This document shows, one piece after another, positions 1 to 64,000 of a stretch of DNA of 64,000 nt. A program made the translations under genes and the position numbers. The notes below the pieces were generated by a model. It made no database searches, was not told the origin of the DNA, and worked only from the letters and a program-made list of their open reading frames with translations. The stretch spans positions 62,001 to 126,000 of IMG/VR virus record IMGVR_UViG_3300036781_000418; one strand, 5' to 3'. Numbering within the stretch: position 1 is the stretch's first letter; each line of letters opens with the position of its first letter.

Positions 1-3000
1 CTGGGTTGTTCATCTCCGCGGTCAGCGCGTCGACTTGGGTGGACGTCGTGGTCGCCAGCGTCGTGATCTGGGTGGCGTCGGCTTGCAGGTCAGTGGACCA
101 CACGTCGGCCGGTGTCAGGTCAACGTACGGCGTCAGCAGCGTCGTGAGGTTCGTCAGCTCAGCCTGGTCTGGGCCAGACAAGGTCGCACGTGCCTTCAGC
201 TCGACGGCACGCATGAACATGTCGTAGACTGAGCGGTTGACGAGGTCGTCCGCCTCGATGGCGGCTTGGAACTCAATGAAGGTCGTGTCGTCCAAGTTAG
301 CGTCGACGAGGTAGGCCTGCACCAAGCTCGTGTAAAGTTCAAGGTTGGCCGTCTCGGTGTCCGACAGACCAACGTCCAGTTGCTTCGCACGCAGCACCTT
401 GGCCAACGAGAAGAACGTCGAGAACGGGTAGCCGATGTCGTAGTAGCCGTCGACTTGATCTTCGAAGTCGTAGCCACCGGTGTCGTACCCTTGCAGGAAG
501 CCGGTGAACGTGTCGTCAAGGTTGACGGCTGCGGTCTCTTCATGGACCTGGGAGATGGCCCACTGTGGATCTTCAACGACCTGAATGTTGATCGTGTCGT
601 TGAAGAGGAAGCCCTCGTCGACGCCACCACCACTGATCAGGATGTTCAGCGTCTCGCTGAAGTTGACGTTGAAGTGTTCGTTCAGCCCTGAACCGACGGT
701 CAAGAAGACGGACTCGGCGTTCAGCGGCATGTAGGAGCTGAAGAAGCCGGTGTCCCACGTCACGCCCCAACCAGCGGCGTCGTTCTGCAGCGTGCCGACG
801 GCCTCGCCAGTGGACGCGGCCGTGATGTCCACCGCGACCTGTGGGTCAGTGAAGATCGCCTCGGAGGTTGCACCGTCACGGCGGTTGAACAGGATTGGAA
901 TCCAGTCGGAGAGGACGTCGATCTCAGGCGAGGTCGTGTCGACCTGCGTCAAGCCAGCCGAGTAGTTGACGAAGCGTGGGTCGATTGAGACGGGCTCCAG
1001 CACCTCAAGCGTCGTCGCGTGGGCCATGTTGACTGGACGGATCGCGAAGCGGATGTTGTTCGCCTTGGTGCGTTCGAACAGGAGGTAGTCGTCGGCGGAC
1101 GGCAGGCGAGCTGGGGTGGCCTTCAAGATGGCGAGGTCGCGACCGATGGACAGCGAGCGATCGTCACCCAGCAGCGACATCGTGAAGAGCTTACCGACGG
1201 TCGCCGAACCAGCGGTTGGCAGGCTGATCGTGACGTACAGGTCCTTGACTTGGTCGGTGCCGGCTCCAACGAGTTCACCGTTGCGGTACAGCATCCACTG
1301 TTCGCCCTTGGAGCCCTTGATCGTGTAGTTGAACGATGGGCAGTCTGGACGGACGTAGTCAAGGGTCAGGTCACCGGCGCTGGTCGTCCACACGTTCTCG
1401 GCCGATTCAGGGAGGAGGCCGTTGTAGAAGCCCTCCGAGACGGCGTCGTCGAAGAACTCACGCACCTCGTAGACTTGGGCTTCAGGTGGTTCGATGTAGA
1501 AGCCGACCATGCCGTTGAAGTACCACTGACCCACCTGGGCGGACGGCATCCAACCGTTGGCGGACGAGTGGACGAGGTACGACGGGCTGAACCCGTACGT
1601 TTCAAAGGTGAAGACGTCACCAGCGTCCAGGCCACCAAGTCCTGGTACCACGGTGAAGTGAATGCCAAGGTCGTCGTCCTTGTAGGACAGGCCGTCCGTA
1701 AAGCTGATTACCTTGAGCGGATCGTAGAGCTGCGCGCCAGCGTTGGCGGTCGCCGTCGAGATTCCTGAGATCGTGTAGGTGTTCGTGTCCAGCCACGTCA
1801 GCGCCCACTGGGCTTGCGTGTCCTTCTGGAACGTGTCACCGTGCATGATCAGGCGCGGGGTGTGCGAGGAGACCAGCCCGTCGGTGTCAGCCACTGGCGG
1901 CTTGTTGATGATCGTCCAGTTGAACACGTCACCACCGTCCGTGTTCTCTTGGGAGAACGTCGAGGCGGTCGTCGAGGCGTACCAGCTTGAGCTCAGGCGC
2001 GAGGCGATGAACGGCTTGTTGCCGGCCGCAAGGTTGAACGAGAAGCCGAAGCTGGACGACGAGTAGGAGGATCCAACTGGCACGGTCGCGACCTGCGTCC
2101 AGCCAGAAGAATCCAATCGCTCAAGGGCGAACGAGGTCGCGTACCACAGGCGCAGGTCAGGCGTCGTGTCTGGATCGCTTGACGACCAGATACCTTCCGA
2201 CGTGACGTTGTTTGGCATGTCGTACTGTGGGTCCGTCGCGGTTGGTTCAAGCTCCGTCTCGTCGAAGAGGTTGGAGGTAGTGGTGTCGCGTTGGATGCGG
2301 TTCAGCGGCTTGGTCGTGTCGGGCAGGGCGCGGAGGCGCCACTGTTGGCCGTCGATCGAGTCCTCAGCGAGCTGCAGGTTGAACGCCGTCAGGTCGTAGT
2401 CCACGAAGCGCGAGTCGTAGCCAAACTCCAACTGACGCAGGTAGTCCGCGTCGGACGGCGAGACGTTCGTGTAGATCGACTCGTAGGCGTCGTAGCCGCC
2501 CATGTCGTAGCCGTAGTAGAGGTCGAAGTCGTCCGAGTGAGCTGGCTCGTTCGTCACCTCAATGTAGAAGCGATCACCTGGAATGAACGTGTAGGTGGTG
2601 CCCTGCACGACCTTGAACGCCAGCTTACCGTCGTTGAACGGCACGTCCACCGTCACGGTCGCTGAGTAGCTTGGATAGTCGGGCGACGTCATCGTGAACG
2701 TCGTGCCACTGGTCGCCTCAAGGATAAACTCTGAGGTCTCTAGGGTTTGATCGATGACGTCAATGACGTCCAGCGCGCCCGTTGACGACTCAATGTGGCC
2801 GTAGCGTGTGGAGCCAAGCTGCGGACGTGAGTAGGCAAGTGGGTTTACCTTGATGAGGCTCCACGCGTCCAACGTGCACGATGGGTGGATGGTGATGCCA
2901 CCGACTGGGTGGAGTCGAACCTCCGTACCCTCGACGGCGGGAATGACACCTGGAGCCAACGCAAAGTTGACCAGTGGGTGGGTGAACTCCATGCCGATCG

Positions 3001-4099
3001 TGGCGTTGCCGATGTACCCGCTAAAGGAGCCGAACACCTGCACTTGACTCGTGTCCGCGTCAACAACCAACCGCCACTCTTGGTACTGAGGCGCGCTCGT
3101 CGGCGCGGTCATGCCCGTGACGACGAGCTGGTCGGTCTTCAAGTTGTCGTAGCGTAGCAGGCCAGTCTCACGCAGTCCAAGGTCCGACCACTTGCCGAAG
3201 TAAAGGGACGGCGAGGCGGCGGCGAGGCGACCTTCAAGGGCGTCTGGGTCGTCGTAGTCAGGAACCAAGGCGGCCAGGTCAGGGGCGGCCAGCGCCTTCA
3301 TCAAGTTGACGAGGAGCTCGTAGCTGGACGGTAGGTCGTTCGCGACGGTTGGATCGGAGACGGACGGTGCTAGGATCGCCAGGAGGTTGACAACCTCCGT
3401 TGAAACGTCGGCGTAGGTTGCTGGGTTACCAGTCGCGGTGATCGCGGCCTGGAGACCGTGCAGCTCGTTCGTCAGGACGTTGGCACAGGAACCAGGGTTC
3501 GTTAGGTCGAGCGCGACCAGTCGAGTGGCGGCCGTTGCCTTGGAGATTGTGCCTTGGTTGCGTCGTTCAGCGTACAGTGGGTTGAACATCGAACTAGCGT
3601 CGTTGACCTGGGAGACGTCAAAGACGTACGCCCCATGACTAAGGAAGACGTCGTGGCCCTCCAACAGCGGTTCACAGTGGTCCTTGCTGCCGTTCCGCTG
3701 CACGAAGGCGTCCGACAGGCCGACGCCTTGAATGGACGTTGGGTCGTAGGCGTACGGCACCAGCGGTAGGTCGGTGTCCTCATCACGGAACGCCTTGAAG
3801 GCACCTGGAGATTCATCTGGTCGATCGTTGACGGTGTACTTGCGAAATACAGGGTCAAGCGATCGTTGCAGTTGGGTTCTAGGAGTCGGCACGGTTGTGC
3901 CGCTCGAGAGGAGCGAGTACATCCACGTATCGTTCATGTGGGTCGTACTGAAGAGCTTCTCAGTAAACGACACGTTCATGTAGTCGGTGAATCGATACTC
4001 CTCACCAACGTCCGTCAGCTTGCGGCTGTACGGTTTTGTATCCAGAACAAACGCGACAAGTGACTGAATCTGTCGGCTTTGCGTGTTAGTCGTTGCCAT
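1..4099 (-). CDS. Large virion structural protein (>1366 aa, runs off the window start)
   Basis: Not in the ORF track because it has no stop in the window. ATG at 4099 (MATTNTQSRQIQSLVAFVLDTKPYSRKL...). The same frame is open at both ends I translated (ends ...LTAEMNNP at base 2), and only shadow ORFs occur elsewhere in 1-4000. Thr/Gly/Asp-rich beta-type composition and a GYDMGGYD motif typical of jumbo-phage tail/baseplate proteins. Confidence 0.85.
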   Translation of the reverse strand, partial: MATTNTQSRQIQSLVAFVLDTKPYSRKLTDVGEEYRFTDYMNVSFTEKLFSTTHMNDTWMYSLLSSGTTVPTPRTQLQRSLDPVFRKYTVNDRPDESPGAFKAFRDEDTDLPLVPYAYDPTSIQGVGLSDAFVQRNGSKDHCEPLLEGHDVFLSHGAYVFDVSQVNDASSMFNPLYAERRNQGTISKATAATRLVALDLTNPGSCANVLTNELHGLQAAITATGNPATYADVSTEVVNLLAILAPSVSDPTVANDLPSSYELLVNLMKALAAPDLAALVPDYDDPDALEGRLAAASPSLYFGKWSDLGLRETGLLRYDNLKTDQLVVTGMTAPTSAPQYQEWRLVVDADTSQVQVFGSFSGYIGNATIGMEFTHPLVNFALAPGVIPAVEGTEVRLHPVGGITIHPSCTLDAWSLIKVNPLAYSRPQLGSTRYGHIESSTGALDVIDVIDQTLETSEFILEATSGTTFTMTSPDYPSYSATVTVDVPFNDGKLAFKVVQGTTYTFIPGDRFYIEVTNEPAHSDDFDLYYGYDMGGYDAYESIYTNVSPSDADYLRQLEFGYDSRFVDYDLTAFNLQLAEDSIDGQQWRLRALPDTTKPLNRIQRDTTTSNLFDETELEPTATDPQYDMPNNVTSEGIWSSSDPDTTPDLRLWYATSFALERLDSSGWTQVATVPVGSSYSSSSFGFSFNLAAGNKPFIASRLSSSWYASTTASTFSQENTDGGDVFNWTIINKPPVADTDGLVSSHTPRLIMHGDTFQKDTQAQWALTWLDTNTYTISGISTATANAGAQLYDPLKVISFTDGLSYKDDDLGIHFTVVPGLGGLDAGDVFTFETYGFSPSYLVHSSANGWMPSAQVGQWYFNGMVGFYIEPPEAQVYEVREFFDDAVSEGFYNGLLPESAENVWTTSAGDLTLDYVRPDCPSFNYTIKGSKGEQWMLYRNGELVGAGTDQVKDLYVTISLPTAGSATVGKLFTMSLLGDDRSLSIGRDLAILKATPARLPSADDYLLFERTKANNIRFAIRPVNMAHATTLEVLEPVSIDPRFVNYSAGLTQVDTTSPEIDVLSDWIPILFNRRDGATSEAIFTDPQVAVDITAASTGEAVGTLQNDAAGWGVTWDTGFFSSYMPLNAESVFLTVGSGLNEHFNVNFSETLNILISGGGVDEGFLFNDTINIQVVEDPQWAISQVHEETAAVNLDDTFTGFLQGYDTGGYDFEDQVDGYYDIGYPFSTFFSLAKVLRAKQLDVGLSDTETANLELYTSLVQAYLVDANLDDTTFIEFQAAIEADDLVNRSVYDMFMRAVELKARATLSGPDQAELTNLTTLLTPYVDLTPADVWSTDLQADATQITTLATTTSTQVDALTAEMNNP

Positions 4100-4667
4100 T
4101 GTTGTATCTCTTAGAGTTTCGGAGGCCTTCGGCAATCTTTGCTTTGTGTTCAGGGCTCAATTTTCTACCACGCTTTCCAGCTCCGATATTTGCACAAGAC
4201 TCGGCACTACGCTTAGCTCCAGTATTTGCCTTCACCATTGCATCAATTACATGCTGAGGGCGAGGTTTTCCACGCATTTGCGCTACACGCTTTTCGATTG
4301 TTTCTGCACTTTGCTTTACGCCTCTTCGAGCCGCCGACATTTTAGCTCGCGTTTCTGGTGATGGATTATGGCAACCATCACCACCATCTGTTAGATTCAA
4401 AAGCGGGCCTTTCTTAAGATCCTTCCTTCCGAATTTTGAGATAAGTTCTTGTTCTACTAGCTCAGCAAGTTCCTGATCAAGATCATCACACACCTTTGTG
4501 ATGATCGGTTCCACTCCATTCGACTTCATCAATGCTAGACGATGAGTGAAAGGATGGCGATCTGTTCGTGTTCTGTGTTTTGACAGCCGCGGGCCTTGCC
4601 CAATTCCCACGTAGATGGGCTCATTTCGGCTTGGATCAAAATAGAGGTAAACATACTTTGCAGTCAT
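4086..4667 (-). mobile_element. Free-standing GIY-YIG homing endonuclease with NUMOD3-like repeats (193 aa)
   Basis: N-terminal YVYLYFD...IYVGIG...R motif, conserved Glu (VEQELI) and NLTDGGDG, then SPETRAKMS/SAETIEKR/SPEHKAKIA repeats. More AT-rich than its flanks. Confidence 0.88.
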
Positions 4668-4670
4668 GTG

Positions 4671-7600
4671 TTATTCGTAGCTTGGCGCAACTGGCACTGG
4701 ATCAACAACCTTGATCGAGTACACGCTGAGCCGGGATGTTTTGAACAGGTCCGTCATCGTGTAGTTGGCCGCGCAGATCTCCTCCACCGCCGCGAAGAAC
4801 AGCTCGTTGATTTGAGCCGCTGACGCGCCGTTCCAGATTGTCGTCATAGTCGCTCGTGCGTGTTCAGGGGTGTCAAACCATGAGTCGCTCTCGTTGAAGT
4901 CGAGCACCGTGATGTAGTCCGGAACCGGAGTAGGTCCACTGTCGTCCACTAGTCTGGTATTTAGAATGGTGAACTGAAGCGTCGCGTTGACCAAGTCCTG
5001 TGGAGCCAGGGCCTGGTCGGTGGCGAAGCCGAACTGGGTCGCCGTGCCGTTTCGGGTATCGTAGGCGATCCGACGGGCGCTTGGAACGGCGTTGCCGACC
5101 GCGTCCTGTCCAGCCGAGGTGCTGGTGAGCAGCGTCCAGAGCACGGCTGGAATTACGGCACGTTGTCCAGGGCGAAGCAGCGTCCACTCAGTGTGCACGT
5201 CTTTTAGGTCCATGCCATGTGGATCGTCGCGCAGGGTGAAGTCGCGCGTGAAGCGGAGCTTGAACGTGTCGTCCTGAGCCACGACGTAGTTCAGTCCGGC
5301 CACGGCGATCGCGTTGTAGGAGTAGGACGTGCCGTTGTCAGGCTGGTGCAGGGCGTCGTGGAACGTTACGTAGGTGGACGGACCGGTCGTCAACATGTCG
5401 GCCATCGACTTCACGGACGTCTTCTTACCTTGGGCGACGCTCGAACGGTCCTTAACCCAGAAGTAGTAGATCGTCGACAGGATCGAGCCGTTTTCGTCGC
5501 GCACTGGAACCTCTACGTGCTGGTAGTCAACCTTGTACTGCTGTTGGATGAGCACGTTGTCGGTGACGTCCGGGTCAAACGCGAGCTCCACGGTGGTAGG
5601 TACGTAACCGCGTACGATCAAGTGCACCTCGGCCCCAACCGGTGGCACGAAGGACAGCGTCACCGTCGTACCACTTAGGGAGTAGGAGCCGGCCAGTTGA
5701 GCGGAGCCGTTGATGTAGACCGAGATGGAGCTTAGGGCCGTGCCGTCCGGAACTTCAAAGGTCACGGTGGACGTGTCCGCTACCACCTGGTGAAAGATCT
5801 CGTCCGCCAGCACGCGCCAAGCCGACCATGTCGACATGGTCGAGCGAACCTCGGTACCATCGTTCAAGGTGAACGTAAAGTTGGCGTTCTGGATAACGGT
5901 GATGGAGGTGTTGAACGCCACCTGGTCGACGGGCCATGGACCAACGAACGGCACCCAGCACGAATTTGGCTGACGGGAGTCGGCGTCCAGCTGCTGTTGA
6001 GTCGGCACCGTCCAAGCACGCCAACCGATGCCGTTGTACGTACCGCTGGTTGGGTCCTGGTCGTTGATCAGTGACGTCGGCAGGTTTGAGCCAGCGACGA
6101 CAGTTTGGTAGCTCACCTGGTCATGTAGGATGATCATGTCGTTCAGGCCCTGCACGATGGCCTCCATCATGGTGACCGTGTTCCAGGTGCCGGCGGTCAT
6201 GAACTTGACGTTGACACGCAGCCCAAAGTTAGGCACCGTGTAGGAGAAGACCTGGTTGGCGTAGGTTGTGAAGGTTGCACCGAAGTAGTCACCTGGCGTA
6301 ACGTCGTTCGCGTCACCCCGGTCAACACGAAGGCTGATGACTTGGAAGTCGCCAGTCTCAGTTTCAACCACGCGGAAGAAGGTCGACACGTCAACGAGGT
6401 CGGTGATCGTGCCGGCGTTGTCGGTCAGCTGGAGGGTATCAACCGGTTCGGCCAGAAACTCCAGGCCACCGATCGTTGGGGTGTAGCTCGTTACGTCCAG
6501 CGTGAGGATAGCAACGGCACCGTCCGTGGAGGTCGTCACCGACTTCATGACGAAGAGCTCTTCGTCGCCGGCGTTGTCCACCATCAGGCGCTTCGTGAAG
6601 TCTGACAGGACCGTCAGCTCGGAGAGCGGTTCAGGGGTCAGTGGATCAAGGTTCCAAGCACCAACTCGCATGCCAGCGACGATGCCACGTTCAAGGAAGG
6701 TGTTGGACTCCAGCCACAACAGGCCGTCGCCAAGGCTGGACGTACCCGCTTCAACGTACAGGGTTGAGTTGTAGTCGGTTGAACCGAAGGCGCCGCCCAT
6801 GTGAGCGGCGCCGTTTGGCACGCCGGAGTATGACCAGGCGATCGGACGCGTCAGCCAGATGCGGTCACGAACGTAGTACTTCGCGTCCGCCACCACGCCG
6901 TCCGCCTTGTCGGCGGAGTCAAGGTCGGCGTCACCAGCGTCGATGAGGGCTTGGGCCGCGTAGTCGGCTGGCGACACGGAGGACTCCACCCACTCGTAAA
7001 CGTCCACGGCGGCGTAGTCAGCCAGGGTACCCCAACGGGCCAAACGGTCCTCAACACGTGGGAAGATGACCTTGTCGTAGTACGGCAGGTAGTCGAGGCG
7101 AGTCATGTCCCACCAGACACGACCAACTTCCTTCGCGCCCCACGGCCGCAGTGGGTCGTAGTTGGAGTTGCCTTCAACCAAGGTCGACACGTTGTAGCGG
7201 GCTGGGTCCAGCTTTGAGATGATGTTGATCGACTCGAGCGCGTTCGGGGTGTGTTGACCGGTAGCTGGGTGCCAGAAGACGATGTCGTCGATCTTCTCGT
7301 TCGCCACGTAGTTGAACAGCTTCATTGGGTTGAACTTGCCAACCGACACGCCCCAACCAGTGATCGTCAGCTCGGTAAAGTCGGAGACAAGGTAGGTCGT
7401 CTCGTTTAGCTTTGTGACGTTGGCGCCGTCGACGACGCGCCAGTCGGCGATGAACGGCAACGTGAGCTGGAACGGGAAGGTTAGCCCATTGGTCGCCATG
7501 TAGTCCGCGTCAATGTTCTGGGACAGGGTCGGCAGCTCGTCGGCGGTGAAGGTGGTCGGACCGTTCAGGTCGTCGATCGAGAACCAACGGGTCTCATCGT

Positions 7601-10600
7601 CCATGTCAACTTCGGTGAACGCGGCGAAGTCACTGCCAGTTGCTGGTGCGGTGGGTGGTGTGTAGTCGAAGACCAACTTGGTAAACTGCTGGACGCAGTC
7701 GTCCACGTCGATCTTCAGTTCTGGGTAGATCTTCTGGCGGGCGTCACCGTACTCTGCGACCTTGTACGCCCAGTACTCATCGATCTTCGCATCTTGGAAG
7801 CGGTCGTTGTTTAGGAAGGCTTGGATCGACGCGTTCGTGCCCTTCAGCTGGATGAGACCACGCCAGAAGTCGAACTGAGTTCGGTTCGTCAGGTCAAGGT
7901 CGGCCATGTAGTCCTTTGGCGTGAAGCCAAGCAGGGCTAGGGCATGGGTCGTGGACAGCTCGTCCTCATAAACCTTGTTCGGGTCGTAGAAACCCTGCAC
8001 CATGTCAGTCGAGGCTTGAAGGTTGCGCTTGACCTCGTCGCCTACAAGGTAGTGACCACCGTATTCTGGACGGAGGGTGGCGGTGGCTTGCTTGCGACCG
8101 TTGAAGCGGAGCGTGATGATGCGGGCGCCGGTGAACGGATCGTAGATGAGGCCTTCACCGGTGGATGGGTTGACCTCGTTAGCCAACACGAAGATGTGTT
8201 CGTACTCGTCGAACTGGGCGTGGACGCCGAACATCGGCGCGTCAGCCCAGATCTCGGCGCGGCCGTTTGAGCGCATGACGATCAAGTCCTCGGTCTTCAG
8301 CTTGACGCCAAGCGTGTCGTACACGGCTGGGTCGGCGTCAACGTCGAAGAGGGCGGTGTCGGCGAACGGCGAGAGCAGACCCTGGTTGAGCTCAATCCAC
8401 ACGTGATCCATAAACGGATTCATCACCACACCGTCGCCGAGGTTGATGCCCGCGTAGACGCGGTCCACTAGCTTCTCAATCTCCAGCTGCCAGGTACGGT
8501 TGCGACCGGTTTCTTGGTCAATGTTGTTCTGTGAGGATAGGTTGAAGATCCAACCTTCGCTGATCAACTTGTCCGTGTAGCCGTAGATTACGTCCACGAC
8601 GTTCTGCAGGCCGGTGATGATGAGCGGCAGCTGCGCGTCCACGGTGCCGGTAATCTCGGTTGGCTGGTACCATGTGCGGTCCGTGTGGGCGCTCGCCAGG
8701 GCCTTGAACGTTACCTCGTTGTTCGATGAGTACGTGTAGTACGAAATGTCCAGGTGGCGTGAGTTGTAACCGTCAATGCGGAACACCCAGTCGGAGGCGT
8801 CGTTGGTCGCGATCGGTGCGCCCGTTGAAGACAGCACGTAGGAGCCCAGCTGCACGACCGAGACACGGAGGGCCTGGGCCCAGGTGTCGGCCGCATACGG
8901 CGAACGCTTGACCCGTAGCTCATAGGCGCTCTCAGGAAGAACCTCGGAGTCGGTGAAGACGAGTAGGTCGTTGGTTTCAACCAAACCACCGGCACGGTAG
9001 CCAAGGTTGACCTCCCAGCCGCGGTAGGCCGAGATCGCGTAGCCAGCCGAGGTGTCCACGCTGAAACCACGCAGGGCCTGTGTAAAGACCTGACCAAATC
9101 CACGGAACTGGTAGTACGTTGCTGGAGTCGCGACCATGGAGATAGTCGCGCCGTCCGCCGTGCCGGTGAGGGTGTACGTGTCACCTTGACGGAATGGACG
9201 ACCTTCGTCCTCCATCAGCAGGTTGGTGATCACGTAGCCGTCAACGGCTAGCGAGGTAGCGGTGCCTTCTTCAGCGGTGCCAAGGTAGACCCCGTTCACG
9301 TCGTAGATCGAGAAGACTTGCTTGTGGTTCGCGTCGTACGCGTCGTGGACGATCGACAATGTAAAGTCGGTTGGGGCCGTGATAAGGTCGACTGACAGTG
9401 GTTGGGTACGCACGATCGCGGCGACTGGGTCACCGTGTAGGCGGAAGCGTGGGTGGCCTGGCATCGAAACGTCGAAGCCATCGTAGCGGATGCCGTCGAC
9501 TGTGACCCACTCAAAGCCCCACAGTTCACGGAGCCAGGTGAGTGGGTCGGTGACGAAGAGCGCCGAAGCCAGCGAGTAGCGGTAGTCAATCGTCCGAGTC
9601 CAGACCGTTTCAACCGGCGAACTTTCACCGAACGTGTAGGACGCGGCTGGGGTTGGCGGCAGGGTGTTCGTCACGGCGTTCACCGAGGACGAGACGACGG
9701 TGGAGACGTACGGCGGAATGAGCATGTCGCGCGTCACGTCCACGCTCAGCTTAAGGGTAGGACGCGCGGCGGCGATCGCCGACCACATGGCCTGCGACCA
9801 GTAGCGGGCCTGTTGAACAACGACTGGGTCGGTGCCGATCGAGGCTGGAGCAGTTGACACGTACCACACCGTGCCCGAGTACTCGTAGCCTTTGGTGACC
9901 GTGAAGGTCTGCTTCAGGGCCAGTGAGGCGCTCATGTTGCGTGTCCAGCCGGCGCTCGACGCCGTCCACACACCGTTGCTGGCCTGAATGGTTTCACCGG
10001 TGATGAGGATCAAGTCGCCGGCCACCAACGTATACCCATCGATCGTGACGAGACCGTTGAACGCGGCGGGCGACGTCGTGACGACCGCGACCGCCCCACC
10101 GTTGGTGAAGCCGTTGATTGGGTTCGCCACCTGATCTGGAGATACCGGGGCCGCCCACATGGAATCCCAGTTGACTGGCTTAGTCGCCTGACCAACGAGC
10201 AACCATGGTTCAATGTTTGGGCGTGACGTTGGAATGACGCCGGTGACGGTGCCTTGGTGTGCCTCAAGCAGGTTGTACCAACGAGCTGGCACGGTGGACG
10301 TGGTCAACGGGGCAGTTTGACCGACTGTCAAGCCCGAGTAGTTCCAGGTGAACGGGTCAGTCGACACGTAGTCAGGGGCCGTTGGATCGTAGCCGTTTGT
10401 GGACGCCCACTGGGCAAGCTCACGCTCAAGGGCTGGAGCCAGGTCGCTGGACAGCGCGGTCTCAACGTCCGCCTGTGAGAAGTAGGTGTGGTGCGTTGGT
10501 GGGCAACCGTCGTACAGGCGCTGTTCAAGGTTGATCAGCACGTCGTTGAGGGTGCTACCGAAGCTGAAGCTCGTCCATGGCAGGAGTTGGTTCGACTCCA

Positions 10601-13427
10601 CGGCCCAAAGGGTACCGTTCCAGACGTACAGAACGTTCGTTGGTCGCGAGTACCAGAGGTCGCCGGTGGCTGGGTTGGACGGTGCGGACAGGTCACTGAC
10701 GACGTTGTACACACGGTAGTCCACCTTACCGTAGCCCAGTGGGTAGAACCATAGTAGGCCCTTGTACGGGAGCGACGGTGGAGTTGTCGTGTAGGAACCG
10801 ACGGCCGCGGTCACTGCGTTGTCGGAGCGCTTCACCATCGTGTTTGGGCTCAGCAGCTGGTCACGCAGGTCCAATGAGTCCGTGTACGGTGGAGACATGT
10901 GGCCGTCGTGGTGACGGAGCAGGGTGAGGCCAAGTTCGTCGTCGAAGACCAGACCAGGGGTCAGGCGCGGCGAGATGCCAAGCTGCGGGGCCGTAAGTGG
11001 GAAGCCTGGCACAGCCGCGGTCGTGTCGTACAGGACGGTCTTAACGTCTTGATCCTGCACACGCTGGGTCAACAGGTAGTCCAACAGTCGATCAGTGGAG
11101 GCCGCGTCCGTCACCACCTCAACTTCGCCAAGGTAGTTGACGAAGTGGGTGAAGAACAGGTCGGAAATCGTGTTGAGACCGACTTCGTACTGGACCTTGG
11201 CACCGTCGATCATGGACAGCGGTGTCATGTCCCGCTGCATCAGCAGTGAGGCCAGCAGGTTCTGCAGCTCAGACCACAGCTTGATGGAGCCACCGAACGC
11301 GCGGTTCTCAGTTCCACCTGGAATTTGGTTGGCGATGATACCACGGAAGTGTGAGTACATCGTACCCTCTGGAACCTCGTTGGAGTTGTCCGCCGCAACG
11401 TTGTTGTAGAACATCCGTGGAACGAGCCAAGCACCCTTGTTCTCAGTGTCCGCGTTAGGCCCACCAAAGATGTCTACCAGCGTACCGTCGTCGGCCGTGA
11501 AGACGTAGCGCACGGTCTCCTCACCACCGATGGAGAACGTAAACACATCACCTGCGGTAAATGGGGTTGCCCCAACCGTGATAGTCGCGTCAAACAGACC
11601 GTTAGAGTATGGAGTACCGGCGTTGATCACCGTCAGGTCGGTCGGCGTCGTTGGAAGCTCGCTGGTCTTCGAACCAACCACCTTAAAAGTCGTCGGTGAG
11701 GTGGCGGTCAACGTCCAGATCTGCTGCACCTGGGTTGGATCGGTGGCGGTCACCGTGAGGGCGCCGTCTCCGTTGCCCACGAAGGTCGTCTCAACCACGG
11801 AGGCGGCCTGATAACCAGGGTGCCAGATCGTCTTCAGGTCAGTGCCGTCCTTAAAGAACAGGAGCTCACCGGACTCATCCACCATACCATGGTCGAAGAT
11901 GAAGTCGGCGCTGTCGGTCGTCGTCAGCTTGACACGACGTTGAAGCTGGCCGTCCACAGCGGCCGTAGCATCCTCAACGTAGAAGAAGATGGACGTTGCA
12001 AGCTTGGCCGGCGTGCCGTCGTAACGGTAGAGGTTGAACAGCGGAAGCTGGTCAAAGTCGTACTTACGTTGACCGTAGAAGATCCCAGTTGGAGGTGCTG
12101 GGTTACCGGTGGAATCAACGTGGTTGTTCAGTTCGATGTCCGCCTGAACTTCAATAATTGGGCGAGTCGCTTGGAAGACCTTCGACAGGTCGTATGGGCC
12201 GGACGCGACATCTTCACTGGACAGCCAGAAGTTACCTTCCTGCCAATCGTTCGTGTTGGAGAAAGTTAGACCGTTGGCCGTCCAGCTCCAAGCACCAGCT
12301 GAACCTGACGAGACGTACTGCTGGCCACCGCCCAGCGTGCCGTTGACCACGAAGACGACGTCGTTCACCATCCAAGTTGACACGTCAAAGTCGACCGCCC
12401 GAGTCCAGCCCTGTGCTTGGACGACGTAGATGCCGTTCTCGGCGCCCGTGTTGTCCTTAACAAGGATGCGGTCTCCGGCCTGGAGCAGTACGCCGTCGAT
12501 CGTCTGGTAGACGTTGAGGGTGCGGACGTTGTTGACCTTGCCCTTGACGCCGGTGCTGCCGGTAAAGGTGATGCCGACGGCGGTCGACAGAAACGGTGCA
12601 TCGATCAGGAACTCATCGCCAGCCGCGAAGGACTCAGATCCAGCTGGGTCGCCGTTCTCGTCGAAGATTGCGTCGCGGACAACGTTGAACGTCAGTAGGG
12701 TGACGGTGTTCGTGCCGTCGGACACGGTGAAGTCGATGACCTGGTTGTTCGAGGTCAACGTAAAGTTCTGAGTGACGGGCAGGTAGGCACCAAGGGCACC
12801 GTTCGCCGTGACCGTGCCGGTGGTTGGGGTGTCGAAGTGAACCGTCCACGTCTGTTGGTAGAAGCCGGTACCCGTCAACACGGTGTTTGTGGTCGTCGCG
12901 ACGCGCGCGTTTACCTTGTTCAAGTCACCTGGGGCTGGACGGGCAATGACGAAGTACTCAGGTGCGAGGGTCTCGTTCCAAGTCAGGTCGACGTTCTCCT
13001 GACCAGCCTGAGCCACCCAGTAGTAGTTGAAGAAGTTCGTGAACTTGTTGAGGTCGATCGGTGGCGCGTAGTTGTTACCCTGCGAGTAGAGCCAGCTGGA
13101 CTGGTCCTTAGAGATTCCAAGGACCTCGGCCTTGCGCACGAGGTCCTGCACCGTAAAGGTGTAGGTCTCGGAACCGACCATGAAGGTGATCACTGGAATA
13201 AGGGAGTTGACCTCACGTTCCGAGTTCAACTGCGGCACGGCTGGCGCGCCCGAGTCGGTGACGGGCTGCTTGCCCACGTAGCCGTACAGTGGAACGCTCT
13301 CGTCGCGCGTCATAAACCTGTTGAACAGGTTGTTGAACAGCGACTCGCTCATTGGATTCTTCAACTCCTGTGGGTACAGGGAGTTGAACGTCTGATACGG
13401 CAGGTTGTAGTCTTTGGTGGCCATCAC
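4671..13427 (-). CDS. Giant virion structural protein (2918 aa), baseplate/tail-associated
   Basis: Very long ORF with strong codon bias. Two copies of the IDG..L..GD.IL.....NG.(Y/W) domain, and a DAKIDEYWAYKVAEYG motif I recognise from jumbo-myovirus structural proteins. TAAATA promoter upstream. Confidence 0.85.
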   Translation of the reverse strand: MMATKDYNLPYQTFNSLYPQELKNPMSESLFNNLFNRFMTRDESVPLYGYVGKQPVTDSGAPAVPQLNSEREVNSLIPVITFMVGSETYTFTVQDLVRKAEVLGISKDQSSWLYSQGNNYAPPIDLNKFTNFFNYYWVAQAGQENVDLTWNETLAPEYFVIARPAPGDLNKVNARVATTTNTVLTGTGFYQQTWTVHFDTPTTGTVTANGALGAYLPVTQNFTLTSNNQVIDFTVSDGTNTVTLLTFNVVRDAIFDENGDPAGSESFAAGDEFLIDAPFLSTAVGITFTGSTGVKGKVNNVRTLNVYQTIDGVLLQAGDRILVKDNTGAENGIYVVQAQGWTRAVDFDVSTWMVNDVVFVVNGTLGGGQQYVSSGSAGAWSWTANGLTFSNTNDWQEGNFWLSSEDVASGPYDLSKVFQATRPIIEVQADIELNNHVDSTGNPAPPTGIFYGQRKYDFDQLPLFNLYRYDGTPAKLATSIFFYVEDATAAVDGQLQRRVKLTTTDSADFIFDHGMVDESGELLFFKDGTDLKTIWHPGYQAASVVETTFVGNGDGALTVTATDPTQVQQIWTLTATSPTTFKVVGSKTSELPTTPTDLTVINAGTPYSNGLFDATITVGATPFTAGDVFTFSIGGEETVRYVFTADDGTLVDIFGGPNADTENKGAWLVPRMFYNNVAADNSNEVPEGTMYSHFRGIIANQIPGGTENRAFGGSIKLWSELQNLLASLLMQRDMTPLSMIDGAKVQYEVGLNTISDLFFTHFVNYLGEVEVVTDAASTDRLLDYLLTQRVQDQDVKTVLYDTTAAVPGFPLTAPQLGISPRLTPGLVFDDELGLTLLRHHDGHMSPPYTDSLDLRDQLLSPNTMVKRSDNAVTAAVGSYTTTPPSLPYKGLLWFYPLGYGKVDYRVYNVVSDLSAPSNPATGDLWYSRPTNVLYVWNGTLWAVESNQLLPWTSFSFGSTLNDVLINLEQRLYDGCPPTHHTYFSQADVETALSSDLAPALERELAQWASTNGYDPTAPDYVSTDPFTWNYSGLTVGQTAPLTTSTVPARWYNLLEAHQGTVTGVIPTSRPNIEPWLLVGQATKPVNWDSMWAAPVSPDQVANPINGFTNGGAVAVVTTSPAAFNGLVTIDGYTLVAGDLILITGETIQASNGVWTASSAGWTRNMSASLALKQTFTVTKGYEYSGTVWYVSTAPASIGTDPVVVQQARYWSQAMWSAIAAARPTLKLSVDVTRDMLIPPYVSTVVSSSVNAVTNTLPPTPAASYTFGESSPVETVWTRTIDYRYSLASALFVTDPLTWLRELWGFEWVTVDGIRYDGFDVSMPGHPRFRLHGDPVAAIVRTQPLSVDLITAPTDFTLSIVHDAYDANHKQVFSIYDVNGVYLGTAEEGTATSLAVDGYVITNLLMEDEGRPFRQGDTYTLTGTADGATISMVATPATYYQFRGFGQVFTQALRGFSVDTSAGYAISAYRGWEVNLGYRAGGLVETNDLLVFTDSEVLPESAYELRVKRSPYAADTWAQALRVSVVQLGSYVLSSTGAPIATNDASDWVFRIDGYNSRHLDISYYTYSSNNEVTFKALASAHTDRTWYQPTEITGTVDAQLPLIITGLQNVVDVIYGYTDKLISEGWIFNLSSQNNIDQETGRNRTWQLEIEKLVDRVYAGINLGDGVVMNPFMDHVWIELNQGLLSPFADTALFDVDADPAVYDTLGVKLKTEDLIVMRSNGRAEIWADAPMFGVHAQFDEYEHIFVLANEVNPSTGEGLIYDPFTGARIITLRFNGRKQATATLRPEYGGHYLVGDEVKRNLQASTDMVQGFYDPNKVYEDELSTTHALALLGFTPKDYMADLDLTNRTQFDFWRGLIQLKGTNASIQAFLNNDRFQDAKIDEYWAYKVAEYGDARQKIYPELKIDVDDCVQQFTKLVFDYTPPTAPATGSDFAAFTEVDMDDETRWFSIDDLNGPTTFTADELPTLSQNIDADYMATNGLTFPFQLTLPFIADWRVVDGANVTKLNETTYLVSDFTELTITGWGVSVGKFNPMKLFNYVANEKIDDIVFWHPATGQHTPNALESINIISKLDPARYNVSTLVEGNSNYDPLRPWGAKEVGRVWWDMTRLDYLPYYDKVIFPRVEDRLARWGTLADYAAVDVYEWVESSVSPADYAAQALIDAGDADLDSADKADGVVADAKYYVRDRIWLTRPIAWSYSGVPNGAAHMGGAFGSTDYNSTLYVEAGTSSLGDGLLWLESNTFLERGIVAGMRVGAWNLDPLTPEPLSELTVLSDFTKRLMVDNAGDEELFVMKSVTTSTDGAVAILTLDVTSYTPTIGGLEFLAEPVDTLQLTDNAGTITDLVDVSTFFRVVETETGDFQVISLRVDRGDANDVTPGDYFGATFTTYANQVFSYTVPNFGLRVNVKFMTAGTWNTVTMMEAIVQGLNDMIILHDQVSYQTVVAGSNLPTSLINDQDPTSGTYNGIGWRAWTVPTQQQLDADSRQPNSCWVPFVGPWPVDQVAFNTSITVIQNANFTFTLNDGTEVRSTMSTWSAWRVLADEIFHQVVADTSTVTFEVPDGTALSSISVYINGSAQLAGSYSLSGTTVTLSFVPPVGAEVHLIVRGYVPTTVELAFDPDVTDNVLIQQQYKVDYQHVEVPVRDENGSILSTIYYFWVKDRSSVAQGKKTSVKSMADMLTTGPSTYVTFHDALHQPDNGTSYSYNAIAVAGLNYVVAQDDTFKLRFTRDFTLRDDPHGMDLKDVHTEWTLLRPGQRAVIPAVLWTLLTSTSAGQDAVGNAVPSARRIAYDTRNGTATQFGFATDQALAPQDLVNATLQFTILNTRLVDDSGPTPVPDYITVLDFNESDSWFDTPEHARATMTTIWNGASAAQINELFFAAVEEICAANYTMTDLFKTSRLSVYSIKVVDPVPVAPSYE

Positions 13428-13450
13428 ACTCAGGGAAATTCGCGATGGTC

Positions 13451-13456
13451 TATTTA
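13451..13456 (-). promoter_or_regulatory. T4-like late promoter TAAATA
   Basis: TAAATA ~25 nt upstream of the 13427 start. A gp55 late sigma is encoded in the window. Confidence 0.7.
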
Positions 13457-13499
13457 GAGCTTGACCAAACCTGAGAAAATCACCTCACGAGTTCGCCCG

Positions 13500-13600
13500 T
13501 AGAGGCATTAGCTGACAGATAGTGCAGGTTCATGGTGCGGCGACACGAGAGGTCACCGGTGCGTCCCGAGACGGTGCGGTGTTGAACTCAACACCGCACC
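13500..13600 (-). repeat. Dispersed structured intergenic element, copy 1
   Basis: 13-bp hairpin (13573-13600), TCGTGTCGCCG, then the 34-nt core ATGAACCTGCACTATCTGTCAGCTAATGCCTCTA (13500-13533), which is shared with 39916-39949 and 61691-61724. Confidence 0.85.
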
Positions 13601-13610
13601 CACTTCAGTG

Positions 13611-13982
13611 TCACTCGGCCTCGTTCTTGATCCACTCGAGTGCAAGTTTCAGCTCCTCAATGAAGAGCTCTCCAGCCTCTTCAGCGTTGCTAAAAACCTT
13701 GCCATCCAGCTTGTTAAAGTTGCCGTCCATCTTGTACCAGCTGACCCGTGCACCCACTCGTGTGTCACGTGTCAAATCGTAACACAACGAAATAAACGGC
13801 AGTGGTTCATAAGAATCATTCGATATTACCTCGACAACACCTTGATTGTCCTTTAGCTCGTAGGTAATGGTCTTGTGCTTGAGCATCTTTGCGCAGAGTG
13901 CGGTCGCCTGCTTGGCCACCAACCCCGCGTGAAACTTGGCTTCTTCAAAGCCGTCAGATTCAAATAGTTGAGCTACGTTCAT
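13611..13982 (-). CDS. Putative internal head protein, CTS-like leader family (123 aa)
   Basis: MNVAQLFES leader. Clear paralog of 13979-14329 (LV.KQA.....KM.KH..I.YEL.D..G, WY..DG, EEAG.LF...LKLA). Confidence 0.7.
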   Translation of the reverse strand: MNVAQLFESDGFEEAKFHAGLVAKQATALCAKMLKHKTITYELKDNQGVVEVISNDSYEPLPFISLCYDLTRDTRVGARVSWYKMDGNFNKLDGKVFSNAEEAGELFIEELKLALEWIKNEAE

Positions 13983-14329
13983 GGCTTAGACTGCTCGTTG
14001 TACTCGCTCACCGCCAACTTTAGCTTACGCATGAAAAGCTGACCGGCCTCCTCAACGGTGTCGACAGTTTCAAGGTCGATCTCACCGTCCTGATACCATC
14101 CTACTTCAAACTCAGTGCCTGCGGAATGGTCGTCGCGTTTGATGAACGGCACCTCGTGCTCAACACCTTGCACCAATGTGACTGCGAGGCCTTCTTGGTC
14201 GTCAAGTTCGTAGTTGATCTCTTCATGCTTAATCATCTTTTCCAGATAGACGTTGGCCTGCTTTACGATGAGCTGCATGTGCAGGTGATCGTCTTCGTAG
14301 TCGCTTTCAAGTAGGTGTCGTAGTTTCAT
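13979..14329 (-). CDS. Putative internal head protein, CTS-like leader family (116 aa)
   Basis: MKLRHLLES leader, 4-nt coupled overlaps with both neighbours, paralog of 13611-13982. Confidence 0.7.
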   Translation of the reverse strand: MKLRHLLESDYEDDHLHMQLIVKQANVYLEKMIKHEEINYELDDQEGLAVTLVQGVEHEVPFIKRDDHSAGTEFEVGWYQDGEIDLETVDTVEEAGQLFMRKLKLAVSEYNEQSKP

Positions 14330-14685
14330 TGTTTATCCCCGTCATTGTCGCGCACCTTGTTAACGCGCTCGATCTCGTCCTTAAACACCTTCCAAGCGTC
14401 CGATGATTTTACGAACAGCTGTTCGTCCCAGCCAGTCTTACGCACAATTACCATGTAGTGGCGACCCATGTGGTCGCGCTCGTTCCACGCCATGATTGGG
14501 TAGTCAGAACCGATACGCGGCTGGATGTTAATGACGTGTGCCGTACCTGAGCCCATGTACATAATCCGGTACTCTGGAGCCGGTGCCAGCTTCTTCGCCT
14601 TGATGAGGAACAGCTGCATGTCCTCATCAGCATGTTCTGGAACGGTGCTGTCGACTTCGTCTTCCAAGAGTGAGTTAAGCTTCAT
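14326..14685 (-). CDS. Putative internal head protein, CTS-like leader family (119 aa)
   Basis: MKLNSLLED leader and DEDMQLF helix shared with the family. Translationally coupled. Confidence 0.7.
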   Translation of the reverse strand: MKLNSLLEDEVDSTVPEHADEDMQLFLIKAKKLAPAPEYRIMYMGSGTAHVINIQPRIGSDYPIMAWNERDHMGRHYMVIVRKTGWDEQLFVKSSDAWKVFKDEIERVNKVRDNDGDKQ

Positions 14686-15821
14686 GTTGATCCCTCTCCT
14701 CGGCTGTGCTTGTCGTTCGCCTCTTTGATCAGCTTTAGCAAGTGCACGTAGGCCTCGGTAATGTCGACATAGTGCGCCTCGATTATATCCGACAAACTAA
14801 CAAAGAAGTGCGCAAAGTGGTTGCCGATCCGACGTTTGCTACTAGCCCAGGTTGTAAAACCAATTGACGGAAATGGAACGTGCGAATTGTTGACCGGACG
14901 CAGCGCAAAGATGCCCTCTTTTGTTTTATAAAATTTGTATCGCACCGCGGCTTTTTGATTGATGGCCTTAAGCAACAGCCCCATGTCTTCGTTGTAACCT
15001 TTAACGGTTTCTGAATTGAGTTTATCGCCAAATTCGCTCTCATAAAGTTTGGCATCATTGCACTTGTCAATTTCAACCAACATAAACTTAAGAGCCTCGG
15101 CTACCGTCTTAAACTCAAAGTTAACGTGGCCTGGATGGTGGCTTGGACGCTTAACGGTCACAAAGATGTTCTTGCCATTTTTGCTCCAAAACCTGGTCTT
15201 GCTGTATTGCATTACCGGATATTTTGACGATTTATGTTCAGGAACGATGTCGAAGCTCTTCATGTCATCGTCGTTGCTGCTAATCTTGTACGACACCTTA
15301 GCCCGCTTGTTGATGGCGATGGCTGCGAGGTGCATGTCTTCAATGGTGCCACGGTACTCCTCTTCTGAGTGAGTTGAGGTGGACCTTTGACCTTCATGCA
15401 AGGCGTACACATGGTACGTGATGTTCTTGACGGCGTCAGGCTCCGCGGCCTTGTACTGTGGAAAGTTCTTCTTAAACAGCCGACTGTAGATTCGAGCTCG
15501 CTGTTCACCCTGTGGATCATCTTCGACGCTCCACAGGAACCGCTTTGGATGGTGAAGGTCGATGAACTCCTGAACGGCGGCCGTGAAGAAGCCGAACACC
15601 TCGAGGGCGGCGTGGTCGTTGGTTGGCTTCGCGGACGCGTAGGACGCGGACGAAGACGTGTCGTAGAAGGCGATCTCCCAGGCCTCTTCATCCTCGTTGA
15701 AGTCGCAGACGACGGTGATTGGCCGACCAGCAATCTTCTTACGAACCTTGAACATCGTCGGGGTGTTCTTAACCAGCTCGTAGTTGGCCCGGCCAGGGCT
15801 GAGAATTTCATCGAGCTTCAT
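14682..15821 (-). CDS. Three-module putative internal head protein (379 aa)
   Basis: MKLDEILS start and two internal repeats (EDM.L...AIN..A.V.YK), each preceded by LHE/LYE. Confidence 0.75.
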   Translation of the reverse strand: MKLDEILSPGRANYELVKNTPTMFKVRKKIAGRPITVVCDFNEDEEAWEIAFYDTSSSASYASAKPTNDHAALEVFGFFTAAVQEFIDLHHPKRFLWSVEDDPQGEQRARIYSRLFKKNFPQYKAAEPDAVKNITYHVYALHEGQRSTSTHSEEEYRGTIEDMHLAAIAINKRAKVSYKISSNDDDMKSFDIVPEHKSSKYPVMQYSKTRFWSKNGKNIFVTVKRPSHHPGHVNFEFKTVAEALKFMLVEIDKCNDAKLYESEFGDKLNSETVKGYNEDMGLLLKAINQKAAVRYKFYKTKEGIFALRPVNNSHVPFPSIGFTTWASSKRRIGNHFAHFFVSLSDIIEAHYVDITEAYVHLLKLIKEANDKHSRGEGST

Positions 15822-16188
15822 AGCTCAACCTTTCCTTAAGCAGGTCAAAGAACAGCTTTGACGCGTCTGTAAACCGCAGGAGCCGCGTGTATACACGTCT
15901 ATTGTCAGATCCAGGATGGTTGCACGTGACCACGAAGTGTTTCGGTACAACGCCACGCTGCGCTCGCTCCTCAATGAACACGTTAAGGTTTGGATAACCG
16001 TCGGTCCATTGCGCACTGTTCAAGCTAAGTACTGGACTTCGTGTGGTTCCATTCTGTTGAACTGCATACAGGTTGTTTGTCAACTTACGAGTAAGCTCCA
16101 GCGCCAAGTCCATGTCATCCGCAGCGTCAGCCCATTCGGCTTCGCTCATTCGGTGAACATCGGCTTGTTCGAAGATATCAAGCTTCAT
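15808..16188 (-). CDS. Putative internal head protein, CTS-like leader family (126 aa)
   Basis: Start re-assigned to MKLDIFEQ at 16188, which overlaps the upstream gene end. DDMDLAL helix. Confidence 0.7.
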   Translation of the reverse strand: MKLDIFEQADVHRMSEAEWADAADDMDLALELTRKLTNNLYAVQQNGTTRSPVLSLNSAQWTDGYPNLNVFIEERAQRGVVPKHFVVTCNHPGSDNRRVYTRLLRFTDASKLFFDLLKERLSYEAR

Positions 16189-16537
16189 GCTGTAGCTCCA
16201 AGCGTTCACGGAACGCCTTGAACGCCTCACTTGAGGTCTCGTAGTATTTGAAAAACCTAGAGTTGCCGTCGGTCCAGCCTTCTCTGACTGCGTAGTGCAG
16301 GATAGATCCATCTTTACGCTTACCGTTTTTCTTAAGTATCATGATAGGCTGACCGATAACATGACCAACTGGAACTAGACACATGCTGTCAATTGCCTTA
16401 ACGATGTGAAACTTTCCACCAGCAGCGTTCAAGATGTCACAGCACAGCTGTAGTTGATCAAGTTCGGCTGCCCAGTCCTCTGGGTTCATGGCGTTGAAGA
16501 ATGTTTTGCCGGCCTCGTGCAGTTGATCAAGCTTCAT
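16178..16537 (-). CDS. Putative internal head protein, CTS-like leader family (119 aa)
   Basis: MKLDQLHEA leader and EDWAAELDQLQL..DILN helix similar to both neighbours. Confidence 0.7.
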   Translation of the reverse strand: MKLDQLHEAGKTFFNAMNPEDWAAELDQLQLCCDILNAAGGKFHIVKAIDSMCLVPVGHVIGQPIMILKKNGKRKDGSILHYAVREGWTDGNSRFFKYYETSSEAFKAFRERLELQHEA

Positions 16538-16935
16538 TTCAGCGCCTCAGCTTCCTTGACGTACGTCATAAAGGTTTCCACTACCTCGTTAAGGTTTCCA
16601 GAAATGGATGCTGTAGCCCATCCTCGATGTGAACCTCTATGAGCGGTAAAGTGGGTTGGCGTTGCACCTACATTAACCGTGGTCTTTCTCCAAACCCAAA
16701 TTGTCGGGTAGGTTATCATGGATTTTTTAGGCTCTAGTATGGCGAAGCTGTTCGTTGGTGAATCCTTGTTTACCAACCTGATAATGTACTGGATGCCACT
16801 TAGGCGCTTGTTGAGTACGTCTGCCAACAAATCAAGGTTCTCAAGACCTTTGTGCCAGCTTTCTTTGTCTAGTACCATCACCTGGTTCCGCTGGCGAGCG
16901 CTGGGCTTTCTAACTGGAAGGCGGCCATCAAACAT
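16534..16935 (-). CDS. Paralog of the internal-protein family whose leader appears frameshifted (133 aa)
   Basis: ESWHKGLENLDLLADVLN helix matches the family. An out-of-frame ATG AAA GCT AAC sits at 16948. Confidence 0.65.
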   Translation of the reverse strand: MFDGRLPVRKPSARQRNQVMVLDKESWHKGLENLDLLADVLNKRLSGIQYIIRLVNKDSPTNSFAILEPKKSMITYPTIWVWRKTTVNVGATPTHFTAHRGSHRGWATASISGNLNEVVETFMTYVKEAEALK

Positions 16936-16947
16936 GGTTAGCTTTCA

Positions 16948-19900
16948 TCACTTCACCTGCCGAATGATCGTTGGGGTCAGGGCCTCGACCACGTCGATGT
17001 CCGCCACGGTAGCGGCCGACTGGAGGATCTCGTCGCCACCACACTGGACCGTGAACATGTCACCGAACGAGTTGGTGGAGTACAGCGGCACCAGCACAAC
17101 CGAGGCGATCTCCGTTGGAAGACGCTGGTGCATCAAGGAGATGAGCTCGGTAGCGTAGAACGTCTCGCCAAAGTCCCAGTTACTGATCTCAAAGTACGTG
17201 TTGATGACGTTCAGCAGCTCCTCCTTGACGCGCTCGTTCGTCAAGGACGCTCCAGAGGAGCGTACCACCTTGAACTTAGCGCGGAGCTGAGGCTCAGCTA
17301 GCTGACCAAACATCAGGCGCAGGGAACCAGGGTGGAACACCACCGTGTCGGCCAGCATCTTGTTGGTAAGCAGGTAACCGTATGAGTTGCGCAGCTCCAG
17401 TGGAGTCGGCGGCGTTGGCTTCGTCGTGCTCAACCCACGGACGAACGCGATCATGGAGTCGTAGTAACCTTGGGTCACCACGTAGGCGTCGTGGATGTTC
17501 GTCGACGACGGGTCGATAATGTTGTTGAACGGGGTAAAGTGCTGCCACATGAACGTCAAGCCATCGTCCGTGTTTGGCCCAGGCATCTTCAAGCGACGTC
17601 CCCAAAGGTTGGAGATGTCGGAGAAGGAGCCGTCGTTGGCGAACGACGTGACCGGCTGTCCACCTGAATCCTGAGGAATCGATGGGTACGTGACGGTTGG
17701 ATCACTCAACGCGAAGTATTCGTAGTTGCCCTCGCCAAACGTCTCGAACTGTAGGAGCCGGTCAGGGATCAAGTCACCGGACGAGTCCTCCTGCAGCATG
17801 TCGGACGGTACCACCGAGAGCTGGTTAAAGTCTGGAATGCCCGATGAGTCCTTCACCGCACCAACCACGTCGTAGATCTGCGACTTAGTTAGGTAGGAGT
17901 AGTTTGGGGCGACACCGTACTGGTTGCCAGGCAGGACCTTGATGTTGTCGAAGACGCGCTTCTTCGTTTCGTTGTCGAGGATCTGCTCAGCGTCGTTGTA
18001 CCAGAACTTCGTGGTCGGTGATTCGACGATCAGCGCCAAGTCACGGTAGTTGATCTCGTAGCCAATGACGTTGTTGGACGGTGCTTGGCGCAGCTTGCGA
18101 ATCAAAATGATCCATGAGTGCTGCTTCTGGGACACGTCCGTGTTGTTCAAGTTGAACAGCTGGTCGGCAAACGGTGGCAGGGTAGTGGTTGTATAGTCTG
18201 GGAGCTGGGAGGCGCCCGACAGAATCTCCCACCAGCCGTTCAAGTTGACCGTTGGGCGGCCACTAAACGTGCGTTGGGTCAGGGTACCGTCGATCGCTGG
18301 GTCCATGTCAGAGGCCGTGTCCAGCACAAACGCGTCGCCTGGCTCAAAGGCGGCACCGCCCGTCGTCTGGTTGACCGTGGCGAACATGATCGAGGACGTG
18401 AAGCCGGCCGGTTGAATGTAGATCGCCGAGCCGATGGTGTCCTTGCCCGTCGAGATGGTTCCACGCAGGTTGGAGCGAACCGAAAGGGTCTCGCCGTCGG
18501 CGCCTACTTGAATCGTCCAAACTTCACCCACGTAGTAGGTTGGGCGGACCGCTGGGTCGGCTTCCTGCTTGACGGGCACCTTGTTGTGGACGGTAATCGT
18601 GCCTTCACCAACGCCGGCCGTGTACGGGTTGTAGCGCAGACCGAAGTAGTCTTGGTCAGCGATTGGCTGCAGACCGGAACCGACGTCGCCTGGTGGGTAC
18701 TTGTTGATGCCGTCGATCGTGCGTGGGACGGCGGCCGCGTAGATGCGTGAGTCGTCCTTTGGGTTCAGCGTTGGGTCTGGAATGACGGCCCAAATCTTGT
18801 TGTCTGAGCCTTCGATGAACTCGAGTGGCTCGCCGTACCAGTGACGGTCGATCAGGCCTTGGATAGCCGTCTTCTCCTTCAACGAACCGTCTGGGACGGA
18901 GCCGTCAAGGATGTTGACGAACGCGTTGTTTAGAGTGCGCCACAGTCCAGCACGGTTGTCCTCGATGAAGACACGACGTGGTGGAGCGACGACCCCTTGG
19001 AGCAGTGGATCCGCCGCACCGATGTGAACCAGCATGTTGATCACGCCGGTGTCGTTGAGCAGCGGCTCGATGACGTTGTCGATCAACGCCTGCCCAGTGG
19101 TCGACACGGTGGTCGAGTTCAGGGTGAGGTTGTAGCGCATGGACAGGTCGTCACCGAACAGCTTGACGTTCTCGTACTGTCCCGACGCATCGTTCCAGTC
19201 AATGTACTTTGGCTGACCCGCAAACGTGCGGTTGACCGTCTTCAGACGGAGAATTGACGGGTCGCGTAGTGGGAAGGTGTTGTAGTCCTGCCCATTGACC
19301 ATGCGGTTCTGGGCGTAGTACGTGGCTGGAGCGGACTGACGGATGTGCTCGATCGTCTCCGAACCGGCGCCGTTCTGCAGGGTCGTCGTCAGGGAAAACG
19401 TGAGGGCGCACGTCTCGGTGTTACCGTTGGTCGCGGTGTAGGTGAACGACAATGGTTGGTTGACCACCTTGTTCTTCTGCACGACGACGGCCTTGTTGAT
19501 GGACTGCCGCATCCAGAACCGGAAGGAACCCTGTGGGGCCTCCGAGAAGTCACCGTCACCGAACAGGATGGCGATCTGGTCGTTCTCCAGCGTGTCCACT
19601 TCGTACTTAAAGCGGGTGGAGCGGTCGTCGTTGAAGATGAGGTTCTGCTCGGCCACCGTATCAACTTCGGTCCAACGTTCGGCGATCTCACCTTGGTCGT
19701 TCAGGCGCTGCACCCAGACGTCGGTTGAGTTGACGTTGTTTGGCAGGAACTCAAGGCGGCGATTCGGCAGCTTGTCCGTGATGTCGTACTCGATGCGGGT
19801 GATGGTGCCCTGCTTCGTGAAAGCCAGGAAGCCGGTGTAGTCGGAGCCGTCGCCCACTCCGTCGTTCGCGTAGATGATGGTAAACGGTGAGTTCAAGTCT

Positions 19901-20574
19901 GGCTCACGTTCAAACGGGCCGTTCTCGTCCAAGTCGGCCGGCACGACCTCCATCGGCACGGAGTCCAACCCCGTGTTGGCCGTGTAGGCGTACACCCCGT
20001 TGATGAAGGAGTTGTCGTCCGCGTTCAGGGAGTAGAGGTCCATGACCACGTCGTTCACCTGGAACGACTTCTGTGGCTGACCGTAGCGGGTTGTCAAAAC
20101 ACGGTTCACGACGAGCGTGAACTGCTCCTTCCAGTTAGGGTTGTTTGGGTCGTTCCAGTTGATGACCTGCCCGGAGATATCGACGCCACGGGAGTCGATC
20201 ACACGCTCCGTCGTGGAGATTGAGGAGAACTTTACCAGGCCACGGGACGCGATGTTCCGAGTCGCCTTGTACGAGATCAGCTTCGCCAGGCGCAGGATGG
20301 ACTGCTTCCGCTGGGCGGTTGTGATGAAGTTTTCATGGGCCACCATGTCCACACGGTAGGCCAGCTGTTCCGCGACGTAGGCAAACGACTCGATGTACGC
20401 GATCAGCTCGGAGCTGGCGATCAAGTCGTTGAAGACCTCGGGGTAGTAGATCCGGAGGTAGTCGATCAACGACGCCCGAATGGTGTCGAAGTCAAAGGAG
20501 GTGAAGTTGACCTGGCTGAAGGCCTGGTATACGGCCTCCCAGCTTTCAGCCGAGTTGGTGTTCCGGAACGTCAT
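16948..20574 (-). CDS. gp6: Baseplate wedge subunit, gp6-like (~1208 aa)
   Basis: FTSFDFDTIRASLIDYL...FNDLIASSELIAYIE, ENFITTAQRKQSILRLAKLISY and ETIEHIRQSAP..Y.AQNRMVNGQDY are gp6 hallmarks. Start moved to MTFRNT at 20574, downstream of TAAATA at 20601. Confidence 0.9.
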   Translation of the reverse strand: MTFRNTNSAESWEAVYQAFSQVNFTSFDFDTIRASLIDYLRIYYPEVFNDLIASSELIAYIESFAYVAEQLAYRVDMVAHENFITTAQRKQSILRLAKLISYKATRNIASRGLVKFSSISTTERVIDSRGVDISGQVINWNDPNNPNWKEQFTLVVNRVLTTRYGQPQKSFQVNDVVMDLYSLNADDNSFINGVYAYTANTGLDSVPMEVVPADLDENGPFEREPDLNSPFTIIYANDGVGDGSDYTGFLAFTKQGTITRIEYDITDKLPNRRLEFLPNNVNSTDVWVQRLNDQGEIAERWTEVDTVAEQNLIFNDDRSTRFKYEVDTLENDQIAILFGDGDFSEAPQGSFRFWMRQSINKAVVVQKNKVVNQPLSFTYTATNGNTETCALTFSLTTTLQNGAGSETIEHIRQSAPATYYAQNRMVNGQDYNTFPLRDPSILRLKTVNRTFAGQPKYIDWNDASGQYENVKLFGDDLSMRYNLTLNSTTVSTTGQALIDNVIEPLLNDTGVINMLVHIGAADPLLQGVVAPPRRVFIEDNRAGLWRTLNNAFVNILDGSVPDGSLKEKTAIQGLIDRHWYGEPLEFIEGSDNKIWAVIPDPTLNPKDDSRIYAAAVPRTIDGINKYPPGDVGSGLQPIADQDYFGLRYNPYTAGVGEGTITVHNKVPVKQEADPAVRPTYYVGEVWTIQVGADGETLSVRSNLRGTISTGKDTIGSAIYIQPAGFTSSIMFATVNQTTGGAAFEPGDAFVLDTASDMDPAIDGTLTQRTFSGRPTVNLNGWWEILSGASQLPDYTTTTLPPFADQLFNLNNTDVSQKQHSWIILIRKLRQAPSNNVIGYEINYRDLALIVESPTTKFWYNDAEQILDNETKKRVFDNIKVLPGNQYGVAPNYSYLTKSQIYDVVGAVKDSSGIPDFNQLSVVPSDMLQEDSSGDLIPDRLLQFETFGEGNYEYFALSDPTVTYPSIPQDSGGQPVTSFANDGSFSDISNLWGRRLKMPGPNTDDGLTFMWQHFTPFNNIIDPSSTNIHDAYVVTQGYYDSMIAFVRGLSTTKPTPPTPLELRNSYGYLLTNKMLADTVVFHPGSLRLMFGQLAEPQLRAKFKVVRSSGASLTNERVKEELLNVINTYFEISNWDFGETFYATELISLMHQRLPTEIASVVLVPLYSTNSFGDMFTVQCGGDEILQSAATVADIDVVEALTPTIIRQVK

Positions 20575-20600
20575 GTAGTGGATCGAGGTTAGCGATCCAC

Positions 20601-20606
20601 TATTTA
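20601..20606 (-). promoter_or_regulatory. Late promoter TAAATA
   Basis: Lies ~27 nt upstream of the gp6-like start. Confidence 0.7.
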
Positions 20607-20615
20607 GCCAGAACC

Positions 20616-21041
20616 CTACAGCTCGGCGGCTTGCTCCCTGGCGATCATGGCCGCGAACATCAACCAGGCGTACCGCCATTCCTGCTTCTCTGGACCAGTT
20701 GGGCGCTGTTCGTCGAACTTTCCTGGCTTACGCAGCTTGACCTTAGTCAGCGGCGGGTGCGGCCAGACTTTCGTCTGCTTCGTGACGACGGTGCCGATTT
20801 GATCGAACTCCACCAGCGAGTACCGGCGCATGCCCATGTCGGCCATACCCTTCAGGATCAAGTGGATGTCGTCGTTTGCCGCGCCTTGGTCGTCCTTGTG
20901 ATACTTCCGACTGGCGAAGCTGACGGCCGCGCAGGAGTACATGTAGCCCACACCAGTCACGTAATCAGGGTGGTAGAGGAACTCGTTGGCTGCCAACTCA
21001 AGAATGTCGGCCATTCGGTGAAGGTCAGTTGCAGTCGTCAT
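20616..21041 (-). CDS. Hypothetical protein, paralog 3 of the RYAWLxFAAMIAREQA family
   Basis: Probable start MTTATDLHRMADILE. Ends WRYAWLMFAAMIAREQAAEL. Confidence 0.75.
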   Translation of the reverse strand: MTTATDLHRMADILELAANEFLYHPDYVTGVGYMYSCAAVSFASRKYHKDDQGAANDDIHLILKGMADMGMRRYSLVEFDQIGTVVTKQTKVWPHPPLTKVKLRKPGKFDEQRPTGPEKQEWRYAWLMFAAMIAREQAAEL

Positions 21042-21405
21042 GGCACTTCGCTTGTTCTCGCGCAATCATCGCGGCGAACGTCAGCCAGGCGTAGCGAGCC
21101 TGCTGCTGAATATCGGTGTTAAAGCTGAGGCTTGTGAACTCCATAACGGAGTGCGGATTGACGCCCATCGCCTTTAGACCAGCTATGATCTGCTTGAAGT
21201 CACGCTTTGCGCGCTTAATCCGATTGACGTACTCACGCGTTTGGCCACTGATTCCTACAAGTTCATAGTGGATGTAGAACGGCTCAATGTTGTGGCGGAC
21301 GCCGACGGCGTCTCGGATCGCGTGGCAGCTGTAGTAAAGGGAGCTAGGCCTCAGGTACTTGTCGGCCGCCTCTTCAAGAATATCCGCAATTTCGTGTAGG
21401 TTCAT
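21025..21405 (-). CDS. Hypothetical protein, paralog 2 of the RYAWLxFAAMIAREQA family (126 aa)
   Basis: ADILEEAA...YSCHAI...QQARYAWLTFAAMIAREQA. Confidence 0.75.
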   Translation of the reverse strand: MNLHEIADILEEAADKYLRPSSLYYSCHAIRDAVGVRHNIEPFYIHYELVGISGQTREYVNRIKRAKRDFKQIIAGLKAMGVNPHSVMEFTSLSFNTDIQQQARYAWLTFAAMIAREQAKCHDDCN

Positions 21406-21818
21406 TTGGCCTCCGCTTGTTCTCGTGCGATCATCGCTGCGAACATCAGCCAGGCGTAGCGAGCCTGCTGACGACTGGATATGTTTGGAAATTCACTGAA
21501 CTCTGAGAACGAGTTTACCTTCAAGCCCATGGCCGTCAGACCTTTTTGAATAGCCTTCAGCGTGCGACGCGCGTTCATCACCGTGGTAACCTGTTCGCAA
21601 AACAATGGAAAACCCTTGTACAGCAGGTACTTGACTTCAATCTTGTATCGAGCGGCGATGGCATGTTGAATTGCCAAGCAGCTGTACACCGCCTTCTTGG
21701 AGGCGCCGTTGGTGGGCGCCAAGTGGTTGTTCGCGGCGTCTTCAAGAATCTCAGCGTACGCCGACAGCCTGATGTAGCCCATTAGCCGTTTATGCTGCGC
21801 TTCGGTCAACTTTCCCAT
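21402..21818 (-). CDS. Hypothetical protein, paralog 1 of the RYAWLxFAAMIAREQA family (138 aa)
   Basis: AEILEDAA...YSCLAI...QQARYAWLMFAAMIAREQA. Confidence 0.75.
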   Translation of the reverse strand: MGKLTEAQHKRLMGYIRLSAYAEILEDAANNHLAPTNGASKKAVYSCLAIQHAIAARYKIEVKYLLYKGFPLFCEQVTTVMNARRTLKAIQKGLTAMGLKVNSFSEFSEFPNISSRQQARYAWLMFAAMIAREQAEAK

Positions 21819-21870
21819 GGTGGTCCGGTTCCTTCAAGGTTGGTGTCGTGTATGGTTCATCAACTAAGTC

Positions 21871-21904
21871 GGACCGGTTGAACCGGTGTCGCCTCGTGTC
21901 GCCG
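21871..21904 (-). repeat. Partial copy of the dispersed element (5' block only)
   Basis: CGGCGACACGAGGCGAC (21888-21904, minus) is identical to 39814-39830. An ACCGGT palindromic pair is adjacent, and the 34-nt core is absent. Confidence 0.6.
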
Positions 21905-21974
21905 AGACGACCAATGGACCACTTAGGCCCATTGTATGCTGGTCGAAACCTGATTGGCTCCTTGAACTAGAGGT

Positions 21975-22796
21975 TCAAAGCTCGGCGAAGTACTCCAACC
22001 CGGCTTCCATCAGCTCGTCCTGGCAGTCGATGATAGCTGACTTGCTTTTGACCGGGATGTACTTGGTCACGATCTTGAAGGCCTTGAACCAGTCGGTGTC
22101 TTCGTGTATGTGTTGAGTGGTCAGCATGCGCAGCCCCTCAACCTTCAGGAGTGACAGCATCGGGCCGTCGAGCTTGCCACCAATCGCCAGGGTCTCAGCA
22201 AACTTAACACGGTTGGTAAGCTCCTTGAACGTGCAGTCCAGTTCAAACGGCAGCTGGTAGTATTGGGTCACAATGGTTGGCAGGTGCTGGAGCGCATTGT
22301 CCGCCTTAACCTCAGTCAACCAGGCGCTGCCTTCGATAAACATAGGGCAGCCCTCCAGCGACTTGAGGTGTCGACAGCTTTTAATGGTGAGGTCGCCTTC
22401 CAGTCGGCGTGGAGCGCCGACTAGCTCAACGATGCCGCAGTCTTCAACCTTGAGACCGGTGCCGGCTCCGGCACCCGTAATCTCCGGGCATCCTTCAAGG
22501 TTGGACAGCTCGCGGTTGCGGATCAGCTGCAGCGCGCCGACCTTCTTCGGACCACCTTCCAGCGTCTTGATGCGTGTGCCACCCAAGGTAAAGACCGCGC
22601 CCACCGTCTGTGGTGAACCACGTAGTGAGGTTAGGTTCACCGCCCAGATGCCCGCGCCGCCTGGTACGTGCTTCGGACATTGGGCCTCGAGCTTATAAAC
22701 ATCAAGAAGGCTCAGGCTGCCATGCTCGTCCAACACGCTGTCGTCCGCGTACCGCAGCTCGCGTTCACGTACCTCGCCAAGTTGGTTGATCTTCAT
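21975..22796 (-). CDS. Leucine-rich-repeat-like protein with CTS-like leader (273 aa)
   Basis: Repeats LTSLRGSP, IKTLEGGP, LSNLEGCP, LKSLEGCP. MKINQLGE leader. C-terminus CQDELMEAGLEYFAEL. Confidence 0.8.
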   Translation of the reverse strand: MKINQLGEVRERELRYADDSVLDEHGSLSLLDVYKLEAQCPKHVPGGAGIWAVNLTSLRGSPQTVGAVFTLGGTRIKTLEGGPKKVGALQLIRNRELSNLEGCPEITGAGAGTGLKVEDCGIVELVGAPRRLEGDLTIKSCRHLKSLEGCPMFIEGSAWLTEVKADNALQHLPTIVTQYYQLPFELDCTFKELTNRVKFAETLAIGGKLDGPMLSLLKVEGLRMLTTQHIHEDTDWFKAFKIVTKYIPVKSKSAIIDCQDELMEAGLEYFAEL

Positions 22797-23389
22797 AGGG
22801 TAGCCGCCTCCGTAAAACCAGCGTCAATTAGCTCGTCTTGGCAGGCTAGCATGTTAGCGGCTGTTCGTGGCAGCCTTAGGTACTTTTCCATTACGCCTTC
22901 AAACTCTTCTTGCTGAGTCTGCTTCAAGTGTGCACCTTGAAGGTGCACACTTCGTAGACTGTTGATCTTGAGTAGACCAAGGACTGGCACCAGCTTACTG
23001 ATACCAATGGCGATGCAGTGTTGGACGTACTTGTGTAGGTCCTTTAGCTCCAGCTCAAGTTCCGTATTGGCCAAGTTCAGACTTTCAAGTTCACGACCCT
23101 TCAACACGTGTAGGTCGTCCATCTTCAACTTGGATTGACCCTTAAGATGCAGCACGTTGATGTCATGTTGAACGCGCAGCTTGCTTAGACCGTCAAGGTT
23201 GGTCAGCCCGGTTCCCTCAAGGATGATGTACAGTGCCACGTCCTTGTTGCTGTCCCCAATTACTGTGACTGGAAAGTCATCAATGTTGGTGGCGTCCAAC
23301 TGAACCAACGCCACACGCAGCAGCGAGGAGGTCTTGGTGATCCGAAAATTACCTTCACCTTTGTAGGAAATCTCTTGAAGTAGGTTCAC
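22793..23389 (-). CDS. Leucine-rich-repeat-like protein (198 aa)
   Basis: LEGTGLTNLDGL, LESLNLANT repeats. C-terminus CQDELIDAGFTEAATL. Confidence 0.75.
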   Translation of the reverse strand: MNLLQEISYKGEGNFRITKTSSLLRVALVQLDATNIDDFPVTVIGDSNKDVALYIILEGTGLTNLDGLSKLRVQHDINVLHLKGQSKLKMDDLHVLKGRELESLNLANTELELELKDLHKYVQHCIAIGISKLVPVLGLLKINSLRSVHLQGAHLKQTQQEEFEGVMEKYLRLPRTAANMLACQDELIDAGFTEAATL

Positions 23390-23847
23390 TTGACTTCCTT
23401 GTGATCGGCGTCCACGGAGATCATGCGCATGATCTCCTCGTGGGTCGCCACAACCGTGCCGCTCTTCTGGTTGTTGAACGGCACGAAGGCTCCCGAACGG
23501 CGACGGTCAGTCTTCACTCGAGCGCGTGAGTTGGCCGCCTGCAGGGCGATGTTCAAGTACTGAGCGGCGACTTCAGCGTTGCGAGCCGCGTACCGAGGTT
23601 CAATCACCTCAAGGTAGGACGTCTGTAGTTCGTACGCGCCCATGGCCTGCTCGAACACGGTGTCGATCTTCTTGTCAATCTCCACGTCCTCGGCGTCCTT
23701 CTCCTCAGGTGCGGCCTGAGTGGCAAGGGCGGTGGACGGTTCGTTCACGATCTGTTCCGGCATGGCCGAGTCGTAGGTGTCGTCAAACTCGTTGGCGTCA
23801 ACGTCGAAGATCTGGTCAAGTGGTGAGTCGAATTTACGTGGGGTCAT
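23386..23847 (-). CDS. Probable terminase small subunit-like protein (153 aa)
   Basis: Acidic N-terminus, helical core with IEPRYAARNAEVAAQYL.IALQA and a short C-terminal helix. Coupled to the gp4-like gene. Assignment is by recalled resemblance only. Confidence 0.5.
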   Translation of the reverse strand: MTPRKFDSPLDQIFDVDANEFDDTYDSAMPEQIVNEPSTALATQAAPEEKDAEDVEIDKKIDTVFEQAMGAYELQTSYLEVIEPRYAARNAEVAAQYLNIALQAANSRARVKTDRRRSGAFVPFNNQKSGTVVATHEEIMRMISVDADHKEVK

Positions 23848-24359
23848 TTTGCGGTTGCGTCCTTGGTGTAGACCATGCTGGTCGGCGTCTGGCCTTGCTT
23901 ACGGAAGATCGACTTCTCGGTGATGACGCGGAACGTCGCACCTTGCGAGGCGGCGAACATGGCGGCGGCCTCCCACTTGGCCTGGTTAACGGCCACGATC
24001 ATTCGGTTCTGCGGGGTTGGGTTACGGCCCAGCACGGTTTCATGGTACGGCTTGATCTCAACGATCTCCTTCCGCACCGCACCTGAGGTGTCACGGTAGA
24101 TGACGATGAAGTCTGGGTAGTAACGGTGCACCAGGTTGTCAACTGGACTCTTATATGGAATTGCTAGTTCTTCAGACGCCCACTGAATCACCGACGGGTG
24201 CATGTCCAACCACTTCAGAAACGTCACCTCCCACGAGCTCCGGAAGAAGATCGCGTTGGGGTTGCCTACGTACTTGGCCGGATTCTTTGGAATGAACCGA
24301 CCCTTCATCGTCGAGCGTGTCTTGGTGTTGGCGCTGCGCGCCTGTCGTCCGTTCGCCAT
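23844..24359 (-). CDS. gp4: Head completion nuclease, gp4-like (171 aa)
   Basis: KGRFIPKNPAKYVG.P..I.FRSSWE..F..W.D....WASEEL.IPY.SP.D...HRYYPDF...EIKP is the T4 gp4/TnsA-like signature. Confidence 0.92.
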   Translation of the reverse strand: MANGRQARSANTKTRSTMKGRFIPKNPAKYVGNPNAIFFRSSWEVTFLKWLDMHPSVIQWASEELAIPYKSPVDNLVHRYYPDFIVIYRDTSGAVRKEIVEIKPYHETVLGRNPTPQNRMIVAVNQAKWEAAAMFAASQGATFRVITEKSIFRKQGQTPTSMVYTKDATAK

Positions 24360-24832
24360 TACTTTACGCTCCGCAGCTTCGCTTTAATGAGGGTGTTGTA
24401 GTTGTTGATGATCTTATTTATGAACGCCACCACCTTGTTTGGATCGGTAAAACCACGCTTAGTTGGAAACTTCGAGTCCCAGAACTTGTTCACGTCAACG
24501 ACGGAGTCGAAGCCGTTACCGAAGCCGCATCGGACATCGTAGGTGAGGCCTGTAGATCGACCAGGGCTGGAGTGACCGTTGTACGCTTCCAGCTGCACAA
24601 TAACCGAAATGTGGTCGGATTCATCTTCATCAGGGTCACCCAGCTTAAAGCCGTTCCAGTAGAACTCAGGGCTTTTATAGCCGCGTTCGACGGTCTGATG
24701 TCCGCTGATTTGAGGGTACGGTGTAAATCCGGCCTTTTCCAAGAGCTTACCAAACAAGAGCATGTCCACCTTGGCGTCTTCTGGATCCCAAGGTGGACTG
24801 GATTTGTTGACCTCAAATAGATGCAGCTTCAT
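24359..24832 (-). CDS. Putative internal head protein, array B member (157 aa)
   Basis: MKLHLFEV...PWDPEDAKVDMLLFGKLLEKAGF. Confidence 0.72.
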   Translation of the reverse strand: MKLHLFEVNKSSPPWDPEDAKVDMLLFGKLLEKAGFTPYPQISGHQTVERGYKSPEFYWNGFKLGDPDEDESDHISVIVQLEAYNGHSSPGRSTGLTYDVRCGFGNGFDSVVDVNKFWDSKFPTKRGFTDPNKVVAFINKIINNYNTLIKAKLRSVK

Positions 24833-25287
24833 TTGACCTTCTCGTATTTGGCCACGACTTCTTTGTCGTAGAGTTCAGCTCCGCGCTGCAGGCTTCTGAT
24901 CACAATTGACGGATCAGCTTGTGGCCCAGTTCCGTAGAACAGCTTGATCTGCGGAATGTTTGGCCTACTACCGGTCTTATCCACGAAGTAGTAGGAGAAG
25001 GAGTAGAACATACCGTCGGTTGGAGTGGACTTTGTTTTAGTAGGTCCCAGTCGTTCCACAGCTTCCATGAAGACCTGGAAGCTGAAGTCCTTTCGATCGC
25101 CCTTGAACATTGGGCTGTACATGGTCAGCTCAAGCCTTGGCGATGGCGCCGACACGCTCTCAATCGGTTCATGGCCGAAGCCGCGCTTCATCCAGATCTT
25201 CGAGAACAGGGTCAGATTTAGGCGCGCCTCTTCATCGTCCCATGGCTGGGCATCCTCAGGACGGGCTTCAAACAGGTCAAGTTTCAT
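24829..25287 (-). CDS. Putative internal head protein, array B member (152 aa)
   Basis: MKLDLFEA...PWDDEEARLNLTLFSKIWMKRGF. Confidence 0.72.
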   Translation of the reverse strand: MKLDLFEARPEDAQPWDDEEARLNLTLFSKIWMKRGFGHEPIESVSAPSPRLELTMYSPMFKGDRKDFSFQVFMEAVERLGPTKTKSTPTDGMFYSFSYYFVDKTGSRPNIPQIKLFYGTGPQADPSIVIRSLQRGAELYDKEVVAKYEKVK

Positions 25288-25751
25288 TGTTTCCCCTTCA
25301 GCTCGTATTTATCTTGGACGTACGGCTTGTAGACCGACTCGACCCAATAATCCAACCACTCCAGCACCTTCTTCTCTTGAAAGAGCTTCGTGCTAAGGAA
25401 CTGATCTCCCAACTCCTCAATGTCGGCTTCGGTATGCAGGGCACCGTTTACATTGGCGCCTACGTCAATCTCATAGACGAACGGAAAGCCGGCTGCCTTG
25501 GCGGTTTGGGCTGGTTTGGTGTCGCCACGGTTGTTACCAGCAAAAATGGAGACGTCCATCACGAAGTCATCATCGCCGTTCTTGTACACTGGACTCCGAA
25601 GGTAGAGGTCTTGACCTTCGTACGTAGGGTTGTTTCCCTTTGGAACCTTAATCGACGTGAAACCATGCTTCTTCATGAAGGCAGCGAACAGTTGGAGGTT
25701 CGTGTTCGCCTCGTCGTGGTCGAACTCCTCAAGTAGGCTGGTGAGCTTCAT
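25284..25751 (-). CDS. Putative internal head protein, array B member (155 aa)
   Basis: MKLTSLLEE.FDHDEANTNLQLFAAFMKKHGF. Confidence 0.72.
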   Translation of the reverse strand: MKLTSLLEEFDHDEANTNLQLFAAFMKKHGFTSIKVPKGNNPTYEGQDLYLRSPVYKNGDDDFVMDVSIFAGNNRGDTKPAQTAKAAGFPFVYEIDVGANVNGALHTEADIEELGDQFLSTKLFQEKKVLEWLDYWVESVYKPYVQDKYELKGKQ

Positions 25752-26248
25752 GGGGTCACCACCTTGAACTTGTTCTTGACGTGCGTCTCGTAGATGGCGA
25801 GCACCTTGCGCAGGTAGACCAGGAACTTTGATGGATCGTCGAACGCCTTCGACCAGGTGTTTTCAAACGTCTTCGTGACCGCGGAGTTAAGCCCCTGGGT
25901 TGCATGGGTCTTGTGATCCACTTCGTTCAGCAGGTCATACTCGATCTGGTACATCGTTGTCCATGGACCACGCCCTACGGATGCACGTCCACCATACGCG
26001 CTTAGGTTCATGTTGATGTACACGTTGTCGTAGTCTTCGTAGTCGTCCGTTTTAAACGGAACACGGAAGAGCGGGGAGGTGTACAGCTGCTTGTCGCCGC
26101 CGGAGTCGAGTCCATTGGGTTCTTCATGGATAACCTTGCCAGCCGTAAACCCAGCACGCTCCAACACCTTCCCAAACAGGTGAAAGTTTGTAAGCGCGTC
26201 GTCTTGGTCGTAGCCCTTGTTATGGGTCTCAAAAAGGGCGAGCTTCAT
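25748..26248 (-). CDS. Putative internal head protein, array B member (166 aa)
   Basis: MKLALFET...YDQDDALTNFHLFGKVLERAGF. Confidence 0.72.
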   Translation of the reverse strand: MKLALFETHNKGYDQDDALTNFHLFGKVLERAGFTAGKVIHEEPNGLDSGGDKQLYTSPLFRVPFKTDDYEDYDNVYINMNLSAYGGRASVGRGPWTTMYQIEYDLLNEVDHKTHATQGLNSAVTKTFENTWSKAFDDPSKFLVYLRKVLAIYETHVKNKFKVVTP

Positions 26249-27540
26249 CAGGTACCTCCACCAAGTAGATCACCGCTGCCCGCGAAGAGTGGTGTTGGCT
26301 GCGTGGTGCCGAAGCCTTGACCCGTTGAGTTTGTGAACGTTGCGTCACCGCCGAACGTTTGGCTGTCGGAGACGACTGGTCGTGATGGTCGAGCAAAACT
26401 TTGGGCCGCACTTGTGGTCAGCCCTGAAACCTTCGTCGTCGCGGTCGATCCAACGAGACTACCAACCAAATCGGCGGTACCACCCAAGCCAGGCACCACC
26501 CGAAGTTGACGACCCAGTGTGTCGCTGGTAATCTTCTGGGCAGCGCGGCCGAGGACGGCGCCAAGGGTGCTGCCGAGTAGACCCGATAGACCAGCGGCGT
26601 TACCACCAGTCGCCTTGCCTGGAACGCTGATGTCTCCAGGCGCGCCCTTCCAGGCGCGGTTCGAGTAGTCTGGGCCTGGGTTGGCGGTCAACGTGCCAAG
26701 TTCATTCATCACCATGAAGTCGTAGTCGAACCGCATGGACAGGCCGTTGAAGTCAGTTGACTCGTGCGCCATGTCTTCAAGGTCGAAGGACTCAATGCGC
26801 GGGTTAATGAAGTCCCAAGCCACGGCCTTAGGTGCGTCGTTCAACCCAACTGTGTGGTCAATGTACATCTGGATGATGCGGATACCTTGGATGACGTTGC
26901 CGATGTCCGAGTCAACGACCCCACGCTGGGCGAAGTCACGCCCAACGCCGAACGCCATACCAGAGCCGGAGTTGTAGGCCGCTACAACCTCGGGTAGGGT
27001 CTTGTAGTTGTTGATCGACTGCCGCGTGATTGGCGACTGGGCCATCATCAACAGCTTAAAGAAGTGGAACACGGAGTTGCCGACGTCTTCAACGAACGCC
27101 AACGTCAAGGCTTGGTGCTTGATGGTCTTCAGCACCTTCGTCTTGAAGTTGTACATGTTGACCTCCTCGTAGTCGTAGTCGACCTTTGGGCGGTCGATCG
27201 ACTTGATCATGTACGTGAAGTTCTGGTCCTTCGACAACTGGTCTACAAGCTGCTTGACTTCAGGGTTCGCAATGTTCGGCTTGAACAGGAACTGCACCTT
27301 GAACATGAACTTGAACTTTGGCCGAGAGTTCGAGTTCGCGGCACCAGCCGCGTAGTCCGAGGCGTGCCAGGTGCCGTCGTTTCGGTTGATGGGCGCGTTC
27401 TGGTTAACCCCAAAGGCGGAGCTAATTGCTGGGTTGATCTTGTTGCGTGCAAAGTCCTCAACCGCGGTGCCGAACAGCTCAGTGCCAGTCCGTTCAAGGT
27501 TGATGCCCGATGACTTAACGAGCTGGGAAATATCTGGCAT
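26248..27540 (-). CDS. Tail-tube-fold protein (gp54/tube initiator-like) with a Gly/Ser-rich C-terminus (430 aa)
   Basis: RPKFKFMFKVQF...IKSIDRPKVDY..EEVNMYN.K.KV...I....LTL.F.ED parallels the tube protein at 30539-31135. Confidence 0.7.
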   Translation of the reverse strand: MPDISQLVKSSGINLERTGTELFGTAVEDFARNKINPAISSAFGVNQNAPINRNDGTWHASDYAAGAANSNSRPKFKFMFKVQFLFKPNIANPEVKQLVDQLSKDQNFTYMIKSIDRPKVDYDYEEVNMYNFKTKVLKTIKHQALTLAFVEDVGNSVFHFFKLLMMAQSPITRQSINNYKTLPEVVAAYNSGSGMAFGVGRDFAQRGVVDSDIGNVIQGIRIIQMYIDHTVGLNDAPKAVAWDFINPRIESFDLEDMAHESTDFNGLSMRFDYDFMVMNELGTLTANPGPDYSNRAWKGAPGDISVPGKATGGNAAGLSGLLGSTLGAVLGRAAQKITSDTLGRQLRVVPGLGGTADLVGSLVGSTATTKVSGLTTSAAQSFARPSRPVVSDSQTFGGDATFTNSTGQGFGTTQPTPLFAGSGDLLGGGT

Positions 27541-27541
27541 G

Positions 27542-27572
27542 AAAAAGCCCTATGGAACCATAGGGCTATTTA
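27542..27572 (-). promoter_or_regulatory. Late promoter TAAATA directly followed by a perfect hairpin and T5 run
   Basis: TAAATA 27567-27572. Inverted repeat 27546-27555/27558-27567, then TTTTT before the ATG at 27540. Confidence 0.7.
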
Positions 27573-27589
27573 CAAGGGATTAGAGTTGT

Positions 27590-27910
27590 CTACTTTTCAA
27601 GTGGTCCAACTTTAACCGTGAAGTCGGATCGACCGCCTTCAAGGGCTGATACAAAGTTGGTGTCGTCAAAGACCAAGTCGTATGAGGCAAGGATCTTGCG
27701 AAACTTCTCCGACTTGATCATGTCGTACGTGTCTGAGGTGTTGGTTGGATCCTCAGGAAAGTTGATGTAGATGTGTTCATTCTTGAGGCCGCCCACGGAC
27801 GTGCCGACCTTCTTCAACAGCAAGTTGATCGCCCAGTCCAGGTCCTCGTACTCTTCGTCGTTCTTCAGGTCGATGCCGTACTTGCCTTCAAGCAGTTGTG
27901 TTAGCTTCAT
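27590..27910 (-). CDS. Putative internal head protein with CTS-like leader (106 aa)
   Basis: MKLTQLLEG leader. Its own TAAATA lies at 27929-27934. Confidence 0.7.
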   Translation of the reverse strand: MKLTQLLEGKYGIDLKNDEEYEDLDWAINLLLKKVGTSVGGLKNEHIYINFPEDPTNTSDTYDMIKSEKFRKILASYDLVFDDTNFVSALEGGRSDFTVKVGPLEK

Positions 27911-28664
27911 CTTTGGTCGTCGTTTCTCTATTTACAGCGTACTCACCTCGAGCTCGACCGCTTACCTTGGTTGGATCTTTCTCTGGTTGATCGGCCCAGC
28001 GATAACTAAGCCAGTTTGGAGAGGCAAGACGGTAGGTGAGGGTTCCACCCGCTAAGCTTAGCGCGGTGCAGGCTTCACGCATGTTCACATAGGCGACTTC
28101 GTCAATGATCAGCGCACGGTATCGTTGTTTGAACTTTTCTGAGGCCAATTGACCAGCCCGTTGGTTAGCCTTTGCTTCCTCAGATGGTTTGTAGCCGCGC
28201 TCCTTCAGGGTGTCGAGTCGGTTTTGAATTGCCTCGGCTGATATGGTTTTGCCTTTGTGTGCCTTGCTGATGTTGGCGCACCATTCAGGGGTGCGTTCAA
28301 CGGTCTTAAAGTGTTGGGATAGCTTCTGACGAGTTTCTTCGGATGTTGCTGGTCGATCAACTGCACCCAATCCACCAGCGCCACAGTTTAAACATTGTGG
28401 ATCAGCACGAAGTTCTGGTGTGATGATCTCTTTTTCACGATCTGAAGCAGCCTCCCTAGACTCACAAAGTTCTACAATTTCACGTGTGTGATTTTCTCTG
28501 CCATGCTTTTTCACTGAGCGTGTGAGGCGCACGCCGCTGCCTAGATATTGATCTTCAAGATCATCTGTGGAATGCATGCCAATGTAGTAGCGACCTGTGA
28601 TGATGCAGGTAGTCTTGTAGATGATGTGATATTTGCGACGAGAAGCTCTAATATGTTGAGACAT
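27888..28664 (-). mobile_element. Free-standing Seg-like GIY-YIG homing endonuclease (258 aa)
   Basis: YHIIYKTTC..TGRYYIGMHST..L.D.YLGSG motif, Glu in REKEII, LNCGAGG, then NUMOD3-like repeats and a C-terminal helix-turn-helix-like region. Lower GC than its flanks. Confidence 0.9.
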
Positions 28665-28668
28665 AACA

Positions 28669-28701
28669 AAATAGCTCTGTAGTTGAACACAGAGCTATTT
28701 A
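28669..28701 (-). promoter_or_regulatory. Late promoter TAAATA within a 12-bp hairpin upstream of the endonuclease
   Basis: AAATAGCTCTGT (28669-28680) pairs with ACAGAGCTATTT (28689-28700). TAAATA at 28696-28701. Confidence 0.7.
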
Positions 28702-28724
28702 GCGTGGCCGGCAGTTATGTGACG

Positions 28725-30440
28725 TCAACTATATTGCAAAAGGTCCTTCCAGTTCGGTGCGCCCGAACGGAGGATGTCCATGCCCTTGGTAAACTCACGC
28801 ATGGTGACTTGGTCGAACACGCCTTCCGCGTGCTGCTTGATCAGCGCGTCAAGCAGCTCTTCCTTCCGCTCAATCGACACGTCGGTGCCACCAAGGGTTG
28901 GGAGGATCGAGCGCATGCGAATGAGAATCTGTTCAGGCGTCATCGTCATGTCGATCTTCGCTGAACGTGACAGGATGGCGGTGTCAAACTCCGACTTCTT
29001 CAAGTTGGAGATGAAGATCACACGGCCCGTGAACTCGAACGACGATGGGAACTTGATCTTGTCTGGGGACATCGACGTGGCCTTGGCGGCCGCCTTCTCC
29101 TTGGCCCGCAGTTGACGTGGCGTAAGGTCCTCGTCGTCCTCTTCATCTTCAGGTGGTGGCGCCTTAGCCGTCTCACCGTTCAAGTCACGATCGATCTGGG
29201 TGTAGAGCTCTTCACGTCGATCATGCGACATCTTAGAGACGTTGATCGTCTGGTTGGAGACCCAGGAAATTTCACGCACCGGCGATGTGTCAAGGGCGGC
29301 CTTCAGAATGTTCGTTGCATCCTCGTTGCCCCACATAGAGTCCAAGTCGTCGAAGATGACGAGGCCGCTCTTGCGGTACATAAACAGCGTCTCGTAGATC
29401 TTGATTGGGGACGCCTTGCCTGACAGCTTCTGGTAGTCCTCACCCTTCACCAAACCGTTGTGCTCGACCGTCTGCATGATGGTGTACGTTTTGCCGGTAC
29501 CTGGACCACCGTAGACGATCAGCGAACGAAGGGAACCACGGCAGGCCATCTCCACGAGCTGGGCCATGTGGCCGTATAGGGTCGCTGGGTCCTTCAGTTC
29601 ATCGGGAGTGGCTCCCTTCTGCATGGAGTTCTGAATCTGCTTGTACAGGGCCTGGGCTTCCGGCACGTCGGCCGCCGGAAGGAAGCGCTTCGTGGTTGGA
29701 TCCTGCGCGGTCACCTTGATGTAGAGGATCTTACCGCCGGCCACGGCGACCTTTGAGCCCTTATCATCGACGTCGATCACGTCCTTGACTTCGTCGTCCT
29801 TAGACGACTTCGGCTCAACCTTCGTGTCCTTGGACGTCACGTCCTCAGCGGCGCCAGGTTCTGAGTTCCACTTACCGCGACCGATCTTCTGGCTGCGAAT
29901 GTAGGCTGGAATCAACACGTCGTTCTTGTCGGCACACGCCTTGATCTGCTCCCACGTAACGCTCGACGCTCCAGACTTGCCGTACATCGCGACCATCATG
30001 TCGTAGAACTTGTCGGAGCCGACACGTGACGCCATCTCGTCAAGCTGAATCGTCTCGTTCATCGCGTTAACGGCGACTCGGCCCACCTTAGGGGCCTTGA
30101 TGAGCTTCGCGATCTCGTTGAAGGAGCCTAGCACCGTGGCCGATTCGAGGTCGCTGACGTTGATCGTGTGAGCCGGACCGTGGTTAGTGGCGAAGTGGTC
30201 CCAGACGTCGATGTTCGTCAGGTGACCGCCCTTAGCACGTAGTCGAAAGGCACGGGTTCCGAAGATGAACAGGTAGCCGAGCTCACCACCAAGGTGCTCC
30301 ACACCCTTCTTACCACCGTAGCGGTAGACGGAGGTACCAAGTACCTTCGGTATGCGTCGGGCGAAGACTGAAACCAGTCGTTCAATGTTGTCGTCGTTGA
30401 CGGTAGCCTCAACGAGGTAGGAGGCGAAGTTGATTTTCAT
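28725..30440 (-). CDS. P-loop AAA-type ATPase with a long N-terminal region (571 aa)
   Basis: Walker A GGPGTGKT, Walker B VIFDDLD, VIFISN sensor region and ILSRS arginine-finger-like motif. MKINFASYLVEA leader. TAAATA at 30466-30471. Confidence 0.85.
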   Translation of the reverse strand: MKINFASYLVEATVNDDNIERLVSVFARRIPKVLGTSVYRYGGKKGVEHLGGELGYLFIFGTRAFRLRAKGGHLTNIDVWDHFATNHGPAHTINVSDLESATVLGSFNEIAKLIKAPKVGRVAVNAMNETIQLDEMASRVGSDKFYDMMVAMYGKSGASSVTWEQIKACADKNDVLIPAYIRSQKIGRGKWNSEPGAAEDVTSKDTKVEPKSSKDDEVKDVIDVDDKGSKVAVAGGKILYIKVTAQDPTTKRFLPAADVPEAQALYKQIQNSMQKGATPDELKDPATLYGHMAQLVEMACRGSLRSLIVYGGPGTGKTYTIMQTVEHNGLVKGEDYQKLSGKASPIKIYETLFMYRKSGLVIFDDLDSMWGNEDATNILKAALDTSPVREISWVSNQTINVSKMSHDRREELYTQIDRDLNGETAKAPPPEDEEDDEDLTPRQLRAKEKAAAKATSMSPDKIKFPSSFEFTGRVIFISNLKKSEFDTAILSRSAKIDMTMTPEQILIRMRSILPTLGGTDVSIERKEELLDALIKQHAEGVFDQVTMREFTKGMDILRSGAPNWKDLLQYS

Positions 30441-30495
30441 TTGTTCTGCTTGGCGGACGATGTGGTATTTACATGGCGCTCGAGGTGCGGATGCG

Positions 30496-30518
30496 AAAAA
30501 GGCTCCCCGAAGGGAGCC
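30496..30518 (-). terminator. Rho-independent terminator after the tail tube gene
   Basis: GGCTCCC-TTCG-GGGAGCC followed by TTTTT on the minus strand. Confidence 0.85.
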
Positions 30519-30538
30519 GATCGCTTGGGAGCAGAAGC

Positions 30539-31135
30539 TTAACCGGCGACGTTACCGCCGAGTGCCGTACCGTAACCGTCACCGGTAACGATGTTGCGCA
30601 CGTGGTCGAAGCGAAGCGTCAGGGAGATCGTGACGGCGCCGGAGTCGGCGTAGTCAAGATCACCGAACTCAGCGGCCGAGATGAACACGCCTTCAAAGAT
30701 CCAGGTAGAGGTCACGCCTTCGTCACCGTCCAACTGTTCGATCTTCATACCAAACTTGTAGTCCGAGCCCGTTGCCGCGGTGTTCAACCAGCGACCGTCA
30801 AGGTCGACACCAACCAGGCGTTGCTGGGTTTCCAGCTGTCCGGTGATGACCTTCTTGGCGAGGCCGGTGATGTCGTCTTCAACGACCATCGAGGTGGTGG
30901 ACCAGGTGTACTTGCCTGCGACGTAGGACGTCGAGTTGTAGCGGTTGATCTGAACGTTTTCGAATTCAAGCTGTGGCAGGTTGACGGTGGTGGCCTGCAT
31001 TGTCAGGTTACGAGAGTTCGTACCCGACACCAGACGGCCCATGTCCAGGAACGTCACACGCCACTTGTTCTTCATCTGTGGGTGGAGGTGTCCTGAGAAG
31101 CCGCCGGCGATACCGAAGTTGGCTAGAGTTGCCAT
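30539..31135 (-). CDS. gp19: Tail tube protein (198 aa)
   Basis: Follows the sheath gene. Tube fold pattern WRVTF...VNLPQLEFENVQI.RYNS.SYVAGKYTW.....VEDD and W.FEG.F.....GDLDY. TAAATA at 31164-31169. Confidence 0.88.
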   Translation of the reverse strand: MATLANFGIAGGFSGHLHPQMKNKWRVTFLDMGRLVSGTNSRNLTMQATTVNLPQLEFENVQINRYNSTSYVAGKYTWSTTSMVVEDDITGLAKKVITGQLETQQRLVGVDLDGRWLNTAATGSDYKFGMKIEQLDGDEGVTSTWIFEGVFISAAEFGDLDYADSGAVTISLTLRFDHVRNIVTGDGYGTALGGNVAG

Positions 31136-31182
31136 TGTTTCTCCTAATTAGAGTGCTTACGCCTATTTAGAGCGCGTACCCG

Positions 31183-31211
31183 AAAGACGTGGGAGGGGTT
31201 TCCTCCCACGT
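31183..31211 (-). terminator. Hairpin terminator after the tail sheath gene
   Basis: 10-bp stem 31187-31196/31202-31211 followed by CTTT, immediately after the stop codon. Confidence 0.65.
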
Positions 31212-31214
31212 TCA

Positions 31215-33062
31215 TCAGATGTCGGCGCCAGTCGTCAGCACGTTGATGGTCACGTAGATGAATTCAGCCGCCTTGGTAGGCTTGATGTAGACGTCTAGGT
31301 ACAGCTCGTTGCGGTCGATGCGATCCGGCGTGTTGTTCGTCGTGTCGCAGATCGAGGCGAAGTCGTACAGACCGCGCTTGGTCAAGATGTCGTTCAGCTG
31401 ACCGTCGGCCGCGGCCTTCAGGTTGTCACGAGTCTGTTGGTCGTTCGGTTCGAAGACGAACGGCAGGGAACCCTTACGCAGTGCACGACGGAGGTACATG
31501 ATCAGACGAGCGACGTTGATGCGGTCCAACGCTGAAGCCACAGGGGCGGACGTCTTCTGACCGAACACCAGGATACCACGGCCAATGATGTACGTGATTG
31601 GGTTGATGTTCTTGTCGTATTCGTACAGGTTGTCACGTTGACCGTCGTTCAGCGTCGCTTCCACGAAGGTGGTGGCGGTGCCAAGGGTACCGGTGATGTA
31701 GCCCATGTTCGAAACACCAGACACGACGCCACGTTGGGTGCCAGCTGGCGCGATCCAAACGTAGGCCTGCGAGTCCGAGAACGCGATCGTGCGAAGTGCA
31801 ATGCCCGAAGGAGCGCACAGGACGTTCGTGCCGTCGATGTTTGAAGCCAGACCCCATGAGTAGTAGTACGCGACGTTTTCGTTCACCACGCGGTCTGAGG
31901 TCAGGGCCCACTGGGCGACCTGTTCAGGCGTCATGTTGGACGGTGCGTCGGCAACGACCATGGCTTCTGACTTTACGTCAACGCTGAGCGCGGCGAGTTC
32001 GTCGGTAGTTTCCCAGTAACCAGGGCAGGCGGTCAGGTTGAACTCGTACAGGTCCGAACGAACTTCCGTGTTGGAGTTGATCGACGCTTGCAGGGCCGTG
32101 ACGATGGCGAGGCGGCGTGCCGCGTCGTTTGCACCGAGTGGGTTGCTGATCGTGACCGTCGAAACCGTGATCGTGAAGTCGTCGCCAGCCACAAACGGCA
32201 CGGAGCCGGAGGACAGCAGGAAGTTCACACGGTTGTTGTCGAACGCGGAACCGACCACACCAGTACCAGCGGAGCCGGAGACCGTGCCGGAGACCGAGAA
32301 GGCCGTTGGGGAGGTCATGGTGACCGTCAACGTTTCAGGCACAGCGAGCGTGTCTGGGACGAGACCGGAGATCAAGCCGTTGCCGGTGTTAGCCGAGTCA
32401 GGCAGCGCGGCGTAGGCCACGTTGAAGATGAACTTGTCACCCGAGGCGAACGCGGTGGAACCAGCTGAGATGGTGAAGGCGATCGAGGTGGACGCGAAGG
32501 CGATACCCACAACACCTGTACCGACGTAGCCAGTAGTCGAACCTTGAACTGAATAGTTCGTGGACGACGTGAAGGTCACCGTGAACTGCTGCGGCTTGAC
32601 GGCGTTTGAGTAGGCCGTGACGGCGCTCAAGGTGCCGTTGCCGATGCCGTTGTAGACGAGTGAAGCCGCTTGGTACGCTGGGGTGCCAAGGCTGATGAAC
32701 GTCTCTGGGGTGTCGTCAAGGTCGATGTTGGCGCGAACCACGTAGGCACGAGTGCCAGTTCCAAGGAACTGGTTCAGCGCAAACAGGCCGTATTCGTTGC
32801 GAGCGTCACCATGGAACTGGTTGCCCGACGAGTCGGCGACGAAGTATGGAACTCCGTACAGTTCAAGGGCTTGGGACACGCTGGTGACCGTCCGAACGAC
32901 GCCGTATTCTTGGGTACCGGCCGCAGGGGTAATGCCGTCAGCCTGCGTCTTGTTCGCACGGGTAGCGATGAAGAACAGTGGCAGTGTCGAAGCGGTGCCT
33001 GGAATAAAGAAGCTCTGGTTGTTTACCGATGTGGAAACTCCAGGGGATACCAATGTAGGCAT
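31215..33062 (-). CDS. gp18: Tail sheath protein (615 aa)
   Basis: MPTLVSPGV start, WIAPAGTQRG, RDNLYE...INPI, GQKT......LDRINVARL, FVFEPND..TR and DRNELY.D.YIKPTKAAEFI. TAAATA at 33114-33119. Confidence 0.95.
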   Translation of the reverse strand: MPTLVSPGVSTSVNNQSFFIPGTASTLPLFFIATRANKTQADGITPAAGTQEYGVVRTVTSVSQALELYGVPYFVADSSGNQFHGDARNEYGLFALNQFLGTGTRAYVVRANIDLDDTPETFISLGTPAYQAASLVYNGIGNGTLSAVTAYSNAVKPQQFTVTFTSSTNYSVQGSTTGYVGTGVVGIAFASTSIAFTISAGSTAFASGDKFIFNVAYAALPDSANTGNGLISGLVPDTLAVPETLTVTMTSPTAFSVSGTVSGSAGTGVVGSAFDNNRVNFLLSSGSVPFVAGDDFTITVSTVTISNPLGANDAARRLAIVTALQASINSNTEVRSDLYEFNLTACPGYWETTDELAALSVDVKSEAMVVADAPSNMTPEQVAQWALTSDRVVNENVAYYYSWGLASNIDGTNVLCAPSGIALRTIAFSDSQAYVWIAPAGTQRGVVSGVSNMGYITGTLGTATTFVEATLNDGQRDNLYEYDKNINPITYIIGRGILVFGQKTSAPVASALDRINVARLIMYLRRALRKGSLPFVFEPNDQQTRDNLKAAADGQLNDILTKRGLYDFASICDTTNNTPDRIDRNELYLDVYIKPTKAAEFIYVTINVLTTGADI

Positions 33063-33130
33063 TATTTTCTCTCCTGTGATGGATCCTTTACGGATCCGGT
33101 GCTAATCTCTGGGTATTTATGACCCGCTTG

Positions 33131-33159
33131 GAAAGACGGCACGTTTCGTGGCCTCTTTC
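33131..33159 (-). terminator. Probable terminator after the amidoligase gene
   Basis: Imperfect stem GAAAGAGGCCACG-AAA-CGTGCCGTCTTTC directly after the stop at 33164. Confidence 0.5.
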
Positions 33160-33163
33160 AGGT

Positions 33164-34348
33164 TCATGTCTTCTTAGCCGCCGCCTGCGCTTTTAGGGCC
33201 AGGGCGTCCTCCAATGGGATTCCAGCTTTCGCGATCAACTTGGTCACCTTCTTCAGGTATTCGTTGCGGTACAGTTCAGGCGTCGTGGCGATCTTCAACG
33301 CCTCCAACCAGCGGCCAAGTTGCTCCAGCAGGAGCTCCTCTTCATGGTGGTAGTCAGCACCACCCGCGACTCTGAACTCCAGGTACCCGTCGGCCAGCTT
33401 ACTGAGGTTTACGGAGCTGTATTTACCAGACTGCTTCAGGATTTCCCGTGCCTCGTCCATCACCACCTTGACGTCACGCGCCCCAGCTCCAGTACCGATC
33501 GCCTTTATCAGCCGCTTGGCGTGCGGTACGGCTACGTTGGAGAACAGTCGGTTGAACTGCTTCAGCGCGTGCTCCTCGCCCATGAACAGGACCAGCTTCA
33601 GTGGATCCAGTTGGTTGAGGTTTGGGATGGAGATGTTGACGTGTACTCCAGTGCTTGAGTTCGTCTGGAACTTGGCCTTGGAGAAGAAGGCAAAGCATGT
33701 CCTCATGGTCGCGATAGCCTCCTTGGCGGGCAGTGGGGCGGTGACAATTTCAAGTCCAACACCTCGTTTATCTTCTGGCTTAATGGACGAATCTTCAACG
33801 ATCTTCCAGTCTTTAATTCCATGGTCATCGAGCTTGAAGTAAACGCCTAGCTTATCACCCAACGCGAAACCAACGCTCTTGGCGGTCTCCCAGAAGGCAT
33901 GGTGCTGATCGAGGTTGGCCTCAACCTTGTAGACCTCGTGGTGACTGGCGTCGGTGAAGCCAAACTTTGGGTCAAGGCGATGCTTCTTTACAAGCTCAAA
34001 CACCGAGCCGTAGGCGTCGTTGATCCATGCATTTTCATCTGGCTGTTCAAATTCATCTGGGTCACCTTTGTGCTCAGCTCGTCGATCTTCAACCCAGTAG
34101 TCGAACTCGCGCTCTAGCTTTTGGTGTTCAGCTCGCGACAGGGTGAAGTACTCGGCGATGATGTAGTAGTCGTCCGAGTCTAGGTCGATCGACGCGGGCG
34201 GTTCATCGTCACCATGGGCTTGAAAGAACGGTGAGTTTTCCGGTACGACCACCTCAAACTCGAAGCCAACGTGGGCGTTGGATTGGTCGATGCCGGAGGT
34301 GAGGGTCTTGGCGCTCATGGAGCGCTCGAAGAGGACGTCTAGTTTCAT
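33164..34348 (-). CDS. Putative amidoligase (COOH-NH2 ligase, Amidoligase_2-like) with CTS-like leader (394 aa)
   Basis: HVGFEFE, W.IVEDSSI, GLEIVT.P, NSSTGVHVNIS, KYSSVN and YLEFR motifs. MKLDVLFER start. Confidence 0.85.
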   Translation of the reverse strand: MKLDVLFERSMSAKTLTSGIDQSNAHVGFEFEVVVPENSPFFQAHGDDEPPASIDLDSDDYYIIAEYFTLSRAEHQKLEREFDYWVEDRRAEHKGDPDEFEQPDENAWINDAYGSVFELVKKHRLDPKFGFTDASHHEVYKVEANLDQHHAFWETAKSVGFALGDKLGVYFKLDDHGIKDWKIVEDSSIKPEDKRGVGLEIVTAPLPAKEAIATMRTCFAFFSKAKFQTNSSTGVHVNISIPNLNQLDPLKLVLFMGEEHALKQFNRLFSNVAVPHAKRLIKAIGTGAGARDVKVVMDEAREILKQSGKYSSVNLSKLADGYLEFRVAGGADYHHEEELLLEQLGRWLEALKIATTPELYRNEYLKKVTKLIAKAGIPLEDALALKAQAAAKKT

Positions 34349-35127
34349 ACTGGAAGTGGGAAGTCGCTGACTGGGCCTTCAGGCGGTCGGTCGGTAATCT
34401 CAAACTGGGCGACCGTCGTGGAGAACGGAATAACGGAGCCGTCGTCCGCAATTTCCTGGATGCCGCCGTTGTCGATACCGATGGACACGATGATCTTGCG
34501 GACCAAGTCGTCCTTAACGCCCATTGGAATGCTCAACCAGATCGGCACGTCGAACGTGAACGTCCAGACAAGGTTCCGACGATCGGTCGAGGACGGGTAG
34601 TTTTCTTCGTTGGCGATGTCGACGAGCTCGACCTTGGTGATCGTTGTCCAGTCCCACTCCGCGTCGTTCTTCTGAATCTGCAGGTCGGGGTTGAACAGGA
34701 CGAGCAGCTGTTCCAGGATCTGGTGCAGCTGCTGGGTGTTGGACGCGAAGACCGCCAGCTCCATGCGCATGTTGTACGGAATCGGCATGGCGCGCTTAAT
34801 GGTCGTCAGGTCGTCAGGGAAGACGCCACCCACCTTCATCGTCACCTTCTGGTCAACGTAGGACGGTGCCTTCCGGCGTTCAGGGGCCAGCTCAATGGAC
34901 GACATGTAGGCGGACATGATCGGCACGCTGAACACGCGGTTCTGGGTGTTACCCGCCATGATCGCCGCGACGACGCGGTCCTTGTTCCCGACAACGCAGG
35001 GCACCGAGATGAACTGGGCCTCGTCACACTCACCCTTGCCCGTCATGACCTGCAGTCCGTTGAAGATGTTGCAGAACTGCAGGATGTAGGCGCGTAGCTG
35101 TTCGTTGTAGAAATAGTGGGTGATCAT
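34345..35127 (-). CDS. gp15: Tail completion/sheath stabiliser, gp15-like (260 aa)
   Basis: HYFYNEQLRAYILQF..IF, VP...G...R, P.MS, P.PYNM.MEL.VF..N..Q..QILEQ.L..FNP signature. Confidence 0.88.
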   Translation of the reverse strand: MITHYFYNEQLRAYILQFCNIFNGLQVMTGKGECDEAQFISVPCVVGNKDRVVAAIMAGNTQNRVFSVPIMSAYMSSIELAPERRKAPSYVDQKVTMKVGGVFPDDLTTIKRAMPIPYNMRMELAVFASNTQQLHQILEQLLVLFNPDLQIQKNDAEWDWTTITKVELVDIANEENYPSSTDRRNLVWTFTFDVPIWLSIPMGVKDDLVRKIIVSIGIDNGGIQEIADDGSVIPFSTTVAQFEITDRPPEGPVSDFPLPV

Positions 35128-35130
35128 GGA

Positions 35131-35472
35131 TTAGTCCTTGTCAAGTTTGTATTTAGACAGCACATCCTGCATTACGACCTTGCCAGGCAGCTGCTTGACC
35201 TTCTCCGCGTGTGCCTTCTGTAGGCGATGAAACCCGTCGATCACGGCCCACTTGTGCTTCCACAGCGCGCAAAGGATTGGGGCAGTTAGGTCGGCGTCGA
35301 CCGTTCGCTCTTCATCACTTGCTTCATCTAGCATCCACTCAAGGTCAGCCACGTTGAAGTAAACGACCGGGTCCTTGTCCACCGCCTTGAAGACCTTGTT
35401 GATGTCGTACTTGACACCATCATGTGTAAAGGAGTCGCCTGGGGTTTCTTGGTAAAGTTCAGTTAGGCGCAT
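35131..35472 (-). CDS. Small ParB/Srx-like domain protein with CTS-like leader (113 aa)
   Basis: ADL..PIL......VIDGFHRL.KA motif. MRLTELYQE start. Confidence 0.7.
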   Translation of the reverse strand: MRLTELYQETPGDSFTHDGVKYDINKVFKAVDKDPVVYFNVADLEWMLDEASDEERTVDADLTAPILCALWKHKWAVIDGFHRLQKAHAEKVKQLPGKVVMQDVLSKYKLDKD

Positions 35473-35473
35473 G

Positions 35474-36007
35474 TTACCACCACTTCAGTTTCTCAAGCTT
35501 TGGCTTGGTGAGCACATCAGTCCAGCCCATGAGCGGCCCAACGTGAACCCTGCTGAGCACGTCGTAGTCTTTATGGTTTGGATAGGTGAAGCGCTCAACG
35601 TAAAGTTTGTCACCAGGTCTATATTTCCAGTTAGGATCTGGTGCCAGCTCTGGTAGGTACTCCTTTAGGAACTTGTGCACTACCTTTCGATAGAGTTCAA
35701 TTTCAAGCTCTAGGTCATCTTCACTTAGGCTTTTTAGGTTCTTGGGTTTCATGCTCACCACTGACTCACGCTCACCGCCAATTGAAATGCGGCTTGGAGA
35801 CGGCTGCGACTTAATCTGTCGAACGTCAGGCTTGATAGCGGCGAACACCTTATCACTGAACTCGGCCGTTCTAGTAGCAAGGTCGATGATCTGATCATAG
35901 TGCTCCTTGAAAAATTTAGGCTCGCAGAGGCAGTGATTGTCGCGCAACCGTGACTTCAAGGCGATAAGCTCATGGTTAACAGCTTCAAGTAGTTGATCAA
36001 GCTTCAT
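35474..36007 (-). CDS. Putative internal head protein with CTS-like leader (177 aa)
   Basis: Start re-assigned to MKLDQLLEA at 36007, giving a 4-nt overlap with the gp14-like stop. More AT-rich than its flanks. Confidence 0.7.
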   Translation of the reverse strand: MKLDQLLEAVNHELIALKSRLRDNHCLCEPKFFKEHYDQIIDLATRTAEFSDKVFAAIKPDVRQIKSQPSPSRISIGGERESVVSMKPKNLKSLSEDDLELEIELYRKVVHKFLKEYLPELAPDPNWKYRPGDKLYVERFTYPNHKDYDVLSRVHVGPLMGWTDVLTKPKLEKLKWW

Positions 36008-37854
36008 GTGATGGTCTTCGAGTTGAGTGGAGTGGTCGTTGTCCGCTCGAAGATCGTCTTCTGCGACGGCTTGTGTGAGCTTGGCGGACGACGCTTTGCG
36101 GTCTCGACGTGGGCCCACATGCCCTTGACGCCGTTGAAGCGGTACAGGCGAGCTGGAATCTTCAAGGCATCTTCGTAGATCAGACGGAAGAACTTGCCGT
36201 CTACTTGGTTGGCTGGATCAGGGAGCTTGAAGCCCTCGGTGTACGGTTGACCATCAGGTGGCAGTGCGTCGGCCACGTAGATCTGATCGCCATCGTAGGA
36301 GCCTGGTGCCTGGAAGCGATTGGCGGCGGAGGCCAGCTCGCGGATGTTGCCACCAGTCTGCGGCCAGGCGGTCTCAGCTTCGGCGGCGACGGCTTCGGCC
36401 GAGGTGAGGGTGTCGGTCTGAATCTGCTTGACACCGTCGAAGAAGGTGCCGTCGTCCACCACGTACTTCTGGGTGTTGACCGTACCGAGCAGGTCGCGGT
36501 GTTCTTGGCCAGGGATGAGCTGTGAGGCTTGGAAGCGGTAGATGATCGGGCGCCAGGTCGTGGTGTAGCCGTCCGCCGCCCATGACGTGTCGATCACCTC
36601 AAGAAACTTACGAACTGGAATGAGGTTGTGGTCATACTGCATGGCGCTTGGCAGCTCCAGCACGTCACCGATGACGATTGGGCGGCCCAACGTCGACACC
36701 ATGGTCGCGTAGGTCGTCGTGAAGATCCACGTGTCGGCGATCTGGAAGCCAAACTTTGATAGGTCGGAGATTGCGTCGAACGGTGTGAAGGCGACCTTGA
36801 TCTGCAGTGACTGCTTGGCGTAGTCGCGGTCGCGGTTCTCCATGAACAGTGGATCTTGGATGTCGTCCAAGCGCGTCACTTGGAAGTCGAACAGCTCGAG
36901 CTTGTCCACTTCCCATGGCTGGTTGCCAATGATGCCGGAGAAGGACGTTGGGACAAGGCGCCAGTAGCGGGTGCCACCCGACTGCTTGATGCGCACGAGC
37001 TGGGGCGCGGGCGAGTCGGCAAGGTTAACCACGTCGACACGGTACCACGACTGCTCGACGAGCAAGGTGAACATGTCGCCGACCGTAAAGGGGGTTGAGC
37101 CAGCGACGAGGTCGAAGCTGCCCAGTTCAGAGACGAAGCGCTGTCCAACGTTCGCGAGACCGACCAAGAAGGTCGACGCACCGGTGAAGAACACCTGAAA
37201 CTGGGTGGTGGACATGGCCATCACCATCATCGAGCCTGAGGCCGAGCGTTGGTCCGCCTTCCAGTTGGTGATGTAGCCGTTGCCGACGCCCGTGTAGGCG
37301 ATCTTGGTTGGGTCGACGTAGAACGACCCGTTGGAGCGCTCTACTCGAACCTGCAGGGCACGGCGCCCTGCAGTTGGTTGGGTGATGCGGAACGACGTGA
37401 TGTGCTGGAGGACTGGGGCCGGTGGACCGTAGGTCTCCTGGCCGTAGGACGTCTTTACCGTGCCAAAGTCGTAGCCCACCCAGGCAGGCGTCGTGACGAC
37501 CGCGATGCCGGTTTGAGGCGACGTCCAGGTGTCCGCCAACGAATCGAACGCGTTTCCGGAGCCGTTGATTGGGTTGCCGTTGCCGACCAAGTCGATCAAC
37601 TTGCCCTGCTCATGGATGCCAAGCAGCTTGAAGACGTTCAGTGGCGCGCCCGAGATGTTCAGGTTTTCCGCCGCCAAGCTTTCCTGGCTGGTGTCGTCGC
37701 CGTTCGTCGTCAGGTCGTCGTCCGCCAAGCAGACGTCCGGTGGAACGTACGGCGTGGTTGGGGTAATCGGAGGCGTGATGCCGCCACCCGGGTTAGTAGG
37801 GTCAAAGAGCGACCCAGCGCCAGCCGGGCAGTCGGTGATTGGTGGATATGGCAT
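36004..37854 (-). CDS. gp14: Neck/head-closure protein, gp14-like, with inserted domains (616 aa)
   Basis: E.LNISGAPLNVFKLLG, DPLFMENRDRDY, DLSKFG and GRPIVIGDVLELP motifs. Adjacent to gp13- and gp15-like genes. Confidence 0.8.
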   Translation of the reverse strand: MPYPPITDCPAGAGSLFDPTNPGGGITPPITPTTPYVPPDVCLADDDLTTNGDDTSQESLAAENLNISGAPLNVFKLLGIHEQGKLIDLVGNGNPINGSGNAFDSLADTWTSPQTGIAVVTTPAWVGYDFGTVKTSYGQETYGPPAPVLQHITSFRITQPTAGRRALQVRVERSNGSFYVDPTKIAYTGVGNGYITNWKADQRSASGSMMVMAMSTTQFQVFFTGASTFLVGLANVGQRFVSELGSFDLVAGSTPFTVGDMFTLLVEQSWYRVDVVNLADSPAPQLVRIKQSGGTRYWRLVPTSFSGIIGNQPWEVDKLELFDFQVTRLDDIQDPLFMENRDRDYAKQSLQIKVAFTPFDAISDLSKFGFQIADTWIFTTTYATMVSTLGRPIVIGDVLELPSAMQYDHNLIPVRKFLEVIDTSWAADGYTTTWRPIIYRFQASQLIPGQEHRDLLGTVNTQKYVVDDGTFFDGVKQIQTDTLTSAEAVAAEAETAWPQTGGNIRELASAANRFQAPGSYDGDQIYVADALPPDGQPYTEGFKLPDPANQVDGKFFRLIYEDALKIPARLYRFNGVKGMWAHVETAKRRPPSSHKPSQKTIFERTTTTPLNSKTIT

Positions 37855-37859
37855 TGAGC

Positions 37860-37884
37860 TAGGCCTGAGTGTCAGGCCTATTTA
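37860..37884 (-). promoter_or_regulatory. Late promoter TAAATA overlapping a 9-bp hairpin
   Basis: TAAATA 37879-37884. Stem TAGGCCTGA/TCAGGCCTA at 37860-37880, just upstream of the ATG at 37854. Confidence 0.65.
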
Positions 37885-37888
37885 CTCA

Positions 37889-39763
37889 TCAGCCCCAGCT
37901 AAAGGAGATGTTACCCACACTCATCAGTTCACCCGACTCAAAGTCGAAGATCTGCTGGCGGAGCTCGGTGAAGTCCTGACGGGCCTCAGACAGCAGCGTG
38001 TCACCGTTAAGGGTGATCGTACCGGCGGCGCCAGGAGTACCGGAGGAGTACTTGGACCGGATCAGGCCCAGCGTCTCCTTGCACTCGGCGATCGCCCAAC
38101 CCTGAATCCACTGCTTGCACCAACGGTCAAGCATAATTTCCTGCTCCGGGCGCTCAACCATGGCCTCAATGACGACCTTCTCGTTCTCCGGAATACGGCG
38201 CGTCACGTACAGTTCACGACGTGCTTCGTTCCACAGGAACGTGAACTCACCCGCAAAGACCTTCTGGAACTCCTGGGACAGCGAGTGAACCAAGTGAATG
38301 GACAGCAGGTCGGTGTGCTGGGACGAGTAGTACTGGTTTAGGAACGTCTGGAAGTAGATGTTGTTCTCACCAGACAAGGTCGTCGCGCCGAGGATGTTCA
38401 GACGGTGGATCTTCTGAACGATGACGATGCGGTCCGTGAAGTCGGCCGGCGAGTTCATGTAGTACGTCTGCTGGTCACGCAGGAAGGTGTACATGAAGAA
38501 GCGCCGTTCGTAGGCACCACCCGACAGCTGACGGTATGTGTCCAGTGCGTTGTCGATCGCGATGTTGAACTGCTCTTCCTGCAGCTCCACGCAACGAGCC
38601 GGCCAACCAAGCTGGGACTTTAGAATTTGGATGAGGCGCAGCCGTTCATCGTACGAGCCGTCCGACCCGATGCCCACCTTGTCGGTAGTTGGCGTGCCTT
38701 GCTGGTCCGTGTTCGCTTGAATCCACTTCGTGCCGGTGAAGGCCATCAGCTGGCGACGGCGGGTGTTGTAGAAGAGCAGGCCCTTGTATGGGGTTGGCAG
38801 TTCAAGGTTCTGCTGGACGAACGTGACCGTGAAGCCAGGCGTCATGCCACCCGCGTAGCTGAAGACGGTCGTTGAGTCGGTCGGAATCTGCCAGGTCGCA
38901 CCGTCCCAGTAAAAGATTCGACGTTCGGTGAGCGAGTAGAACATGTCGCCGACCGCCTTGTCAGTTGGAAAGTCAACCTGCATCACGATGGTGCCGTACG
39001 GTGCCCAGCCACCGCCAACTCGAACTTGGAAGTTTGCCGAGGTAACTGGCGTCCAAGCGGCGCCGTCGAAGATCAAGAGCTGGGAGGTGTAGAGGTAGAC
39101 CTGCCCAAGGATGCCAGGATCGGTTTCACCGGTGATGATGGAGTCCGCGCGCGTTGGAATCCAGATGCACATGTCACCGTCGTAGTACTGGACGATGTTC
39201 AGCTGTTTGTCGTAGTAGACTTGGCCGGGTACTGGGTTGAGCGGTGCCGACGGCAGAGACGGGATTGAGCCCGAGTACGTGAACGAATCCTTCTCAATCC
39301 GCGAGCTCTCAAGTGGGTACGACTGGACACCAATTGGGTAGTACTGCAGGATGTTCGTGCCAGCATGGACGGACGCGTAGTAGATCGTGTTCGCGTCGGT
39401 GCCGTTGACCGTGACGGTCCAGGTGGTCGTGCCGTCTGTAGATACGGTGCCGGTTGGAAACGGCTGGTTGAGGATCTTCGAGTAGAAGCCGACGACTTGG
39501 GCGTCCTCAATGGTCGAGGCGGTCGTGTCACCGTACATCGTGGACGCTACATAGGCCGTGCCGTCGACTGGGTAACGATCGGAGTCGACGGGCGAGGTGG
39601 CCAACGTGATGACCGCACCGTCCACGACGACCGAGCTGGTTGGTCGTGTGATGGTCAGAAGCAGTGAGGTCGGTGACGCCCGCTCCAGCACCAGGTTAAA
39701 CTTACGTGCGTCGATCCATAGGTCGTGGGTTGTGTTGTCGCTGATGCCGTCGGTCGTGGCCAT
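37889..39763 (-). CDS. gp13: Neck/head-tail adaptor, gp13-like, with a long N-terminal extension (624 aa)
   Basis: C-terminal ~230 aa carry LKSQLGWP..CVEL.EEQ...AID.AL, WCKQW...WAIAECKE.LG.IRSKY and G.ITLNG..L..EA. TAAATA at 39787-39792. Confidence 0.87.
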   Translation of the reverse strand: MATTDGISDNTTHDLWIDARKFNLVLERASPTSLLLTITRPTSSVVVDGAVITLATSPVDSDRYPVDGTAYVASTMYGDTTASTIEDAQVVGFYSKILNQPFPTGTVSTDGTTTWTVTVNGTDANTIYYASVHAGTNILQYYPIGVQSYPLESSRIEKDSFTYSGSIPSLPSAPLNPVPGQVYYDKQLNIVQYYDGDMCIWIPTRADSIITGETDPGILGQVYLYTSQLLIFDGAAWTPVTSANFQVRVGGGWAPYGTIVMQVDFPTDKAVGDMFYSLTERRIFYWDGATWQIPTDSTTVFSYAGGMTPGFTVTFVQQNLELPTPYKGLLFYNTRRRQLMAFTGTKWIQANTDQQGTPTTDKVGIGSDGSYDERLRLIQILKSQLGWPARCVELQEEQFNIAIDNALDTYRQLSGGAYERRFFMYTFLRDQQTYYMNSPADFTDRIVIVQKIHRLNILGATTLSGENNIYFQTFLNQYYSSQHTDLLSIHLVHSLSQEFQKVFAGEFTFLWNEARRELYVTRRIPENEKVVIEAMVERPEQEIMLDRWCKQWIQGWAIAECKETLGLIRSKYSSGTPGAAGTITLNGDTLLSEARQDFTELRQQIFDFESGELMSVGNISFSWG

Positions 39764-39813
39764 AGGGGCTCCATGTGATGCTTCCCTATTTAGGTGCCGA
39801 GCCGGCGTACGAT

Positions 39814-39949
39814 CGGCGACACGAGGCGACGACGGCGTCGCTCGGTCGGTCTACATACTGTACCTTACACGTCGTCGACCTTAGGTGCACCGGTGACACC
39901 GGTCGTCGCCGTAACGTGAACCCGCACTATCTGTCAGCTAATGCCTCTA
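39814..39949 (+). repeat. Dispersed structured intergenic element, copy 2
   Basis: CGGCGACACGAGGCGAC (39814-39830), CGTCGCTCGGTCG, a variable middle, GTCGTCGCCG, then core GTGAACCCGCACTATCTGTCAGCTAATGCCTCTA (39916-39949). Confidence 0.85.
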
Positions 39950-39962
39950 AAACGAAATCGCG

Positions 39963-40163
39963 ATGAGAACCGTACAGCACATGTTTATGCCCACGCAGAC
40001 GATCAACGGGGTGATCAAGAAGGCCAACCTTCATGACGTCACCCCGTTGGAGTTGATTGAGCTCAACACCTCGTTCAACGAACTGAACGAGGGTCGCGTG
40101 CCGAGACCCGGTCAGGTCTTCACCGTGCCGATCCTAGACCGTCACTCGTCTACTGGACCGTAG
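39963..40163 (+). CDS. Small LysM-like protein (66 aa)
   Basis: TI..VIKK......L.ELN......PRPGQVFTVP pattern. This is the only plausible plus-strand gene in the region. Confidence 0.5.
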   Translation: MRTVQHMFMPTQTINGVIKKANLHDVTPLELIELNTSFNELNEGRVPRPGQVFTVPILDRHSSTGP

Positions 40164-41269
40164 CACCACTTCATGCGGAGCTGGTCAAGCGTGTTGGTGG
40201 ACACGAGCGGCTTGACAATGACACGCCACTCCTCCACGGACATGGCGCCCTTGACAAAGGACGAGCTGAGGGTCAGGAATTCTGGCTTAGGCAGCAGGTA
40301 GCAGATCGTCACGTGCGGTGAGATCCGACGGTTTGCGTCCAACAGGGCGCGCTCGTACTCTAGGTCCGCCGCACCTCGAATTCCACGGAACAGAATTGTC
40401 GCTGACAAGTCCGACGCCGCGCCAGCTACTGACTTACGATCCTTTAGTCCAAGCACGATGATGTTCTGCTGCGGCAGGCTCTGAACGTCGTGCAGCACCA
40501 TCTCGTTGATCTCGAACTCGCTGAACAGCGTCTTCTTGGCCGGGTTGGACGCACAAACAACGTACAGACGGTCAACGCACTTGGCGGCCTCGTTGATCAT
40601 GTCAAGGTGTCCAAGCGTAATTGGGTCAAAGGTGCCAGCGAACGCGCCAATTCTGGCGGTAGCCGGAACTTTCGATTGGGCACGAACGTCGTTGATCAAG
40701 ATGGCGACTTGTCGGTCCACATCATAACAGGAGGTGTCGAGTGTACGAACCTTCTCTCCAACGCCAATCACGCTGCGGATGTCGTTTGCACGTTGGAGAC
40801 GCAGCACCGTGCTGATCTTTTCATTCGACCAACCACGCTCTTTCAACCGCTCCAGTTGAACATGCTCACGCACACTGGCGTGAACGATGAGGTCGGCTTC
40901 ACACACGGCTTGCTTATCGTCCATCATACCAAGGTGCGGGTACTCGACGATGACGTCCATGTTCTTCATGACGTTTGCGACGAACTGCAGCACATGGGGC
41001 TTCGTTTCAGCCTCCATGAACTCGCGAACTTCAGACTGCGCGAAGGCCACCTCACGAAGTTCACCAAGCCCGACCTCACGACCAATTAAGACCCACAGCG
41101 CGGTGCGCGAAGCCCGCATCTCGGGGGTTGTCTGGTTCGGCAGTCCGAACCAGTACTGGCGGATAAAAGCGTCTACACTGAAGACACTGTAGTCCCCAAG
41201 GCCGGCGCCGAGCTTCTCGACGATGGTTGATTTGCCCGAGGCTGCTTGGCCGACGACGATGATCTTCAT
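40142..41269 (-). CDS. coaE-coaD: Dephospho-CoA kinase-like / phosphopantetheine adenylyltransferase fusion (375 aa)
   Basis: N-terminal half has GQAASGKSTI...SVD..I, EYPHL and QLERLKERG..(CoaE-like). C-terminal half has AFAGTFDPITLGHLD, V..NPAKK.LFS, FRGIRG..DLEYE..L..ANR and SSS.VK (CoaD). Confidence 0.85.
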   Translation of the reverse strand: MKIIVVGQAASGKSTIVEKLGAGLGDYSVFSVDAFIRQYWFGLPNQTTPEMRASRTALWVLIGREVGLGELREVAFAQSEVREFMEAETKPHVLQFVANVMKNMDVIVEYPHLGMMDDKQAVCEADLIVHASVREHVQLERLKERGWSNEKISTVLRLQRANDIRSVIGVGEKVRTLDTSCYDVDRQVAILINDVRAQSKVPATARIGAFAGTFDPITLGHLDMINEAAKCVDRLYVVCASNPAKKTLFSEFEINEMVLHDVQSLPQQNIIVLGLKDRKSVAGAASDLSATILFRGIRGAADLEYERALLDANRRISPHVTICYLLPKPEFLTLSSSFVKGAMSVEEWRVIVKPLVSTNTLDQLRMKWCYGPVDE

Positions 41270-41270
41270 G

Positions 41271-41519
41271 TTAGTCCTTTGGAGTTACGCCGTAGGAAAC
41301 CTCGGCTTCGGTGATGAGCAGAATGCGCTCGACGTTCAACTGCTGCAGGGCCGTCTTGTGTAGCGCAGCGTCCATGACCTGTTGGTTGCGGATCAAGTTG
41401 CCAAGTCGAATCCGCATCTTGTTGAGGAGCGCAAGCCGCGTGTTGATCTCGTCCAGTCGCGACGTTGAAGGTGGCGCCGAGTTTGGAGGGTTAAAGAGGC
41501 GACGGATGAAGCTCAGCAT
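41271..41519 (-). CDS. Hypothetical protein (82 aa)
   Basis: Probable start MLSFIRRLF, overlapping the upstream stop. Helical composition. Confidence 0.55.
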   Translation of the reverse strand: MLSFIRRLFNPPNSAPPSTSRLDEINTRLALLNKMRIRLGNLIRNQQVMDAALHKTALQQLNVERILLITEAEVSYGVTPKD

Positions 41520-41965
41520 TGGTGCTGTCCCTTCAACTCCATCAGCTTGTCCAGCAGCTTTTGCTCGGTTCTGAGGGTGTTGTTGGCCAGCTTGATCTCC
41601 ATGTCCATTTGATTGACGCGCTGTTGGGCCTCCATGAGCATCCGAGTGAACAACGACTCGGATAGCTCCTGCACCATCGTGTCGCCGTTCTCGATGCGCC
41701 ACGGAACGTTCTCGTTGGTGGACGGGCGGTTGATGCGAATTCCATGACGCCGTCCGTATAGGTCCACCATGTAGGCGGAGTACTCCTCACGCCGGAATTG
41801 GTTGTAGTTAGCGTCAACTTCAGGGGTAATCTGCACGTAGCCACGCAACCAACCAGGTGAATCCGTGCAGACGAACTTCGCCGGGATGTTGTACCGATGG
41901 CGTCCACGCACGGTCAGGTGATACCACTGATCAGGAAAAACTTGAAGCAAATTTATCAGACGCAT
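41513..41965 (-). CDS. Hypothetical protein with C-terminal coiled coil (150 aa)
   Basis: GGAGGT RBS upstream and part of a coupled operon. Confidence 0.7.
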   Translation of the reverse strand: MRLINLLQVFPDQWYHLTVRGRHRYNIPAKFVCTDSPGWLRGYVQITPEVDANYNQFRREEYSAYMVDLYGRRHGIRINRPSTNENVPWRIENGDTMVQELSESLFTRMLMEAQQRVNQMDMEIKLANNTLRTEQKLLDKLMELKGQHQC

Positions 41966-42021
41966 GAGCGCACCTCCGTGCGCATCATATAACGACGCCG
42001 TTGCAGCGTTGCCGACGGCGA

Positions 42022-42882
42022 TCAGGACCTCAGCAGCGCGTAACCCGATTCAGCCGAGTTGAACGTCACCGTGAACTGATTCGAGTTGTCATAGGTCACG
42101 TCGGCCGGCTGAACCGGCTTCACCCCACCGACGGTGTTCACGAAGAAGGAGTGCATGCAGATGAACGGTGCTGCCAGGTTCATGTTGTGCACGATGATCC
42201 AGGTAGTCGAGGTCACGGACTGTGTGTACCTGAACGACGTGCCCGCACTGGCTGAGTTAGCCACGGACCAGATGTTCGACGGTGAACCTGACCAGATCAT
42301 CAATGAACCTGACGTGGTGTTGTACCAGGTCTGTCCCTGGAACGGATTCAGCGGTGCGGACGGGCCGGCAAAGTTCTGAATGGACATGATCAGGTTGTCC
42401 TGCATGCCCTCACCCCACATGATTGCGTCACGTCCGAAGAGGTTGATCGGTCGATCCGTATAGAGCTGACGCTCAAGGACCAACTTGCTGGCTTCGCCGG
42501 TAATCGGCAGCAGGTAGGTGCTGACGTTGTTGACGCTGCCAGTCGTCAGCTCCGCGCCGGTACCAGCCGGAAGTGTATCACGTAGAAAGATGCGGGTGTT
42601 ACCGCCGACCAGGGCGACCGACACGTTCGGATCTGAGTTGGAAGTCGGCGTGTAGACCGTGTAGGTGCCGGTAAACCGATCATTGTCCACCAGCTGCAGG
42701 GTGGTGGCTGGCAAGACGGTCGTGTCGGCCGGTTGCGCTTGGTAGTACGGGGTCCGAACTCCGGCCGAACTGATCCACTCCTTACCATGGAACATGGCGG
42801 TGTAGTCAAGGGCGACCTCAAGGTACGACAGCACGCCGGGACCTGAGCTTGGAACGATGTTGACGATGGCTAGAATGTTCAT
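42022..42882 (-). CDS. Virion structural protein, probably fibre- or baseplate-associated (286 aa)
   Basis: QNFAGPSAPLNPFQGQTWYNT motif typical of jumbo-phage structural proteins, and a W.I.HN(L)-type C-terminal beta domain. Late promoter upstream. Confidence 0.72.
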   Translation of the reverse strand: MNILAIVNIVPSSGPGVLSYLEVALDYTAMFHGKEWISSAGVRTPYYQAQPADTTVLPATTLQLVDNDRFTGTYTVYTPTSNSDPNVSVALVGGNTRIFLRDTLPAGTGAELTTGSVNNVSTYLLPITGEASKLVLERQLYTDRPINLFGRDAIMWGEGMQDNLIMSIQNFAGPSAPLNPFQGQTWYNTTSGSLMIWSGSPSNIWSVANSASAGTSFRYTQSVTSTTWIIVHNMNLAAPFICMHSFFVNTVGGVKPVQPADVTYDNSNQFTVTFNSAESGYALLRS

Positions 42883-42885
42883 GCG

Positions 42886-42912
42886 AAAATAGGACCGTGT
42901 AGGTCCTATTTA
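42886..42912 (-). promoter_or_regulatory. Late promoter TAAATA in the 5' arm of a 10-bp hairpin
   Basis: AAATAGGACC 42887-42896 pairs with GGTCCTATTT 42902-42911. Confidence 0.68.
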
Positions 42913-42918
42913 GTGAGC

Positions 42919-43116
42919 TCACCACATGCCGTCGGTGAACCATTCCTGCTCAGAGCTTCGCTTCTCTCGATTGTCCTGCTCGATCATCTCTTGCATGGTG
43001 GTGTAGACGTTCTCACCACAGTCTAGACAGCACTCAGTGAAGGTCTGCATGTTCCGGTGCTTGCAGCTTTGGAAGCGCTCGATGCGCTTCGCCAGCTTCT
43101 GAGAGTCCCAGGTCAC
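42919..43116 (-). CDS. Small Zn-ribbon-like hypothetical protein (65 aa)
   Basis: GTG start overlapping the upstream TGA. CKH...CCLDCG motif. Confidence 0.55.
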   Translation of the reverse strand: MTWDSQKLAKRIERFQSCKHRNMQTFTECCLDCGENVYTTMQEMIEQDNREKRSSEQEWFTDGMW

Positions 43117-43697
43117 GTGTACAGCTTCTCGAGCAAACCGACGTTGTCGCCGTGGACTGGGGCCACCCAGCCAGTCGGCTTGATCATGTCCGGCAAGCCG
43201 AGCGGATTTGGGCGCTCTGGCTTGATGCCAGGTTCCTTCTGCATGTTGGCGGCCATGACGCGAGTCCAAGCTTCGTCCGCGTCGACGTCGAGGGCGTTCA
43301 GTGTGCCGATCGCCACGACACAGAGGTCGATCATCGCGTCCACGACGTCGTCGGCCGCGGAGTTGCCGTTCGCCTTGGCCGCTTCACCGTTGACGGTGGA
43401 CGAGCTCAGCAGCACAGCGTAGGCGGTCTTGGCCTCGTCCAACTCTTCCTGTAGGAAGTTCAGACGGAACTGGAGGTAGGCCAGCAGCTTTGACTTGTCG
43501 AACTGACTGACGGCGTCGTTGACGCCGAACTTGTGATGCATCTCGGAGATGTCGTACACCCACTCTGATGGTTCAGCGTGTCCCTCACCAATGGAGGCCA
43601 AGGCGTTGATCAGGCTCTGAGCGCCCGTTCGAGCTTCCTCGCCCAGGGCGGACAGCTCCTTGTTGATTTCATTGATTGCGTTTCGTAGATCGGACAT
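43113..43697 (-). CDS. MazG-like / PRA-PH all-alpha NTP pyrophosphohydrolase (194 aa)
   Basis: LQEELDE...VVDAMIDL.VVAIG...AW.RVM.AN..K, plus a D(M/L)IKP.GW.AP C-terminus. Confidence 0.85.
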   Translation of the reverse strand: MSDLRNAINEINKELSALGEEARTGAQSLINALASIGEGHAEPSEWVYDISEMHHKFGVNDAVSQFDKSKLLAYLQFRLNFLQEELDEAKTAYAVLLSSSTVNGEAAKANGNSAADDVVDAMIDLCVVAIGTLNALDVDADEAWTRVMAANMQKEPGIKPERPNPLGLPDMIKPTGWVAPVHGDNVGLLEKLYT

Positions 43698-43759
43698 TTT
43701 CTCTCCATTAAAGCAGCCAACCGGCTGCGGGAGAGTAAGGTGTATTCTACGACGACGGC

Positions 43760-44353
43760 TTAGATGCCGATCCCCAGCTTGTGTTCAATGAGCTGCATCA
43801 GTGGGTCGTTGGCGTCGTTGAACTTCAAGGCTGACTCGACCCAAAGCTTACGGCGATCTTCATCGTATGGATTGGACGCTGGAGCCAGCTTGGTGATGGC
43901 CTTGCTCCAATCGATGATGCCCAAAATTACGAACTCATCGTGCTTCCAGTTGGTGTAGGCTGCGATGATTACGTGCACTGGCTTTTTTTCACGAAGGGCC
44001 ATGCGCGTCCACTCAGCGTCCTGCGAAACGGACGCTGAGATGTTCTGGCTCAGCACCTGAACGCCACCCTCGACTTCATGCCACCCCATGGCCTTCACGT
44101 CGTACCATACCCCGTAGGCCTTAAAGTCAAACTTATACTCCTTCTCAAACGAGGTGTACTCAACGTTGTTGATCGTGAACAGCCACTTAAGGGTGAGCTC
44201 CACCGCCAAGCCGATGCGCATGTTGTGGTGCTTAAGATCGAGTGCCAGGTCAGTATAACTGCGCGGGTACTGCAAAAGCAGGTGCTGCTGGATAAAGTTC
44301 GGCGTGTGAAACCGTGTGCCAGTGTCTATTCTGAACCCAGTTCTGGTTGCCAT
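43760..44353 (-). CDS. PD-(D/E)XK-like nuclease (197 aa)
   Basis: G...E helix followed by FDF...YDVK catalytic-like spacing. More AT-rich than its flanks. Confidence 0.55.
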   Translation of the reverse strand: MATRTGFRIDTGTRFHTPNFIQQHLLLQYPRSYTDLALDLKHHNMRIGLAVELTLKWLFTINNVEYTSFEKEYKFDFKAYGVWYDVKAMGWHEVEGGVQVLSQNISASVSQDAEWTRMALREKKPVHVIIAAYTNWKHDEFVILGIIDWSKAITKLAPASNPYDEDRRKLWVESALKFNDANDPLMQLIEHKLGIGI

Positions 44354-44541
44354 AAATTATCCACCTTTGAAGGGTCAACTGGATCTACGGTGGCTAGCTC
44401 AGTTAAGAGCAGCCTACCGTCGATGTAGGTGAGCAGCCGCGTCGCCCACTCATCTGGGCCTGCAACGCCGGTACACGGCGTGCAGACGGTGATGGTCTTT
44501 GTGGAGGCTTTGATCGCCTCCACCAGCTGCTCAATCGTCAT
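44326..44541 (-). CDS. Hypothetical protein (71 aa)
   Basis: Fits between neighbouring genes on the operon strand. Confidence 0.5.
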   Translation of the reverse strand: MTIEQLVEAIKASTKTITVCTPCTGVAGPDEWATRLLTYIDGRLLLTELATVDPVDPSKVDNLWQPELGSE

Positions 44542-44544
44542 GGT

Positions 44545-44946
44545 TTAGCGAATGTTCTTGATTGAGGAACCAGCCATGGCGTACGTGCCCATCAGGTCAC
44601 GATGGTTGCCGGACCAGTGCCACTTGTTCTCGATGAACGCGCGGAACGAGCCACCGTCAAGGTTGATGTTCTCGTCGACTGAGAATTCAAACATCGTGAT
44701 GACGTCTTCATAGTCGGACGAGTGGTCTTCTGGGAAGTTGATCTCGAACTCAAAGTCCTTTAGCGCCATCACGTCCTTGACCTTCTTCACCTTCTTGACG
44801 GCCAGTTGCAGGTCGGCAAGCAAGCGCTCTTGGTAGGCCGCAACGGCCTCGGCGTACTCGGCCTTGTGGGTTTCAAGGTTCTTCTGGAGGGTGGAGATCA
44901 GTAGGAGTCGGTTGACGTTGACCGAACGTTGATGGGCATGCAGCAT
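44545..44946 (-). CDS. Hypothetical helical protein (133 aa)
   Basis: Probable start MLHAHQRSV. A TACAAT -10-like box lies upstream at 44977-44982. Confidence 0.65.
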   Translation of the reverse strand: MLHAHQRSVNVNRLLLISTLQKNLETHKAEYAEAVAAYQERLLADLQLAVKKVKKVKDVMALKDFEFEINFPEDHSSDYEDVITMFEFSVDENINLDGGSFRAFIENKWHWSGNHRDLMGTYAMAGSSIKNIR

Positions 44947-45018
44947 GGGTGACACCGGGTGGGTTGATGAAGTGTCATTGTATGATCCCACCAACCCAAC
45001 GGTCACCTGAACGAAGGA

Positions 45019-45396
45019 TCAACTGCCAATTGAGAACTCAAGCTTCAACGTCTCCTTGACGTCAAGCTGGATGTAGTAAAGGTCGACGAACGCGATAATC
45101 GCGTTGTTGTCCGGCGTCGCTAGCACGGCCATGTCGATCAGCTGGACGCGTGGGTCGAAGTCGATCACTTGGTTCAAGTCGTCACGCACGATCTGCAGGG
45201 TTTGCTCGTCTAGTGGCTCAAAGGCGAGCAGTGGAATTCGCGTGCCAAAGTCGGCGCGGTGCGGGCGTTCACCACGTAGCGTGTAGATGTGGTTCATCAG
45301 GTCCGCCTTTACCGTCTCTTGGTTTGAGATGGCGAACGTCGTACGTGACTGCAGGAACTTTGCGGTTGAGAAGCCGCGGTACAGAGGAATCGGCAT
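45019..45396 (-). CDS. gp25: Baseplate wedge subunit, gp25-like
   Basis: YRGFST...VKADLMNHI.T.RGER..R.DFGT.I..L.FEPL...DPRV signature. Confidence 0.92.
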   Translation of the reverse strand: MPIPLYRGFSTAKFLQSRTTFAISNQETVKADLMNHIYTLRGERPHRADFGTRIPLLAFEPLDEQTLQIVRDDLNQVIDFDPRVQLIDMAVLATPDNNAIIAFVDLYYIQLDVKETLKLEFSIGS

Positions 45397-45398
45397 GA

Positions 45399-46508
45399 TC
45401 AGGCTTTCCAATTTTCATTTCGTGAACCCTTCGTGCCAGCACGAGTCCAAGGCTCGTGGGCCGGTACGATGGTTGGTGTATCTGGACAAGTGGCCGAGGC
45501 GGCTTGTGGTCCGTTCAAGTGAATGTTTGATCCGGTCTGCAGGATGTTGCTAGCCGCGAGAATGTTGAAGTCGGCGTTCGATTCAAGGTTAACGCCGTTT
45601 CCGGCAGCATGGAGCGCACCACACGCCGCAAGCTTCACATCAGCACTGGCCTGCAGGTTGATGTTGCCACCGGCCTGCAGTGAGAAGTCCTTCGCCACCG
45701 TGATGTTCAATGAACCGTCCGTGGTGATCGCCATGTCGTCGCCGGCGTAGATGTGCACGCGACCGTCTTGGTCAAGCTCAACCCACGCTGCACCTCGGGC
45801 CGTGGAGATGTAGACCCGTTCGTTTGCGTCGTCCAACAGGATCTGGTGGCCAGCTGCCGTGACGATTCGAGTGCGACCCGTCGTTGGGTTGTCCTGCATG
45901 ATAAGGGCATGACGACCAGGTGTCGTGAGCGAGTACGTCTGTGGGTCGTAGTTCGCCTTGCCACTGTCCAACGTTGGATCGACTACGTTCGTCTGGTAGC
46001 CCTCGTTGCCGTCCTTCTCAGTCTGGGCCTGCGCGACCTGGCGCTCGTAGACGCCACGAGTCATGGCCTCCGAGGCGGTGAGGTTGCCGTTGAACTGGGC
46101 TTGGAGGTTGGACGCCGCCGGCTCCAACGCCGACAGCACGTCCGTGACTGGTCCTGATTGATTACGGCCGTGTGGTAGCGAACGGTTGCCGTGGTCGCGC
46201 CAGATGGAGCCCATCAGCACGCGTCGGTTTGGATCTCCGTACAGAAACCCAACGATGACGACTGCGCCGGTCTTCGGTGGCAGCACGAGGCCGTAGCCCG
46301 TCAACCCTGAAGCGACGGCCGCAGTTGGACCAGCTGGATAGTCCCGAGTCTGACCACCAAGCTGGCTCATGTACTTTGCCCATGGCAGCTCCGCAACCTT
46401 GTATGAGTCGCCGTCAATGGCTGGCACCCACACCTTGACGCGGTTCATCTGCTGAGGATCGTTGGTGTCAACTACAACACCCTCTTCAAGGAACGGACGC
46501 GAGCTCAT
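45399..46508 (-). CDS. gp5: Baseplate central spike, gp5/VgrG-like OB fold plus beta-helix, no lysozyme (369 aa)
   Basis: GVVVDTNDP....RVKVW.P...LPWA OB fold, then TAAGHQILLDD, GAAWVELDQDG.VHI and beta-helix repeats ending NIHLNG...HEPW. Confidence 0.88.
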   Translation of the reverse strand: MSSRPFLEEGVVVDTNDPQQMNRVKVWVPAIDGDSYKVAELPWAKYMSQLGGQTRDYPAGPTAAVASGLTGYGLVLPPKTGAVVIVGFLYGDPNRRVLMGSIWRDHGNRSLPHGRNQSGPVTDVLSALEPAASNLQAQFNGNLTASEAMTRGVYERQVAQAQTEKDGNEGYQTNVVDPTLDSGKANYDPQTYSLTTPGRHALIMQDNPTTGRTRIVTAAGHQILLDDANERVYISTARGAAWVELDQDGRVHIYAGDDMAITTDGSLNITVAKDFSLQAGGNINLQASADVKLAACGALHAAGNGVNLESNADFNILAASNILQTGSNIHLNGPQAASATCPDTPTIVPAHEPWTRAGTKGSRNENWKA

Positions 46509-48649
46509 CGTGTACCTCCAGTTGGCTTAACGACCTGTGGACCGCTGGCCGTGACGGCGCTGACGCCGAACATGGTGTACGGCTTCAGCTCAAGTTCGTG
46601 GGTAAACTTCGAGCCTGAGATCTTGCTGGTGATGGTGGACAGCCAGTAGTAGTTGTCGAAGAGCAGGCGACGTTGAAAGGCGGCGCCTTGTACCAGGTCG
46701 TTGGAGACGAAGTCGACGTTCGGTCCGAACACATTCACCTTCACGAAGACAGGAGTCGTGACGAACTTCGGGCCGGTGAACTGCACCTTCAGTGCGCTCG
46801 ATCCTGTGCGGACAATGTTGCCGTTGCTGCGACCAATAATGTCCGCCTCAATGGCGGTGCGGTAGGTCGACTTCACACTCGCGTTAGAGGTGGTGCCGCC
46901 GTTCGTACCCGCTTCGGTGGAGGACACATGCGGTTGGATGGTCGTCAACGTCACGAACACGATAAGGTCTGGGTTGCCACGCAGCTCCAGCTTAGCGTCG
47001 TACGGTCCCAAATTGTAGAAGGCGGATAGGTTGCGTAGGTACCGTTGCGACAGCGTCTGTGGCGAATCGTCTGCCTCAGACGGTCCAGTAGCCGAGTTAA
47101 ACGCCGAGTAGTTCGTACGTTCGGCCGCCGTCTTCATCGGCATGATCACTGGGTCCTTGGCGCGCATGTTCGTGATGACGTCGTCCTTCTCCACGCCGTC
47201 ACCGTCCGTCTGCTGGGCTTGGCCACTGTCGGCCGCAACGTACGTGGCCGCCTGTCCAAGCTTAGACTTATCCGCCAGCAGACTGACCATGTTCTCGATC
47301 TTTAGGTCCATGTCCAACACGTCGATGTTTTTGCCCGAGAAGATGTAGTCCAGTTCAATGTAGTTCTTCGGTTCCTTCTTGCCAGTCTCTGGATTGACGG
47401 CGAAGAGCGCTTGGTCGCCAGCGGTCAGCGGCGCCTTGGAGTTCTTGTTAAGGTAGACGTTCGGCACCTCAAACTCAAATACGTCGATGTGCACGACGAT
47501 CGAGTTGTCGTCGCTAGTCATGCTTAGCAGGTTCTTGTAGAACTTCACACTGGAGCCAGCGGCCGTCTTTGAGAAGTTGCCGAGACGCATCACGTCGGCA
47601 GTCTGCTTGAAGATAAAGTCGAGTACCTCGGTGATGGACATGGTCGAGTCCACGGAGACGTAGGAGTCCTGTGGTGTCGGCTGCGAAACTTGCTGGGCGT
47701 TCGTGCTGCTCTTCTGCTTCGAGGCCTTGGCCTTCGCCGTCTTTGAAGCTTGCTCGGCCTTTAGCAGTGCGACGAAGTCAACTTCGGCCGCGCCATGTGA
47801 CGACGGACCGTTGAACTTGAACTTGCGCCAGCTCTCTGGGATGGTGATCATGTACTGTACAGGCCGACCAAACTTTGAGTTAGCCGGCTGGGACTTGTTC
47901 TCGGCTCCAGGTTGCTGGGACTTGACGTTGATCTGGTTGTAGTACGTAAGCGACTCATCGTTGAGTCGCTTCTCGAAGGAGTCGACCACGTCACCCAAGG
48001 TGTTGGTCGAGACGCCTGTGAAGAAGGATGAGGCGTTGCCGATGTGCGTCCACTTTGGATTGAACTTAGAGTTGCTCGGCGTGCCGATCAGCGGGAAGAG
48101 TTCGCACGAGTAGATGCCCTTCGTGTCGGTCAGCTGCACTTGAATCTTGTTCAAGATGGCCGGCACCGTCACGGTCTGAATCGTCTCGGACGTACCGTCC
48201 GCACGGTTGCCGACGAACAGGAGCTTCACCAGCAACGTCAGGCCGTCGAAGTTCACCTGAAGCTCTTGGTCCATCATCCACTGTAGGAAGTTGGCGAACG
48301 AGATGCCAACTGAGTCAAGCACGTCAAAGCTCATGCCCATAGACGTCGAGCTGGGGGTCGTGCTGCCTGGCACGTTGAAGCCGGCGATGTGTGCGTCCAT
48401 GCTGAAGTTGTCGATCGTGAACTGGGAGAACCGACGGGTGTCGATCATCAAGTAGGCGAGGCTTGAGCTTCCAGGCAACTTCAACTGTTCGCCAAGCTTC
48501 TTAGCACCGTCGATGGCGAGCAGGGACTGCTTCATGGACGTTGGATCGGTCGCCGTAAACTTGCGCACCGCTTCCGTAGATCTGGCGGCCAACACGATGT
48601 AGTGGACGGAGTGCGACTGAAACTGATCTAGACTGTTCTGATATTTCAT
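46505..48649 (-). CDS. Probable baseplate hub/tail protein, gp27-like (714 aa)
   Basis: Positioned between gp53-like and gp5-like genes. YIFSGKN.DVLD.D, LELRGNP and Y....I...ISG..FT.EL C-terminal pattern. Confidence 0.6.
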   Translation of the reverse strand: MKYQNSLDQFQSHSVHYIVLAARSTEAVRKFTATDPTSMKQSLLAIDGAKKLGEQLKLPGSSSLAYLMIDTRRFSQFTIDNFSMDAHIAGFNVPGSTTPSSTSMGMSFDVLDSVGISFANFLQWMMDQELQVNFDGLTLLVKLLFVGNRADGTSETIQTVTVPAILNKIQVQLTDTKGIYSCELFPLIGTPSNSKFNPKWTHIGNASSFFTGVSTNTLGDVVDSFEKRLNDESLTYYNQINVKSQQPGAENKSQPANSKFGRPVQYMITIPESWRKFKFNGPSSHGAAEVDFVALLKAEQASKTAKAKASKQKSSTNAQQVSQPTPQDSYVSVDSTMSITEVLDFIFKQTADVMRLGNFSKTAAGSSVKFYKNLLSMTSDDNSIVVHIDVFEFEVPNVYLNKNSKAPLTAGDQALFAVNPETGKKEPKNYIELDYIFSGKNIDVLDMDLKIENMVSLLADKSKLGQAATYVAADSGQAQQTDGDGVEKDDVITNMRAKDPVIMPMKTAAERTNYSAFNSATGPSEADDSPQTLSQRYLRNLSAFYNLGPYDAKLELRGNPDLIVFVTLTTIQPHVSSTEAGTNGGTTSNASVKSTYRTAIEADIIGRSNGNIVRTGSSALKVQFTGPKFVTTPVFVKVNVFGPNVDFVSNDLVQGAAFQRRLLFDNYYWLSTITSKISGSKFTHELELKPYTMFGVSAVTASGPQVVKPTGGTR

Positions 48650-48655
48650 ATGTGG

Positions 48656-49042
48656 TTAAACAACCGGAACGATGAAGTTCGTAGGCACCTCGCGAGTGCT
48701 TGGGTAACCGCCGAGCTGGCCAGTAAGCAGGGTCTTAGCTCGCGAGACGGTTGGAATGTAGAGAACGCGACCAATGGAGGTCTCCGCCCATGGGTCAAGC
48801 AGACCGTTGTACTGAGCGATGAACCACCAAAGTCGCGAGTCACCAAGGTAGGTGTACGCGATGTTGTCGATTCGACCAGCTGTGTGCATGTCCACGACGA
48901 TCGTGTTGTCGGATGGATCGGCTTGAAAGACCGACCGTTCCCACCACTCCAGTCGAACGGTGTTCACCTCAGTTTCGCCGCCAGCCACGTACCGAGAGTT
49001 GGTCACGTTGGTGGAGTTGGTTTCTTCAATGTTGACTGCCAT
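48656..49042 (-). CDS. Baseplate wedge protein, gp53/LysM-like (128 aa)
   Basis: GRIDNIAY.YLGDSRLWW.IAQYN...DP.....G..L.IP motif. Confidence 0.82.
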   Translation of the reverse strand: MAVNIEETNSTNVTNSRYVAGGETEVNTVRLEWWERSVFQADPSDNTIVVDMHTAGRIDNIAYTYLGDSRLWWFIAQYNGLLDPWAETSIGRVLYIPTVSRAKTLLTGQLGGYPSTREVPTNFIVPVV

Positions 49043-49045
49043 GGG

Positions 49046-50566
49046 TTACTTTCCTAGCTTCGCGTTCAACGCGTCAATTTGACCGTTCAGCGTTGTTACC
49101 TGGGCCTGGTGAATGGACAAGTTTTCATCAATGCCAGACAGGTCACGCTTAAGGTCACTCACGGTAAACTGCAGGCTCTGGGCTGTAGCCGTATCTGGCG
49201 GTGTCTGTGCAAGGGCCTCTTGGATGAGCGCCTCTTGGTTGGCGATGTCCGCTAGCTTGTTGGTGCGTGCCTGCGTAATGGAGTTAACGATCGACTGTTC
49301 ACTGTCTCGCGTGCTAGTCTTGCTGCTGATGGAGGCCAACGTTTCCTTGTCGTCGGAGGCTGGGGCGACTGCCGGCTGCGAGGTCTCAGGCGTGTCCGTG
49401 TTCGATGGGGCGGCCGTCGCGGCGTCAGCCGACACCGGTGTAGTAGCCGAGGCGGTGGTCGTGGCGGTAGCCGCACGTTGGGAGTCACCGGTGTCGCTCG
49501 TGCCTGACGGCTGCACGACCCCATTGGTGACCTGCTGCTGGCCACCAGTTGGCTCGCCGCTGCGGGTGGATACGGTGGACGGTGGTGTGGTGTTCCAAGC
49601 GGCCTCAATGAAGCCACGACGGAAGGCGACGAGGTTGAAGCTGTTGAACTGTTCAGCCGACAGGGACTCAACTAGGTCGATGGAGACGCTCAACACCGAC
49701 GGAAATGGTACCTCCTTGTTGGAGGTCTTGTCAAAGATGCCCGTTGGCAGCCAGTCAACGTCGTCCGGCCACGTCCACTGTAGTCGCGTCAACACGACTG
49801 AAATTGGACCTAGCAAGTTGCGCCAACCGAAGAGCTCCAGCACCGGAGGCGGCGCGCCAAGCTTACCCTGAAACTGAATTGCCTGGTTTTCACCGAAGTA
49901 CGGCTTCGTCCAACCACGCAGGGTGTTGAGGTAGATGTAGTTACGACGCGCCTCTTCACGAGTACGACACGTGAACTTCGCGTTCGAGATGTTGTACTGG
50001 CCTGAAGACGAGCCCTTGTACTTTTGAAACTCACCTGGCATCTGCGACGGTGACAGCGCCTCGTAGTTGGCCGTGTAGGACTCACTGACCTGCGGCATGA
50101 TCTCGAACAGCACCTCGTCTTCACTGAGCGGTTCAATCGCCAGCAGTGGACCGAGGTCGGTGATCGAACTTGACGCACCGTCGGCAACCTTCGCCCGCAG
50201 CTTGACGATATGGCTGTTGTCGTCCGTCTGTTCTGGACCGATGGCCTCACGCACCTGCGTGGCCGTAAACGAGCTTGGTGTGGCCGCTAGCTTTGCGCCT
50301 TCAGATGAGGCCATCGAGCTGTATGGGTTGTCGGGCAACGTCAGACCAGAGGAACCAACGGCCCCCAACGATGAGAAGGTCGGTGCATCGCTCGTCATCT
50401 TGCTGAACGACGTCGAGGCCGCGCTACCAAACGTGCTGTTCATGCTCGTGTACGACTCGTTGATGACCTTCGTCGAGTCAGCCACCGAGTAGTTCAACAC
50501 CGAGTCGGACGTTGAACCGACACCAAGGGTTGGTAGGGTTGGAAATAGAGATGATAGTGCGGCCAT
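49046..50566 (-). CDS. Tail tube cap/initiator-like protein with Thr/Ala-rich linker and coiled coil (506 aa)
   Basis: F..MPQVSESY.ANY, Y.GS.S..YNI..AKF, GAPPPVL.L.GW...GP.SVVLT...W.WPDDVDW. Located in the baseplate operon. Confidence 0.65.
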   Translation of the reverse strand: MAALSSLFPTLPTLGVGSTSDSVLNYSVADSTKVINESYTSMNSTFGSAASTSFSKMTSDAPTFSSLGAVGSSGLTLPDNPYSSMASSEGAKLAATPSSFTATQVREAIGPEQTDDNSHIVKLRAKVADGASSSITDLGPLLAIEPLSEDEVLFEIMPQVSESYTANYEALSPSQMPGEFQKYKGSSSGQYNISNAKFTCRTREEARRNYIYLNTLRGWTKPYFGENQAIQFQGKLGAPPPVLELFGWRNLLGPISVVLTRLQWTWPDDVDWLPTGIFDKTSNKEVPFPSVLSVSIDLVESLSAEQFNSFNLVAFRRGFIEAAWNTTPPSTVSTRSGEPTGGQQQVTNGVVQPSGTSDTGDSQRAATATTTASATTPVSADAATAAPSNTDTPETSQPAVAPASDDKETLASISSKTSTRDSEQSIVNSITQARTNKLADIANQEALIQEALAQTPPDTATAQSLQFTVSDLKRDLSGIDENLSIHQAQVTTLNGQIDALNAKLGK

Positions 50567-51201
50567 TACTTAGCGTCCTTGATCTTCTTAGCCATGATCT
50601 TAGCCACGTTGTCGGGCAAGCCAGTAATCACCTTGAACTTGTCGTGCATGTCCTTCCGAGCGGCGGTGCGTGCCAACGTGCCGGAGACCAGCTCCAGTGG
50701 AATTTCGTCGGTCATGTTGTTCAAGATTTCGTCGGAGCCACCACTGTCGTCAGAATCTTCATCACGGCCGACGTTGATCATGTAGTGCTTGATTGGCTGC
50801 TCGTCGTCCGTCTTCAGGTACTTGTTCATCAGGTCCACGTACGTGCGCCCACGGTCCGAGCCGGTCATGACGACCAACGGCTCCTTGCCCTGCTCACGTA
50901 GCTTGTTCAGGGCCGCCATGACGTCGTTGGCGTGTACGAAGTTGATGCCGTCCGCCTTACCGGACGCCTGCATAAACTTGATGCGGTCCTCAGGCGAGAG
51001 TGGGTTACGGTTCTTATCCTGTCCAGACTTCTCACCATGGATCACCGCAACGACCGGGGTCACGTCGAGGTTGAGCTCCTTGCCCTTCGGTCCACGCGTC
51101 GCCTTCTTGGCCCGTTCAAAGAGGGCGTAGTGGGCGATGGTCGGCGGTTGAAACCGCCCAAACATGACCAGCACCGGTGTACGAGATGTGGGATTTGCCA
51201 T
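50566..51201 (-). CDS. Cytidylyltransferase-like (HIGH-superfamily) nucleotidyltransferase (211 aa)
   Basis: FGRFQPPTIAH, NPLS..DR..FM, V.TGSDR and SGT.AR motifs. Start MANPTSR at 51201, after TAAATA at 51230-51235. Confidence 0.85.
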   Translation of the reverse strand: MANPTSRTPVLVMFGRFQPPTIAHYALFERAKKATRGPKGKELNLDVTPVVAVIHGEKSGQDKNRNPLSPEDRIKFMQASGKADGINFVHANDVMAALNKLREQGKEPLVVMTGSDRGRTYVDLMNKYLKTDDEQPIKHYMINVGRDEDSDDSGGSDEILNNMTDEIPLELVSGTLARTAARKDMHDKFKVITGLPDNVAKIMAKKIKDAK

Positions 51202-51343
51202 TGATCGTGCAGCGTAAGTGGGTATGTCATATTTAGATCGAGAGTAGGTCCTTGATCCTGACACCAATGGACCGTGTTCAGGTCGTTAAATAGAATCCAC
51301 CTTATGCTGTTCTACACTATCGCCGTGCCCTCGGCTTTGCCTC

Positions 51344-51826
51344 ATGACAGCAGTTGTTCCTAAGAAAACCGTCAAACCCGCCAAACGAGAAAAGTCCACG
51401 TCGACTAAAGGTCACTACGTCAAGAACGCCGACCTGCTGCCTGCCTTCCATGAGGCCAAGGCGCTGAACAAGCTGACGCCGAAGCTAGCTGAGATGCTCA
51501 TGAAGATCGCGGAGCGCTACTCGTACCATCCATGGTTTGTTGGCTTCTCCTACCGCGAGGACATGGTCGCGTTCGCCATCGTCAACCTCTGCGCTAACTG
51601 GCATAAGTTCAACCCTGAGAAGTCAAGCAACCCCTTCTCCTACTACACGACGGCCTGCTACCGCAGCTTCCAGGCCTACCTTGGTGACGAGCGCAAGGAG
51701 CGCGACGGCCGTGACAAGCTGCTGATTGAAGCCGGGGCCAACCCATCGTTTAACTACCAGATGCGCGGTGGCAAAAGCTCGGACGACCATGCCTTTTCAG
51801 GCGGAGGAGGTGGAGACCATGAGTAA
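51344..51826 (+). CDS. gp55: Late-transcription sigma factor (160 aa)
   Basis: HYVKNADL, IAE.YS..P.F..FSYREDMV..A..N......FNPEKS.NPFSYYT.ACY..F.....ERK signature. Upstream of gp47/gp46 as in T4. Confidence 0.93.
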   Translation: MTAVVPKKTVKPAKREKSTSTKGHYVKNADLLPAFHEAKALNKLTPKLAEMLMKIAERYSYHPWFVGFSYREDMVAFAIVNLCANWHKFNPEKSSNPFSYYTTACYRSFQAYLGDERKERDGRDKLLIEAGANPSFNYQMRGGKSSDDHAFSGGGGGDHE

Positions 51827-52121
51827 CTATCCATTGCACGTTGAGTTCATGCCCAACGACCTACTGTTGTCTACCGAGGATGAAGTGCTGCAGCACTTCG
51901 TAGACGAGTTCCAGAAGCAAGATCCAAGTTTATCGCCAGCCCACATTCGTGGTTCAATGGTTGAGCAGCTTCGGTCAATCTTAGCTAACGGCAAGTACCA
52001 TCGTCAAGAACGTGTATTCATTACATGCTCTACAGCCCAGCTCCTACAAGACTGGAAGGACGTACCGTATGAATTTATCCTAGCCGCCTTCGAGCACTTG
52101 AAGTTTAAGCACAATGATTGA
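51819..52121 (+). CDS. Hypothetical protein (100 aa)
   Basis: Start MSNYPL at 51819 after a GGAG RBS, overlapping the gp55 end. Confidence 0.6.
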   Translation: MSNYPLHVEFMPNDLLLSTEDEVLQHFVDEFQKQDPSLSPAHIRGSMVEQLRSILANGKYHRQERVFITCSTAQLLQDWKDVPYEFILAAFEHLKFKHND

Positions 52122-52338
52122 ACTATCAACTCACGACATGCCTGAACGCTCGGACATGGCTGGCTGCTTCAGCAACTTGACACAGTCCAAAAAGGACCTG
52201 CTGAAGTCGGTGACCGCCAACTGGCACTACCGAGACGGCGTCTTACACGAAGACGGTTCCATGGGCACCGTAAAGATCAGTCACCTTCAGCTCCTTGACA
52301 CCTTAGCCTGGGTGCTGCTGAACGCCAAGCAGGGCTGA
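52114..52338 (+). CDS. Hypothetical protein (74 aa)
   Basis: Coupled to the upstream ORF on the operon strand. Confidence 0.55.
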   Translation: MIELSTHDMPERSDMAGCFSNLTQSKKDLLKSVTANWHYRDGVLHEDGSMGTVKISHLQLLDTLAWVLLNAKQG

Positions 52339-52412
52339 TCACGATACCAAGGTTCGTTGGCCGACCGCTTGCTTACAATGCAAGCATACCATCCGTAGCT
52401 GTCCTCAGTCTC

Positions 52413-53489
52413 ATGATGGTATCCAAATTTAACGACTTTGCCAACGCCCGAGTTCTCATGTTCACCGACATTCACGTCGGTGCTCGTGGCAACTCGGAGC
52501 AGCACCTCAATGACTGCATCCAGTACATCGAGTGGTTCATCGAGCTGGCCAAGCGCGAGCGTGCCACCCACATCGCCTTCCTCGGCGACTACTTCGAAAA
52601 CCGCAGCTCGATCAACGTCCAGTCCCTGAACGTTGGCACGCAGATCATGCGTCGCCTAAACTCGCTCGGCATCCCAATCATCTTCATGGTTGGAAACCAC
52701 GATCTGTACCACCGCAACACGCGTAAGGTCTTTTCAACGGACTCCTACAAGGACCTTGAGAACGTGCTGGTTGTCTCCGAACCGATGGAGCTGACGAAGG
52801 ACGTGTTAGTCGCCCCGTACCTCTTCAAGCAAGAGTACCTCGACATGGCCGACCAGATCAACTCCCACAAGTACGTCTTCGGTCACTTTGAGTTTCGTGG
52901 GTTCGTGGTGACCGGTGACACCAAGGTCCTCGAGCACGGCCCCGATGCAAGCGCCTTCACCGGTCCGAAGTTCATCTTCTCGGGCCACTTCCATAAGCGA
53001 CAGGTGGCCGGTAACGTCATCTACATCGGCAACACGTTCCCCACGAACTTTGGCGACGCTTGGGACACTGAACGCGGTGCTTCTCTGCTCGACATGTCAT
53101 CCGACGACGTCCTGTTCTTCGACTACCCCGACGCCCCACTGTTCTACAAACTTCGCATGACCGAGCTGTTGGCTAACCAGTCGCTCTCCTTCAAGGAGGG
53201 CGGTCGAGTTCGGTGTACCTTGGACCTTGATGTTGGCTACACTGACGTGCAGACGATCCGCGAGGAGATGATTGAGGCCTACAAGCTCCGTGAATTCCTC
53301 ATTGAAGAGGACTTCATCTCCAAGAAGGAGCTGATCGCCGAGGGCCTCGACGTTGACTCACTCGCCGTCGACCTATCCATGCTGCACAATACGATCGGCA
53401 CCCTGATCCGTGAAGGCGTGCAGCAGTCCCCAACGATCGACCCTGACCTGTTGATCAGCATCTTCGACGAACTTAAACTGGAAAAGTAA
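52413..53489 (+). CDS. gp47: Recombination nuclease subunit, Mre11/SbcD-like (358 aa)
   Basis: FTDIHVG, FLGDYFENR, VGNHD, FGHFE and FSGHFHK metallophosphoesterase motifs. Confidence 0.93.
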   Translation: MMVSKFNDFANARVLMFTDIHVGARGNSEQHLNDCIQYIEWFIELAKRERATHIAFLGDYFENRSSINVQSLNVGTQIMRRLNSLGIPIIFMVGNHDLYHRNTRKVFSTDSYKDLENVLVVSEPMELTKDVLVAPYLFKQEYLDMADQINSHKYVFGHFEFRGFVVTGDTKVLEHGPDASAFTGPKFIFSGHFHKRQVAGNVIYIGNTFPTNFGDAWDTERGASLLDMSSDDVLFFDYPDAPLFYKLRMTELLANQSLSFKEGGRVRCTLDLDVGYTDVQTIREEMIEAYKLREFLIEEDFISKKELIAEGLDVDSLAVDLSMLHNTIGTLIREGVQQSPTIDPDLLISIFDELKLEK

Positions 53490-53490
53490 C

Positions 53491-53808
53491 ATGGCCTTTT
53501 GGAAAACTGCCCCCGTCTCGGAAGAGCCTGAAATTACCCTGTACGACTGGAAGGTCTTCGAGCTTAACGACGGCTCGCGTCACTTCGTCGGCACCAACGG
53601 CGCGCGCGGCTCCGGCCGAGTCAGTTCGTCGATCCAAACATTTGACCCAACCACGATGAGTGGCGTGACGCGCTCTGGGCGCGTCTACAAGCTGGTTGGT
53701 GAAAGTGGGGATTCAATTAACGGTCTCTACACCTGGACAGGTTGGTGCCATGTTAACCGTGTCGATGACTGCATCGACGTATCAAACTTTATCGGAGAAA
53801 CTAAATGA
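53491..53808 (+). CDS. Hypothetical protein (105 aa)
   Basis: RHFVG....GRVSS.I..FD.....GVTRSGRVY.L.G pattern. Coupled within the operon. Confidence 0.7.
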   Translation: MAFWKTAPVSEEPEITLYDWKVFELNDGSRHFVGTNGARGSGRVSSSIQTFDPTTMSGVTRSGRVYKLVGESGDSINGLYTWTGWCHVNRVDDCIDVSNFIGETK

Positions 53809-54347
53809 CCTGTATCGTCGGACTTGAATACCACGGCAAGGTGCACATTGGTGGAGATCTACAAGGCACTGGCTGGAACAACAAGATCAAGCACGACCAG
53901 CCTAAGGTGTTCGTACGCAACGGCATCGCCTTCGGCTACACGACCTCCTACCGGTTCGGTCAGCTGCTTGAACATGTCCTGCCCGATCCAATCGTGCCGG
54001 CTAATCCAGATGAAATCTACCCATGGTTGATCAAGGTTCTGGTGCCGAGCATCAAGGACACGCTGAAGGACGCTGGCTATGAAGGTGGTGGCAACTGCCT
54101 AATCGGTGTAAAGAGCACCTTGTGGGAGCTGCAGAACGACTACTCAATCCTTCGTTCCGTGAACGGTTACGCGTCGGTTGGTTCTGGATATGAGTACGCC
54201 AACGGCGCGATGTACGCCATGTTGACCAAGCTGAAAGGACAGGCGTTGACGGACGAAGGCGCTCAAGACCTCGTTGAGCTGGCCATCGAGGCGGCCGGCA
54301 CGTTCTCACCGTCGGTGGGTGTTGACTCCGTGATCGTGACGGTGTGA
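53805..54347 (+). CDS. HslV/proteasome-beta-like Ntn hydrolase (180 aa)
   Basis: MTCIVG start (N-terminal Thr), GGD, K, FG..., ASVGSG..YA.GAM..., A.EAA..F...VG: Ntn-fold pattern. Confidence 0.78.
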   Translation: MTCIVGLEYHGKVHIGGDLQGTGWNNKIKHDQPKVFVRNGIAFGYTTSYRFGQLLEHVLPDPIVPANPDEIYPWLIKVLVPSIKDTLKDAGYEGGGNCLIGVKSTLWELQNDYSILRSVNGYASVGSGYEYANGAMYAMLTKLKGQALTDEGAQDLVELAIEAAGTFSPSVGVDSVIVTV

Positions 54348-56101
54348 TGACGACGAACCTTATTGGACTTAACACCATGAGGTTCCTGGAGCTTACCCTC
54401 CAGAACTTCATGAGCTTCGGTAACCGTCGTACGGTGTTTGACCTGTCAACTCCTGGAACCTACCTGATCAAGGGTGAGAACAAGGACGTGGGTGGCTCCA
54501 ACGGTTCAGGCAAGACGTCGGTGATCAACGGCATCTGCTACGCCCTGTTCAACCAACCATTTGACGACATCACGCTGAACCGCCTGATCAACACGACGAA
54601 CGCCTCGAAGAACACGTTGATGGAGGTCTCGCTGTCCTTCACCAAGGGCGTGGATGAGTACCTCATCACACGTACACGTGGCGCCGAGTTTATCACGACC
54701 ATCTTGAAGAACGGCGTTGACGTCACCCCTGGTAAGGGCGTCACGGAGTGTGACGCGTTGATCTCTGAGATCGTGGGTATGACACATGAGCTGTTCACCC
54801 GCACCGTCGTCTTCTCGGGCAACAACCAGGCTTTCCTCTCACTGCCAATTTCCCAACAGCGCTCGATCATTGAGGAGCTCTTCAACATCAAGATGCTCTC
54901 GGACCTGGCCATGAAGCTGCGTCCGCTGATCAAACAAACTGAGACCGACATCTCCGTTCAGCAGGCCGTCGTTCAACAGCAGCAGGTCGCCGTCGACCTG
55001 CACCGTAAACACCTCGTTGACGCGGCCACGCGGGTCAAGCGCTGGGACATGGACCGCAACTTGAGCATGTCCACGATCGAGAAGACGCTGGCCTCCCTTG
55101 AGGGCGTGGACTTTGAGTTTGAACGTGTGCTGCATGATGAAGTTAAGAACTACACGCAGAACCGAGTCCACGTTCAACAACAGGTCAACGACGCCACCCG
55201 CATCAAGCGCGAGCTGACGAAGAAGGTCGAGAATCTGTTGGGTGAAGAGCGTCACCTGCTCGACGCCAAGTGCCCGTACTGCAAGCAGAAGTACCACGAC
55301 ACGTCCGCGAAGCTGGCCGAGATCAACGCTGAGCTGGACAAGCTGAACGACTCATTGGTGACCGTCGAGGACATGGAGCTTCGGGCAACCGAGGACTTGA
55401 AGAAGGTCGACGAGCTGTTGGCCGACCGCCGCAGTCGCATCAAGCACCCCGACTTCGACAAGCTGCTCAAGGCCAAGTCCGACGCGGCCCTACTGCAGGA
55501 GAAGCTGGATGACCTGAAGATCCAGACCAACCCACACCACGAGGCCTTCGATAAGCTAAACAGTGAAGGCGAGCCGATCATCGAAACGTCCAAGGTCGAC
55601 GTGTTGAAGAAGCGGCTGGAACATCAGCAGCTCCTACTTAAGCTGCTCGTCAACAAGGACTCGTTCGTCCGTCATCGAATCTTGAACAAGTCGCTGCCGA
55701 TTCTCAATGAACGGATGAACTACTACACCAAGCTGTTGGGTCTCCCACACGCCGTAAAGTTCCAGGCTGACATGTCCTGCACGGTGACTGAGTTCGGGCG
55801 TGAGCTTGACTTTGGTAACCTGTCGACCGGAGAGAAGAAGCGGGTGAACACGGCCATGAACTTCGCGTTCTCCGAGGTCCGGGCCCTGCTCCATGCCCGA
55901 GTCAACCTCATGCTGATCGACGAGATCGACGGTGGACTTGATCCTGAAGGGCTGGAGGCGGTCGTCAAGCAGGTGAAGTTGAAGTCTAGGGCCGATCACA
56001 TGACGATCTTCATGATCTCCCACCACCCATTGATCGACGGTCGACTAGATCGAACGATTTTGATCCGTAAGGAGCAGGGGTTCTCCTCGTTGGTAGAGTG
56101 A
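54344..56101 (+). CDS. gp46: Recombination ATPase, Rad50/SbcC-like (585 aa)
   Basis: NFMSFGN, Walker A GGSNGSGKT, coiled coil with a CPYC zinc hook, signature LSTGEKKR and Walker B LIDEIDGGLD. Confidence 0.95.
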   Translation: MMTTNLIGLNTMRFLELTLQNFMSFGNRRTVFDLSTPGTYLIKGENKDVGGSNGSGKTSVINGICYALFNQPFDDITLNRLINTTNASKNTLMEVSLSFTKGVDEYLITRTRGAEFITTILKNGVDVTPGKGVTECDALISEIVGMTHELFTRTVVFSGNNQAFLSLPISQQRSIIEELFNIKMLSDLAMKLRPLIKQTETDISVQQAVVQQQQVAVDLHRKHLVDAATRVKRWDMDRNLSMSTIEKTLASLEGVDFEFERVLHDEVKNYTQNRVHVQQQVNDATRIKRELTKKVENLLGEERHLLDAKCPYCKQKYHDTSAKLAEINAELDKLNDSLVTVEDMELRATEDLKKVDELLADRRSRIKHPDFDKLLKAKSDAALLQEKLDDLKIQTNPHHEAFDKLNSEGEPIIETSKVDVLKKRLEHQQLLLKLLVNKDSFVRHRILNKSLPILNERMNYYTKLLGLPHAVKFQADMSCTVTEFGRELDFGNLSTGEKKRVNTAMNFAFSEVRALLHARVNLMLIDEIDGGLDPEGLEAVVKQVKLKSRADHMTIFMISHHPLIDGRLDRTILIRKEQGFSSLVE

Positions 56102-56128
56102 TAAATAGGGGAGCAATGCTCCCCTATT
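56102..56128 (+). promoter_or_regulatory. Late promoter TAAATA overlapping an 11-bp hairpin
   Basis: TAAATA 56102-56107. Stem AATAGGGGAGC/GCTCCCCTATT, ATG at 56133. Confidence 0.68.
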
Positions 56129-56132
56129 CCAC

Positions 56133-56792
56133 ATGAAGCTCAACATCTTCGAGGCGCCGCCCTCCATCACCCGTAAGGTTCACCCGGACGCCATCAAGGG
56201 ACCCGCATGGATGAACAACATGGGGCTAACTGACCTCGCCGATCGATGGAAAAGCCGTACCAAGGAGGTGGACGGCGACGTGTTGATGGTCAATAACCAG
56301 CTGAAGAACCTTAAGGGCGGCCCGACGATCATCCATGGGACGTACAACGCCTCTAAGAACAAGTTGACGACGTTTGAAGGGTCCCCCACCTACGTGTCAA
56401 AGGACTTCATCGTCTACGGCAACCGGCTAACTGACTTTCTTGGACTGCACATTGAAGTCGGTGGTGACGTGGACCTTAGCAACAACCTGTTCAGGTCCCT
56501 GAAGGACATCCACAAGCACATCCTACACACCAAGACGCTGTCCATTGAGGACAACCCAATCGAGTCGCACGTGCTTGGGATCTTCAAGATCAAGGGCCTG
56601 GAAGCCCTCGAGTTCTTTCCGCAGAACGACGTAAACCCCAAAGGCATAACGGCTGACTACACAGAAACGGACAACAAGGTAGCCAAGATCGTCAACGACT
56701 GCTTCAAGGCTCACGGTGCGACGAACGTCGGCCTGTTGGAGTGCCAGGAACAGTTGATCGACGCCGGCTTCCATGAATACGCCCAGCTGTAA
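56133..56792 (+). CDS. Leucine-rich-repeat-like protein with CTS-like leader (219 aa)
   Basis: NQLKNLKGGP, NKLTTFEGSP, NRLTDF and NLFRSL repeats. MKLNIFEA start. C-terminus CQEQLIDAGFHEYAQL. Confidence 0.82.
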   Translation: MKLNIFEAPPSITRKVHPDAIKGPAWMNNMGLTDLADRWKSRTKEVDGDVLMVNNQLKNLKGGPTIIHGTYNASKNKLTTFEGSPTYVSKDFIVYGNRLTDFLGLHIEVGGDVDLSNNLFRSLKDIHKHILHTKTLSIEDNPIESHVLGIFKIKGLEALEFFPQNDVNPKGITADYTETDNKVAKIVNDCFKAHGATNVGLLECQEQLIDAGFHEYAQL

Positions 56793-56819
56793 ATACAACC
56801 TGAACCTACCAGGACCAAC

Positions 56820-57293
56820 ATGAAAACCTTGCTCGAACTTCTCTCCATGCTTCATGAGGCCGACGACGATACCACTGAGGATCAAGCGAAGACCGCCAAG
56901 GACCTCTGGGACGCCGGGTCACCTGAGGCCTACGTTTCGAAGATCCAATATGGCATCAAGAAGAACGACAACGGCACCTACCAGGTGACAACCGAGAACA
57001 ACGACCGCCGTCAGGTGATCAGCCAGTCGGTCTCGGCTTCCTACGTCTCGTCGAACTACGTCAAGATGTCCAAGGACGCGACCCCAGACGTCGAAGGCTA
57101 CGTGCTCTACCGTTCGGTCGGCCAGCAGGAAGCCATCCAGTACAAGGGTGATACAGCTCGAATCGACGTGGACGGTAAGACCGTCACCATGAACGCGGGC
57201 GACTACCTCATTAAGACGACGGACGACAACGGTAAGACCTTCTTCTCAGTTGAAACTGAGGACGCCTTCGAATCGGATTGGGAACAGAAGTGA
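56820..57293 (+). CDS. Hypothetical, possibly internal head protein (157 aa)
   Basis: MKTLLELLSMLHEA leader. TAAATA at 56790-56795 overlaps the upstream stop. Confidence 0.72.
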   Translation: MKTLLELLSMLHEADDDTTEDQAKTAKDLWDAGSPEAYVSKIQYGIKKNDNGTYQVTTENNDRRQVISQSVSASYVSSNYVKMSKDATPDVEGYVLYRSVGQQEAIQYKGDTARIDVDGKTVTMNAGDYLIKTTDDNGKTFFSVETEDAFESDWEQK

Positions 57294-58108
57294 AGATTCA
57301 TCAGCTGCATGAGATTTCGTCGGCCGACGAGTACCGCCAGACCACCGCGTATGGTGAGCCCGTGTTCATCATCGAACACTCCTCGACAGGGGACTTTAGC
57401 CCATTCAACAAGTTGATCGCGGTGGCGGCAAAGAAGGCTATGACGGGCGGCCACATGATGTTGAAGGTTGAGGTTAGGAACGCGCTTAAAAGCACCAAGG
57501 GCCTGTCGAAAGCCGACATCGGCGAGATCGACGTATCGAGAAACGACTTGATCTCAATGGAAGGTCTTGAGTGGTTTGACAGCTTCTTGAACATCTCCTC
57601 CAACAACTTGACGGAGCTACGCTGTGCGAAGACCATGCACGCGCTTGAGGTGGACAACAACGACCTGCACACCCTTACAGGTGGTCCAAAGCACTTGAGC
57701 GGACACTACTCAGCTTCTCACAACAAGCTGACTGACTTTTCCGGAGCACCGGTCGAGGTCTCGCAATCGCTGCACCTGTCGCACAACCAGATCTCGTCGT
57801 GGAGCGGCGTGAGCGGTATGCATATTCAGGACGACCTTGACCTAACCGGTAACAAGCTGAGCTCCATGCGCGGTGTTGATAAGGTCCTCAGCGGCTGTGA
57901 GGACCTTATCCTTACCGACAACCCACCGCCAAAGCACGTGTTGAACCTGTTCAACGTCGACGAGATCCGTCAGGGGGTTACCTTTGACGACGCCAAGCTG
58001 TCTAAGATCATCAACAAGCACCTGCACACCGGTGGTAAAGAAGGCATGCTCGACTGCCAAGAAGAGTTGATCGACGCTGGGTACTCACAGGAAGTCGCCT
58101 CCCTATGA
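57290..58108 (+). CDS. Leucine-rich-repeat-like protein with CTS-like leader (272 aa)
   Basis: GTG start (MKIHQLHEI) overlapping the upstream TGA. Several xxNxLxxLxGxP repeats. C-terminus CQEELIDAGYSQEVASL. Confidence 0.82.
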   Translation: MKIHQLHEISSADEYRQTTAYGEPVFIIEHSSTGDFSPFNKLIAVAAKKAMTGGHMMLKVEVRNALKSTKGLSKADIGEIDVSRNDLISMEGLEWFDSFLNISSNNLTELRCAKTMHALEVDNNDLHTLTGGPKHLSGHYSASHNKLTDFSGAPVEVSQSLHLSHNQISSWSGVSGMHIQDDLDLTGNKLSSMRGVDKVLSGCEDLILTDNPPPKHVLNLFNVDEIRQGVTFDDAKLSKIINKHLHTGGKEGMLDCQEELIDAGYSQEVASL

Positions 58109-58911
58109 AGCTACTTCAGGCGCTGTGTGAAGATACTCGAAAGATGAAGATGAAGGATGGGTCGTCCTACCGCATCGTTGAAAGCCCAAACACGCGTACC
58201 ATCTACATCGAAGAAACCGAGACAGGTGACCTAACGCCGTTCCATGGTCAATGGGAGCATATGCGCGAGGGCTTTGAGCACATGATTAAAATCAGTATTA
58301 CCTACGGTAGAATTGGCGGCTTCAACAGCTTCCACGGACTGCCAGCCGAGATCTGTGAGCACGCTGAGTTTAAGTTGGCGGGCAATGACTACATGGACAA
58401 GCTTCAAGGCTGGCCTAGTGGTGGTGAACCATACAGCTTCACGATTGAAAACGCCGCCCTCTCTACCTTTGAAGGTTTTCCAGACAAGTTTGGACACGAT
58501 CTTTCAGTTGAAAACGTTCCCATTAAGTCGTTCAAGGGCTTCCCATCTAACGTTGGCTATTCCTGCAACCTACATGATCTTGACGTAGTTGACTTCACCG
58601 GTGCTACTGGATCTACTGGGCGCAACGTTGACCTTCGCCGTTGTCATGAACTAAAGTCGTTCCGTGGCATTGACAAGCTGTTCAGCGGTGGTTTGGCAAG
58701 CACCTTGTCGATTGATAAGGTGCGTTCAATGAAGCATATCCTGCACGTCATGAACGTTCCAAATCTCCGATTTGTCAGCTTCTCTGACAACACACCCTTG
58801 TCACTACTCATCAACGAACACCTCGATGCCGGTCACGGCAAGGCGGGCGTTGTTCACCTTCAAAACGCCCTGCTCGATGCGGGGTATGACGAAGAGTTCG
58901 CTAGCCTTTAA
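58105..58911 (+). CDS. Leucine-rich-repeat-like protein with CTS-like leader (268 aa)
   Basis: FNSFHGLP, LSTFEGFP, IKSFKGFP and LKSFRGI repeats. C-terminus LQNALLDAGYDEEFASL. Confidence 0.8.
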   Translation: MKLLQALCEDTRKMKMKDGSSYRIVESPNTRTIYIEETETGDLTPFHGQWEHMREGFEHMIKISITYGRIGGFNSFHGLPAEICEHAEFKLAGNDYMDKLQGWPSGGEPYSFTIENAALSTFEGFPDKFGHDLSVENVPIKSFKGFPSNVGYSCNLHDLDVVDFTGATGSTGRNVDLRRCHELKSFRGIDKLFSGGLASTLSIDKVRSMKHILHVMNVPNLRFVSFSDNTPLSLLINEHLDAGHGKAGVVHLQNALLDAGYDEEFASL

Positions 58912-58920
58912 GGAGCCACC

Positions 58921-59091
58921 ATGCTGTTTACCGCTATTTGCCTCTTCATGCTTGGCCTGTTGTGGGGTGGTGCCAGGTGGCTAACTAACTGCGAGCATGA
59001 GTTTGAGCTGGTCATCCATGAGGAGGACGAGCTAGGTTACGCCTACACCGTCAAACGCTGTAAAGTCTGCGGCGAAGAGCGCGATACCTAA
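58921..59091 (+). CDS. Small membrane-anchored protein with a C-H/CxxC Zn-finger-like motif (56 aa)
   Basis: Below the ORF-track cutoff. AGGAG RBS. Translation MLFTAICLFMLGLLWGGARWLTNCEHEF...KRCKVCGEERDT. Confidence 0.6.
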   Translation: MLFTAICLFMLGLLWGGARWLTNCEHEFELVIHEEDELGYAYTVKRCKVCGEERDT

Positions 59092-59147
59092 GTCAGCCGC
59101 CGACCCTAAATAGGTCAGATCGTTCTGATCTGACTCATTCCATATAC

Positions 59148-59717
59148 ATGACTGAAAAACTAGAGAAGCCCAAGCGCAAGATGCGCCCTGGAGGGGGTAA
59201 GGCGAAGGGTAACGGCTTTGAAGGCCAGGTAGCCAAGAAGCTTTCAGCCGCCCTACCCATCAACTTCATCCGCTCACCTGGGTCAGGAGCCCGTGTCGGT
59301 GGCAAGAACTTCGACAAGCTCGGCGCGCTGTTCGGGGCCGAGGCCATGAAGCTCTTCAGCGCGGACGTGGTTCCAATCAACGAGAAGGAGGCGGGCTGCA
59401 CGTTCCGCTTCTCGGTGGAGTGCAAGTCGTACGCGACGTCTGACAACTTCGTTGCGCTAGCCAGTGGAACGGCCAACATCTTCGCATGGTTCCAAGAGTC
59501 CGTGGTTGACGCGGCGAAGACTGACCGCCATCCAATGTTGATCGCCCACTGGAACCGCTCTCCCAACTACGTCTTCGTTCGTCCTTGGCATATGCCACAG
59601 GCCGTCAAGCCAGTTCTCACGTTGATTCACCGCAACGAAGAAGGCTTTGGTGAAACCCTTGACGTCTACATTCTTGAAGACCTGTTGAAGCACCCTGAAC
59701 TTTGGATTGCCAAATGA
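59148..59717 (+). CDS. Holliday junction resolvase, Hjc-type PD-(D/E)XK (189 aa)
   Basis: K.KGNGFE..VAK.LS, R.PGSGA, ADV and FSVECK motifs. TAAATA at 59107-59112 followed by an 8-bp hairpin. Confidence 0.85.
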   Translation: MTEKLEKPKRKMRPGGGKAKGNGFEGQVAKKLSAALPINFIRSPGSGARVGGKNFDKLGALFGAEAMKLFSADVVPINEKEAGCTFRFSVECKSYATSDNFVALASGTANIFAWFQESVVDAAKTDRHPMLIAHWNRSPNYVFVRPWHMPQAVKPVLTLIHRNEEGFGETLDVYILEDLLKHPELWIAK

Positions 59718-60295
59718 TTACCAACCCTCGCTGGACCATCCGCGCGGACGCCGTTCGCCCAGACGGCAACTACTCTGACTTGCTGTCACAAGTCCGTCGT
59801 CACTACGACATGTACTGCTCCGCTGAGCAGTTCCTTGGCCCCTACAACGCCAAGGCCCGTGGCAAGACCATCTACGTGCCGCCATCGCGTGACATGATGC
59901 GTGAGCTGATTAAGCAATGTGGTGTCAACGACGTCACGTACTACGCCTTCCTGTCCTCGCTCGTTCGCTTCTGTGAGACGACCAAGGGCAACATGGCCCT
60001 GCCGTTGGCCCATCCGTCGACCGTGCACTCAATTCAGCTGCCTGAAGGCACGTTCGAACTGCGTCAGCAGGAGCACTCAAAGCCGGTGCTGCAGCTTGGC
60101 GTAGGTGATCCAGTCGAGCTGCGCGGTGACGTGAAGGGCAAGGTCGGCTTCGCAATCTTGCGTCCACGCATGACCCAACGAGGCATGACCTCGGCGACGC
60201 AGTGGGAGGCCCTCCTGTTCGAACACCGTCATGGTTACCTACCTATCTGGACCGACTCAGGTGTCAATCCTCGGTGGGCTGGCTCCCTGACCTAA
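59714..60295 (+). CDS. Hypothetical protein resembling the TnpB N-terminal REC/WED half, with no RuvC (193 aa)
   Basis: ATGA-coupled to the resolvase. Colinear, by-eye resemblance to IS605 TnpB N-terminal motifs (see findings). Unverified. Confidence 0.5.
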   Translation: MITNPRWTIRADAVRPDGNYSDLLSQVRRHYDMYCSAEQFLGPYNAKARGKTIYVPPSRDMMRELIKQCGVNDVTYYAFLSSLVRFCETTKGNMALPLAHPSTVHSIQLPEGTFELRQQEHSKPVLQLGVGDPVELRGDVKGKVGFAILRPRMTQRGMTSATQWEALLFEHRHGYLPIWTDSGVNPRWAGSLT

Positions 60296-60303
60296 ACGGC
60301 TGG

Positions 60304-60331
60304 TTGTATGGTGCCGAGTAGCTTCTATAAT
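60304..60331 (+). promoter_or_regulatory. Sigma70-type promoter for the PolA-like ORF
   Basis: TTGTAT (60304-60309), 16-nt spacer, TATAAT (60326-60331). The ATG at 60341 would be nearly leaderless. Confidence 0.6.
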
Positions 60332-60340
60332 GGTCACTAC

Positions 60341-61585
60341 ATGTCACCATACAAGCTTCACCATCACCACGTTCCAGTGGACCACGTCCTCCACTGGTCG
60401 TTCTTCTGGCCTGACAAGCAGCGCATCCACAAGTCAAAGGTGCAGGTTCGACAGGACCTTGTGCTGTGGTTGGCCGCGGCCTGGGTTGGCTCAAGGTCGG
60501 GCCCACCGGCCCCAAACGGTTTTCGAGGTATCAAGGTTCGACTAACCTCGCTCCGAGAGCTGGTGCGTGACTTCCAGCCAGCCGTTGAGTTCTTCTTCAC
60601 CATCACCCAGCTAGGGTTCAACCTTGAGGACAACTTTGAGGTGAGCACCCTCGTACCGAAGACCCTGTCACCTGAGGCCACTCGTGTCATTGAGGCTGAA
60701 GTCCAGCTGATGAGCTACGTTCCGGCTGAACCGCCGACCGACGCGAACGTCTCGACGGTCTATATCCAATCCAACCTTGATGTTGAGGACCTGGTGCAGC
60801 GCACGTCCAGTGCCGGACGTGGTGAGCTTGTTCCACAGCTCCGTTGGTTGATTGCCCATGGACCTAGGCATGAGTTTCACTTCATGCCGTCTGGGCGTCT
60901 CCAACTGCGAGATACCAGCGTCTACCCCGTCATGGCGATTGAAACCTGGCCAGGTTGGTTGCGCGAGGAGTTGTTTGGGGCGGGCATTGACTTGGACGCA
61001 GCCTACATCCAGTTCCTGATGCACTGGCTCAAGGAGTCGTTCAATCGTTCCGAAGCGAAGCTCAAGCTGTACTTCCCAAGCCTCATGCGGCTGATGTACG
61101 ACAAGGAAGTTTACCGTCGAGAGCTCTGCGAAGAGGGCCTGAAGTTGGAGTACAACGACACGAACAAGTTGATGATCAAGCGGCTGATCATGTGCCTCGC
61201 CAACGGTTCACGCATTTCAGGAAAGATCCTTGTTCGTCGTACTGAATTTTCAGCCGCCACGGCCGTGCTGTTGGCGGCACTTCCTGACGCGACGGACGCC
61301 CAGCTCATTGAGGTTGGCGAGGTGCTTCGTCGAATCAACGACGAGTTTAACTCGGCGCGGCGGTACGTCTACATGGAGCTGAACGCCAAGCACCCTACGC
61401 GTAAGGCGATCAAGGAGGTCTTCATCGAGTACTTCATGTGGGAACGTGAAGCTCGATACGCCCTTTGGGAGGCGATCGACCGCCATGGCATCATGGTTCA
61501 CGACGGCATCGACGGTGTTCCAGCCGAGTACCGAGCTCGACTCGGCGAACTGATGGAGCAGCTTGACCTTCGCTTCTCAGTATAG
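60341..61585 (+). CDS. Minimal family-A polymerase-fold protein with no exonuclease domains (~414 aa)
   Basis: SGRLQ...LREELF..IDLDAA (pre-motif and motif A Asp), IKRL..CLANG (motif B-like) and IMVHDG (motif C). Start placed at 60341, after the TATAAT box. Confidence 0.7.
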   Translation: MSPYKLHHHHVPVDHVLHWSFFWPDKQRIHKSKVQVRQDLVLWLAAAWVGSRSGPPAPNGFRGIKVRLTSLRELVRDFQPAVEFFFTITQLGFNLEDNFEVSTLVPKTLSPEATRVIEAEVQLMSYVPAEPPTDANVSTVYIQSNLDVEDLVQRTSSAGRGELVPQLRWLIAHGPRHEFHFMPSGRLQLRDTSVYPVMAIETWPGWLREELFGAGIDLDAAYIQFLMHWLKESFNRSEAKLKLYFPSLMRLMYDKEVYRRELCEEGLKLEYNDTNKLMIKRLIMCLANGSRISGKILVRRTEFSAATAVLLAALPDATDAQLIEVGEVLRRINDEFNSARRYVYMELNAKHPTRKAIKEVFIEYFMWEREARYALWEAIDRHGIMVHDGIDGVPAEYRARLGELMEQLDLRFSV

Positions 61586-61588
61586 ACA

Positions 61589-61724
61589 CGGCGACACGAA
61601 GCGACGCCGTCGTCGCTCGGTCGTTGAAGGTGATGAGCCAAACAGACGAGGGACCCTAGGGTCCCTCGGTTCATTTCGTGTCGCCGCTACATGAACCCGC
61701 ACTATCTGCCAGCTAATGCCTCTA
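61589..61724 (+). repeat. Dispersed structured intergenic element, copy 3
   Basis: CGGCGACACGA (61589) pairs with TCGTGTCGCCG (61676-61686). Perfect 22-nt palindrome at 61647-61668. Core ATGAACCCGCACTATCTGCCAGCTAATGCCTCTA at 61691-61724. Confidence 0.88.
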
Positions 61725-61739
61725 CGAGCGAGCGCTGTG

Positions 61740-61976
61740 TTAGTACACGGGGTGCGACGACTTGGCCGCGGCTTCAAGGCGCTTGTTGATGAACTCCACC
61801 ATCATGTCCCGTTCAAGGGCGGAGCGATCCATCACTGACTCGTAGGACCAGGAGCCTCGGGAATAGTACGAGATTTCGATGGACGCCTTGATGAGCGTCT
61901 TCACCTCAAGCTGCATTCGATCAATCGACTGTCGGATCTTGGCGTGATCGCCGCTCAAGATCAGGCGGTGAAAAAA
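61740..61976 (-). CDS. gp51-like / chaperone-T segment, either a -1 frameshift extension of the gp26-like gene or a separate 58-aa ORF from 61916
   Basis: Open -1 frame begins across the T TTT TTC site. I.Y..RG..SYE.VMD.S..ER..M.EFI helical pattern. Confidence 0.65.
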   Translation of the reverse strand, partial: FFHRLILSGDHAKIRQSIDRMQLEVKTLIKASIEISYYSRGSWSYESVMDRSALERDMMVEFINKRLEAAAKSSHPVY

Positions 61977-62740
61977 CTCACTGGGTTCAGTGGGAGCTCC
62001 ACCTTCATGTCCTGGCCACAGTCCTTGCACTTGATAGTCACCACTTGATCAGGACCCCAGTCGTTCAGGTTCTCGGCCGCCTTCGTGATGGACTCGATCT
62101 GTGGCGACGTCAGCGTCTTGATCCACTCTTCAATGTGTTCACGCTCCGTGGTGGTGTCTACTGACTCGATCATGCAGAGTAGGTTGTGGACCGACAGCTT
62201 CTTCACGTCGTCGATCGTCATCTCCTTCGACATACCAGTCATCTGGAACATCTCAATGACGTCACGGAAGCGGAGTGGGCGGGTCACCACGACTTCACCG
62301 GAGCTAAGGGTAACCTGACGAACCGTCTCAATCAAGGTCGGGTCCAACTGCTTCATGGCGAGCAGCATGTTGTCAAGGTTGACGATGTAGGAGTGGTCCT
62401 TGGCCTCGGCACAGGTGTGCTTCACCTCGATACCGAACTCATTACCGTACGTTACCAACCGTAGGAAGAACAGCAGGGCGTCGATGTCGCGACCGAAGAG
62501 CTCCAGTGGCTTCTTGATGCTCGGTGCGCACTCGGCGACGATGTCCTCGATGGCGCGACCATTGAACAGCAAGTCCTGGTTCTTCAGGCTAATTTCGTTC
62601 AAGGCCGACAGCGGCTTGATTTGAATTTCACCGGTTGAGTAGCTGGCCTCCAACTCACCGTTGTGGTACAGGGCACCACGTGACGGCAGCTGGAAGACGC
62701 GGCCTGGGAGACGGTGCTTGAGGAGTGGATTGGTTGACAT
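61961..62740 (-). CDS. gp26: Baseplate hub/tail assembly chaperone, gp26-like (259 aa)
   Basis: LPSRG..Y, I.IKPL.A..EI.L.N.D.L.NG.AI, D.DALL..LR..TYG, HTC and C..CG....VEL....FF signature. TAAATA at 62784-62789 (minus). Confidence 0.85.
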   Translation of the reverse strand: MSTNPLLKHRLPGRVFQLPSRGALYHNGELEASYSTGEIQIKPLSALNEISLKNQDLLFNGRAIEDIVAECAPSIKKPLELFGRDIDALLFFLRLVTYGNEFGIEVKHTCAEAKDHSYIVNLDNMLLAMKQLDPTLIETVRQVTLSSGEVVVTRPLRFRDVIEMFQMTGMSKEMTIDDVKKLSVHNLLCMIESVDTTTEREHIEEWIKTLTSPQIESITKAAENLNDWGPDQVVTIKCKDCGQDMKVELPLNPVSFFTA

Positions 62741-62762
62741 TCCGTGAGTTCCTTCTGGGATC

Positions 62763-62789
62763 TAAATATGGGGTAGAGGATGGTATTTA
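62763..62789. promoter_or_regulatory. Overlapping face-to-face late promoters
   Basis: Plus-strand TAAATA at 62763-62768 serves the 62819 gene. Minus-strand TAAATA at 62784-62789 serves the 62740 gene. Confidence 0.6.
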
Positions 62790-62818
62790 CGACCAACCAC
62801 CCAACTCGAAAATGACAC

Positions 62819-64000
62819 ATGGCGGATACCAACGAAATTGAAGCCCTAAAAACGCTTCAGCGGATCGAGAAGCTGCTGCGTTCGAACTCGGCTACGTCCA
62901 GCGCTCCAGCCGCCGAACGGCTGTCCGCAAAACGACTCCCTGGCGGCGCGAACAACGACACCATGAAGGACGCGGCGGACGCGAACAAGACCCTGCGTGC
63001 CGTGGCTGGAGCGTCCAAGAAGCTGAACGCCACGACGATCGCGCTAACGGACTCATTTAAGTCCCTCAACACCGACATTCGTCGTGCCTCGGTTGGCATT
63101 GGTACGTTCACAAGCCAGCTGTCTAAGGCGTTGTCCGCCCTGAAGGGCGAGGTTGCTGGAAAGCCGGCCGAGCAGGCTGAGGTCGTTGGAACTGAGAAGC
63201 CGCTGACTGAACTTGGTGACATGCTCGTCGCCACGACCAAGAACTTTAGCAACCTAAACTCGGAGCTGGAGAAGCTGGTTGGTAACTACGCTAGGCAGGC
63301 GGGCGTTGGCTCTGGTCCAGCCCCACTGCTTGGTGCAATTCCACGTGCTCCTGGCCCAGCACCCGCCCCAGCACCGGCTCCAGGGAAGGTCCCCGGTGCC
63401 CTCCAACAGACCCCGGTGTTGAGCACCATTGGAACGTTCCTTAAGGGGCTCTCGACCTCAACGGTTGGTCTCTACAGTATGACGGAGGTGCTTGGTAAGC
63501 TGTGGAAGGTCACGCAGCAGGTCACCGGTGACTTCTTCGCTCTATCCAAGGTTGGCCTCGGTTCAGCTGGAAACTTGCAGACGTTGTACGTGAACGCCGC
63601 CAAGGCGGGCATGTCGCTGGCTGACTACTCCAAGCTCCTCCAGAACAACGTGTCCTTGGCCGCACGGGCTGGATCACTGAACAACTTTGACAAGCTAACG
63701 TCCGCCGCCGACAAGCAGCTTGCCCAGCTTGGCGTCTTCGGTGAGGACGCCAAGAACCTGCAGGCCACGCTGCTGAACACGGCCACGCTGGCCGGGGTTC
63801 CACAGGCCCAGTTTGCCGACGTCCTGAACGATCAAATTTCAACGTTCGACAAGCTCCGTAAGGTCACCAACCTGACCGCCTCAGAGTTCGCCGACCTTGT
63901 TACGACGGTCTCACAGTCTGATCAAGCCCAAAAGGAGTTGGTTGGTCTCGCCCCAGATGAACGGGCTGCACGTCAAAGCCAGCTCGTTGAGCTGGCCGCC
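62819..64000 (+). CDS. Tape-measure-like protein, N-terminal part (>394 aa, runs off the window end)
   Basis: ATG at 62819 (MADTNEIEALKTLQRIEKLL...), open to the window end. Ala/Leu/Gly-rich helical composition and a Pro-Ala linker. Adjacent to the gp26-like chaperone. Confidence 0.75.
   Translation, partial: MADTNEIEALKTLQRIEKLLRSNSATSSAPAAERLSAKRLPGGANNDTMKDAADANKTLRAVAGASKKLNATTIALTDSFKSLNTDIRRASVGIGTFTSQLSKALSALKGEVAGKPAEQAEVVGTEKPLTELGDMLVATTKNFSNLNSELEKLVGNYARQAGVGSGPAPLLGAIPRAPGPAPAPAPAPGKVPGALQQTPVLSTIGTFLKGLSTSTVGLYSMTEVLGKLWKVTQQVTGDFFALSKVGLGSAGNLQTLYVNAAKAGMSLADYSKLLQNNVSLAARAGSLNNFDKLTSAADKQLAQLGVFGEDAKNLQATLLNTATLAGVPQAQFADVLNDQISTFDKLRKVTNLTASEFADLVTTVSQSDQAQKELVGLAPDERAARQSQLVELAA

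What the first reader, a model, noticed from the sequence alone, without database searches (positions are those of the whole stretch)
13500..61724. Dispersed structured non-coding element with a near-invariant 34-nt core, three full copies and one partial
Seen: RTGAACCYGCACTATCTGYCAGCTAATGCCTCTA occurs at 13500-13533 (-), 39916-39949 (+) and 61691-61724 (+), with only 1-2 differences between copies. Each core is preceded by a (T)CGT(G)TCGCCG-type arm. Copies 2 and 3 also share a 5' block (CGGCGACACGARGCGAC...CGTCGCTCGGTCG) able to pair with that arm, enclosing a variable hairpin-rich middle. Contexts differ (co-directional, divergent, convergent), so a simple promoter or terminator role does not fit. 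Inference: a family of ncRNA scaffolds, replication or recombination origins, or a non-autonomous mobile element.
Basis: partly seen in the sequence, partly recalled or inferred. Interest (0 to 1): 0.75.

Follow-up and report, generated by a model that had tools for sequence, protein, structure and literature searches.

The report
Evenly spaced promoter-like signal, jumbo phage
The repeated 34-base core is real, but it is best read as a short promoter-like DNA signal rather than a folded RNA; a clade of uncultured jumbo phages keeps about ten copies per genome at strikingly even ~30-kb intervals, in either orientation, and what it does is still unproven.

Summary
The core occurs at 13500-13533(-), 39916-39949(+) and 61691-61724(+). 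The window lies in a 342.6-kb jumbo phage that has 11 copies, all intergenic.

The interpretation changes.
1. The "arm" and "5' block" are inverted copies of a second, independent intergenic repeat (motif B, ~21 copies). They show no covariation, and the core stays unpaired.
2. Only the 3' 23 nt of the core (CTATYTGYCAMCTAATGCCTSTA) is conserved in related phages, at 6-11 copies per genome.
3. One sister genome carries a homologous version with a perfect extended -10 (TGCTATAAT). So the element is laid out like a promoter: a recognition box, an AT-rich -10-like segment, then a GC-rich box.
4. Only 8 of 30 copies in three complete genomes face a gene start.
5. Orientation flips at orthologous sites.
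6. Sites turn over between genomes, yet spacing stays far more even than chance (CV ~0.26, p 2e-5 to 2e-4).
7. Copies within a genome evolve in concert.
8. One copy sits in an unrelated 34-kb phage.

There is no Rfam match and no copy in bacterial chromosomes. My best reading, at confidence about 0.4, is a phage-specific transcription-start signal used mostly for non-coding transcripts. An evenly spaced protein-loading or origin site remains a serious rival.

The parts
13500..13533 (-). Core copy 1 (c03 of 11 in the genome). It is co-directional with its flanking genes and lies 72 nt upstream of the 2918-aa virion protein gene.
13538..13559 (+). Motif B copy (4 mismatches) lying inverted next to core copy 1.
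13486..13501 (-). Small terminator-like hairpin formed by the last core bases plus the extension (CGGGCGAACTCG, then a T run).
13451..13457 (-). CTAAATA, a candidate T4-type late promoter, between core copy 1 and the start of the 2918-aa gene. It shows that the core is not the proximal promoter here.
21883..21904 (-). It has no core.
39814..39835 (+). Motif B copy, which is the '5' block' of copy 2.
39901..39911 (+). Degenerate arm (GGTCGTCGCCG) of copy 2.
39916..39949 (+). Core copy 2 (c04). It diverges from the 624-aa head-tail adaptor gene. A small ORF starts 13 nt downstream, and a second in-frame ATG about 39 nt downstream matches relatives.
61589..61610 (+). Motif B copy, which is the '5' block' of copy 3. 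It starts 4 nt after the stop of the 425-aa gene.
61647..61668 (.). Bidirectional intrinsic-terminator hairpin between the two motif-B copies.
61676..61686 (+). Arm of copy 3, an inverted half of motif B.
61691..61724 (+). Core copy 3 (c05), between convergent gene ends.
61725..61740 (+). Downstream extension (CGAGCGAGCGCTGTGT) shared by most G000 copies and by the 34-kb phage. It is homologous to the GCGCTGTG box of the sister genome G003, and it abuts the stop codon of the convergent gene.

Best explanation
The conserved unit is a double-stranded DNA signal of about 25-45 bp, not an RNA scaffold. It has three parts: a recognition box (CG-CTATYTGYCAMCTAATGC), an AT-rich -10-like segment (STAWWW, or TATAAT in one lineage) and a GC-rich box ((T)CGCGC, or CGAGCGAG..GCGCTGTG in this genome). 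I read it as a clade-specific transcription-start signal used by the host RNA polymerase together with an unidentified phage-encoded specificity factor. That would explain why the box is about 20 bp long, has no degenerate copies and changes in concert within each genome. The signal works independently of its neighbours. In a minority of copies it sits just before a gene start. In most it would launch a non-coding transcript, either antisense into the 3' end of the adjacent gene or, in several copies of this genome, a roughly 55-65-nt RNA ending at the next terminator hairpin. The even ~30-kb spacing suggests that what is selected is where these starts lie along the chromosome, for example priming or loading events as at the promoter-based T4 origins, rather than control of particular genes. 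Shown here: the anatomy, conservation, copy number, spacing, orientation statistics, site turnover and concerted evolution. Inferred: that transcription starts there, that a phage factor reads the box, and what the transcripts do. In this genome the core has also fused with half of another repeat (motif B) and with terminator hairpins, and that fusion produced the apparent 'structured element'.
For: 1. Relatives G002, G004 and G006 keep only the 23-nt motif, at 6-10 copies each, and 64 IMG/VR loci carry it. 2. Sister genome G003 has a homologous family of 9-10 copies with a perfect extended -10 (TGCTATAAT) followed by a GC-rich box, and it shares the GCGCTGTG extension with G000. 3. TAnnnT occurs at a fixed offset in 23 of 54 relatives' copies, against a 3% background, with +/-1 slippage typical of -10 elements. 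4. Positional equivalence: between the 624-aa and 616-aa virion genes, G002/G004/G006 and others have the motif 10-29 nt before the ATG, whereas G000 has a late-type GTAAATA there. 5. A terminator hairpin often abuts the motif's 5' side, as in PeSL cassettes (PMC4122927). 6. The family is all-or-none, with no degenerate copies at up to 6 mismatches, and every copy in a genome shares the lineage-specific variants. 7. There is no covariation or structure in the motif and no Rfam hit. 8. Spacing is even in four genomes, with site turnover. 9. T4 precedent: oriF and oriG are a promoter plus a downstream region, and their transcripts prime replication (PMC3016281).
Against: 1. No transcript data exist; no RNA run was listed. 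2. No sigma-70-type promoter is detected at the three window copies on either strand. In G000 the -10-like segment is TACGAG, and the last T of the hexamer varies even in the G003 type. 3. The box lies at about -33 to -14, where ordinary sigma factors do not read sequence, and no phage RNA polymerase, sigma-70-family sigma, MotA or AsiA was found, although three of those four searches had silent controls. 4. Only 8 of 30 copies face a gene start, 18 are antisense and 4 lie between convergent ends, and orientation flips at orthologous sites. 5. In G000 two co-directional copies have a late promoter between the core and the gene. 6. Even spacing is not expected of ordinary promoters. 7. There is no AT-rich unwinding element next to the motif.
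Confidence: 0.4

Rival explanations
1. The motif is an orientation-independent protein-binding site whose function depends on even distribution along the chromosome. It could be a replication origin or initiator site, a site-specific nick, or a loading site for a protein that slides or spreads over a limited range, such as a clamp or a partition or condensation protein. On this reading the AT-rich segment aids melting or bending rather than acting as a -10 element.
For: Spacing is far more regular than random in G000 (CV 0.27, p 2e-5), G003 (CV 0.26, p 6.5e-5), G004 (linear CV 0.25, p 2e-4) and G006 (linear CV 0.27, p 1.6e-3). Sites turn over between genomes while spacing is kept: G000 uses 234.6 and 278.2 kb where others use about 245 and 288 kb, and G000 lacks the 176-kb site. 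Orientation is independent of the flanking genes and flips at orthologous sites. The flanking genes share no function. The motif is a long, non-palindromic, all-or-none sequence.
Against: There is no iteron clustering (5 of 31 copies, near background) and no AT-rich unwinding region. No candidate binding protein was identified. The G003 version looks like a textbook extended -10, and the +/-1 slippage of the AT-rich segment fits a promoter better than a rigid binding site. The sites in the four genomes are partly orthologous, so the spacing statistics are not independent.
Confidence: 0.28
2. The element is a selfish or nearly neutral small repeat that spreads by recombination or gene conversion between intergenic hairpin regions. 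That would make it a PeSL-like mobile regulatory cassette or a MITE-like element with no function of its own.
For: Copies are homogeneous within a genome but carry lineage-specific versions. Sites are gained and lost, and orientation flips at the same intergenic site. One 60-nt copy, 90% identical to G000 copies, sits in an otherwise unrelated 34-kb phage that shares tail-fibre segments with G000 and so probably shares its host. In G000 the core travels with half of motif B at a fixed distance.
Against: The 23-nt box is conserved across phages whose shared proteins average only about 48-50% identity (sheath protein 64-70%) and whose other intergenic DNA is unalignable, which implies purifying selection. 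Even spacing is not expected of random insertion. There are no terminal inverted repeats or target duplications in relatives, and no transposase or homing endonuclease nearby. Rearrangement breakpoints do not coincide with copies. Copies are not concentrated in variable regions, unlike PeSLs (PMC4122927).
Confidence: 0.12
3. One reading: a family of structured non-coding RNAs of about 100-140 nt, in which the 5' block pairs with the arm around a variable hairpin-rich middle and presents the core.
For: In copy 3 the predicted fold closes the long-range stem, with z-scores of -2.6 on the + strand and -3.9 on the - strand. RNAalifold predicts the same stem in six full copies.
Against: The stem arms are inverted copies of motif B, which occurs at ten or more sites without any core. 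The covariation term is +0.7, with essentially no compensatory pairs in the stem. Copies 1 and 2 fold no better than shuffles, with z-scores of -1.2 and -0.6. Copies c01 and c02 have neither block nor arm. Relatives conserve nothing upstream of the motif. Orientation relative to transcription is inconsistent. There is no Rfam match.
Confidence: 0.05

Closest known systems
PeSL / PmSL composite terminator-promoter cassettes of T4-like myoviruses (Arbiol 2010, PMC2839356; Comeau 2014, PMC4122927)
   Same: Both are conserved intergenic repeats in a T4-related myovirus. Both have a stem-loop immediately upstream of a promoter-type sequence, lineage-specific consensus versions, and an implication in exchange between phages.
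   Different: PeSLs carry recognisable -35/-10 (or Mot-box/-10) promoters followed by an SD and ATG. They are numerous and cluster in hyperplastic regions next to indels. Here there are only about 10 copies, evenly spaced over the whole genome including the structural block. There is no -35, most copies do not face a gene start, and breakpoints do not coincide with copies.
T4 oriF/oriG promoter-based replication origins (Kreuzer and Brister 2010, PMC3016281)
   Same: This is a T4-like phage lineage that depends on the host RNA polymerase, with several dispersed sites. In both cases a promoter acts independently of any downstream ORF, and its transcript is itself the functional product.
   Different: [quoted passage not shown] Here one motif is shared by all sites and no such element is seen. 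No replication data exist.
Dedicated-polymerase or dedicated-factor phage promoters (T7-type 23-bp promoters; phage sigma or MotA-dependent promoters); comparison from my own knowledge, not tested against a database
   Same: They share a long, nearly invariant, non-palindromic consensus with no degenerate copies, and the consensus co-varies with lineage.
   Different: Those promoters point at genes and share the orientation of their operons. No phage polymerase, sigma-70-family sigma or MotA/AsiA was detected here.
Bacterial interspersed mosaic elements (BIME/REP); comparison from my own knowledge
   Same: In G000 the intergenic regions are mosaics of several short repeat modules (core, motif B, hairpins) in variable orientation near gene ends.
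   Different: REPs are imperfect palindromes in hundreds of copies, mobilised by RAYT transposases. The core here is non-palindromic, has about 10 copies and is phage-borne.

Membership tests
Any Rfam RNA family | A covariance-model match at or near the gathering score | tested here: not met
   There was no hit at the element in eight loci at E<=5, and none in the window at gathering scores. No tRNA or tmRNA was found.
   The RNAalifold covariation term is +0.7. The stem arms are invariant inverted copies of motif B, and the upstream part is not conserved in relatives.
Sigma-70-type promoter | -35 and -10 hexamers with a 16-18 bp spacer, or an extended -10 (TGnTATAAT) | tested here: inconclusive
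   None was found at the three window copies. A perfect TGCTATAAT is present in the homologous G003 family. TAnnnT occurs at a fixed offset in 23 of 54 relatives' copies. G000 has TACGAG.
PeSL/PmSL cassette | A stem-loop directly upstream of the promoter | tested here: inconclusive
   This is present in roughly a third of relatives' copies and in three G003 copies, and absent in others.
PeSL/PmSL cassette | The promoter is followed by the SD and start codon of a co-directional gene | tested here: not met
   Only 8 of 30 copies in three complete genomes are co-directional with a downstream gene.
PeSL/PmSL cassette | Clustered in hyperplastic regions next to indels or rearrangements | tested here: not met
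   Copies are evenly spaced, and synteny breakpoints are not at copies.
T4 oriF/oriG-type origin | [quoted passage not shown] | tested here: not met
   The mean GC profile shows only the motif itself at 41% GC and a weak dip (48%) at +40 to +60. There is no clear unwinding element.
T4 oriF/oriG-type origin | Initiates replication (nascent DNA peak, autonomous replication during infection) | not testable with these tools
   Only assembled contigs of one DNA run are available.
Iteron/initiator origin | Clustered direct repeats of the binding site | tested here: not met
   A secondary half-site lies within 200 nt in 5 of 31 copies, which is near background.
MITE / REP-like mobile element | Terminal inverted repeats or a palindromic unit, target-site duplication, and a cognate transposase | tested here: not met
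   The motif is non-palindromic. Relatives show no flanking inverted repeats. No transposase or homing endonuclease lies among the 20 flanking genes examined.
CRISPR repeat / solitary repeat unit | Identity to a host CRISPR repeat, or a repeat-spacer arrangement | tested here: not met
   There are no arrays: copies are 17-44 kb apart. No bacterial genome carries the core. The only true hits of the degenerate pattern in 'bacterial' records are phage contigs binned into one MAG.

The most novel reading that the evidence does not exclude
The motif is a 'milepost' system. A jumbo-phage clade keeps about ten copies of one sequence-specific site at regular ~30-35 kb intervals, replacing lost sites so that spacing is preserved. 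The reason would be that a process with a limited range along DNA has to start from them. Candidates are replication initiation from multiple sequence-defined origins, or loading of a sliding or spreading protein such as a clamp for late transcription or a partition or protection factor. Sequence-defined, evenly spaced multi-origin or loading architecture has not, to my knowledge, been described for a bacteriophage.
Probability: 0.25. Interest if true: 0.85.

Novelty: new variant of a known kind. Interest (0 to 1): 0.6.

Why it matters
Jumbo phages of this group have no polymerase of their own, and almost nothing is known about how they organise transcription and replication over about 340 kb. 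This work shows one short signal that is conserved across a clade, evolves in concert within each genome, ignores neighbouring genes and is kept at regular intervals despite site turnover. That points to a genome-scale cis-acting system rather than ordinary gene regulation. If it is a promoter class, it defines a new phage-specific recognition sequence and predicts an unknown specificity factor. If it is an origin or loading site, it would be the first sequence-defined, evenly spaced multi-site architecture in a phage. It also gives a simple sequence tag for recognising this uncultured clade, including phage contigs binned into bacterial MAGs.

Tried and rejected
1. Rfam at permissive thresholds and tRNA/tmRNA scans found nothing at the element.
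2. Host origin: two scans of 185,579 bacterial and archaeal genomes found no genuine chromosomal copy. Four contigs of a Pseudobdellovibrionaceae MAG are fragments of a related jumbo phage, and the other four hits lack the flanks and look like chance.
3. The metagenome hit L011 lies inside a LuxR-type gene and its flanks do not match, so it is judged chance. L151 and L153 are unrelated ~30-kb contigs with 20-mer matches, possibly chance.
4. Cultured relatives RsoM2USA, RAS14 and XacN1, and the uncultured relative G005, lack the motif. RsoM2USA has no comparable repeat family at all.
5. RNA evidence: no RNA run was listed, and only one DNA run held as contigs was found.
6. A sigma-54, ECF, DnaA-box, IHF, Ter or MotA-box resemblance was considered by eye and rejected, because spacing or invariant positions do not fit. 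This is my own reasoning, not a database test.
7. A virion RNA polymerase in the neighbouring 2918-aa protein was rejected: only decoration-like domains were found.
8. Searches for T7-type polymerase, Sigma70_r2, MotA and AsiA gave no hits, and the controls were silent for three of the four.
9. Motif-mediated inversion was rejected. The one inverted block (G000 ~81-107 kb versus G003 and G004) has breakpoints away from the copies.
10. No homing endonuclease or transposase was found next to any copy.
11. There is no link between copies and strand-switch boundaries.
12. No iterons or unwinding element were seen.


Full report
**Observation**

The degenerate 34-mer matches exactly three places in the window: 13500-13533(-), 39916-39949(+) and 61691-61724(+). 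No match is expected by chance. The window is positions 62001-126000 of a 342,591-bp virus record whose 127-nt "terminal repeat" is an assembly overlap. That genome has 11 copies of the 33-nt core with 0-3 differences and no further copies even at 6 mismatches. All 11 are intergenic.

**What phage this is**

The window encodes baseplate wedge, tail sheath, head-tail adaptor, giant virion proteins and an SbcC-like nuclease. The closest cultured relatives are Ralstonia phage RsoM2USA (sheath protein 53% identical) and the Stenotrophomonas and Xanthomonas jumbo phages. RsoM2USA has no annotated phage RNA polymerase (PMC8504454). I found no T7-type polymerase or sigma-70-family sigma in this genome. 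CTAAATA is strongly enriched in intergenic DNA (36 of 57 copies) and sits about 30 nt before the starts of structural genes, as expected of a T4-type late promoter.

**The "structured element" is a mosaic**

A k-mer survey shows a second, independent intergenic family, motif B (taCGGCGACACGAGGCGACGCCGGtt). It has about 21 copies at up to 5 mismatches, usually right after a stop codon, and at ten or more sites there is no core nearby.

- The "arm" is the inverted half of another motif-B copy.
- Between them lies an ordinary bidirectional terminator hairpin.

Folding closes the long stem convincingly only in copy 3 (z -2.6 and -3.9). Copies 1 and 2 fold no better than shuffles, and the core is unpaired. 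RNAalifold on six full copies gives a covariation term of +0.7, with near-invariant stem arms. Two copies (c01, c02) have neither block nor arm. Rfam finds nothing.

**The conserved unit**

Related 310-336-kb IMG/VR genomes (G002, G004, G006) carry 6-10 copies each of only the 3' 23 nt of the core, CTATYTGYCAMCTAATGCCTSTA. A scan of IMG/VR found 64 loci. The information profile shows conservation from a preceding CG through the motif, a few A/T, and then a weak CTCGCGCC-like box. Nothing is conserved further out.

G003 is as close by sheath identity but scored motif-negative. Its top repeat family is a homologous sequence, cCGCTATYTRKCAACTAATGC-TATAAT-TGTTGCGCGCTGTG, with 9-10 copies. This version shares the box and the GCGCTGTG extension with the present genome, and it contains a perfect extended -10 (TGCTATAAT).

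Other contigs of that type keep TATA(A/T)N followed by (T)CGCGC. In the main clade TAnnnT occurs at the fixed offset in 23 of 54 copies, against a 3% background, sometimes shifted by one base. Between the 624-aa and 616-aa virion genes, at least seven relatives have the motif 10-29 nt before the ATG, whereas this genome has a late-type GTAAATA at the same place. So the element has promoter-like anatomy. The window copies themselves fail a sigma-70 scan on both strands, and in this genome the AT-rich part has become TACGAG.

**Behaviour along the genome**

I made codon-usage gene calls in three complete genomes (30 copies in total).

| Context of the copy | Copies |
|---|---|
| Antisense to both flanking genes | 18 |
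| Co-directional with flanking genes | 8 |
| Between convergent gene ends | 4 |

- The motif abuts a stop codon in either orientation.
- Flank-to-genome mapping shows that many sites are orthologous across genomes.
- Orientation flips at the sites of c02, c05 and c07.
- The c04 site is shifted by one gene.
- Several sites exist in only some genomes.

Despite this turnover, spacing is much more even than random.

| Genome | CV of gaps | p |
|---|---|---|
| G000 (circular) | 0.27 | 2e-5 |
| G003 | 0.26 | 6.5e-5 |
| G004 (linear) | 0.25 | 2e-4 |
| G006 (linear) | 0.27 | 1.6e-3 |

These tests are not independent, because the sites are partly shared by descent.

The genomes are collinear except for one inverted structural block, and its breakpoints are not at copies. 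The flanking genes have unrelated functions and include no mobility genes. There is no iteron clustering and no clear AT-rich unwinding region. All copies in a genome share lineage-specific features: position 11 is G, C or A depending on lineage, this genome has its own 5' extension (TGAACCCGCA) and 3' extension (CGAGCGAG), and G003 has its TATAATTGTTGCGCGC. That means either concerted evolution or co-evolution with a reader.

**Outside the clade**

One copy of 60 nt, 90% identical to G000 copies and including this genome's specific extensions, lies after the spanin genes of an unrelated, complete 34-kb phage. That phage shares little else with G000 beyond tail-fibre segments, so the two probably share a host and exchanged the element. 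No bacterial chromosome carries the element. RsoM2USA has no comparable family.

**Interpretation**

An RNA scaffold is unlikely. I think the most likely reading (about 0.4) is a phage-specific transcription-start signal. A roughly 20-bp box would be read by an unidentified phage factor on the host polymerase. Most copies would launch non-coding or antisense transcripts. Their even placement hints at a chromosome-scale role comparable to the promoter-based origins of T4 (PMC3016281).

The main rival (about 0.28) is a transcription-independent protein-binding site, such as an origin, a nick site or a loading site. A selfish recombining repeat (about 0.12) explains the turnover, the flips and the horizontal copy, but not the deep conservation or the spacing.

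The nearest described elements are the PeSL/PmSL terminator-promoter cassettes of T4-like phages (PMC2839356, PMC4122927). This element fails three of their defining features: canonical hexamers, a downstream gene start, and clustering in variable regions. I therefore classify it as a new variant of a known kind rather than a member.

No transcript, replication or binding data could be obtained here.

Noticed in passing
G000 genome-wide, e.g. window 21883-21904(-), 39814-39835(+), 61589-61610(+): There is a second dispersed intergenic repeat, motif B (taCGGCGACACGAGGCGACGCCGGtt). It has about 21 copies, mostly in the sense orientation immediately after stop codons, and it contains a GGCGAC-N4-GGCGAC direct repeat. 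It was not among the top repeat families of G003 or G004, so it may be specific to this genome. Its function is unknown.
   Followed up: partly
window 13451-13457(-), 37879-37885(-); genome-wide: CTAAATA (also GTAAATA) lies about 25-30 nt before the starts of structural genes, and 36 of its 57 copies are intergenic. It is probably this clade's T4-type late promoter. About half of confident genes lack an obvious Shine-Dalgarno sequence.
   Followed up: partly
G000 ~81-107 kb (window ~19000-45000) versus G003 and G004: The tail and baseplate structural block is inverted and translocated relative to two otherwise collinear relatives. The breakpoints lie near G000 81-85.6 kb and 105.4-107.2 kb.
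   Followed up: partly
L002:2059-2132 (G000 51059-51132, + strand): There is a sub-threshold Rfam match to the Burkholderia sRNA anti-hemB (35.8 bits against a gathering score of 49.5, E 4e-5). It consists of a CU-rich hairpin loop plus a terminator, about 530 nt from copy c02.
   Followed up: no
G000 ~218-224 kb and ~254-255 kb (outside the window): Repeated T-arm k-mers (GGTTCGAATCC type) indicate clusters of phage tRNA genes. G003 and G004 have similar clusters.
   Followed up: no
G000 1946-2122, 42840-43591, 56378-56608, 283769-284059; G001 19103-20068: A multi-copy family of tail-fibre-like segments in the jumbo phage is shared with the 893-aa tail fibre of the unrelated 34-kb phage G001. 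This suggests a common host and exchange of receptor-binding modules.
   Followed up: no
L267, L269, L272, L274 (JBHIVS01 contigs 185, 148, 239, 93): Four small contigs of a 'Pseudobdellovibrionaceae' MAG are fragments of a related jumbo phage, with 50-75% amino-acid identity to G000 genes and each carrying the motif. This is either a binning artefact or a weak hint at the host.
   Followed up: partly
window 4671-13427(-) and upstream 1578-aa gene (G000 61399-66135): Two giant virion-protein genes (2918 aa and 1578 aa) lie in tandem. The larger has Ig-like or decoration-like domains (PDB 9nx3 capsid decoration protein, E 3e-5) and no recognisable enzymatic domain.
   Followed up: partly

Follow-up and report, generated by a model that had tools for sequence, protein, structure and literature searches.

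The T-even Ips are small, non-essential proteins, which are encoded in hypervariable hot spots and share only a short N-terminal packaging leader (PMC12373910; PMC3012670). In T4, N-terminal propeptides of 10-20 residues are cleaved off the Ips, Alt and gp24 by gp21 (PMC5694885). The corresponding N-termini in the T4 genome (NC_000866) are MELITELFDE for Alt, a head-packaged and injected ADP-ribosyltransferase, MAKINELLRE for gp24 and MKTYQEFIAE for IpII/III. Giant phages (phiKZ-like phages, SPN3US) possess many ejection proteins with propeptides that are cut by a T4-like prohead protease. These propeptides are probably targeting signals, and paralogs with identical N-termini also occur (PMC5694885).

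The locus described here, array A, belongs to a 342.6-kb jumbo phage from soil, for which Ralstonia phage RsoM2USA is the nearest isolate and which falls within the wider Rak2/PA5oct group. The array consists of seven minus-strand ORFs (A1-A7) filling positions 13611-16935 of the window, the whole analyzed stretch of 64,000 nucleotides. The features of the locus are as follows:

20600-20606, minus strand: TAAATAG motif, 26 nt upstream of the probable wedge start at 20574
16948-20574, minus strand: gp6-like baseplate wedge gene, upstream flank of array A (phrog_10646, E 6e-255)
16928-16948, minus strand: leader-like mini-ORF MKANHV plus stop codon, read from the sequence and compared with the intact leaders
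16534-16935, minus strand: A1, ORF of 133 aa, unit at about residues 21-133 (leave-one-out HMM E 1.4e-5, top match)
16178-16537, minus strand: A2, 119 aa, leader MKLDQLHE and one unit (leave-one-out E 4.1e-3, top rank)
15808-16188, minus strand: A3, 126 aa from the MKLDIFEQ start, leader and one unit (leave-one-out E 2.7e-6)
14682-15821, minus strand: A4, whole gene, 379 aa, unrelated N-terminal domain and two units
15402-15821, minus strand: N-terminal part of A4, leader MKLDEILS and a phrog_16075 / DUF6934-like domain of about 130 aa
14685-15371, minus strand: C-terminal part of A4, tandem units, two HMM domains (leave-one-out E 2.5e-8)
15027-15371, minus strand: unit A4b, HMM domain
14685-15026, minus strand: unit A4c, HMM domain
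14326-14685, minus strand: A5, 119 aa, leader MKLNSLLE and one unit (leave-one-out E 4.7e-4)
13979-14329, minus strand: A6, 116 aa, leader MKLRHLLE, paralog of A7
13611-13982, minus strand: A7, 123 aa, leader variant MNVAQLFE, paralog of A6
13573-13600, minus strand: 12-bp perfect stem-loop, starting 10 nt after the A7 stop codon, without U tract
13493-13549, unstranded: dispersed intergenic repeat of about 60 nt, one of 11 genome copies, downstream border of array A
13450-13456, minus strand: TAAATAG motif, 23 nt upstream of the start of the giant gene
4671-13427, minus strand: giant gene for a virion structural protein of 2918 aa, downstream flank of array A (phrog_10938)

The wedge ORF comprises 1243 aa, and since its homologues, which are annotated as 'baseplate wedge' in relatives, align solely from residue 35-36, the probable true start is at 20574. 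Mass spectrometry of virions detected the homologues of the giant protein in RsoM2USA (ORF361) and PA5oct (EST35_0128). An earlier note had placed the array between two baseplate genes, which applies to the upstream flank, whereas the downstream gene is to be described as coding for a virion structural protein. In RsoM2USA, XacN1 and PA5oct the giant gene directly follows the wedge gene, with gaps of about 105, 65 and 6 nt, respectively, and array A is therefore an insertion. Its GC content is 0.49-0.51 compared to 0.58-0.61 in the flanks, in agreement with the AT-richness noted before.

Between the wedge stop codon and A1 a gap of 12 nt was found. The ORFs themselves are mostly linked by 4-nt overlaps, as had been claimed: an ATGA overlap is present at four of the six junctions (A1/A2, A4/A5, A5/A6 and A6/A7), and A2/A3 share 11 nt and A3/A4 share 14 nt. 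The start of A3 was set to 16188 (MKLDIFEQ), which is not the first ATG of the ORF. The start of the MKANHV mini-ORF overlaps the end of the wedge stop codon by one base. The mini-ORF is out of frame with A1, which is without an intact leader and has a basic N-terminal stretch (pI 9.9). From its sequence, the mini-ORF seems to be either a leader that was disrupted or a product of misassembly.

The motif TAAATAG was identified in 57 copies in the genome compared to 11 for the reversed control, mostly 20-36 nt upstream of gene starts. It resembles the T4 late promoter, from which we infer that it is a late promoter of this phage, and the copy at 20600-20606 is likely the promoter of a transcript comprising the wedge gene and the array. 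Inside array A, no promoter-like, terminator-like or TAAATAG site was found on the gene strand. The stem-loop behind A7 (RNA fold -29.6 kcal/mol, z -3.67) was more stable than all of 200 shuffled sequences and probably marks the 3' end of the array transcript.

In the leave-one-out HMM analysis, A1-A5 formed one family of six domains. Each left-out member was the top match among 5868 ORFs, with E-values from 4e-3 to 2.5e-8. A6 and A7 are 36-38% identical (blastp 36%, E 2e-18). For this pair no link to A1-A5 could be detected by HMM or hhalign (probability 8%); A7 matched the enlarged unit HMM over its full length, but only marginally (E 0.02). The seven coupled paralogs of the earlier note are thus seven coupled ORFs on the same strand, but homology is demonstrable for A1-A5 only. 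A unit size of about 120 aa holds for most members but not for A4 with its 379 aa; because A4 carries two units, eight unit-like domains are found in seven genes. The alignments contain the leader, an acidic (D/E)(D/N)(M/L)xL helix, strands and a C-terminal EA..F..L helix as common features, which is as had been proposed except that A1 is without an intact leader. The divergence of the paralogs is too great for dN/dS.

Residues 28-124 of A4 match phrog_16075 (E 3.6e-8). DUF6934 matches five of the 13 aligned members of the family of this N-terminal domain (best E 1.3e-7), with A4 itself unmatched. For A1-A3, A5-A7 and the units of A4 no Pfam or PHROG match was found, and the unit profile gave E-values of 0.18 or worse against PDB sequences. 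The genome contains 11 domain copies of the unit family. A second array of this family is found at genome positions 11444-13658, far from the tail genes (hhalign probability 93.6%, E 2e-7). Core positions are conserved across 19 diverged unit copies. Among 1.8 billion proteins only two true non-self matches were found, one of them located directly after the wedge gene of the large contig L087. By sequence, the unit family therefore appears nearly confined to the phage's own lineage.

The AlphaFold2 model of A5 (19-row alignment, pLDDT 85.5) consists of a helix (residues 17-33), five strands and a second helix (94-116). The pLDDT is below 50 for residues 1-9 and above 85 for the body, which places the leader outside the fold. 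The A6 model (pLDDT 60.7; pTM 0.73 for the ESM Atlas model of A6) has the same order of elements. Hence, A6/A7 and A1-A5 have the predicted order of helix, five strands and helix in common, but not a sequence link.

The A5 model resembled the Med17 C-terminal domain, the T4 MotA C-terminal domain, TriTu and HPF/RaiA (Z 8.5, 7.2, 6.8 and 6.6), with 78-97 residues aligned at 3-14% sequence identity; according to the tool, Z-scores up to 8.5 are also obtained for common arrangements in unrelated proteins. The matches of the A6 model included many of these chains. The same arrangement of helix, antiparallel sheet and helix is found in the two-layer alpha+beta sandwiches of the frataxin/CyaY type, where the Z-scores for A5 (6.6; rmsd 4.6, 90 residues aligned) and A6 (5.6-6.9) are likewise within the background range of the tool, and no sequence signal was found. 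A Foldseek search of PDB and BFVD gave no match at E ≤1e-3, and IPI* was not among the fold matches. Anti-CRISPR and immunity proteins (AcrVA2-like, AcrIIA11, AcrIF5, TriTu) gave weak look-alikes (Z 5.2-6.8), but no sequence similarity or strong structural similarity to a characterised member. The look-alikes of A5 include TriTu (Z 6.8), AcrIIA11 (Z 5.5) and PsiB (Z 5.1); an Atlas cluster with the AcrVA2-like family in 19% of its members reached a TM of 0.62. No function can be transferred from the predicted fold.

The leader is an octapeptide of the form M-K-L-x-x-L-(L/F)-E, which heads six of the seven array genes, and residues 6-8 are L-L-E, L-F-E or L-H-E in most cases. It is not specific to array A but is a modular tag on unrelated proteins. 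The motif heads at least 31 ORFs genome-wide, at least 25 of them outside the array. It was found at 23 of 473 N-termini compared to 67 of 108,337 internal positions, an enrichment of about 80-fold as computed on a crude non-overlapping ORF set. The DNA pattern of the leader has 19 sites in the genome and none for the reversed control. The tagged bodies comprise leucine-rich-repeat-like (by eye) proteins, an Amidoligase_2 enzyme, DUF6934-like domains and several small alpha/beta families. The codons of the leader differ at synonymous sites, and conservation does not extend to the DNA upstream, so that it is the peptide that is under selection. By eye, no obvious Shine-Dalgarno sequence was seen in the start contexts of the leader genes. 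In PA5oct and XacN1 the leader is not enriched. The published virion proteomes belong to phages without the leader, and that of RsoM2USA comprises ten bands only.

With a leader distributed over the whole genome, the likely mechanism moves towards packaging into the virion and injection, and away from early-expressed effectors. A homologue of the T4 gp21 protease (Peptidase_S77, PF03420) is encoded at genome positions 129812-130219 (88.9 bits, cut-off 27), and a TAAATAG motif precedes two leader-bearing genes of the head module. As in the T-even phages, a gp21-type protease is thus present together with a leader ending in hydrophobic-x-Glu (PMC5694885). The T4 sequences most similar to MKLNSLLE and to the variants of relatives (MKLIELFE, MKVSELFE) are the N-termini of Alt and gp24; this is a likeness of short motifs between proteins with unrelated bodies, and no ADP-ribosyltransferase was confirmed at the array A locus. 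Homology of the leader to the T4 sequence MKTYQEFIAE was not supported, since the two share a loose pattern of M-K, hydrophobic pair and Glu at different lengths (8 residues, MKLxxLLE, here and 10 residues in T4).

Like the T-even Ips, the array A proteins are small, have only a short N-terminal leader in common (PMC3012670; PMC12373910) and are encoded at a variable locus (PMC12373910). Unlike the Ips, array A is located inside the tail operon. About 30 tagged genes are present here compared to three in T4 and about ten across the T-evens, and they often form tandem paralog arrays and multi-domain fusions, which differs from the Ips. The propeptides of phiKZ-like phages and SPN3US, which are phages of a different clade, mostly exceed 100 residues, compared to which the tag is short (8-9 residues). 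Acidic cargo seems awkward for co-packaging with DNA; many of the leader-bearing proteins are acidic, and A6 is very acidic (pI 4.5, net charge -16). T4 IPI* was described as having an asymmetric charge distribution (PMC3012670).

The site itself varies strongly. In the 41 IMG/VR relatives in which the wedge and giant genes could both be located, the gap between them ranges from 52 to 5100 nt. The cargo differs between relatives and much of it is leader-bearing; the family of the A4 N-terminal domain was found again at the same site, as were in some cases GIY-YIG-like (by eye) homing endonuclease genes. With its differing, largely leader-bearing cargo, the site parallels the T-even Ip hot spot. 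The related metagenomic contig L085 has a similar array with an ortholog of A4, in which the N-terminal domain is 56% identical and the attached units are only about 25% identical. Neither RsoM2USA nor any of three near-complete relatives contains the unit family. The 'gene accordion' of the earlier note is supported by these comparisons, since the array varies among relatives not only in gap length but also in unit copies (11 here and none in the three near-complete relatives) and in the number of units in A4 (two here and one in L085). In the only sequencing run holding the locus, a soil DNA metagenome, no variants were found.

Array A is best explained by a tandem multiplication of small accessory genes, specific to this lineage, at a recombination hot spot. 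Regarding its function, we favor capsid-targeted, injected accessory proteins analogous to the T-even Ip loci, with a probability of roughly 45%. The array would be read through from the late-type promoter of the wedge gene and its proteins would be made late. The leader would act like the T4 capsid targeting sequence and bring the proteins into the prohead core. By cutting behind L-x-E, the gp21-type protease would remove the leader and leave mature proteins of about 110 aa, which would enter the host together with the DNA and act at once, most likely by specifically binding or inhibiting the host defence or proteins of the host. By analogy, an anti-defence or host-takeover role is plausible.

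It is rather unlikely, by comparison, that array A codes for ordinary cytoplasmic accessory proteins (anti-defence, host takeover, regulators), which are never packaged and in which the leader serves, for example, to dock to a common phage or host partner, to protect proteins from proteolysis or mark them for it, or to make translation start efficiently. Phage accessory regions typically contain small, fast-evolving, AT-richer genes in tandem duplication, and small inhibitors and immunity proteins are among the weak structural look-alikes (TriTu, AcrIIA11, PsiB and the AcrVA2-like Atlas cluster). The lack of obvious ribosome binding sites upstream of the leader genes would be consistent with this, as would the leader arrays without a late-type motif nearby, such as that at genome positions 11444-13658, which has no TAAATAG in its vicinity. 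However, a role in translation leaves the conservation of the L-x-x-L-L-E peptide with free synonymous sites unexplained. Moreover, the array lies within a structural operon, to which it is coupled, and the tag is a predicted disordered appendage on very different proteins including enzymes, ending in a site of the type that is cut by the phage's own protease family.

The position between two virion genes, coupled to the wedge gene and probably on one transcript with it, could also point to baseplate or tail accessory components or assembly chaperones, whose copy number and sequence track host-surface variation; the family member behind the wedge gene of L087 fits this as well. This is improbable, since the second unit array lies far from the tail genes and, at this site, the majority of relatives in which the wedge and giant genes are conserved have either no such genes or unrelated cargo including homing endonucleases, so that the array A proteins cannot be needed for baseplate assembly. 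Endonuclease genes at the site in relatives, a NUMOD3 gene at 4086-4667 of the window, the dispersed repeat at the array border and the apparently broken leader of A1 would be expected if the array were decaying or selfish filler with little current function, spread by homing endonucleases or repeat recombination. This appears even less probable: none of the seven frames is interrupted and their coupling is tight, the fold is confidently predicted with conserved core positions in the 19 diverged copies, and the leader is kept under constraint at the peptide level.

Beyond array A, it may tentatively be proposed, with less confidence than for the array itself, that in this clade of soil jumbo phages a very large set of diverse proteins is loaded into the capsid by means of one 8-residue tag and is co-injected. 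If so, at least 30 tagged proteins would be present in this phage, about 5-7% of its genes and an order of magnitude above the three Ips of T4. The cargo would range from tandem families of small sandwich-fold binders and repeat proteins to DUF6934-like domains and an amidoligase-type enzyme, and its genes would be exchanged among hot spots within structural operons. Should the leader serve in packaging, one short motif would predict the injected proteome of an uncultured jumbo phage clade, and thereby proteins acting in the first seconds of infection, which are otherwise very hard to find. The T4 capsid targeting sequence has already been used to load foreign proteins into capsids, and the leader could likewise provide a short tag for loading them into large capsids. 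Even without packaging, a genome-wide octapeptide on unrelated proteins needs explaining. The unit family, occurring in singles, tandems and fusions, is predicted to be a compact, fast-diversifying binder scaffold and represents a candidate set for defence-inhibitor screens.

The region between the gp6-like baseplate wedge gene and the gene of the giant virion protein (13611-16935) is filled by seven minus-strand ORFs (Array A, A1-A7). ORFs were read without an alternative genetic code, and the length of A3 is counted from its MKLDIFEQ start.

Array A, its flanking genes and probable homing endonuclease genes adjoining structural genes (window coordinates)
4086-4667, minus strand: probable homing endonuclease gene, NUMOD3 motif (Pfam E = 3e-6)
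4671-13427: giant ORF, 2918 aa, matches the 'virion structural protein' family
13611-13982, minus strand: A7, 123 aa
13979-14329, minus strand: A6, 116 aa
14326-14685, minus strand: A5, 119 aa
14682-15821, minus strand: A4, 379 aa
15808-16188, minus strand: A3, 126 aa
16178-16537, minus strand: A2, 119 aa
16534-16935, minus strand: A1, 133 aa
16948-20679, minus strand: wedge ORF, 1243 aa, gp6-like baseplate wedge subunit (phrog_10646, E = 6e-255)
27888-28664, minus strand: probable homing endonuclease gene, N-terminus GIY-YIG-like by eye

Adjacent genes overlap by 4 nt at four of the six junctions and by 11 and 14 nt at the remaining two. The GC content of the array is 0.49-0.51, compared to 0.58-0.61 in the flanks. 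The coupled arrangement and the AT-richness described in the earlier note were confirmed, whereas the proposed unit size of about 120 aa applies to six genes (116-133 aa) and not to A4, which consists of a distinct N-terminal domain and two units. The observation was thus largely right, with the size wrong. The array starts 12 nt after the wedge stop codon, which is overlapped by a mini-ORF (16928-16948, minus strand; MKANHV followed by a stop). This looks like a start of the N-terminal leader (MKLxxLLE) out of frame with A1, and either a true frameshift or an assembly error may account for it; the sole contig found for this region matches the window sequence.

The virus record comprises 342,591 bp with 57% GC (window: bases 62001-126000). 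The locus is held by one public run, a soil metagenome, of which a 51-kb contig is identical to the window over that stretch with zero variants, and this run is probably the source of the assembly. Among isolates, Ralstonia phage RsoM2USA has the closest relative of the wedge ORF (45% identity); next come XacN1, the Stenotrophomonas phages CM1 and RAS14, and the PA5oct/Rak2 group. Homologs of the giant ORF are present in the virions of RsoM2USA and PA5oct. Since the giant gene directly follows the wedge gene in RsoM2USA, XacN1 and PA5oct, Array A represents an insertion, as had been suggested.

In pairwise BLAST and phmmer comparisons, only A6 and A7 matched clearly (36% identity, E = 2e-18), the remaining pairs being marginal. 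For leave-one-out HMMs the leaders were trimmed first, and the search set consisted of 5868 ORFs, drawn from this genome and from 79 related loci. Every omitted member of A1-A5 ranked first (E = 1.4e-5 for A1, 4.1e-3 for A2, 2.7e-6 for A3, 2.5e-8 for A4 and 4.7e-4 for A5), so the six domains of A1-A5 belong to one family. A6 and A7 were not retrieved by these HMMs among the 5868 ORFs, and a sequence link to A1-A5 was rejected (hhalign probability 8%, enlarged-HMM E = 0.02), while a shared predicted topology was retained. By sequence, the seven diverged paralogs claimed before are hence one family of five genes and a separate pair. A second array (genome 11444-13658) is also made up of members of the A1-A5 unit family (hhalign probability 93.6%, E = 2e-7, 101 columns). 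The paralogs of Array A are approximately 20-30% identical, and 1:1 orthologs were found only for the N-terminal domain of A4.

Array A had no real match in 50,697 phage records (DNA and protein BLAST), and a word search with A6 returned A6 alone. When 1.8 billion proteins were searched exhaustively with a profile, two true non-self relatives of the unit family were obtained; three long repetitive matches look spurious by eye. One relative is L085, a 2.6-kb contig with a similar array, in which the A4 ortholog carries one unit compared to two here; its N-terminal domain is 56% identical and the units about 25%. The other lies directly 3' of the wedge gene in L087, a 242-kb NCBI metagenome contig. 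There, the wedge gene is directly followed by two genes of the unit family and one for a leader-bearing repeat protein (L087:8001-9365), and then by acyl-carrier-like (PP-binding) genes instead of that of the giant virion protein.

To analyze the variability of the site, 58 IMG/VR loci were used in which the sequence continues beyond the 3' end of the wedge gene. The giant gene was identified in 41 of these loci, where the distance between both genes ranges from 52 to 5100 nt. Among the cargo are DUF6934-like genes, endonuclease genes that are GIY-YIG-like by eye, and leader-bearing genes from other families. The cargo's GC content is usually 2-8 points lower than that of the wedge gene. The unit-family profile detected 11 domain copies in this genome and none in three near-complete relatives or RsoM2USA. 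On sequence comparison, the variable gap and cargo, the patchy unit family and the L085 and L087 loci support a gain, loss and shuffling of units. This agrees with the gene accordion proposed in the earlier note, whose interpretation is supported in part. With a probability of about 90%, we regard Array A as a hot-spot array of accessory genes that is specific to this lineage.

At the same site, two relatives (L022:13561-15642 and L025:13603-14331) encode leader-bearing paralogs of 229-242 aa (phrog_11975). Their conserved PL(W/F/Y)RG, S-x-F and NEIM motifs resemble the R/S/E triad of an ADP-ribosyltransferase, but this identity found no confirmation in Pfam, in PHROGs or in a profile search of the PDB. 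In the window, three coupled paralogs of 149, 126 and 138 aa (20616-21818, minus strand), located between the wedge gene and repeat proteins, have the C-terminal motif ARYAWLxFAAMIAREQA in common. None of them had a Pfam match, and the one scanned against PHROGs (21025-21405) had none there.

The AlphaFold2 model of A5 (19-row family alignment) reached a pLDDT of 85.5 and a pTM of 0.77, with residues 1-9 below 50. It comprises a helix (17-33), five strands (39-44, 51-56, 64-68, 77-82, 86-91) and a second helix (94-116). Foldseek found nothing at E ≤ 1e-3 in PDB and BFVD. Exhaustive structure alignment gave the C-terminal domains of Med17 (Z = 8.5) and T4 MotA (7.2), the TriTu immunity protein (6.8) and CyaY/frataxin (6.6), all generic two-layer sandwiches with Z values inside the stated background of the aligner. 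All matches in the ESM Atlas were hypothetical viral clusters (TM 0.6-0.7). For A6, modeled with A7 as the only aligned sequence, the pLDDT was 60.7, and the elements follow the order of A5 at nearly the same positions; ESM Atlas's own A6 model has a pTM of 0.73. At least 10 chains from the A6 search are shared with the best 50 of A5, including 4h62_Q, 5n9j_W, 4hs5_A, 9t2w_A, 8rd8_D and 2fki. Based on the element order of the A6 model and these shared matches, one predicted topology is likely for all eight domains. An IPI* fold, that of a T-even internal protein (Ip), was unsupported, as IPI* was missing from the best 50 matches listed in either PDB search. The fold gives no function.

The most useful result of the analysis is a clade-specific N-terminal tag. 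A scan of every ATG for M-[KNR]-[LVIF]-x-x-[LIFVM]-[LFHIM]-[ESDQ] followed by at least 60 codons identified 31 ORFs in the genome. Besides Array A, leader-bearing arrays were located at window 24359-26248 and at genome 11444-13658, 133888-135356, 208702-211806, 214320-215183 and 335055-337865.

Leader-bearing proteins outside Array A
21975-22796 and 22793-23389, minus strand, and genome 133888-135356, plus strand: repeat proteins of 200-270 aa, LRR-like by eye
24359-26248, minus strand: Array B, four coupled paralogs of ~155 aa (leaders MKLHLFE, MKLDLFE, MKLTSLLE, MKLALFE)
33164-34348, minus strand: Amidoligase_2 protein, 394 aa (leader MKLDVLFE; Pfam 31.6 bits, cut-off 22)

The motif occurs at 23 of 473 N-termini compared to 67 of 108,337 internal positions. 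Its DNA pattern was found at 19 sites in this genome and at 9 and 12 in two relatives, with no enrichment in XacN1 or PA5oct. Since synonymous positions are free to vary and the upstream DNA is unconserved, the constraint acts on the peptide. The bodies behind the leader are unrelated: LRR-like by eye, Amidoligase_2, DUF6934-like and at least four small families that could not be connected by hhalign. Array B is related to genes at genome 335808-336706; hhalign gave no link to the Array A units. The 200-270-aa repeat proteins have similar C-termini (...AEL, ATL, AKL, AQL), and neither Pfam nor PHROGs matched them; in the head module, one such pair directly follows the capsid gene, downstream of a TAAATAG motif.

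TAAATAG occurs in 57 genomic copies, its reversed control in 11. Most TAAATAG copies precede a gene start on their own strand by 20-36 nt, including the starts of several leader-bearing genes. Copies in the window are found at 13450, 20600, 27566, 27928, 28695, 37878, 39786, 42906 and other positions. Two of them bracket Array A, one before the wedge gene and one before the giant gene, and no promoter-like or terminator-like sites were found on its strand within the array. Codons 1-35 of the wedge ORF (20574-20679, minus strand), which contain the motif at 20600, have a counterpart in no homolog, and translation probably begins at the ATG at 20574. We take TAAATAG to resemble the T4 late promoter, and on this likeness it is a putative late promoter. 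Array A proteins would then be made late alongside the structural genes and be well placed as virion cargo.

Head-internal proteins of T4 bind the scaffolding core via an N-terminal capsid targeting sequence (CTS) of 10-20 residues, which is later cut off by gp21 (PMC5694885). The T-even Ips are encoded by hot-spot genes with the CTS leader as the sole common feature, and the GmrSD enzyme that is blocked differs from one Ip to the next (PMC12373910; PMC3012670). T4 N-termini (NC_000866) resemble leader variants of this phage and its relatives. The leader terminates in L-x-E, and the genome encodes a homolog of the prohead protease (Peptidase_S77, genome 129743-130354). Its neighbours are the likely genes for portal, scaffold and capsid, an assignment made from position only. 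By analogy and on circumstantial evidence, the leader might be a capsid-targeting tag and the Array A proteins packaged, which we favour over other readings, though with slightly worse than even chances. Array A would then be one visible piece of a far larger set of probably packaged proteins. The predicted complex of protease and A5 scored 0.00, which gives no verdict and is evidence neither way. The virion protein bands of RsoM2USA showed no correspondence to its leader-like ORFs, and the proteomes of PA5oct and XacN1 cannot test the leader because both phages are without it.

A 12-bp hairpin (13573-13600) just after the A7 stop closes Array A. It is followed by one copy (13493-13549) of a ~60-nt repeat that is dispersed over intergenic sites and has ~26 conserved core bases; Rfam gave no match for the repeat or in the intergenic region. 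Ten more copies are located at genome 9017, 50503, 101924, 123699, 158810, 202556, 234597, 278189, 305978 and 323685, in mixed orientation relative to the neighbouring genes. The repeat was also observed at the ends of other contigs in the soil metagenome.

Follow-up and report, generated by a model that had tools for sequence, protein, structure and literature searches.

A short N-terminal leader in an uncultured jumbo phage, probably a shortened form of the T4 capsid-targeting sequence

About 51 ORFs of an uncultured soil phage, a T4-related jumbo myovirus of the RsoM2USA/XacN1 clade with a 343-kb genome, begin with a common short leader, and their products are mostly of unrecognised function. 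The leader is probably a shortened, lineage-specific and expanded form of the T4 capsid-targeting sequence, that is, a capsid-targeting propeptide; the tag resembles a shortened T4 pack-and-cut signal and so is likely to label an exceptionally large group of head-loaded proteins. A T4-like capsid-targeting leader, cut after Glu, had been proposed in a first-pass annotation of the 64,000-nt stretch of DNA analysed here (the window), and the proposal gains support from the presence of a Peptidase_S77 protease, L/I-x-E ends in 49 of the 51 leaders, orthologues whose leaders match that of T4, and the placing of the genes in late-type units. The phage sequence was found in one run only, a DNA run.

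In the mechanism that we propose, the leader genes would be transcribed late from [C/G]TAAATA[C/G] promoters through a gp55-type sigma factor, in units that often include tail, baseplate, neck and head genes. The short amphipathic leader would bring the protein that bears it into the scaffolding core as the prohead assembles, and a gp21-type serine protease (Peptidase_S77) would cut after the Glu of the leader's terminal [L/I]-x-E, besides trimming some 35-44 residues off the capsid protein and fragmenting the scaffold; the mature cargo proteins would then remain in the head, most of them leaving with the DNA at infection. Targeting, cleavage, head retention and ejection are steps that we infer, and the earlier description of the leader proteins as injected 'effectors' goes too far; some of them may be parts of the prohead core, degraded like gp67 and gp68 of T4.

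The leader motif

The 21 leaders quoted in the first-pass annotation are all real, each opening an ORF of 106-571 aa at its first usable start (Table 1), whereas a frameshifted case that it also mentioned was looked for and not found. The set is present at 13611-58911, where it had been placed, but is not confined to that region, given the count for the whole genome. The consensus is M-K-L-[D/N]-[Q/H]-L-[L/F/H]-E, with a length of eight residues in 35 of the 51; the [LI]xE ends at residues 5-12, its Glu being residue 8 in the same number of leaders, and is most commonly followed by A, S, E, D or G. Conservation drops abruptly past this Glu.

The suggestion that N-termini should be searched for the motif genome-wide bore fruit: a strict pattern, M[KRN][LIVF]x1-3[LI]xE, matched 39 of 404 called N-termini against two of 1,956 internal Met residues, and shuffled N-terminal peptides gave a mean of 0.8 matches (maximum five in 1,000 trials). 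In a six-frame translation, 42 of 47 matches started ORFs of 70 aa or longer, and 34 matches began at the first ATG after a stop; a DNA pattern for MK[LF]xxLxE occurred 22 times and its reversed control not at all. The motif is thus far from chance, a short tag at the extreme N-terminus of otherwise dissimilar proteins.

Such a motif might in principle be a feature of the nucleotide sequence or of translation initiation, for example an ATGA stop/start overlap or a downstream enhancer, rather than a protein signal. Many of the starts do share an ATGA with the stop of the gene upstream, so that codon 2 must start with A (Lys, Asn, Arg, Thr or Ile), and Lys is in any case generally common at position 2 in bacteria. 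Nevertheless, the Leu residues at positions 3 and 6 are encoded by four or five different synonymous codons, and Glu 8 by both of its codons (at L6, CTA 11, CTC 8, CTG 8, CTT 3 and TTG 3; at E8, GAA 24 and GAG 11), so that the constraint acts on the protein; the sequences upstream of the leader genes are not conserved, and relatives whose GC content is 41-45% retain the same peptide motif. The codon variation already largely refutes the nucleotide-level explanation, which we regard as very improbable.

Table 1. Leader-bearing ORFs, late-transcription features and further candidates, in window coordinates. A slash follows an internal L-x-E site; G001 is the nearest complete relative.
Position	Strand	Length (aa)	Leader	Remarks
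13611..13982	-	123	MNVAQLFE	paralogue of 13979..14329 gene
13979..14329	-	116	MKLRHLLE	
14326..14685	-	119	MKLNSLLE	then acidic linker
14682..15821	-	379	MKLDE/IL	short 'type C' leader, L-x-E at residues 3-5; G001 homologue starts MLLQEIL
15808..16188	-	126	MKLDIFE	start overlaps end of upstream gene
16178..16537	-	119	MKLDQLHE	
20601..20607	-			late-type promoter motif CTAAATA, heading unit of baseplate wedge and six leader genes (16537 down to 13611)
21975..22796	-	273	MKINQLGE	LRR-solenoid family
22793..23389	-	198	MNLLQE	GTG start; LRR-solenoid family
24359..24832	-	157	MKLHLFE	small-protein family; adjoins gp4-like head-completion gene
24829..25287	-	152	MKLDLFE	small-protein family
25284..25751	-	155	MKLTSLLE	small-protein family
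25748..26248	-	166	MKLALFE	small-protein family; no fold recognised
27573, 27935, 30472, 35156, 37885 (starts)	-			further late-type promoter motifs
27590..27910	-	106	MKLTQLLE	late-type motif 25 nt upstream
28725..30440	-	571	MKINFASYLVE	phage AAA+ ATPase; longer, T4-like leader; late-type motif 32 nt upstream; G001 orthologue (56% identity) starts MYTSFKDYLVE
33164..34348	-	394	MKLDVLFE	amidoligase-like (PF12224)
35131..35472	-	113	MRLTE/LYQE	L-x-E at residues 3-5; G001 orthologue starts MKLFELYQE
35474..36007	-	177	MKLDQLLE	start overlaps stop of upstream structural gene by 4 nt
41513..41965	-		MRLINLLQ	extra candidate, Q replacing E
44326..44541	-	71	MTIEQLVE	extra candidate, absent from earlier list
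51344..51826	+			T4 gp55-like late sigma factor (phrog_234, E 9e-30)
56133..56792	+	219	MKLNIFE	LRR-solenoid family; after gp46-like gene; sole window leader gene whose unit has no late-type motif
56789 (start)	+			further late-type promoter motif
56820..57293	+	157	MKTLLE/LLSMLHE	two L-x-E sites; late-type motif 31 nt upstream
57290..58108	+	272	MKIHQLHE	GTG start; LRR family, weak Pfam LRR matches
58105..58911	+	268	MKLLQALCE	LRR family

The prohead protease and the T4 sequence

The phage encodes a gp21-family prohead protease (PF03420, Peptidase_S77, E 5e-26, above the curated cut-off; genome positions 129743-130354), which lies 3.7 kb beyond the window in a portal-protease-scaffold-capsid module. 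T4 gp21 cuts after L/I-x-E (PMC9026906). In the capsid protein, which is related to T4 gp23, all four [LI]xE occur in the first 44 residues (E7, E20, E35 and E44) and none in the remaining 384 aa, and residue 17 of mature T4 gp23* aligns with residue 50; the same arrangement of sites is seen in G001, in a second relative (G002) and in RsoM2USA. The scaffold has 14-22 sites across the phage and three relatives, with 4.7 per 100 aa here, a five-fold enrichment over the genome mean of 0.97. In both proteins the distribution of [LI]xE appears to be that expected of substrates of the protease.

The comparison with the T4 internal proteins IPI, IPII and IPIII and with Alt, which carry the gp21-processed sequence MKTYQEFIAE, is close in several respects. 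In both phages the proteins start with a short leader whose end is L/I-x-E, the protease is of the gp21 (S77) family, and the head, tail and late-transcription genes are of T4 type (here gp4, gp5, gp6, gp15, gp18, gp19 and gp55). The leader itself differs, having eight residues rather than ten and Leu at positions 3, 6 and 7 rather than aromatic residues at 4 and 7, so that the hydrophobic residues fall at P6, P3 and P2 instead of P7, P4 and P3. With D/N at position 4, L/F/H at 7 and Leu at 3 and 6, the 8-mer does not show the T4 targeting feature (Y4 and F7), which relatives show in their MITFKQFLxE leaders and the present phage almost shows in MKINFASYLVE; we therefore regard the 8-mer as a variant leader, not a canonical one.

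The amidoligase-like protein connects the two forms. Most of its homologues elsewhere start MI[TS]FKQFLxE, in which F4, F7, L8 and E10 correspond to Y4, F7, I8 and E10 of MKTYQEFIAE, the mapped targeting and processing residues, but in the present phage, as in a few others, this body is preceded by MKLxxL[FL]E, the leader types having been swapped on orthologues. Among 39 homologues, 90% or more keep the leader Glu, and G002 carries hybrid leaders such as MKLTFKDFLKE.

The 8-residue form, lacking the T4 residues at positions 4 and 7, could instead be a tag for another purpose, such as keeping toxic enzymes inactive until cut, timed degradation or some other localisation, with no loading into the capsid, and the phage does encode an HslV-like peptidase (53805-54347). 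However, the only protease with a matching L/I-x-E specificity acts inside T4 proheads (PMC9026906), homologous leader-bearing proteins occur in RsoM2USA virions, and leader and structural genes share predicted units. We consider such another purpose improbable.

Late-type promoters and the proposed cargo

Late-type motifs, assigned as promoters by sequence and position alone, occur 74 times in the genome against 22 expected, with 42 copies 25-39 nt ahead of ORF starts, including those of the sheath, tube, neck, protease and scaffold genes; the gp55-like sigma factor would read them. Of the 21 leader genes in the window, 20 belong to units that are headed by such a motif and also contain tail or baseplate genes. 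Genome-wide, the median distance to an upstream late-type motif is 1,316 nt for leader genes and 2,318 nt for the others (p = 0.003).

The leader proteins had been called unrelated. Several different folds do occur among them (LRR solenoid, amidoligase and AAA+ ATPase), but the 21 in the window collapse to 13 sequence groups, among them an LRR-solenoid family of five and a small-protein family of four, the latter with nine members genome-wide. All 51, totalling about 9,900 aa, form about 31 sequence groups: families of 9, 7, 3, 3, 2 and 2, and 25 singleton groups after an iterative profile search. For most of the cargo no function could be recognised. The statement that recognised genes lack the leader holds for tail, baseplate and replication genes (it is absent from the tail sheath, tube, gp15, gp6-like wedge, gp4-like, gp5-like, gp46/47-like and gp55-like genes) but not for the amidoligase-like enzyme and the AAA+ ATPase, which carry it.

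Since many members are tandem paralogues, the similarity of the N-termini could be in part inherited. Taken to its limit, this would make the proteins diverged products of tandem duplication, with the first helix a part of the fold or serving some non-capsid function. Many leader genes do form tandem arrays of equal-sized ORFs, the families are as given above, and adjacent 'singletons' of the same length may be paralogues diverged past detection. We nevertheless give inheritance little credence, because the leader sits on demonstrably different folds, the singleton groups persist after the iterative search, conservation ends sharply at the Glu, and the amidoligase-like orthologues switch leader type between phages with the body constant. 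In both AF2 models the leader residues have pLDDT <50 and lie outside the confident fold (residues 1-7 in the amidoligase-like model).

A homologue in G001 was found for five of the 51 leader proteins, compared with 164 of 282 other genes, so that the leader cargo appears to evolve fast; its rapid turnover is like that of the T-even internal-protein loci, and the T4 internal proteins are likewise diverse and fast-evolving, with the leader alone in common. The cargo differs from that of T4 in including LRR solenoids, an amidoligase-like enzyme and an AAA+ ATPase, and in its size, T4 having only a handful of leader-bearing ORFs. Fifty packaged protein species would far exceed that handful, an observation that counts against packaging on this scale. 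A further point against the proposed mechanism is that internal [LI]xE shows no more than a weak depletion in the leader proteins, with an observed/expected ratio of 0.89 compared with 1.14 in other proteins.

The leader might also mark substrates of the prohead protease that are mostly core or assembly parts, like T4 gp67 and gp68, lost before DNA packaging and hence not injected. In T4 the substrates of gp21 include core proteins that do not remain in the head (PMC9026906), the scaffold N-terminus (MDEILQKLLE...) has the L-x-x-L-L-E pattern of the leaders, and many of the leader proteins are small, with acidic stretches past the leader, several of their genes lying beside head genes. On the other hand, core proteins are conserved and the leader proteins, by the G001 comparison, are not; the amidoligase-like enzyme, ATPase and LRR solenoids are unlikely scaffolds; and internal [LI]xE is not enriched in leader proteins (0.87 per 100 aa, far below the scaffold value). 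Two leader-bearing proteins of RsoM2USA, moreover, are found in mature virions (PMC8504454). A set consisting mostly of core parts therefore seems unlikely to us.

Known packaged-protein systems and the cultured relatives

The inner-body or ejection proteins of phiKZ, 201phi2-1 and SPN3US are processed by gp175/gp245, a diverged gp21 homologue. The proteases of phiKZ-type phages, which are not T4-core myoviruses, use S/A/G-x-E, and the propeptides are longer and are not known to form a uniform N-terminal tag, whereas the present phage has Leu or Ile at P3 and a uniform 8-mer as its tag. A phiKZ-like inner-body or ejection system was rejected because P3 of the leader is not S/A/G and the structural genes are T4-like. 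There are likenesses, in that phiKZ-type giant phages have dozens of head proteins with N-terminal propeptides cut after Glu, and a packaged proteome of similar scale, with at least 50 head proteins (PMC9026906).

The ejection proteins of P22 resemble the proposed cargo in being transported inside the head and entering the host together with the DNA. The same is true of the Dar proteins of P1, and some such proteins are anti-restriction factors. Neither system is known to have a common short cleavable leader or gp21-type L/I-x-E processing.

The closest relatives of the phage are the RsoM2USA/XacN1 phages and Rak2-like phages, the nearest cultured ones being Ralstonia phage RsoM2USA and Xanthomonas phage XacN1 (52% and 45% capsid-protein identity, respectively), which have the head module and the layout of the capsid-protein propeptide in common with it. 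By the same patterns, three relatives contain 24-52 leader ORFs per genome, and the nearest complete relatives 24-26 against 44 here; the trait is clade-wide and not peculiar to the window. We suggest tentatively, as rather less than an even chance, that a large uncultured soil and water clade of RsoM2USA/XacN1-like jumbo phages uses a T4-derived N-terminal tag to load into the capsid 25-50 fast-evolving proteins per genome, mostly of unknown function and amounting to about 10% of the genes. If so, the leader alone would be a sequence-only read-out of an injected 'first-strike' proteome, for example of anti-defence factors, and the present phage would stand out by having its tag remodelled to eight residues and roughly double the number of tagged genes found in its nearest complete relatives.

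In RsoM2USA about 52 N-termini are of leader type, among them the T4-like MKTFKQFLSE. This is the N-terminus of its ORF89, a homologue of the window LRR family, and ORF132 starts MKTFKQFL...; both were identified as virion proteins by LC-MS/MS, in gel bands assigned from predicted full-length mass and with N-termini not given (PMC8504454), and their detection, though indirect, is the only experimental support for capsid loading. The leaders go unmentioned in the published descriptions of RsoM2USA and XacN1, and the virion enzymes of XacN1 (lipase and chitinase) have no such leader at their annotated starts. Copies of the exact form MK[LF]xxLxE are few (0-3) in RsoM2USA, XacN1, RAS14 and Serratia phage BF. 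The largest set in RsoM2USA consists instead of paralogous proteins of about 200 aa starting MKLxEI, absent from the present phage, of which 31 ORFs fit the type C pattern and about 45 do so by eye.

N-terminal leaders in the genome

The first-pass annotation had described about 22 unrelated proteins between 13611 and 58911 that share a leader, a short N-terminal tag of the form MKLxx(L/F)xE, and had suggested that they are injected cargo. All of the leaders it quoted were found, each beginning an ORF (106-571 aa) on its first usable start codon, with the exception of a 'frameshifted case', which was not found. The consensus of the leader is M-K-L-[D/N]-[Q/H]-L-[L/F/H]-E. The leaders in that range are real, but the range was too narrow; there are ~51 leader ORFs genome-wide, totalling 9,936 aa and lying mostly in tandem arrays.

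The frequency of leaders at N-termini is far from chance. The strict leader pattern matched 39 of 404 called N-termini, compared with 2 of 1,956 internal Met residues, and individual shuffling of the N-terminal peptides gave a mean of 0.8 matches. Six-frame translation gave 47 matches, of which 42 begin an ORF of 70 aa or more and 34 coincide with the first ATG after a stop codon; the back-translated leader DNA pattern occurs in 22 copies, compared with none for the reversed control. The Leu and Glu codons of the leader appear in all of their synonymous forms, which places the constraint at the level of the peptide rather than the DNA.

Among the 35 leaders with Glu at residue 8, Lys is found at position 2 in 30, Leu at position 3 in 26 and Leu at position 6 in 33; position 7 is Leu, Phe or His, positions 4 and 5 favour Asp/Asn and Gln/His, and conservation among the leader proteins stops at the Glu. 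In AF2 models the leader falls outside the fold, with pLDDT <50 at residues 1-7 of the amidoligase-like protein and at the N-terminus of the leucine-rich repeat (LRR) protein, the latter being the weaker case because the entire first 58 residues of its model are uncertain. One 150-aa ORF starts MRLINLLQ, with Gln in place of the cleavage Glu, and could be either an uncleavable leader variant or a coincidence.

Gene content and probable late promoters

The source is a single contig of 342,591 bp with direct terminal repeats and 57% GC (IMG/VR), of which the window covers bases 62001-126000, and a search for RNA runs showed the sequence in a single soil-metagenome DNA run only. No match was obtained when 12 kb of the window was compared by megablast with GenBank phages, relatives being detected at the protein level only. 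Judged by the capsid protein, the closest described phages are Ralstonia RsoM2USA (52% identity), Stenotrophomonas CM1/RAS14 and Xanthomonas XacN1 (45%), followed by Rak2-like jumbo phages, and a tail-sheath search gave 414 related IMG/VR stretches, many of them on contigs of 230-360 kb. A head module of portal, prohead protease, scaffold and major capsid protein lies directly beyond the window.

The genome lacks the canonical late promoter of T4, TATAAATA (0 copies). The variant motif [C/G]TAAATA[C/G] has 74 copies genome-wide, compared with 22 expected, and 42 of these sit 25-39 nt upstream of ORF starts, including those of the tube, gp15, neck, protease and scaffold genes and of a 2,917-aa virion protein. 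This positioning, together with the presence of a gp55-like sigma factor, suggests that the motif is probably the late promoter of the clade. Every minus-strand leader gene of the window belongs to a unit that the motif heads and that also includes wedge, tube-paralogue, gp4-like, gp15 or neck genes. The plus-strand copy at 56789 lies upstream of three leader genes, and the gene at 56133-56792 is the only one in the window without a late-type motif in its unit. The median distance to the upstream motif, genome-wide, is 1,316 nt for leader genes against 2,318 nt otherwise (p = 0.003, a value inflated by the tandem arrays). One copy of the motif, at 20607, falls within the gp6-like wedge gene as delimited by its longest ORF, and the true start of that gene is therefore probably near 20575 rather than 20679.

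Features of the window and the adjoining genome (window coordinates unless marked genome; L002 is the stretch beyond the window end)
Feature	Position	Strand	Remarks
ORF of ~1,566 aa	up to 4099	-	giant ORF, running off the window start
ORF of 2,917 aa	4671-13424	-	giant ORF with a late-type motif 33 nt upstream; PHROG matches of the virion structural protein, head decoration and tail fibre types
gp6-like wedge	16948-20679	-	T4-type tail/baseplate module
Three tandem paralogues	20616-21818	-	~126-149 aa; internal ADILE(E/L)AA near the N-terminus, without a leader proper
gp4-like head-completion protein	23844-24359
Second, enlarged tube paralogue, 430 aa	26248-27540	-	tail-tube-like domain (phrog_4542, E 9e-11); first in a unit with four leader genes and the gp4-like gene
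GIY-YIG-type homing endonuclease	27888-28664	-	phrog_314, E 3e-41; own late-type motif; in the tail module, with a leader gene on one side and the AAA+ ATPase on the other
Tube	30539-31135		T4-type tail module
Tail sheath	31215-33062		T4-type tail module
gp15 sheath stabiliser	34345-35127		T4-type tail module
Neck/adaptor proteins	within the window		T4-type tail/baseplate module
MRLINLLQ ORF	41513-41965	-
gp5-like hub	45399-46508
gp55-like late sigma factor	51344-51826
gp47/gp46-like nuclease subunits	52413-56101
HslV-family peptidase	53805-54347	+	flanked by the gp47-like and gp46-like genes
[C/G]TAAATA[C/G] starts	4964, 13457, 20607, 27573, 27935, 28702, 30472, 31170, 33426, 35156, 37885, 39793, 42913, 62790	-
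[C/G]TAAATA[C/G] starts	56789, 59106	+
Prohead protease	genome 129743-130354		Peptidase_S77 (T4 gp21 family), E 5e-26, exceeding the Pfam cut-off
Major capsid protein	genome 131661-132947 (L002:5661-6947)
Leader tandem arrays	genome kb 11-14, 75-78, 84-98, 118-121, 134-140, 209-215, 255-258, 269-274, 335-338

Candidate cleavage sites and comparison with T4

The T4 protease gp21 cleaves after L/I-x-E (PMC9026906). An [LI]xE ending at residue 5-12 is present in 49 of the 51 leaders, most commonly followed by A, S, E, D or G. The major capsid protein has [LI]xE at E7, E20, E35 and E44 and none in the 384 residues after E44, where ~3.7 would be expected, and the capsid proteins of G001 (the nearest complete relative), G002 (a further relative) and RsoM2USA show the same layout, with residue 159 in RsoM2USA as the sole exception. 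Mature residue 17 of T4 gp23* aligned with residue 50 of this capsid protein, consistent with a capsid propeptide of ~35-44 residues, and the layout conserved in the four phages offers a sequence-only route to prohead protease specificity. The scaffolds of this phage and these three relatives have 14-22 [LI]xE sites, amounting in this phage to 4.7 per 100 aa, compared with a genome mean of 0.97. The head proteins look like substrates of the same protease specificity as the leaders.

The scaffold N-terminus (…ILQKLLE…) has the L-x-x-L-L-E pattern of the leaders, a likeness that, speculatively, hints at co-assembly of the leader with the core, and some of the leader proteins may not be cargo but parts of the core that undergo degradation. 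Cargo exposed to the protease would be expected to be depleted of internal [LI]xE; the observed/expected ratio was 0.89 in cargo proteins, compared with 1.14 in other proteins, a depletion too weak for us to count as support.

In T4, the 10-residue leader of IPIII (MKTYQEFIAE) suffices for encapsidation, and the residues that matter are 4 and 7 in targeting and 8 and 10 in processing (PMC9026906). T4 workers have suggested that, by means of the targeting sequence, a variety of proteins can be loaded into the capsids of T4-like phages (PMC9026906, PMC3012670). We found here the sequence-level features that define the T4 capsid-targeting/internal-protein system, apart from the targeting residues; the T4 10-mer has aromatics at positions 4 and 7, whereas the 8-mer lacks them, and the hydrophobics of the 8-mer lie at P6/P3/P2 relative to the cleavage site, rather than at P7/P4/P3, a shift of one. 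In the T4 leader, Asp at position 10 prevents processing while leaving targeting intact. A phiKZ-type system was ruled out by the Leu or Ile at P3 and by the T4-like gene set.

The two leader lengths are found on orthologous proteins. The amidoligase-like protein has 57 metagenomic homologues, most of which start MI[TS]FKQFLxE, followed by KAMN, in agreement with the T4 leader at positions 4, 7, 8 and 10; here and in a few other phages, MKLDVLFE, MKLATLLE or MILRDLFE opens the same body. Across 39 aligned homologues, conservation of the leader Glu is at least 90%. The AAA+ ATPase retains a longer leader, MKINFASYLVE here and MYTSFKDYLVE in G001 (56% identity), and hybrid leaders such as MKLTFKDFLKE occur in G002. 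Judged from these N-termini, leader type goes with the phage and not with the protein family. We regard the 8-mer as a variant leader, presumed to target because 8-mer and 10-mer replace one another on orthologous proteins; this pairing also provides a natural experiment on what a targeting signal needs. Overall, we consider it fairly likely that most of the leaders are targeting propeptides processed by the prohead protease.

Leader proteins in this phage and its relatives

Several leader-type ORFs were present at nearly every sheath-anchored locus, and uniform patterns applied to whole genomes gave 44 leader-type N-termini in this phage, 24 in G001, 26 in G002 and 52 in RsoM2USA, with 7-9 matches in the internal-Met control; on these counts the trait is clade-wide. 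The strict MI[TS]FK... DNA pattern gave 1-6 copies per genome in five relatives, and broader peptide patterns were needed for the leaders of the relatives. We found no description of the leaders of this clade in the RsoM2USA or XacN1 papers, nor in the searchable open-access literature. What is new is the scale (~51 leader ORFs in this phage, and 24-52 per genome in three relatives), the predominance here of a remodelled 8-residue leader, and a near-T4 10-mer that uncultured jumbo phages conserve across the clade. RsoM2USA (MG752970.1) also has, at ~171-214 kb, a tandem family of ~190-205 aa proteins that all start MKLxEI or MRLxEI (~45 by eye, 31 by the pattern with L-x-E at residues 3-5), which has no PHROG match and is absent from the RsoM2USA paper.

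LC-MS/MS of purified RsoM2USA virions identified two leader proteins, ORF89 (28.6 kDa) and ORF132 (76.6 kDa) (PMC8504454). ORF89 starts MKTFKQFLSE and ORF132 starts MKTFKQFL..., and both ORF89 and the adjacent ORF88 are homologous to the LRR family of the window. These virion proteins lend indirect experimental support to the packaging of leader proteins. Counting against it, the lipase and chitinase reported in XacN1 virions are without a leader at their annotated starts, and RsoM2USA ORF257, also a virion protein, has no clear leader.

The description of the proteins as unrelated holds in part. The leader is carried by clearly different folds, namely an LRR solenoid, the amidoligase-like protein (PF12224; AF2 mean pLDDT 86) and a phage AAA+ ATPase, but BLAST and iterative profile searches, with the leader stripped in both, placed the 51 proteins in 31 groups (families of 9, 7, 3, 3, 2 and 2, plus 25 singletons). 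The 21 proteins of the window form 13 groups: five LRR/receptor-L-like solenoid proteins (200-270 aa), four members of a small-protein family that adjoin the gp4-like gene, one pair and 10 singletons. Adjacent singletons of equal length may be paralogues too diverged to detect. Pfam and PHROGs searches annotated almost none of ~40 leader proteins, and an Atlas search with the small-protein family gave no usable match. Since nearly all of the proteins are without an assigned function, 'effector' is a guess, and that most of them are injected effectors is a tentative reading, which we hold to be possible rather than probable.

Homologues in G001 were found for five of the 51 leader genes, compared with 164 of 282 other genes; by this comparison it is the leader genes that turn over fast in this genome, as the internal-protein loci do in T-even phages. 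If the leader addresses the capsid, proteins that enter the host with the DNA, a class that includes the T4 anti-restriction protein IPI*, would be readable from sequence alone, even in uncultured phages. The ~50 candidates here, and the 24-52 per relative, would then form a rich set, easy to mine for proteins that might act in anti-defence or host takeover, and the T4 principle of expression, packaging and processing would hold for capsids of far greater size. The LRR family (e.g. L002:7888-8628 and window 56133-58911) has a conserved C-terminal helical region, with the consensus ...CQEEL.DAG.DEYAKL, which is also present in the metagenomic homologues.
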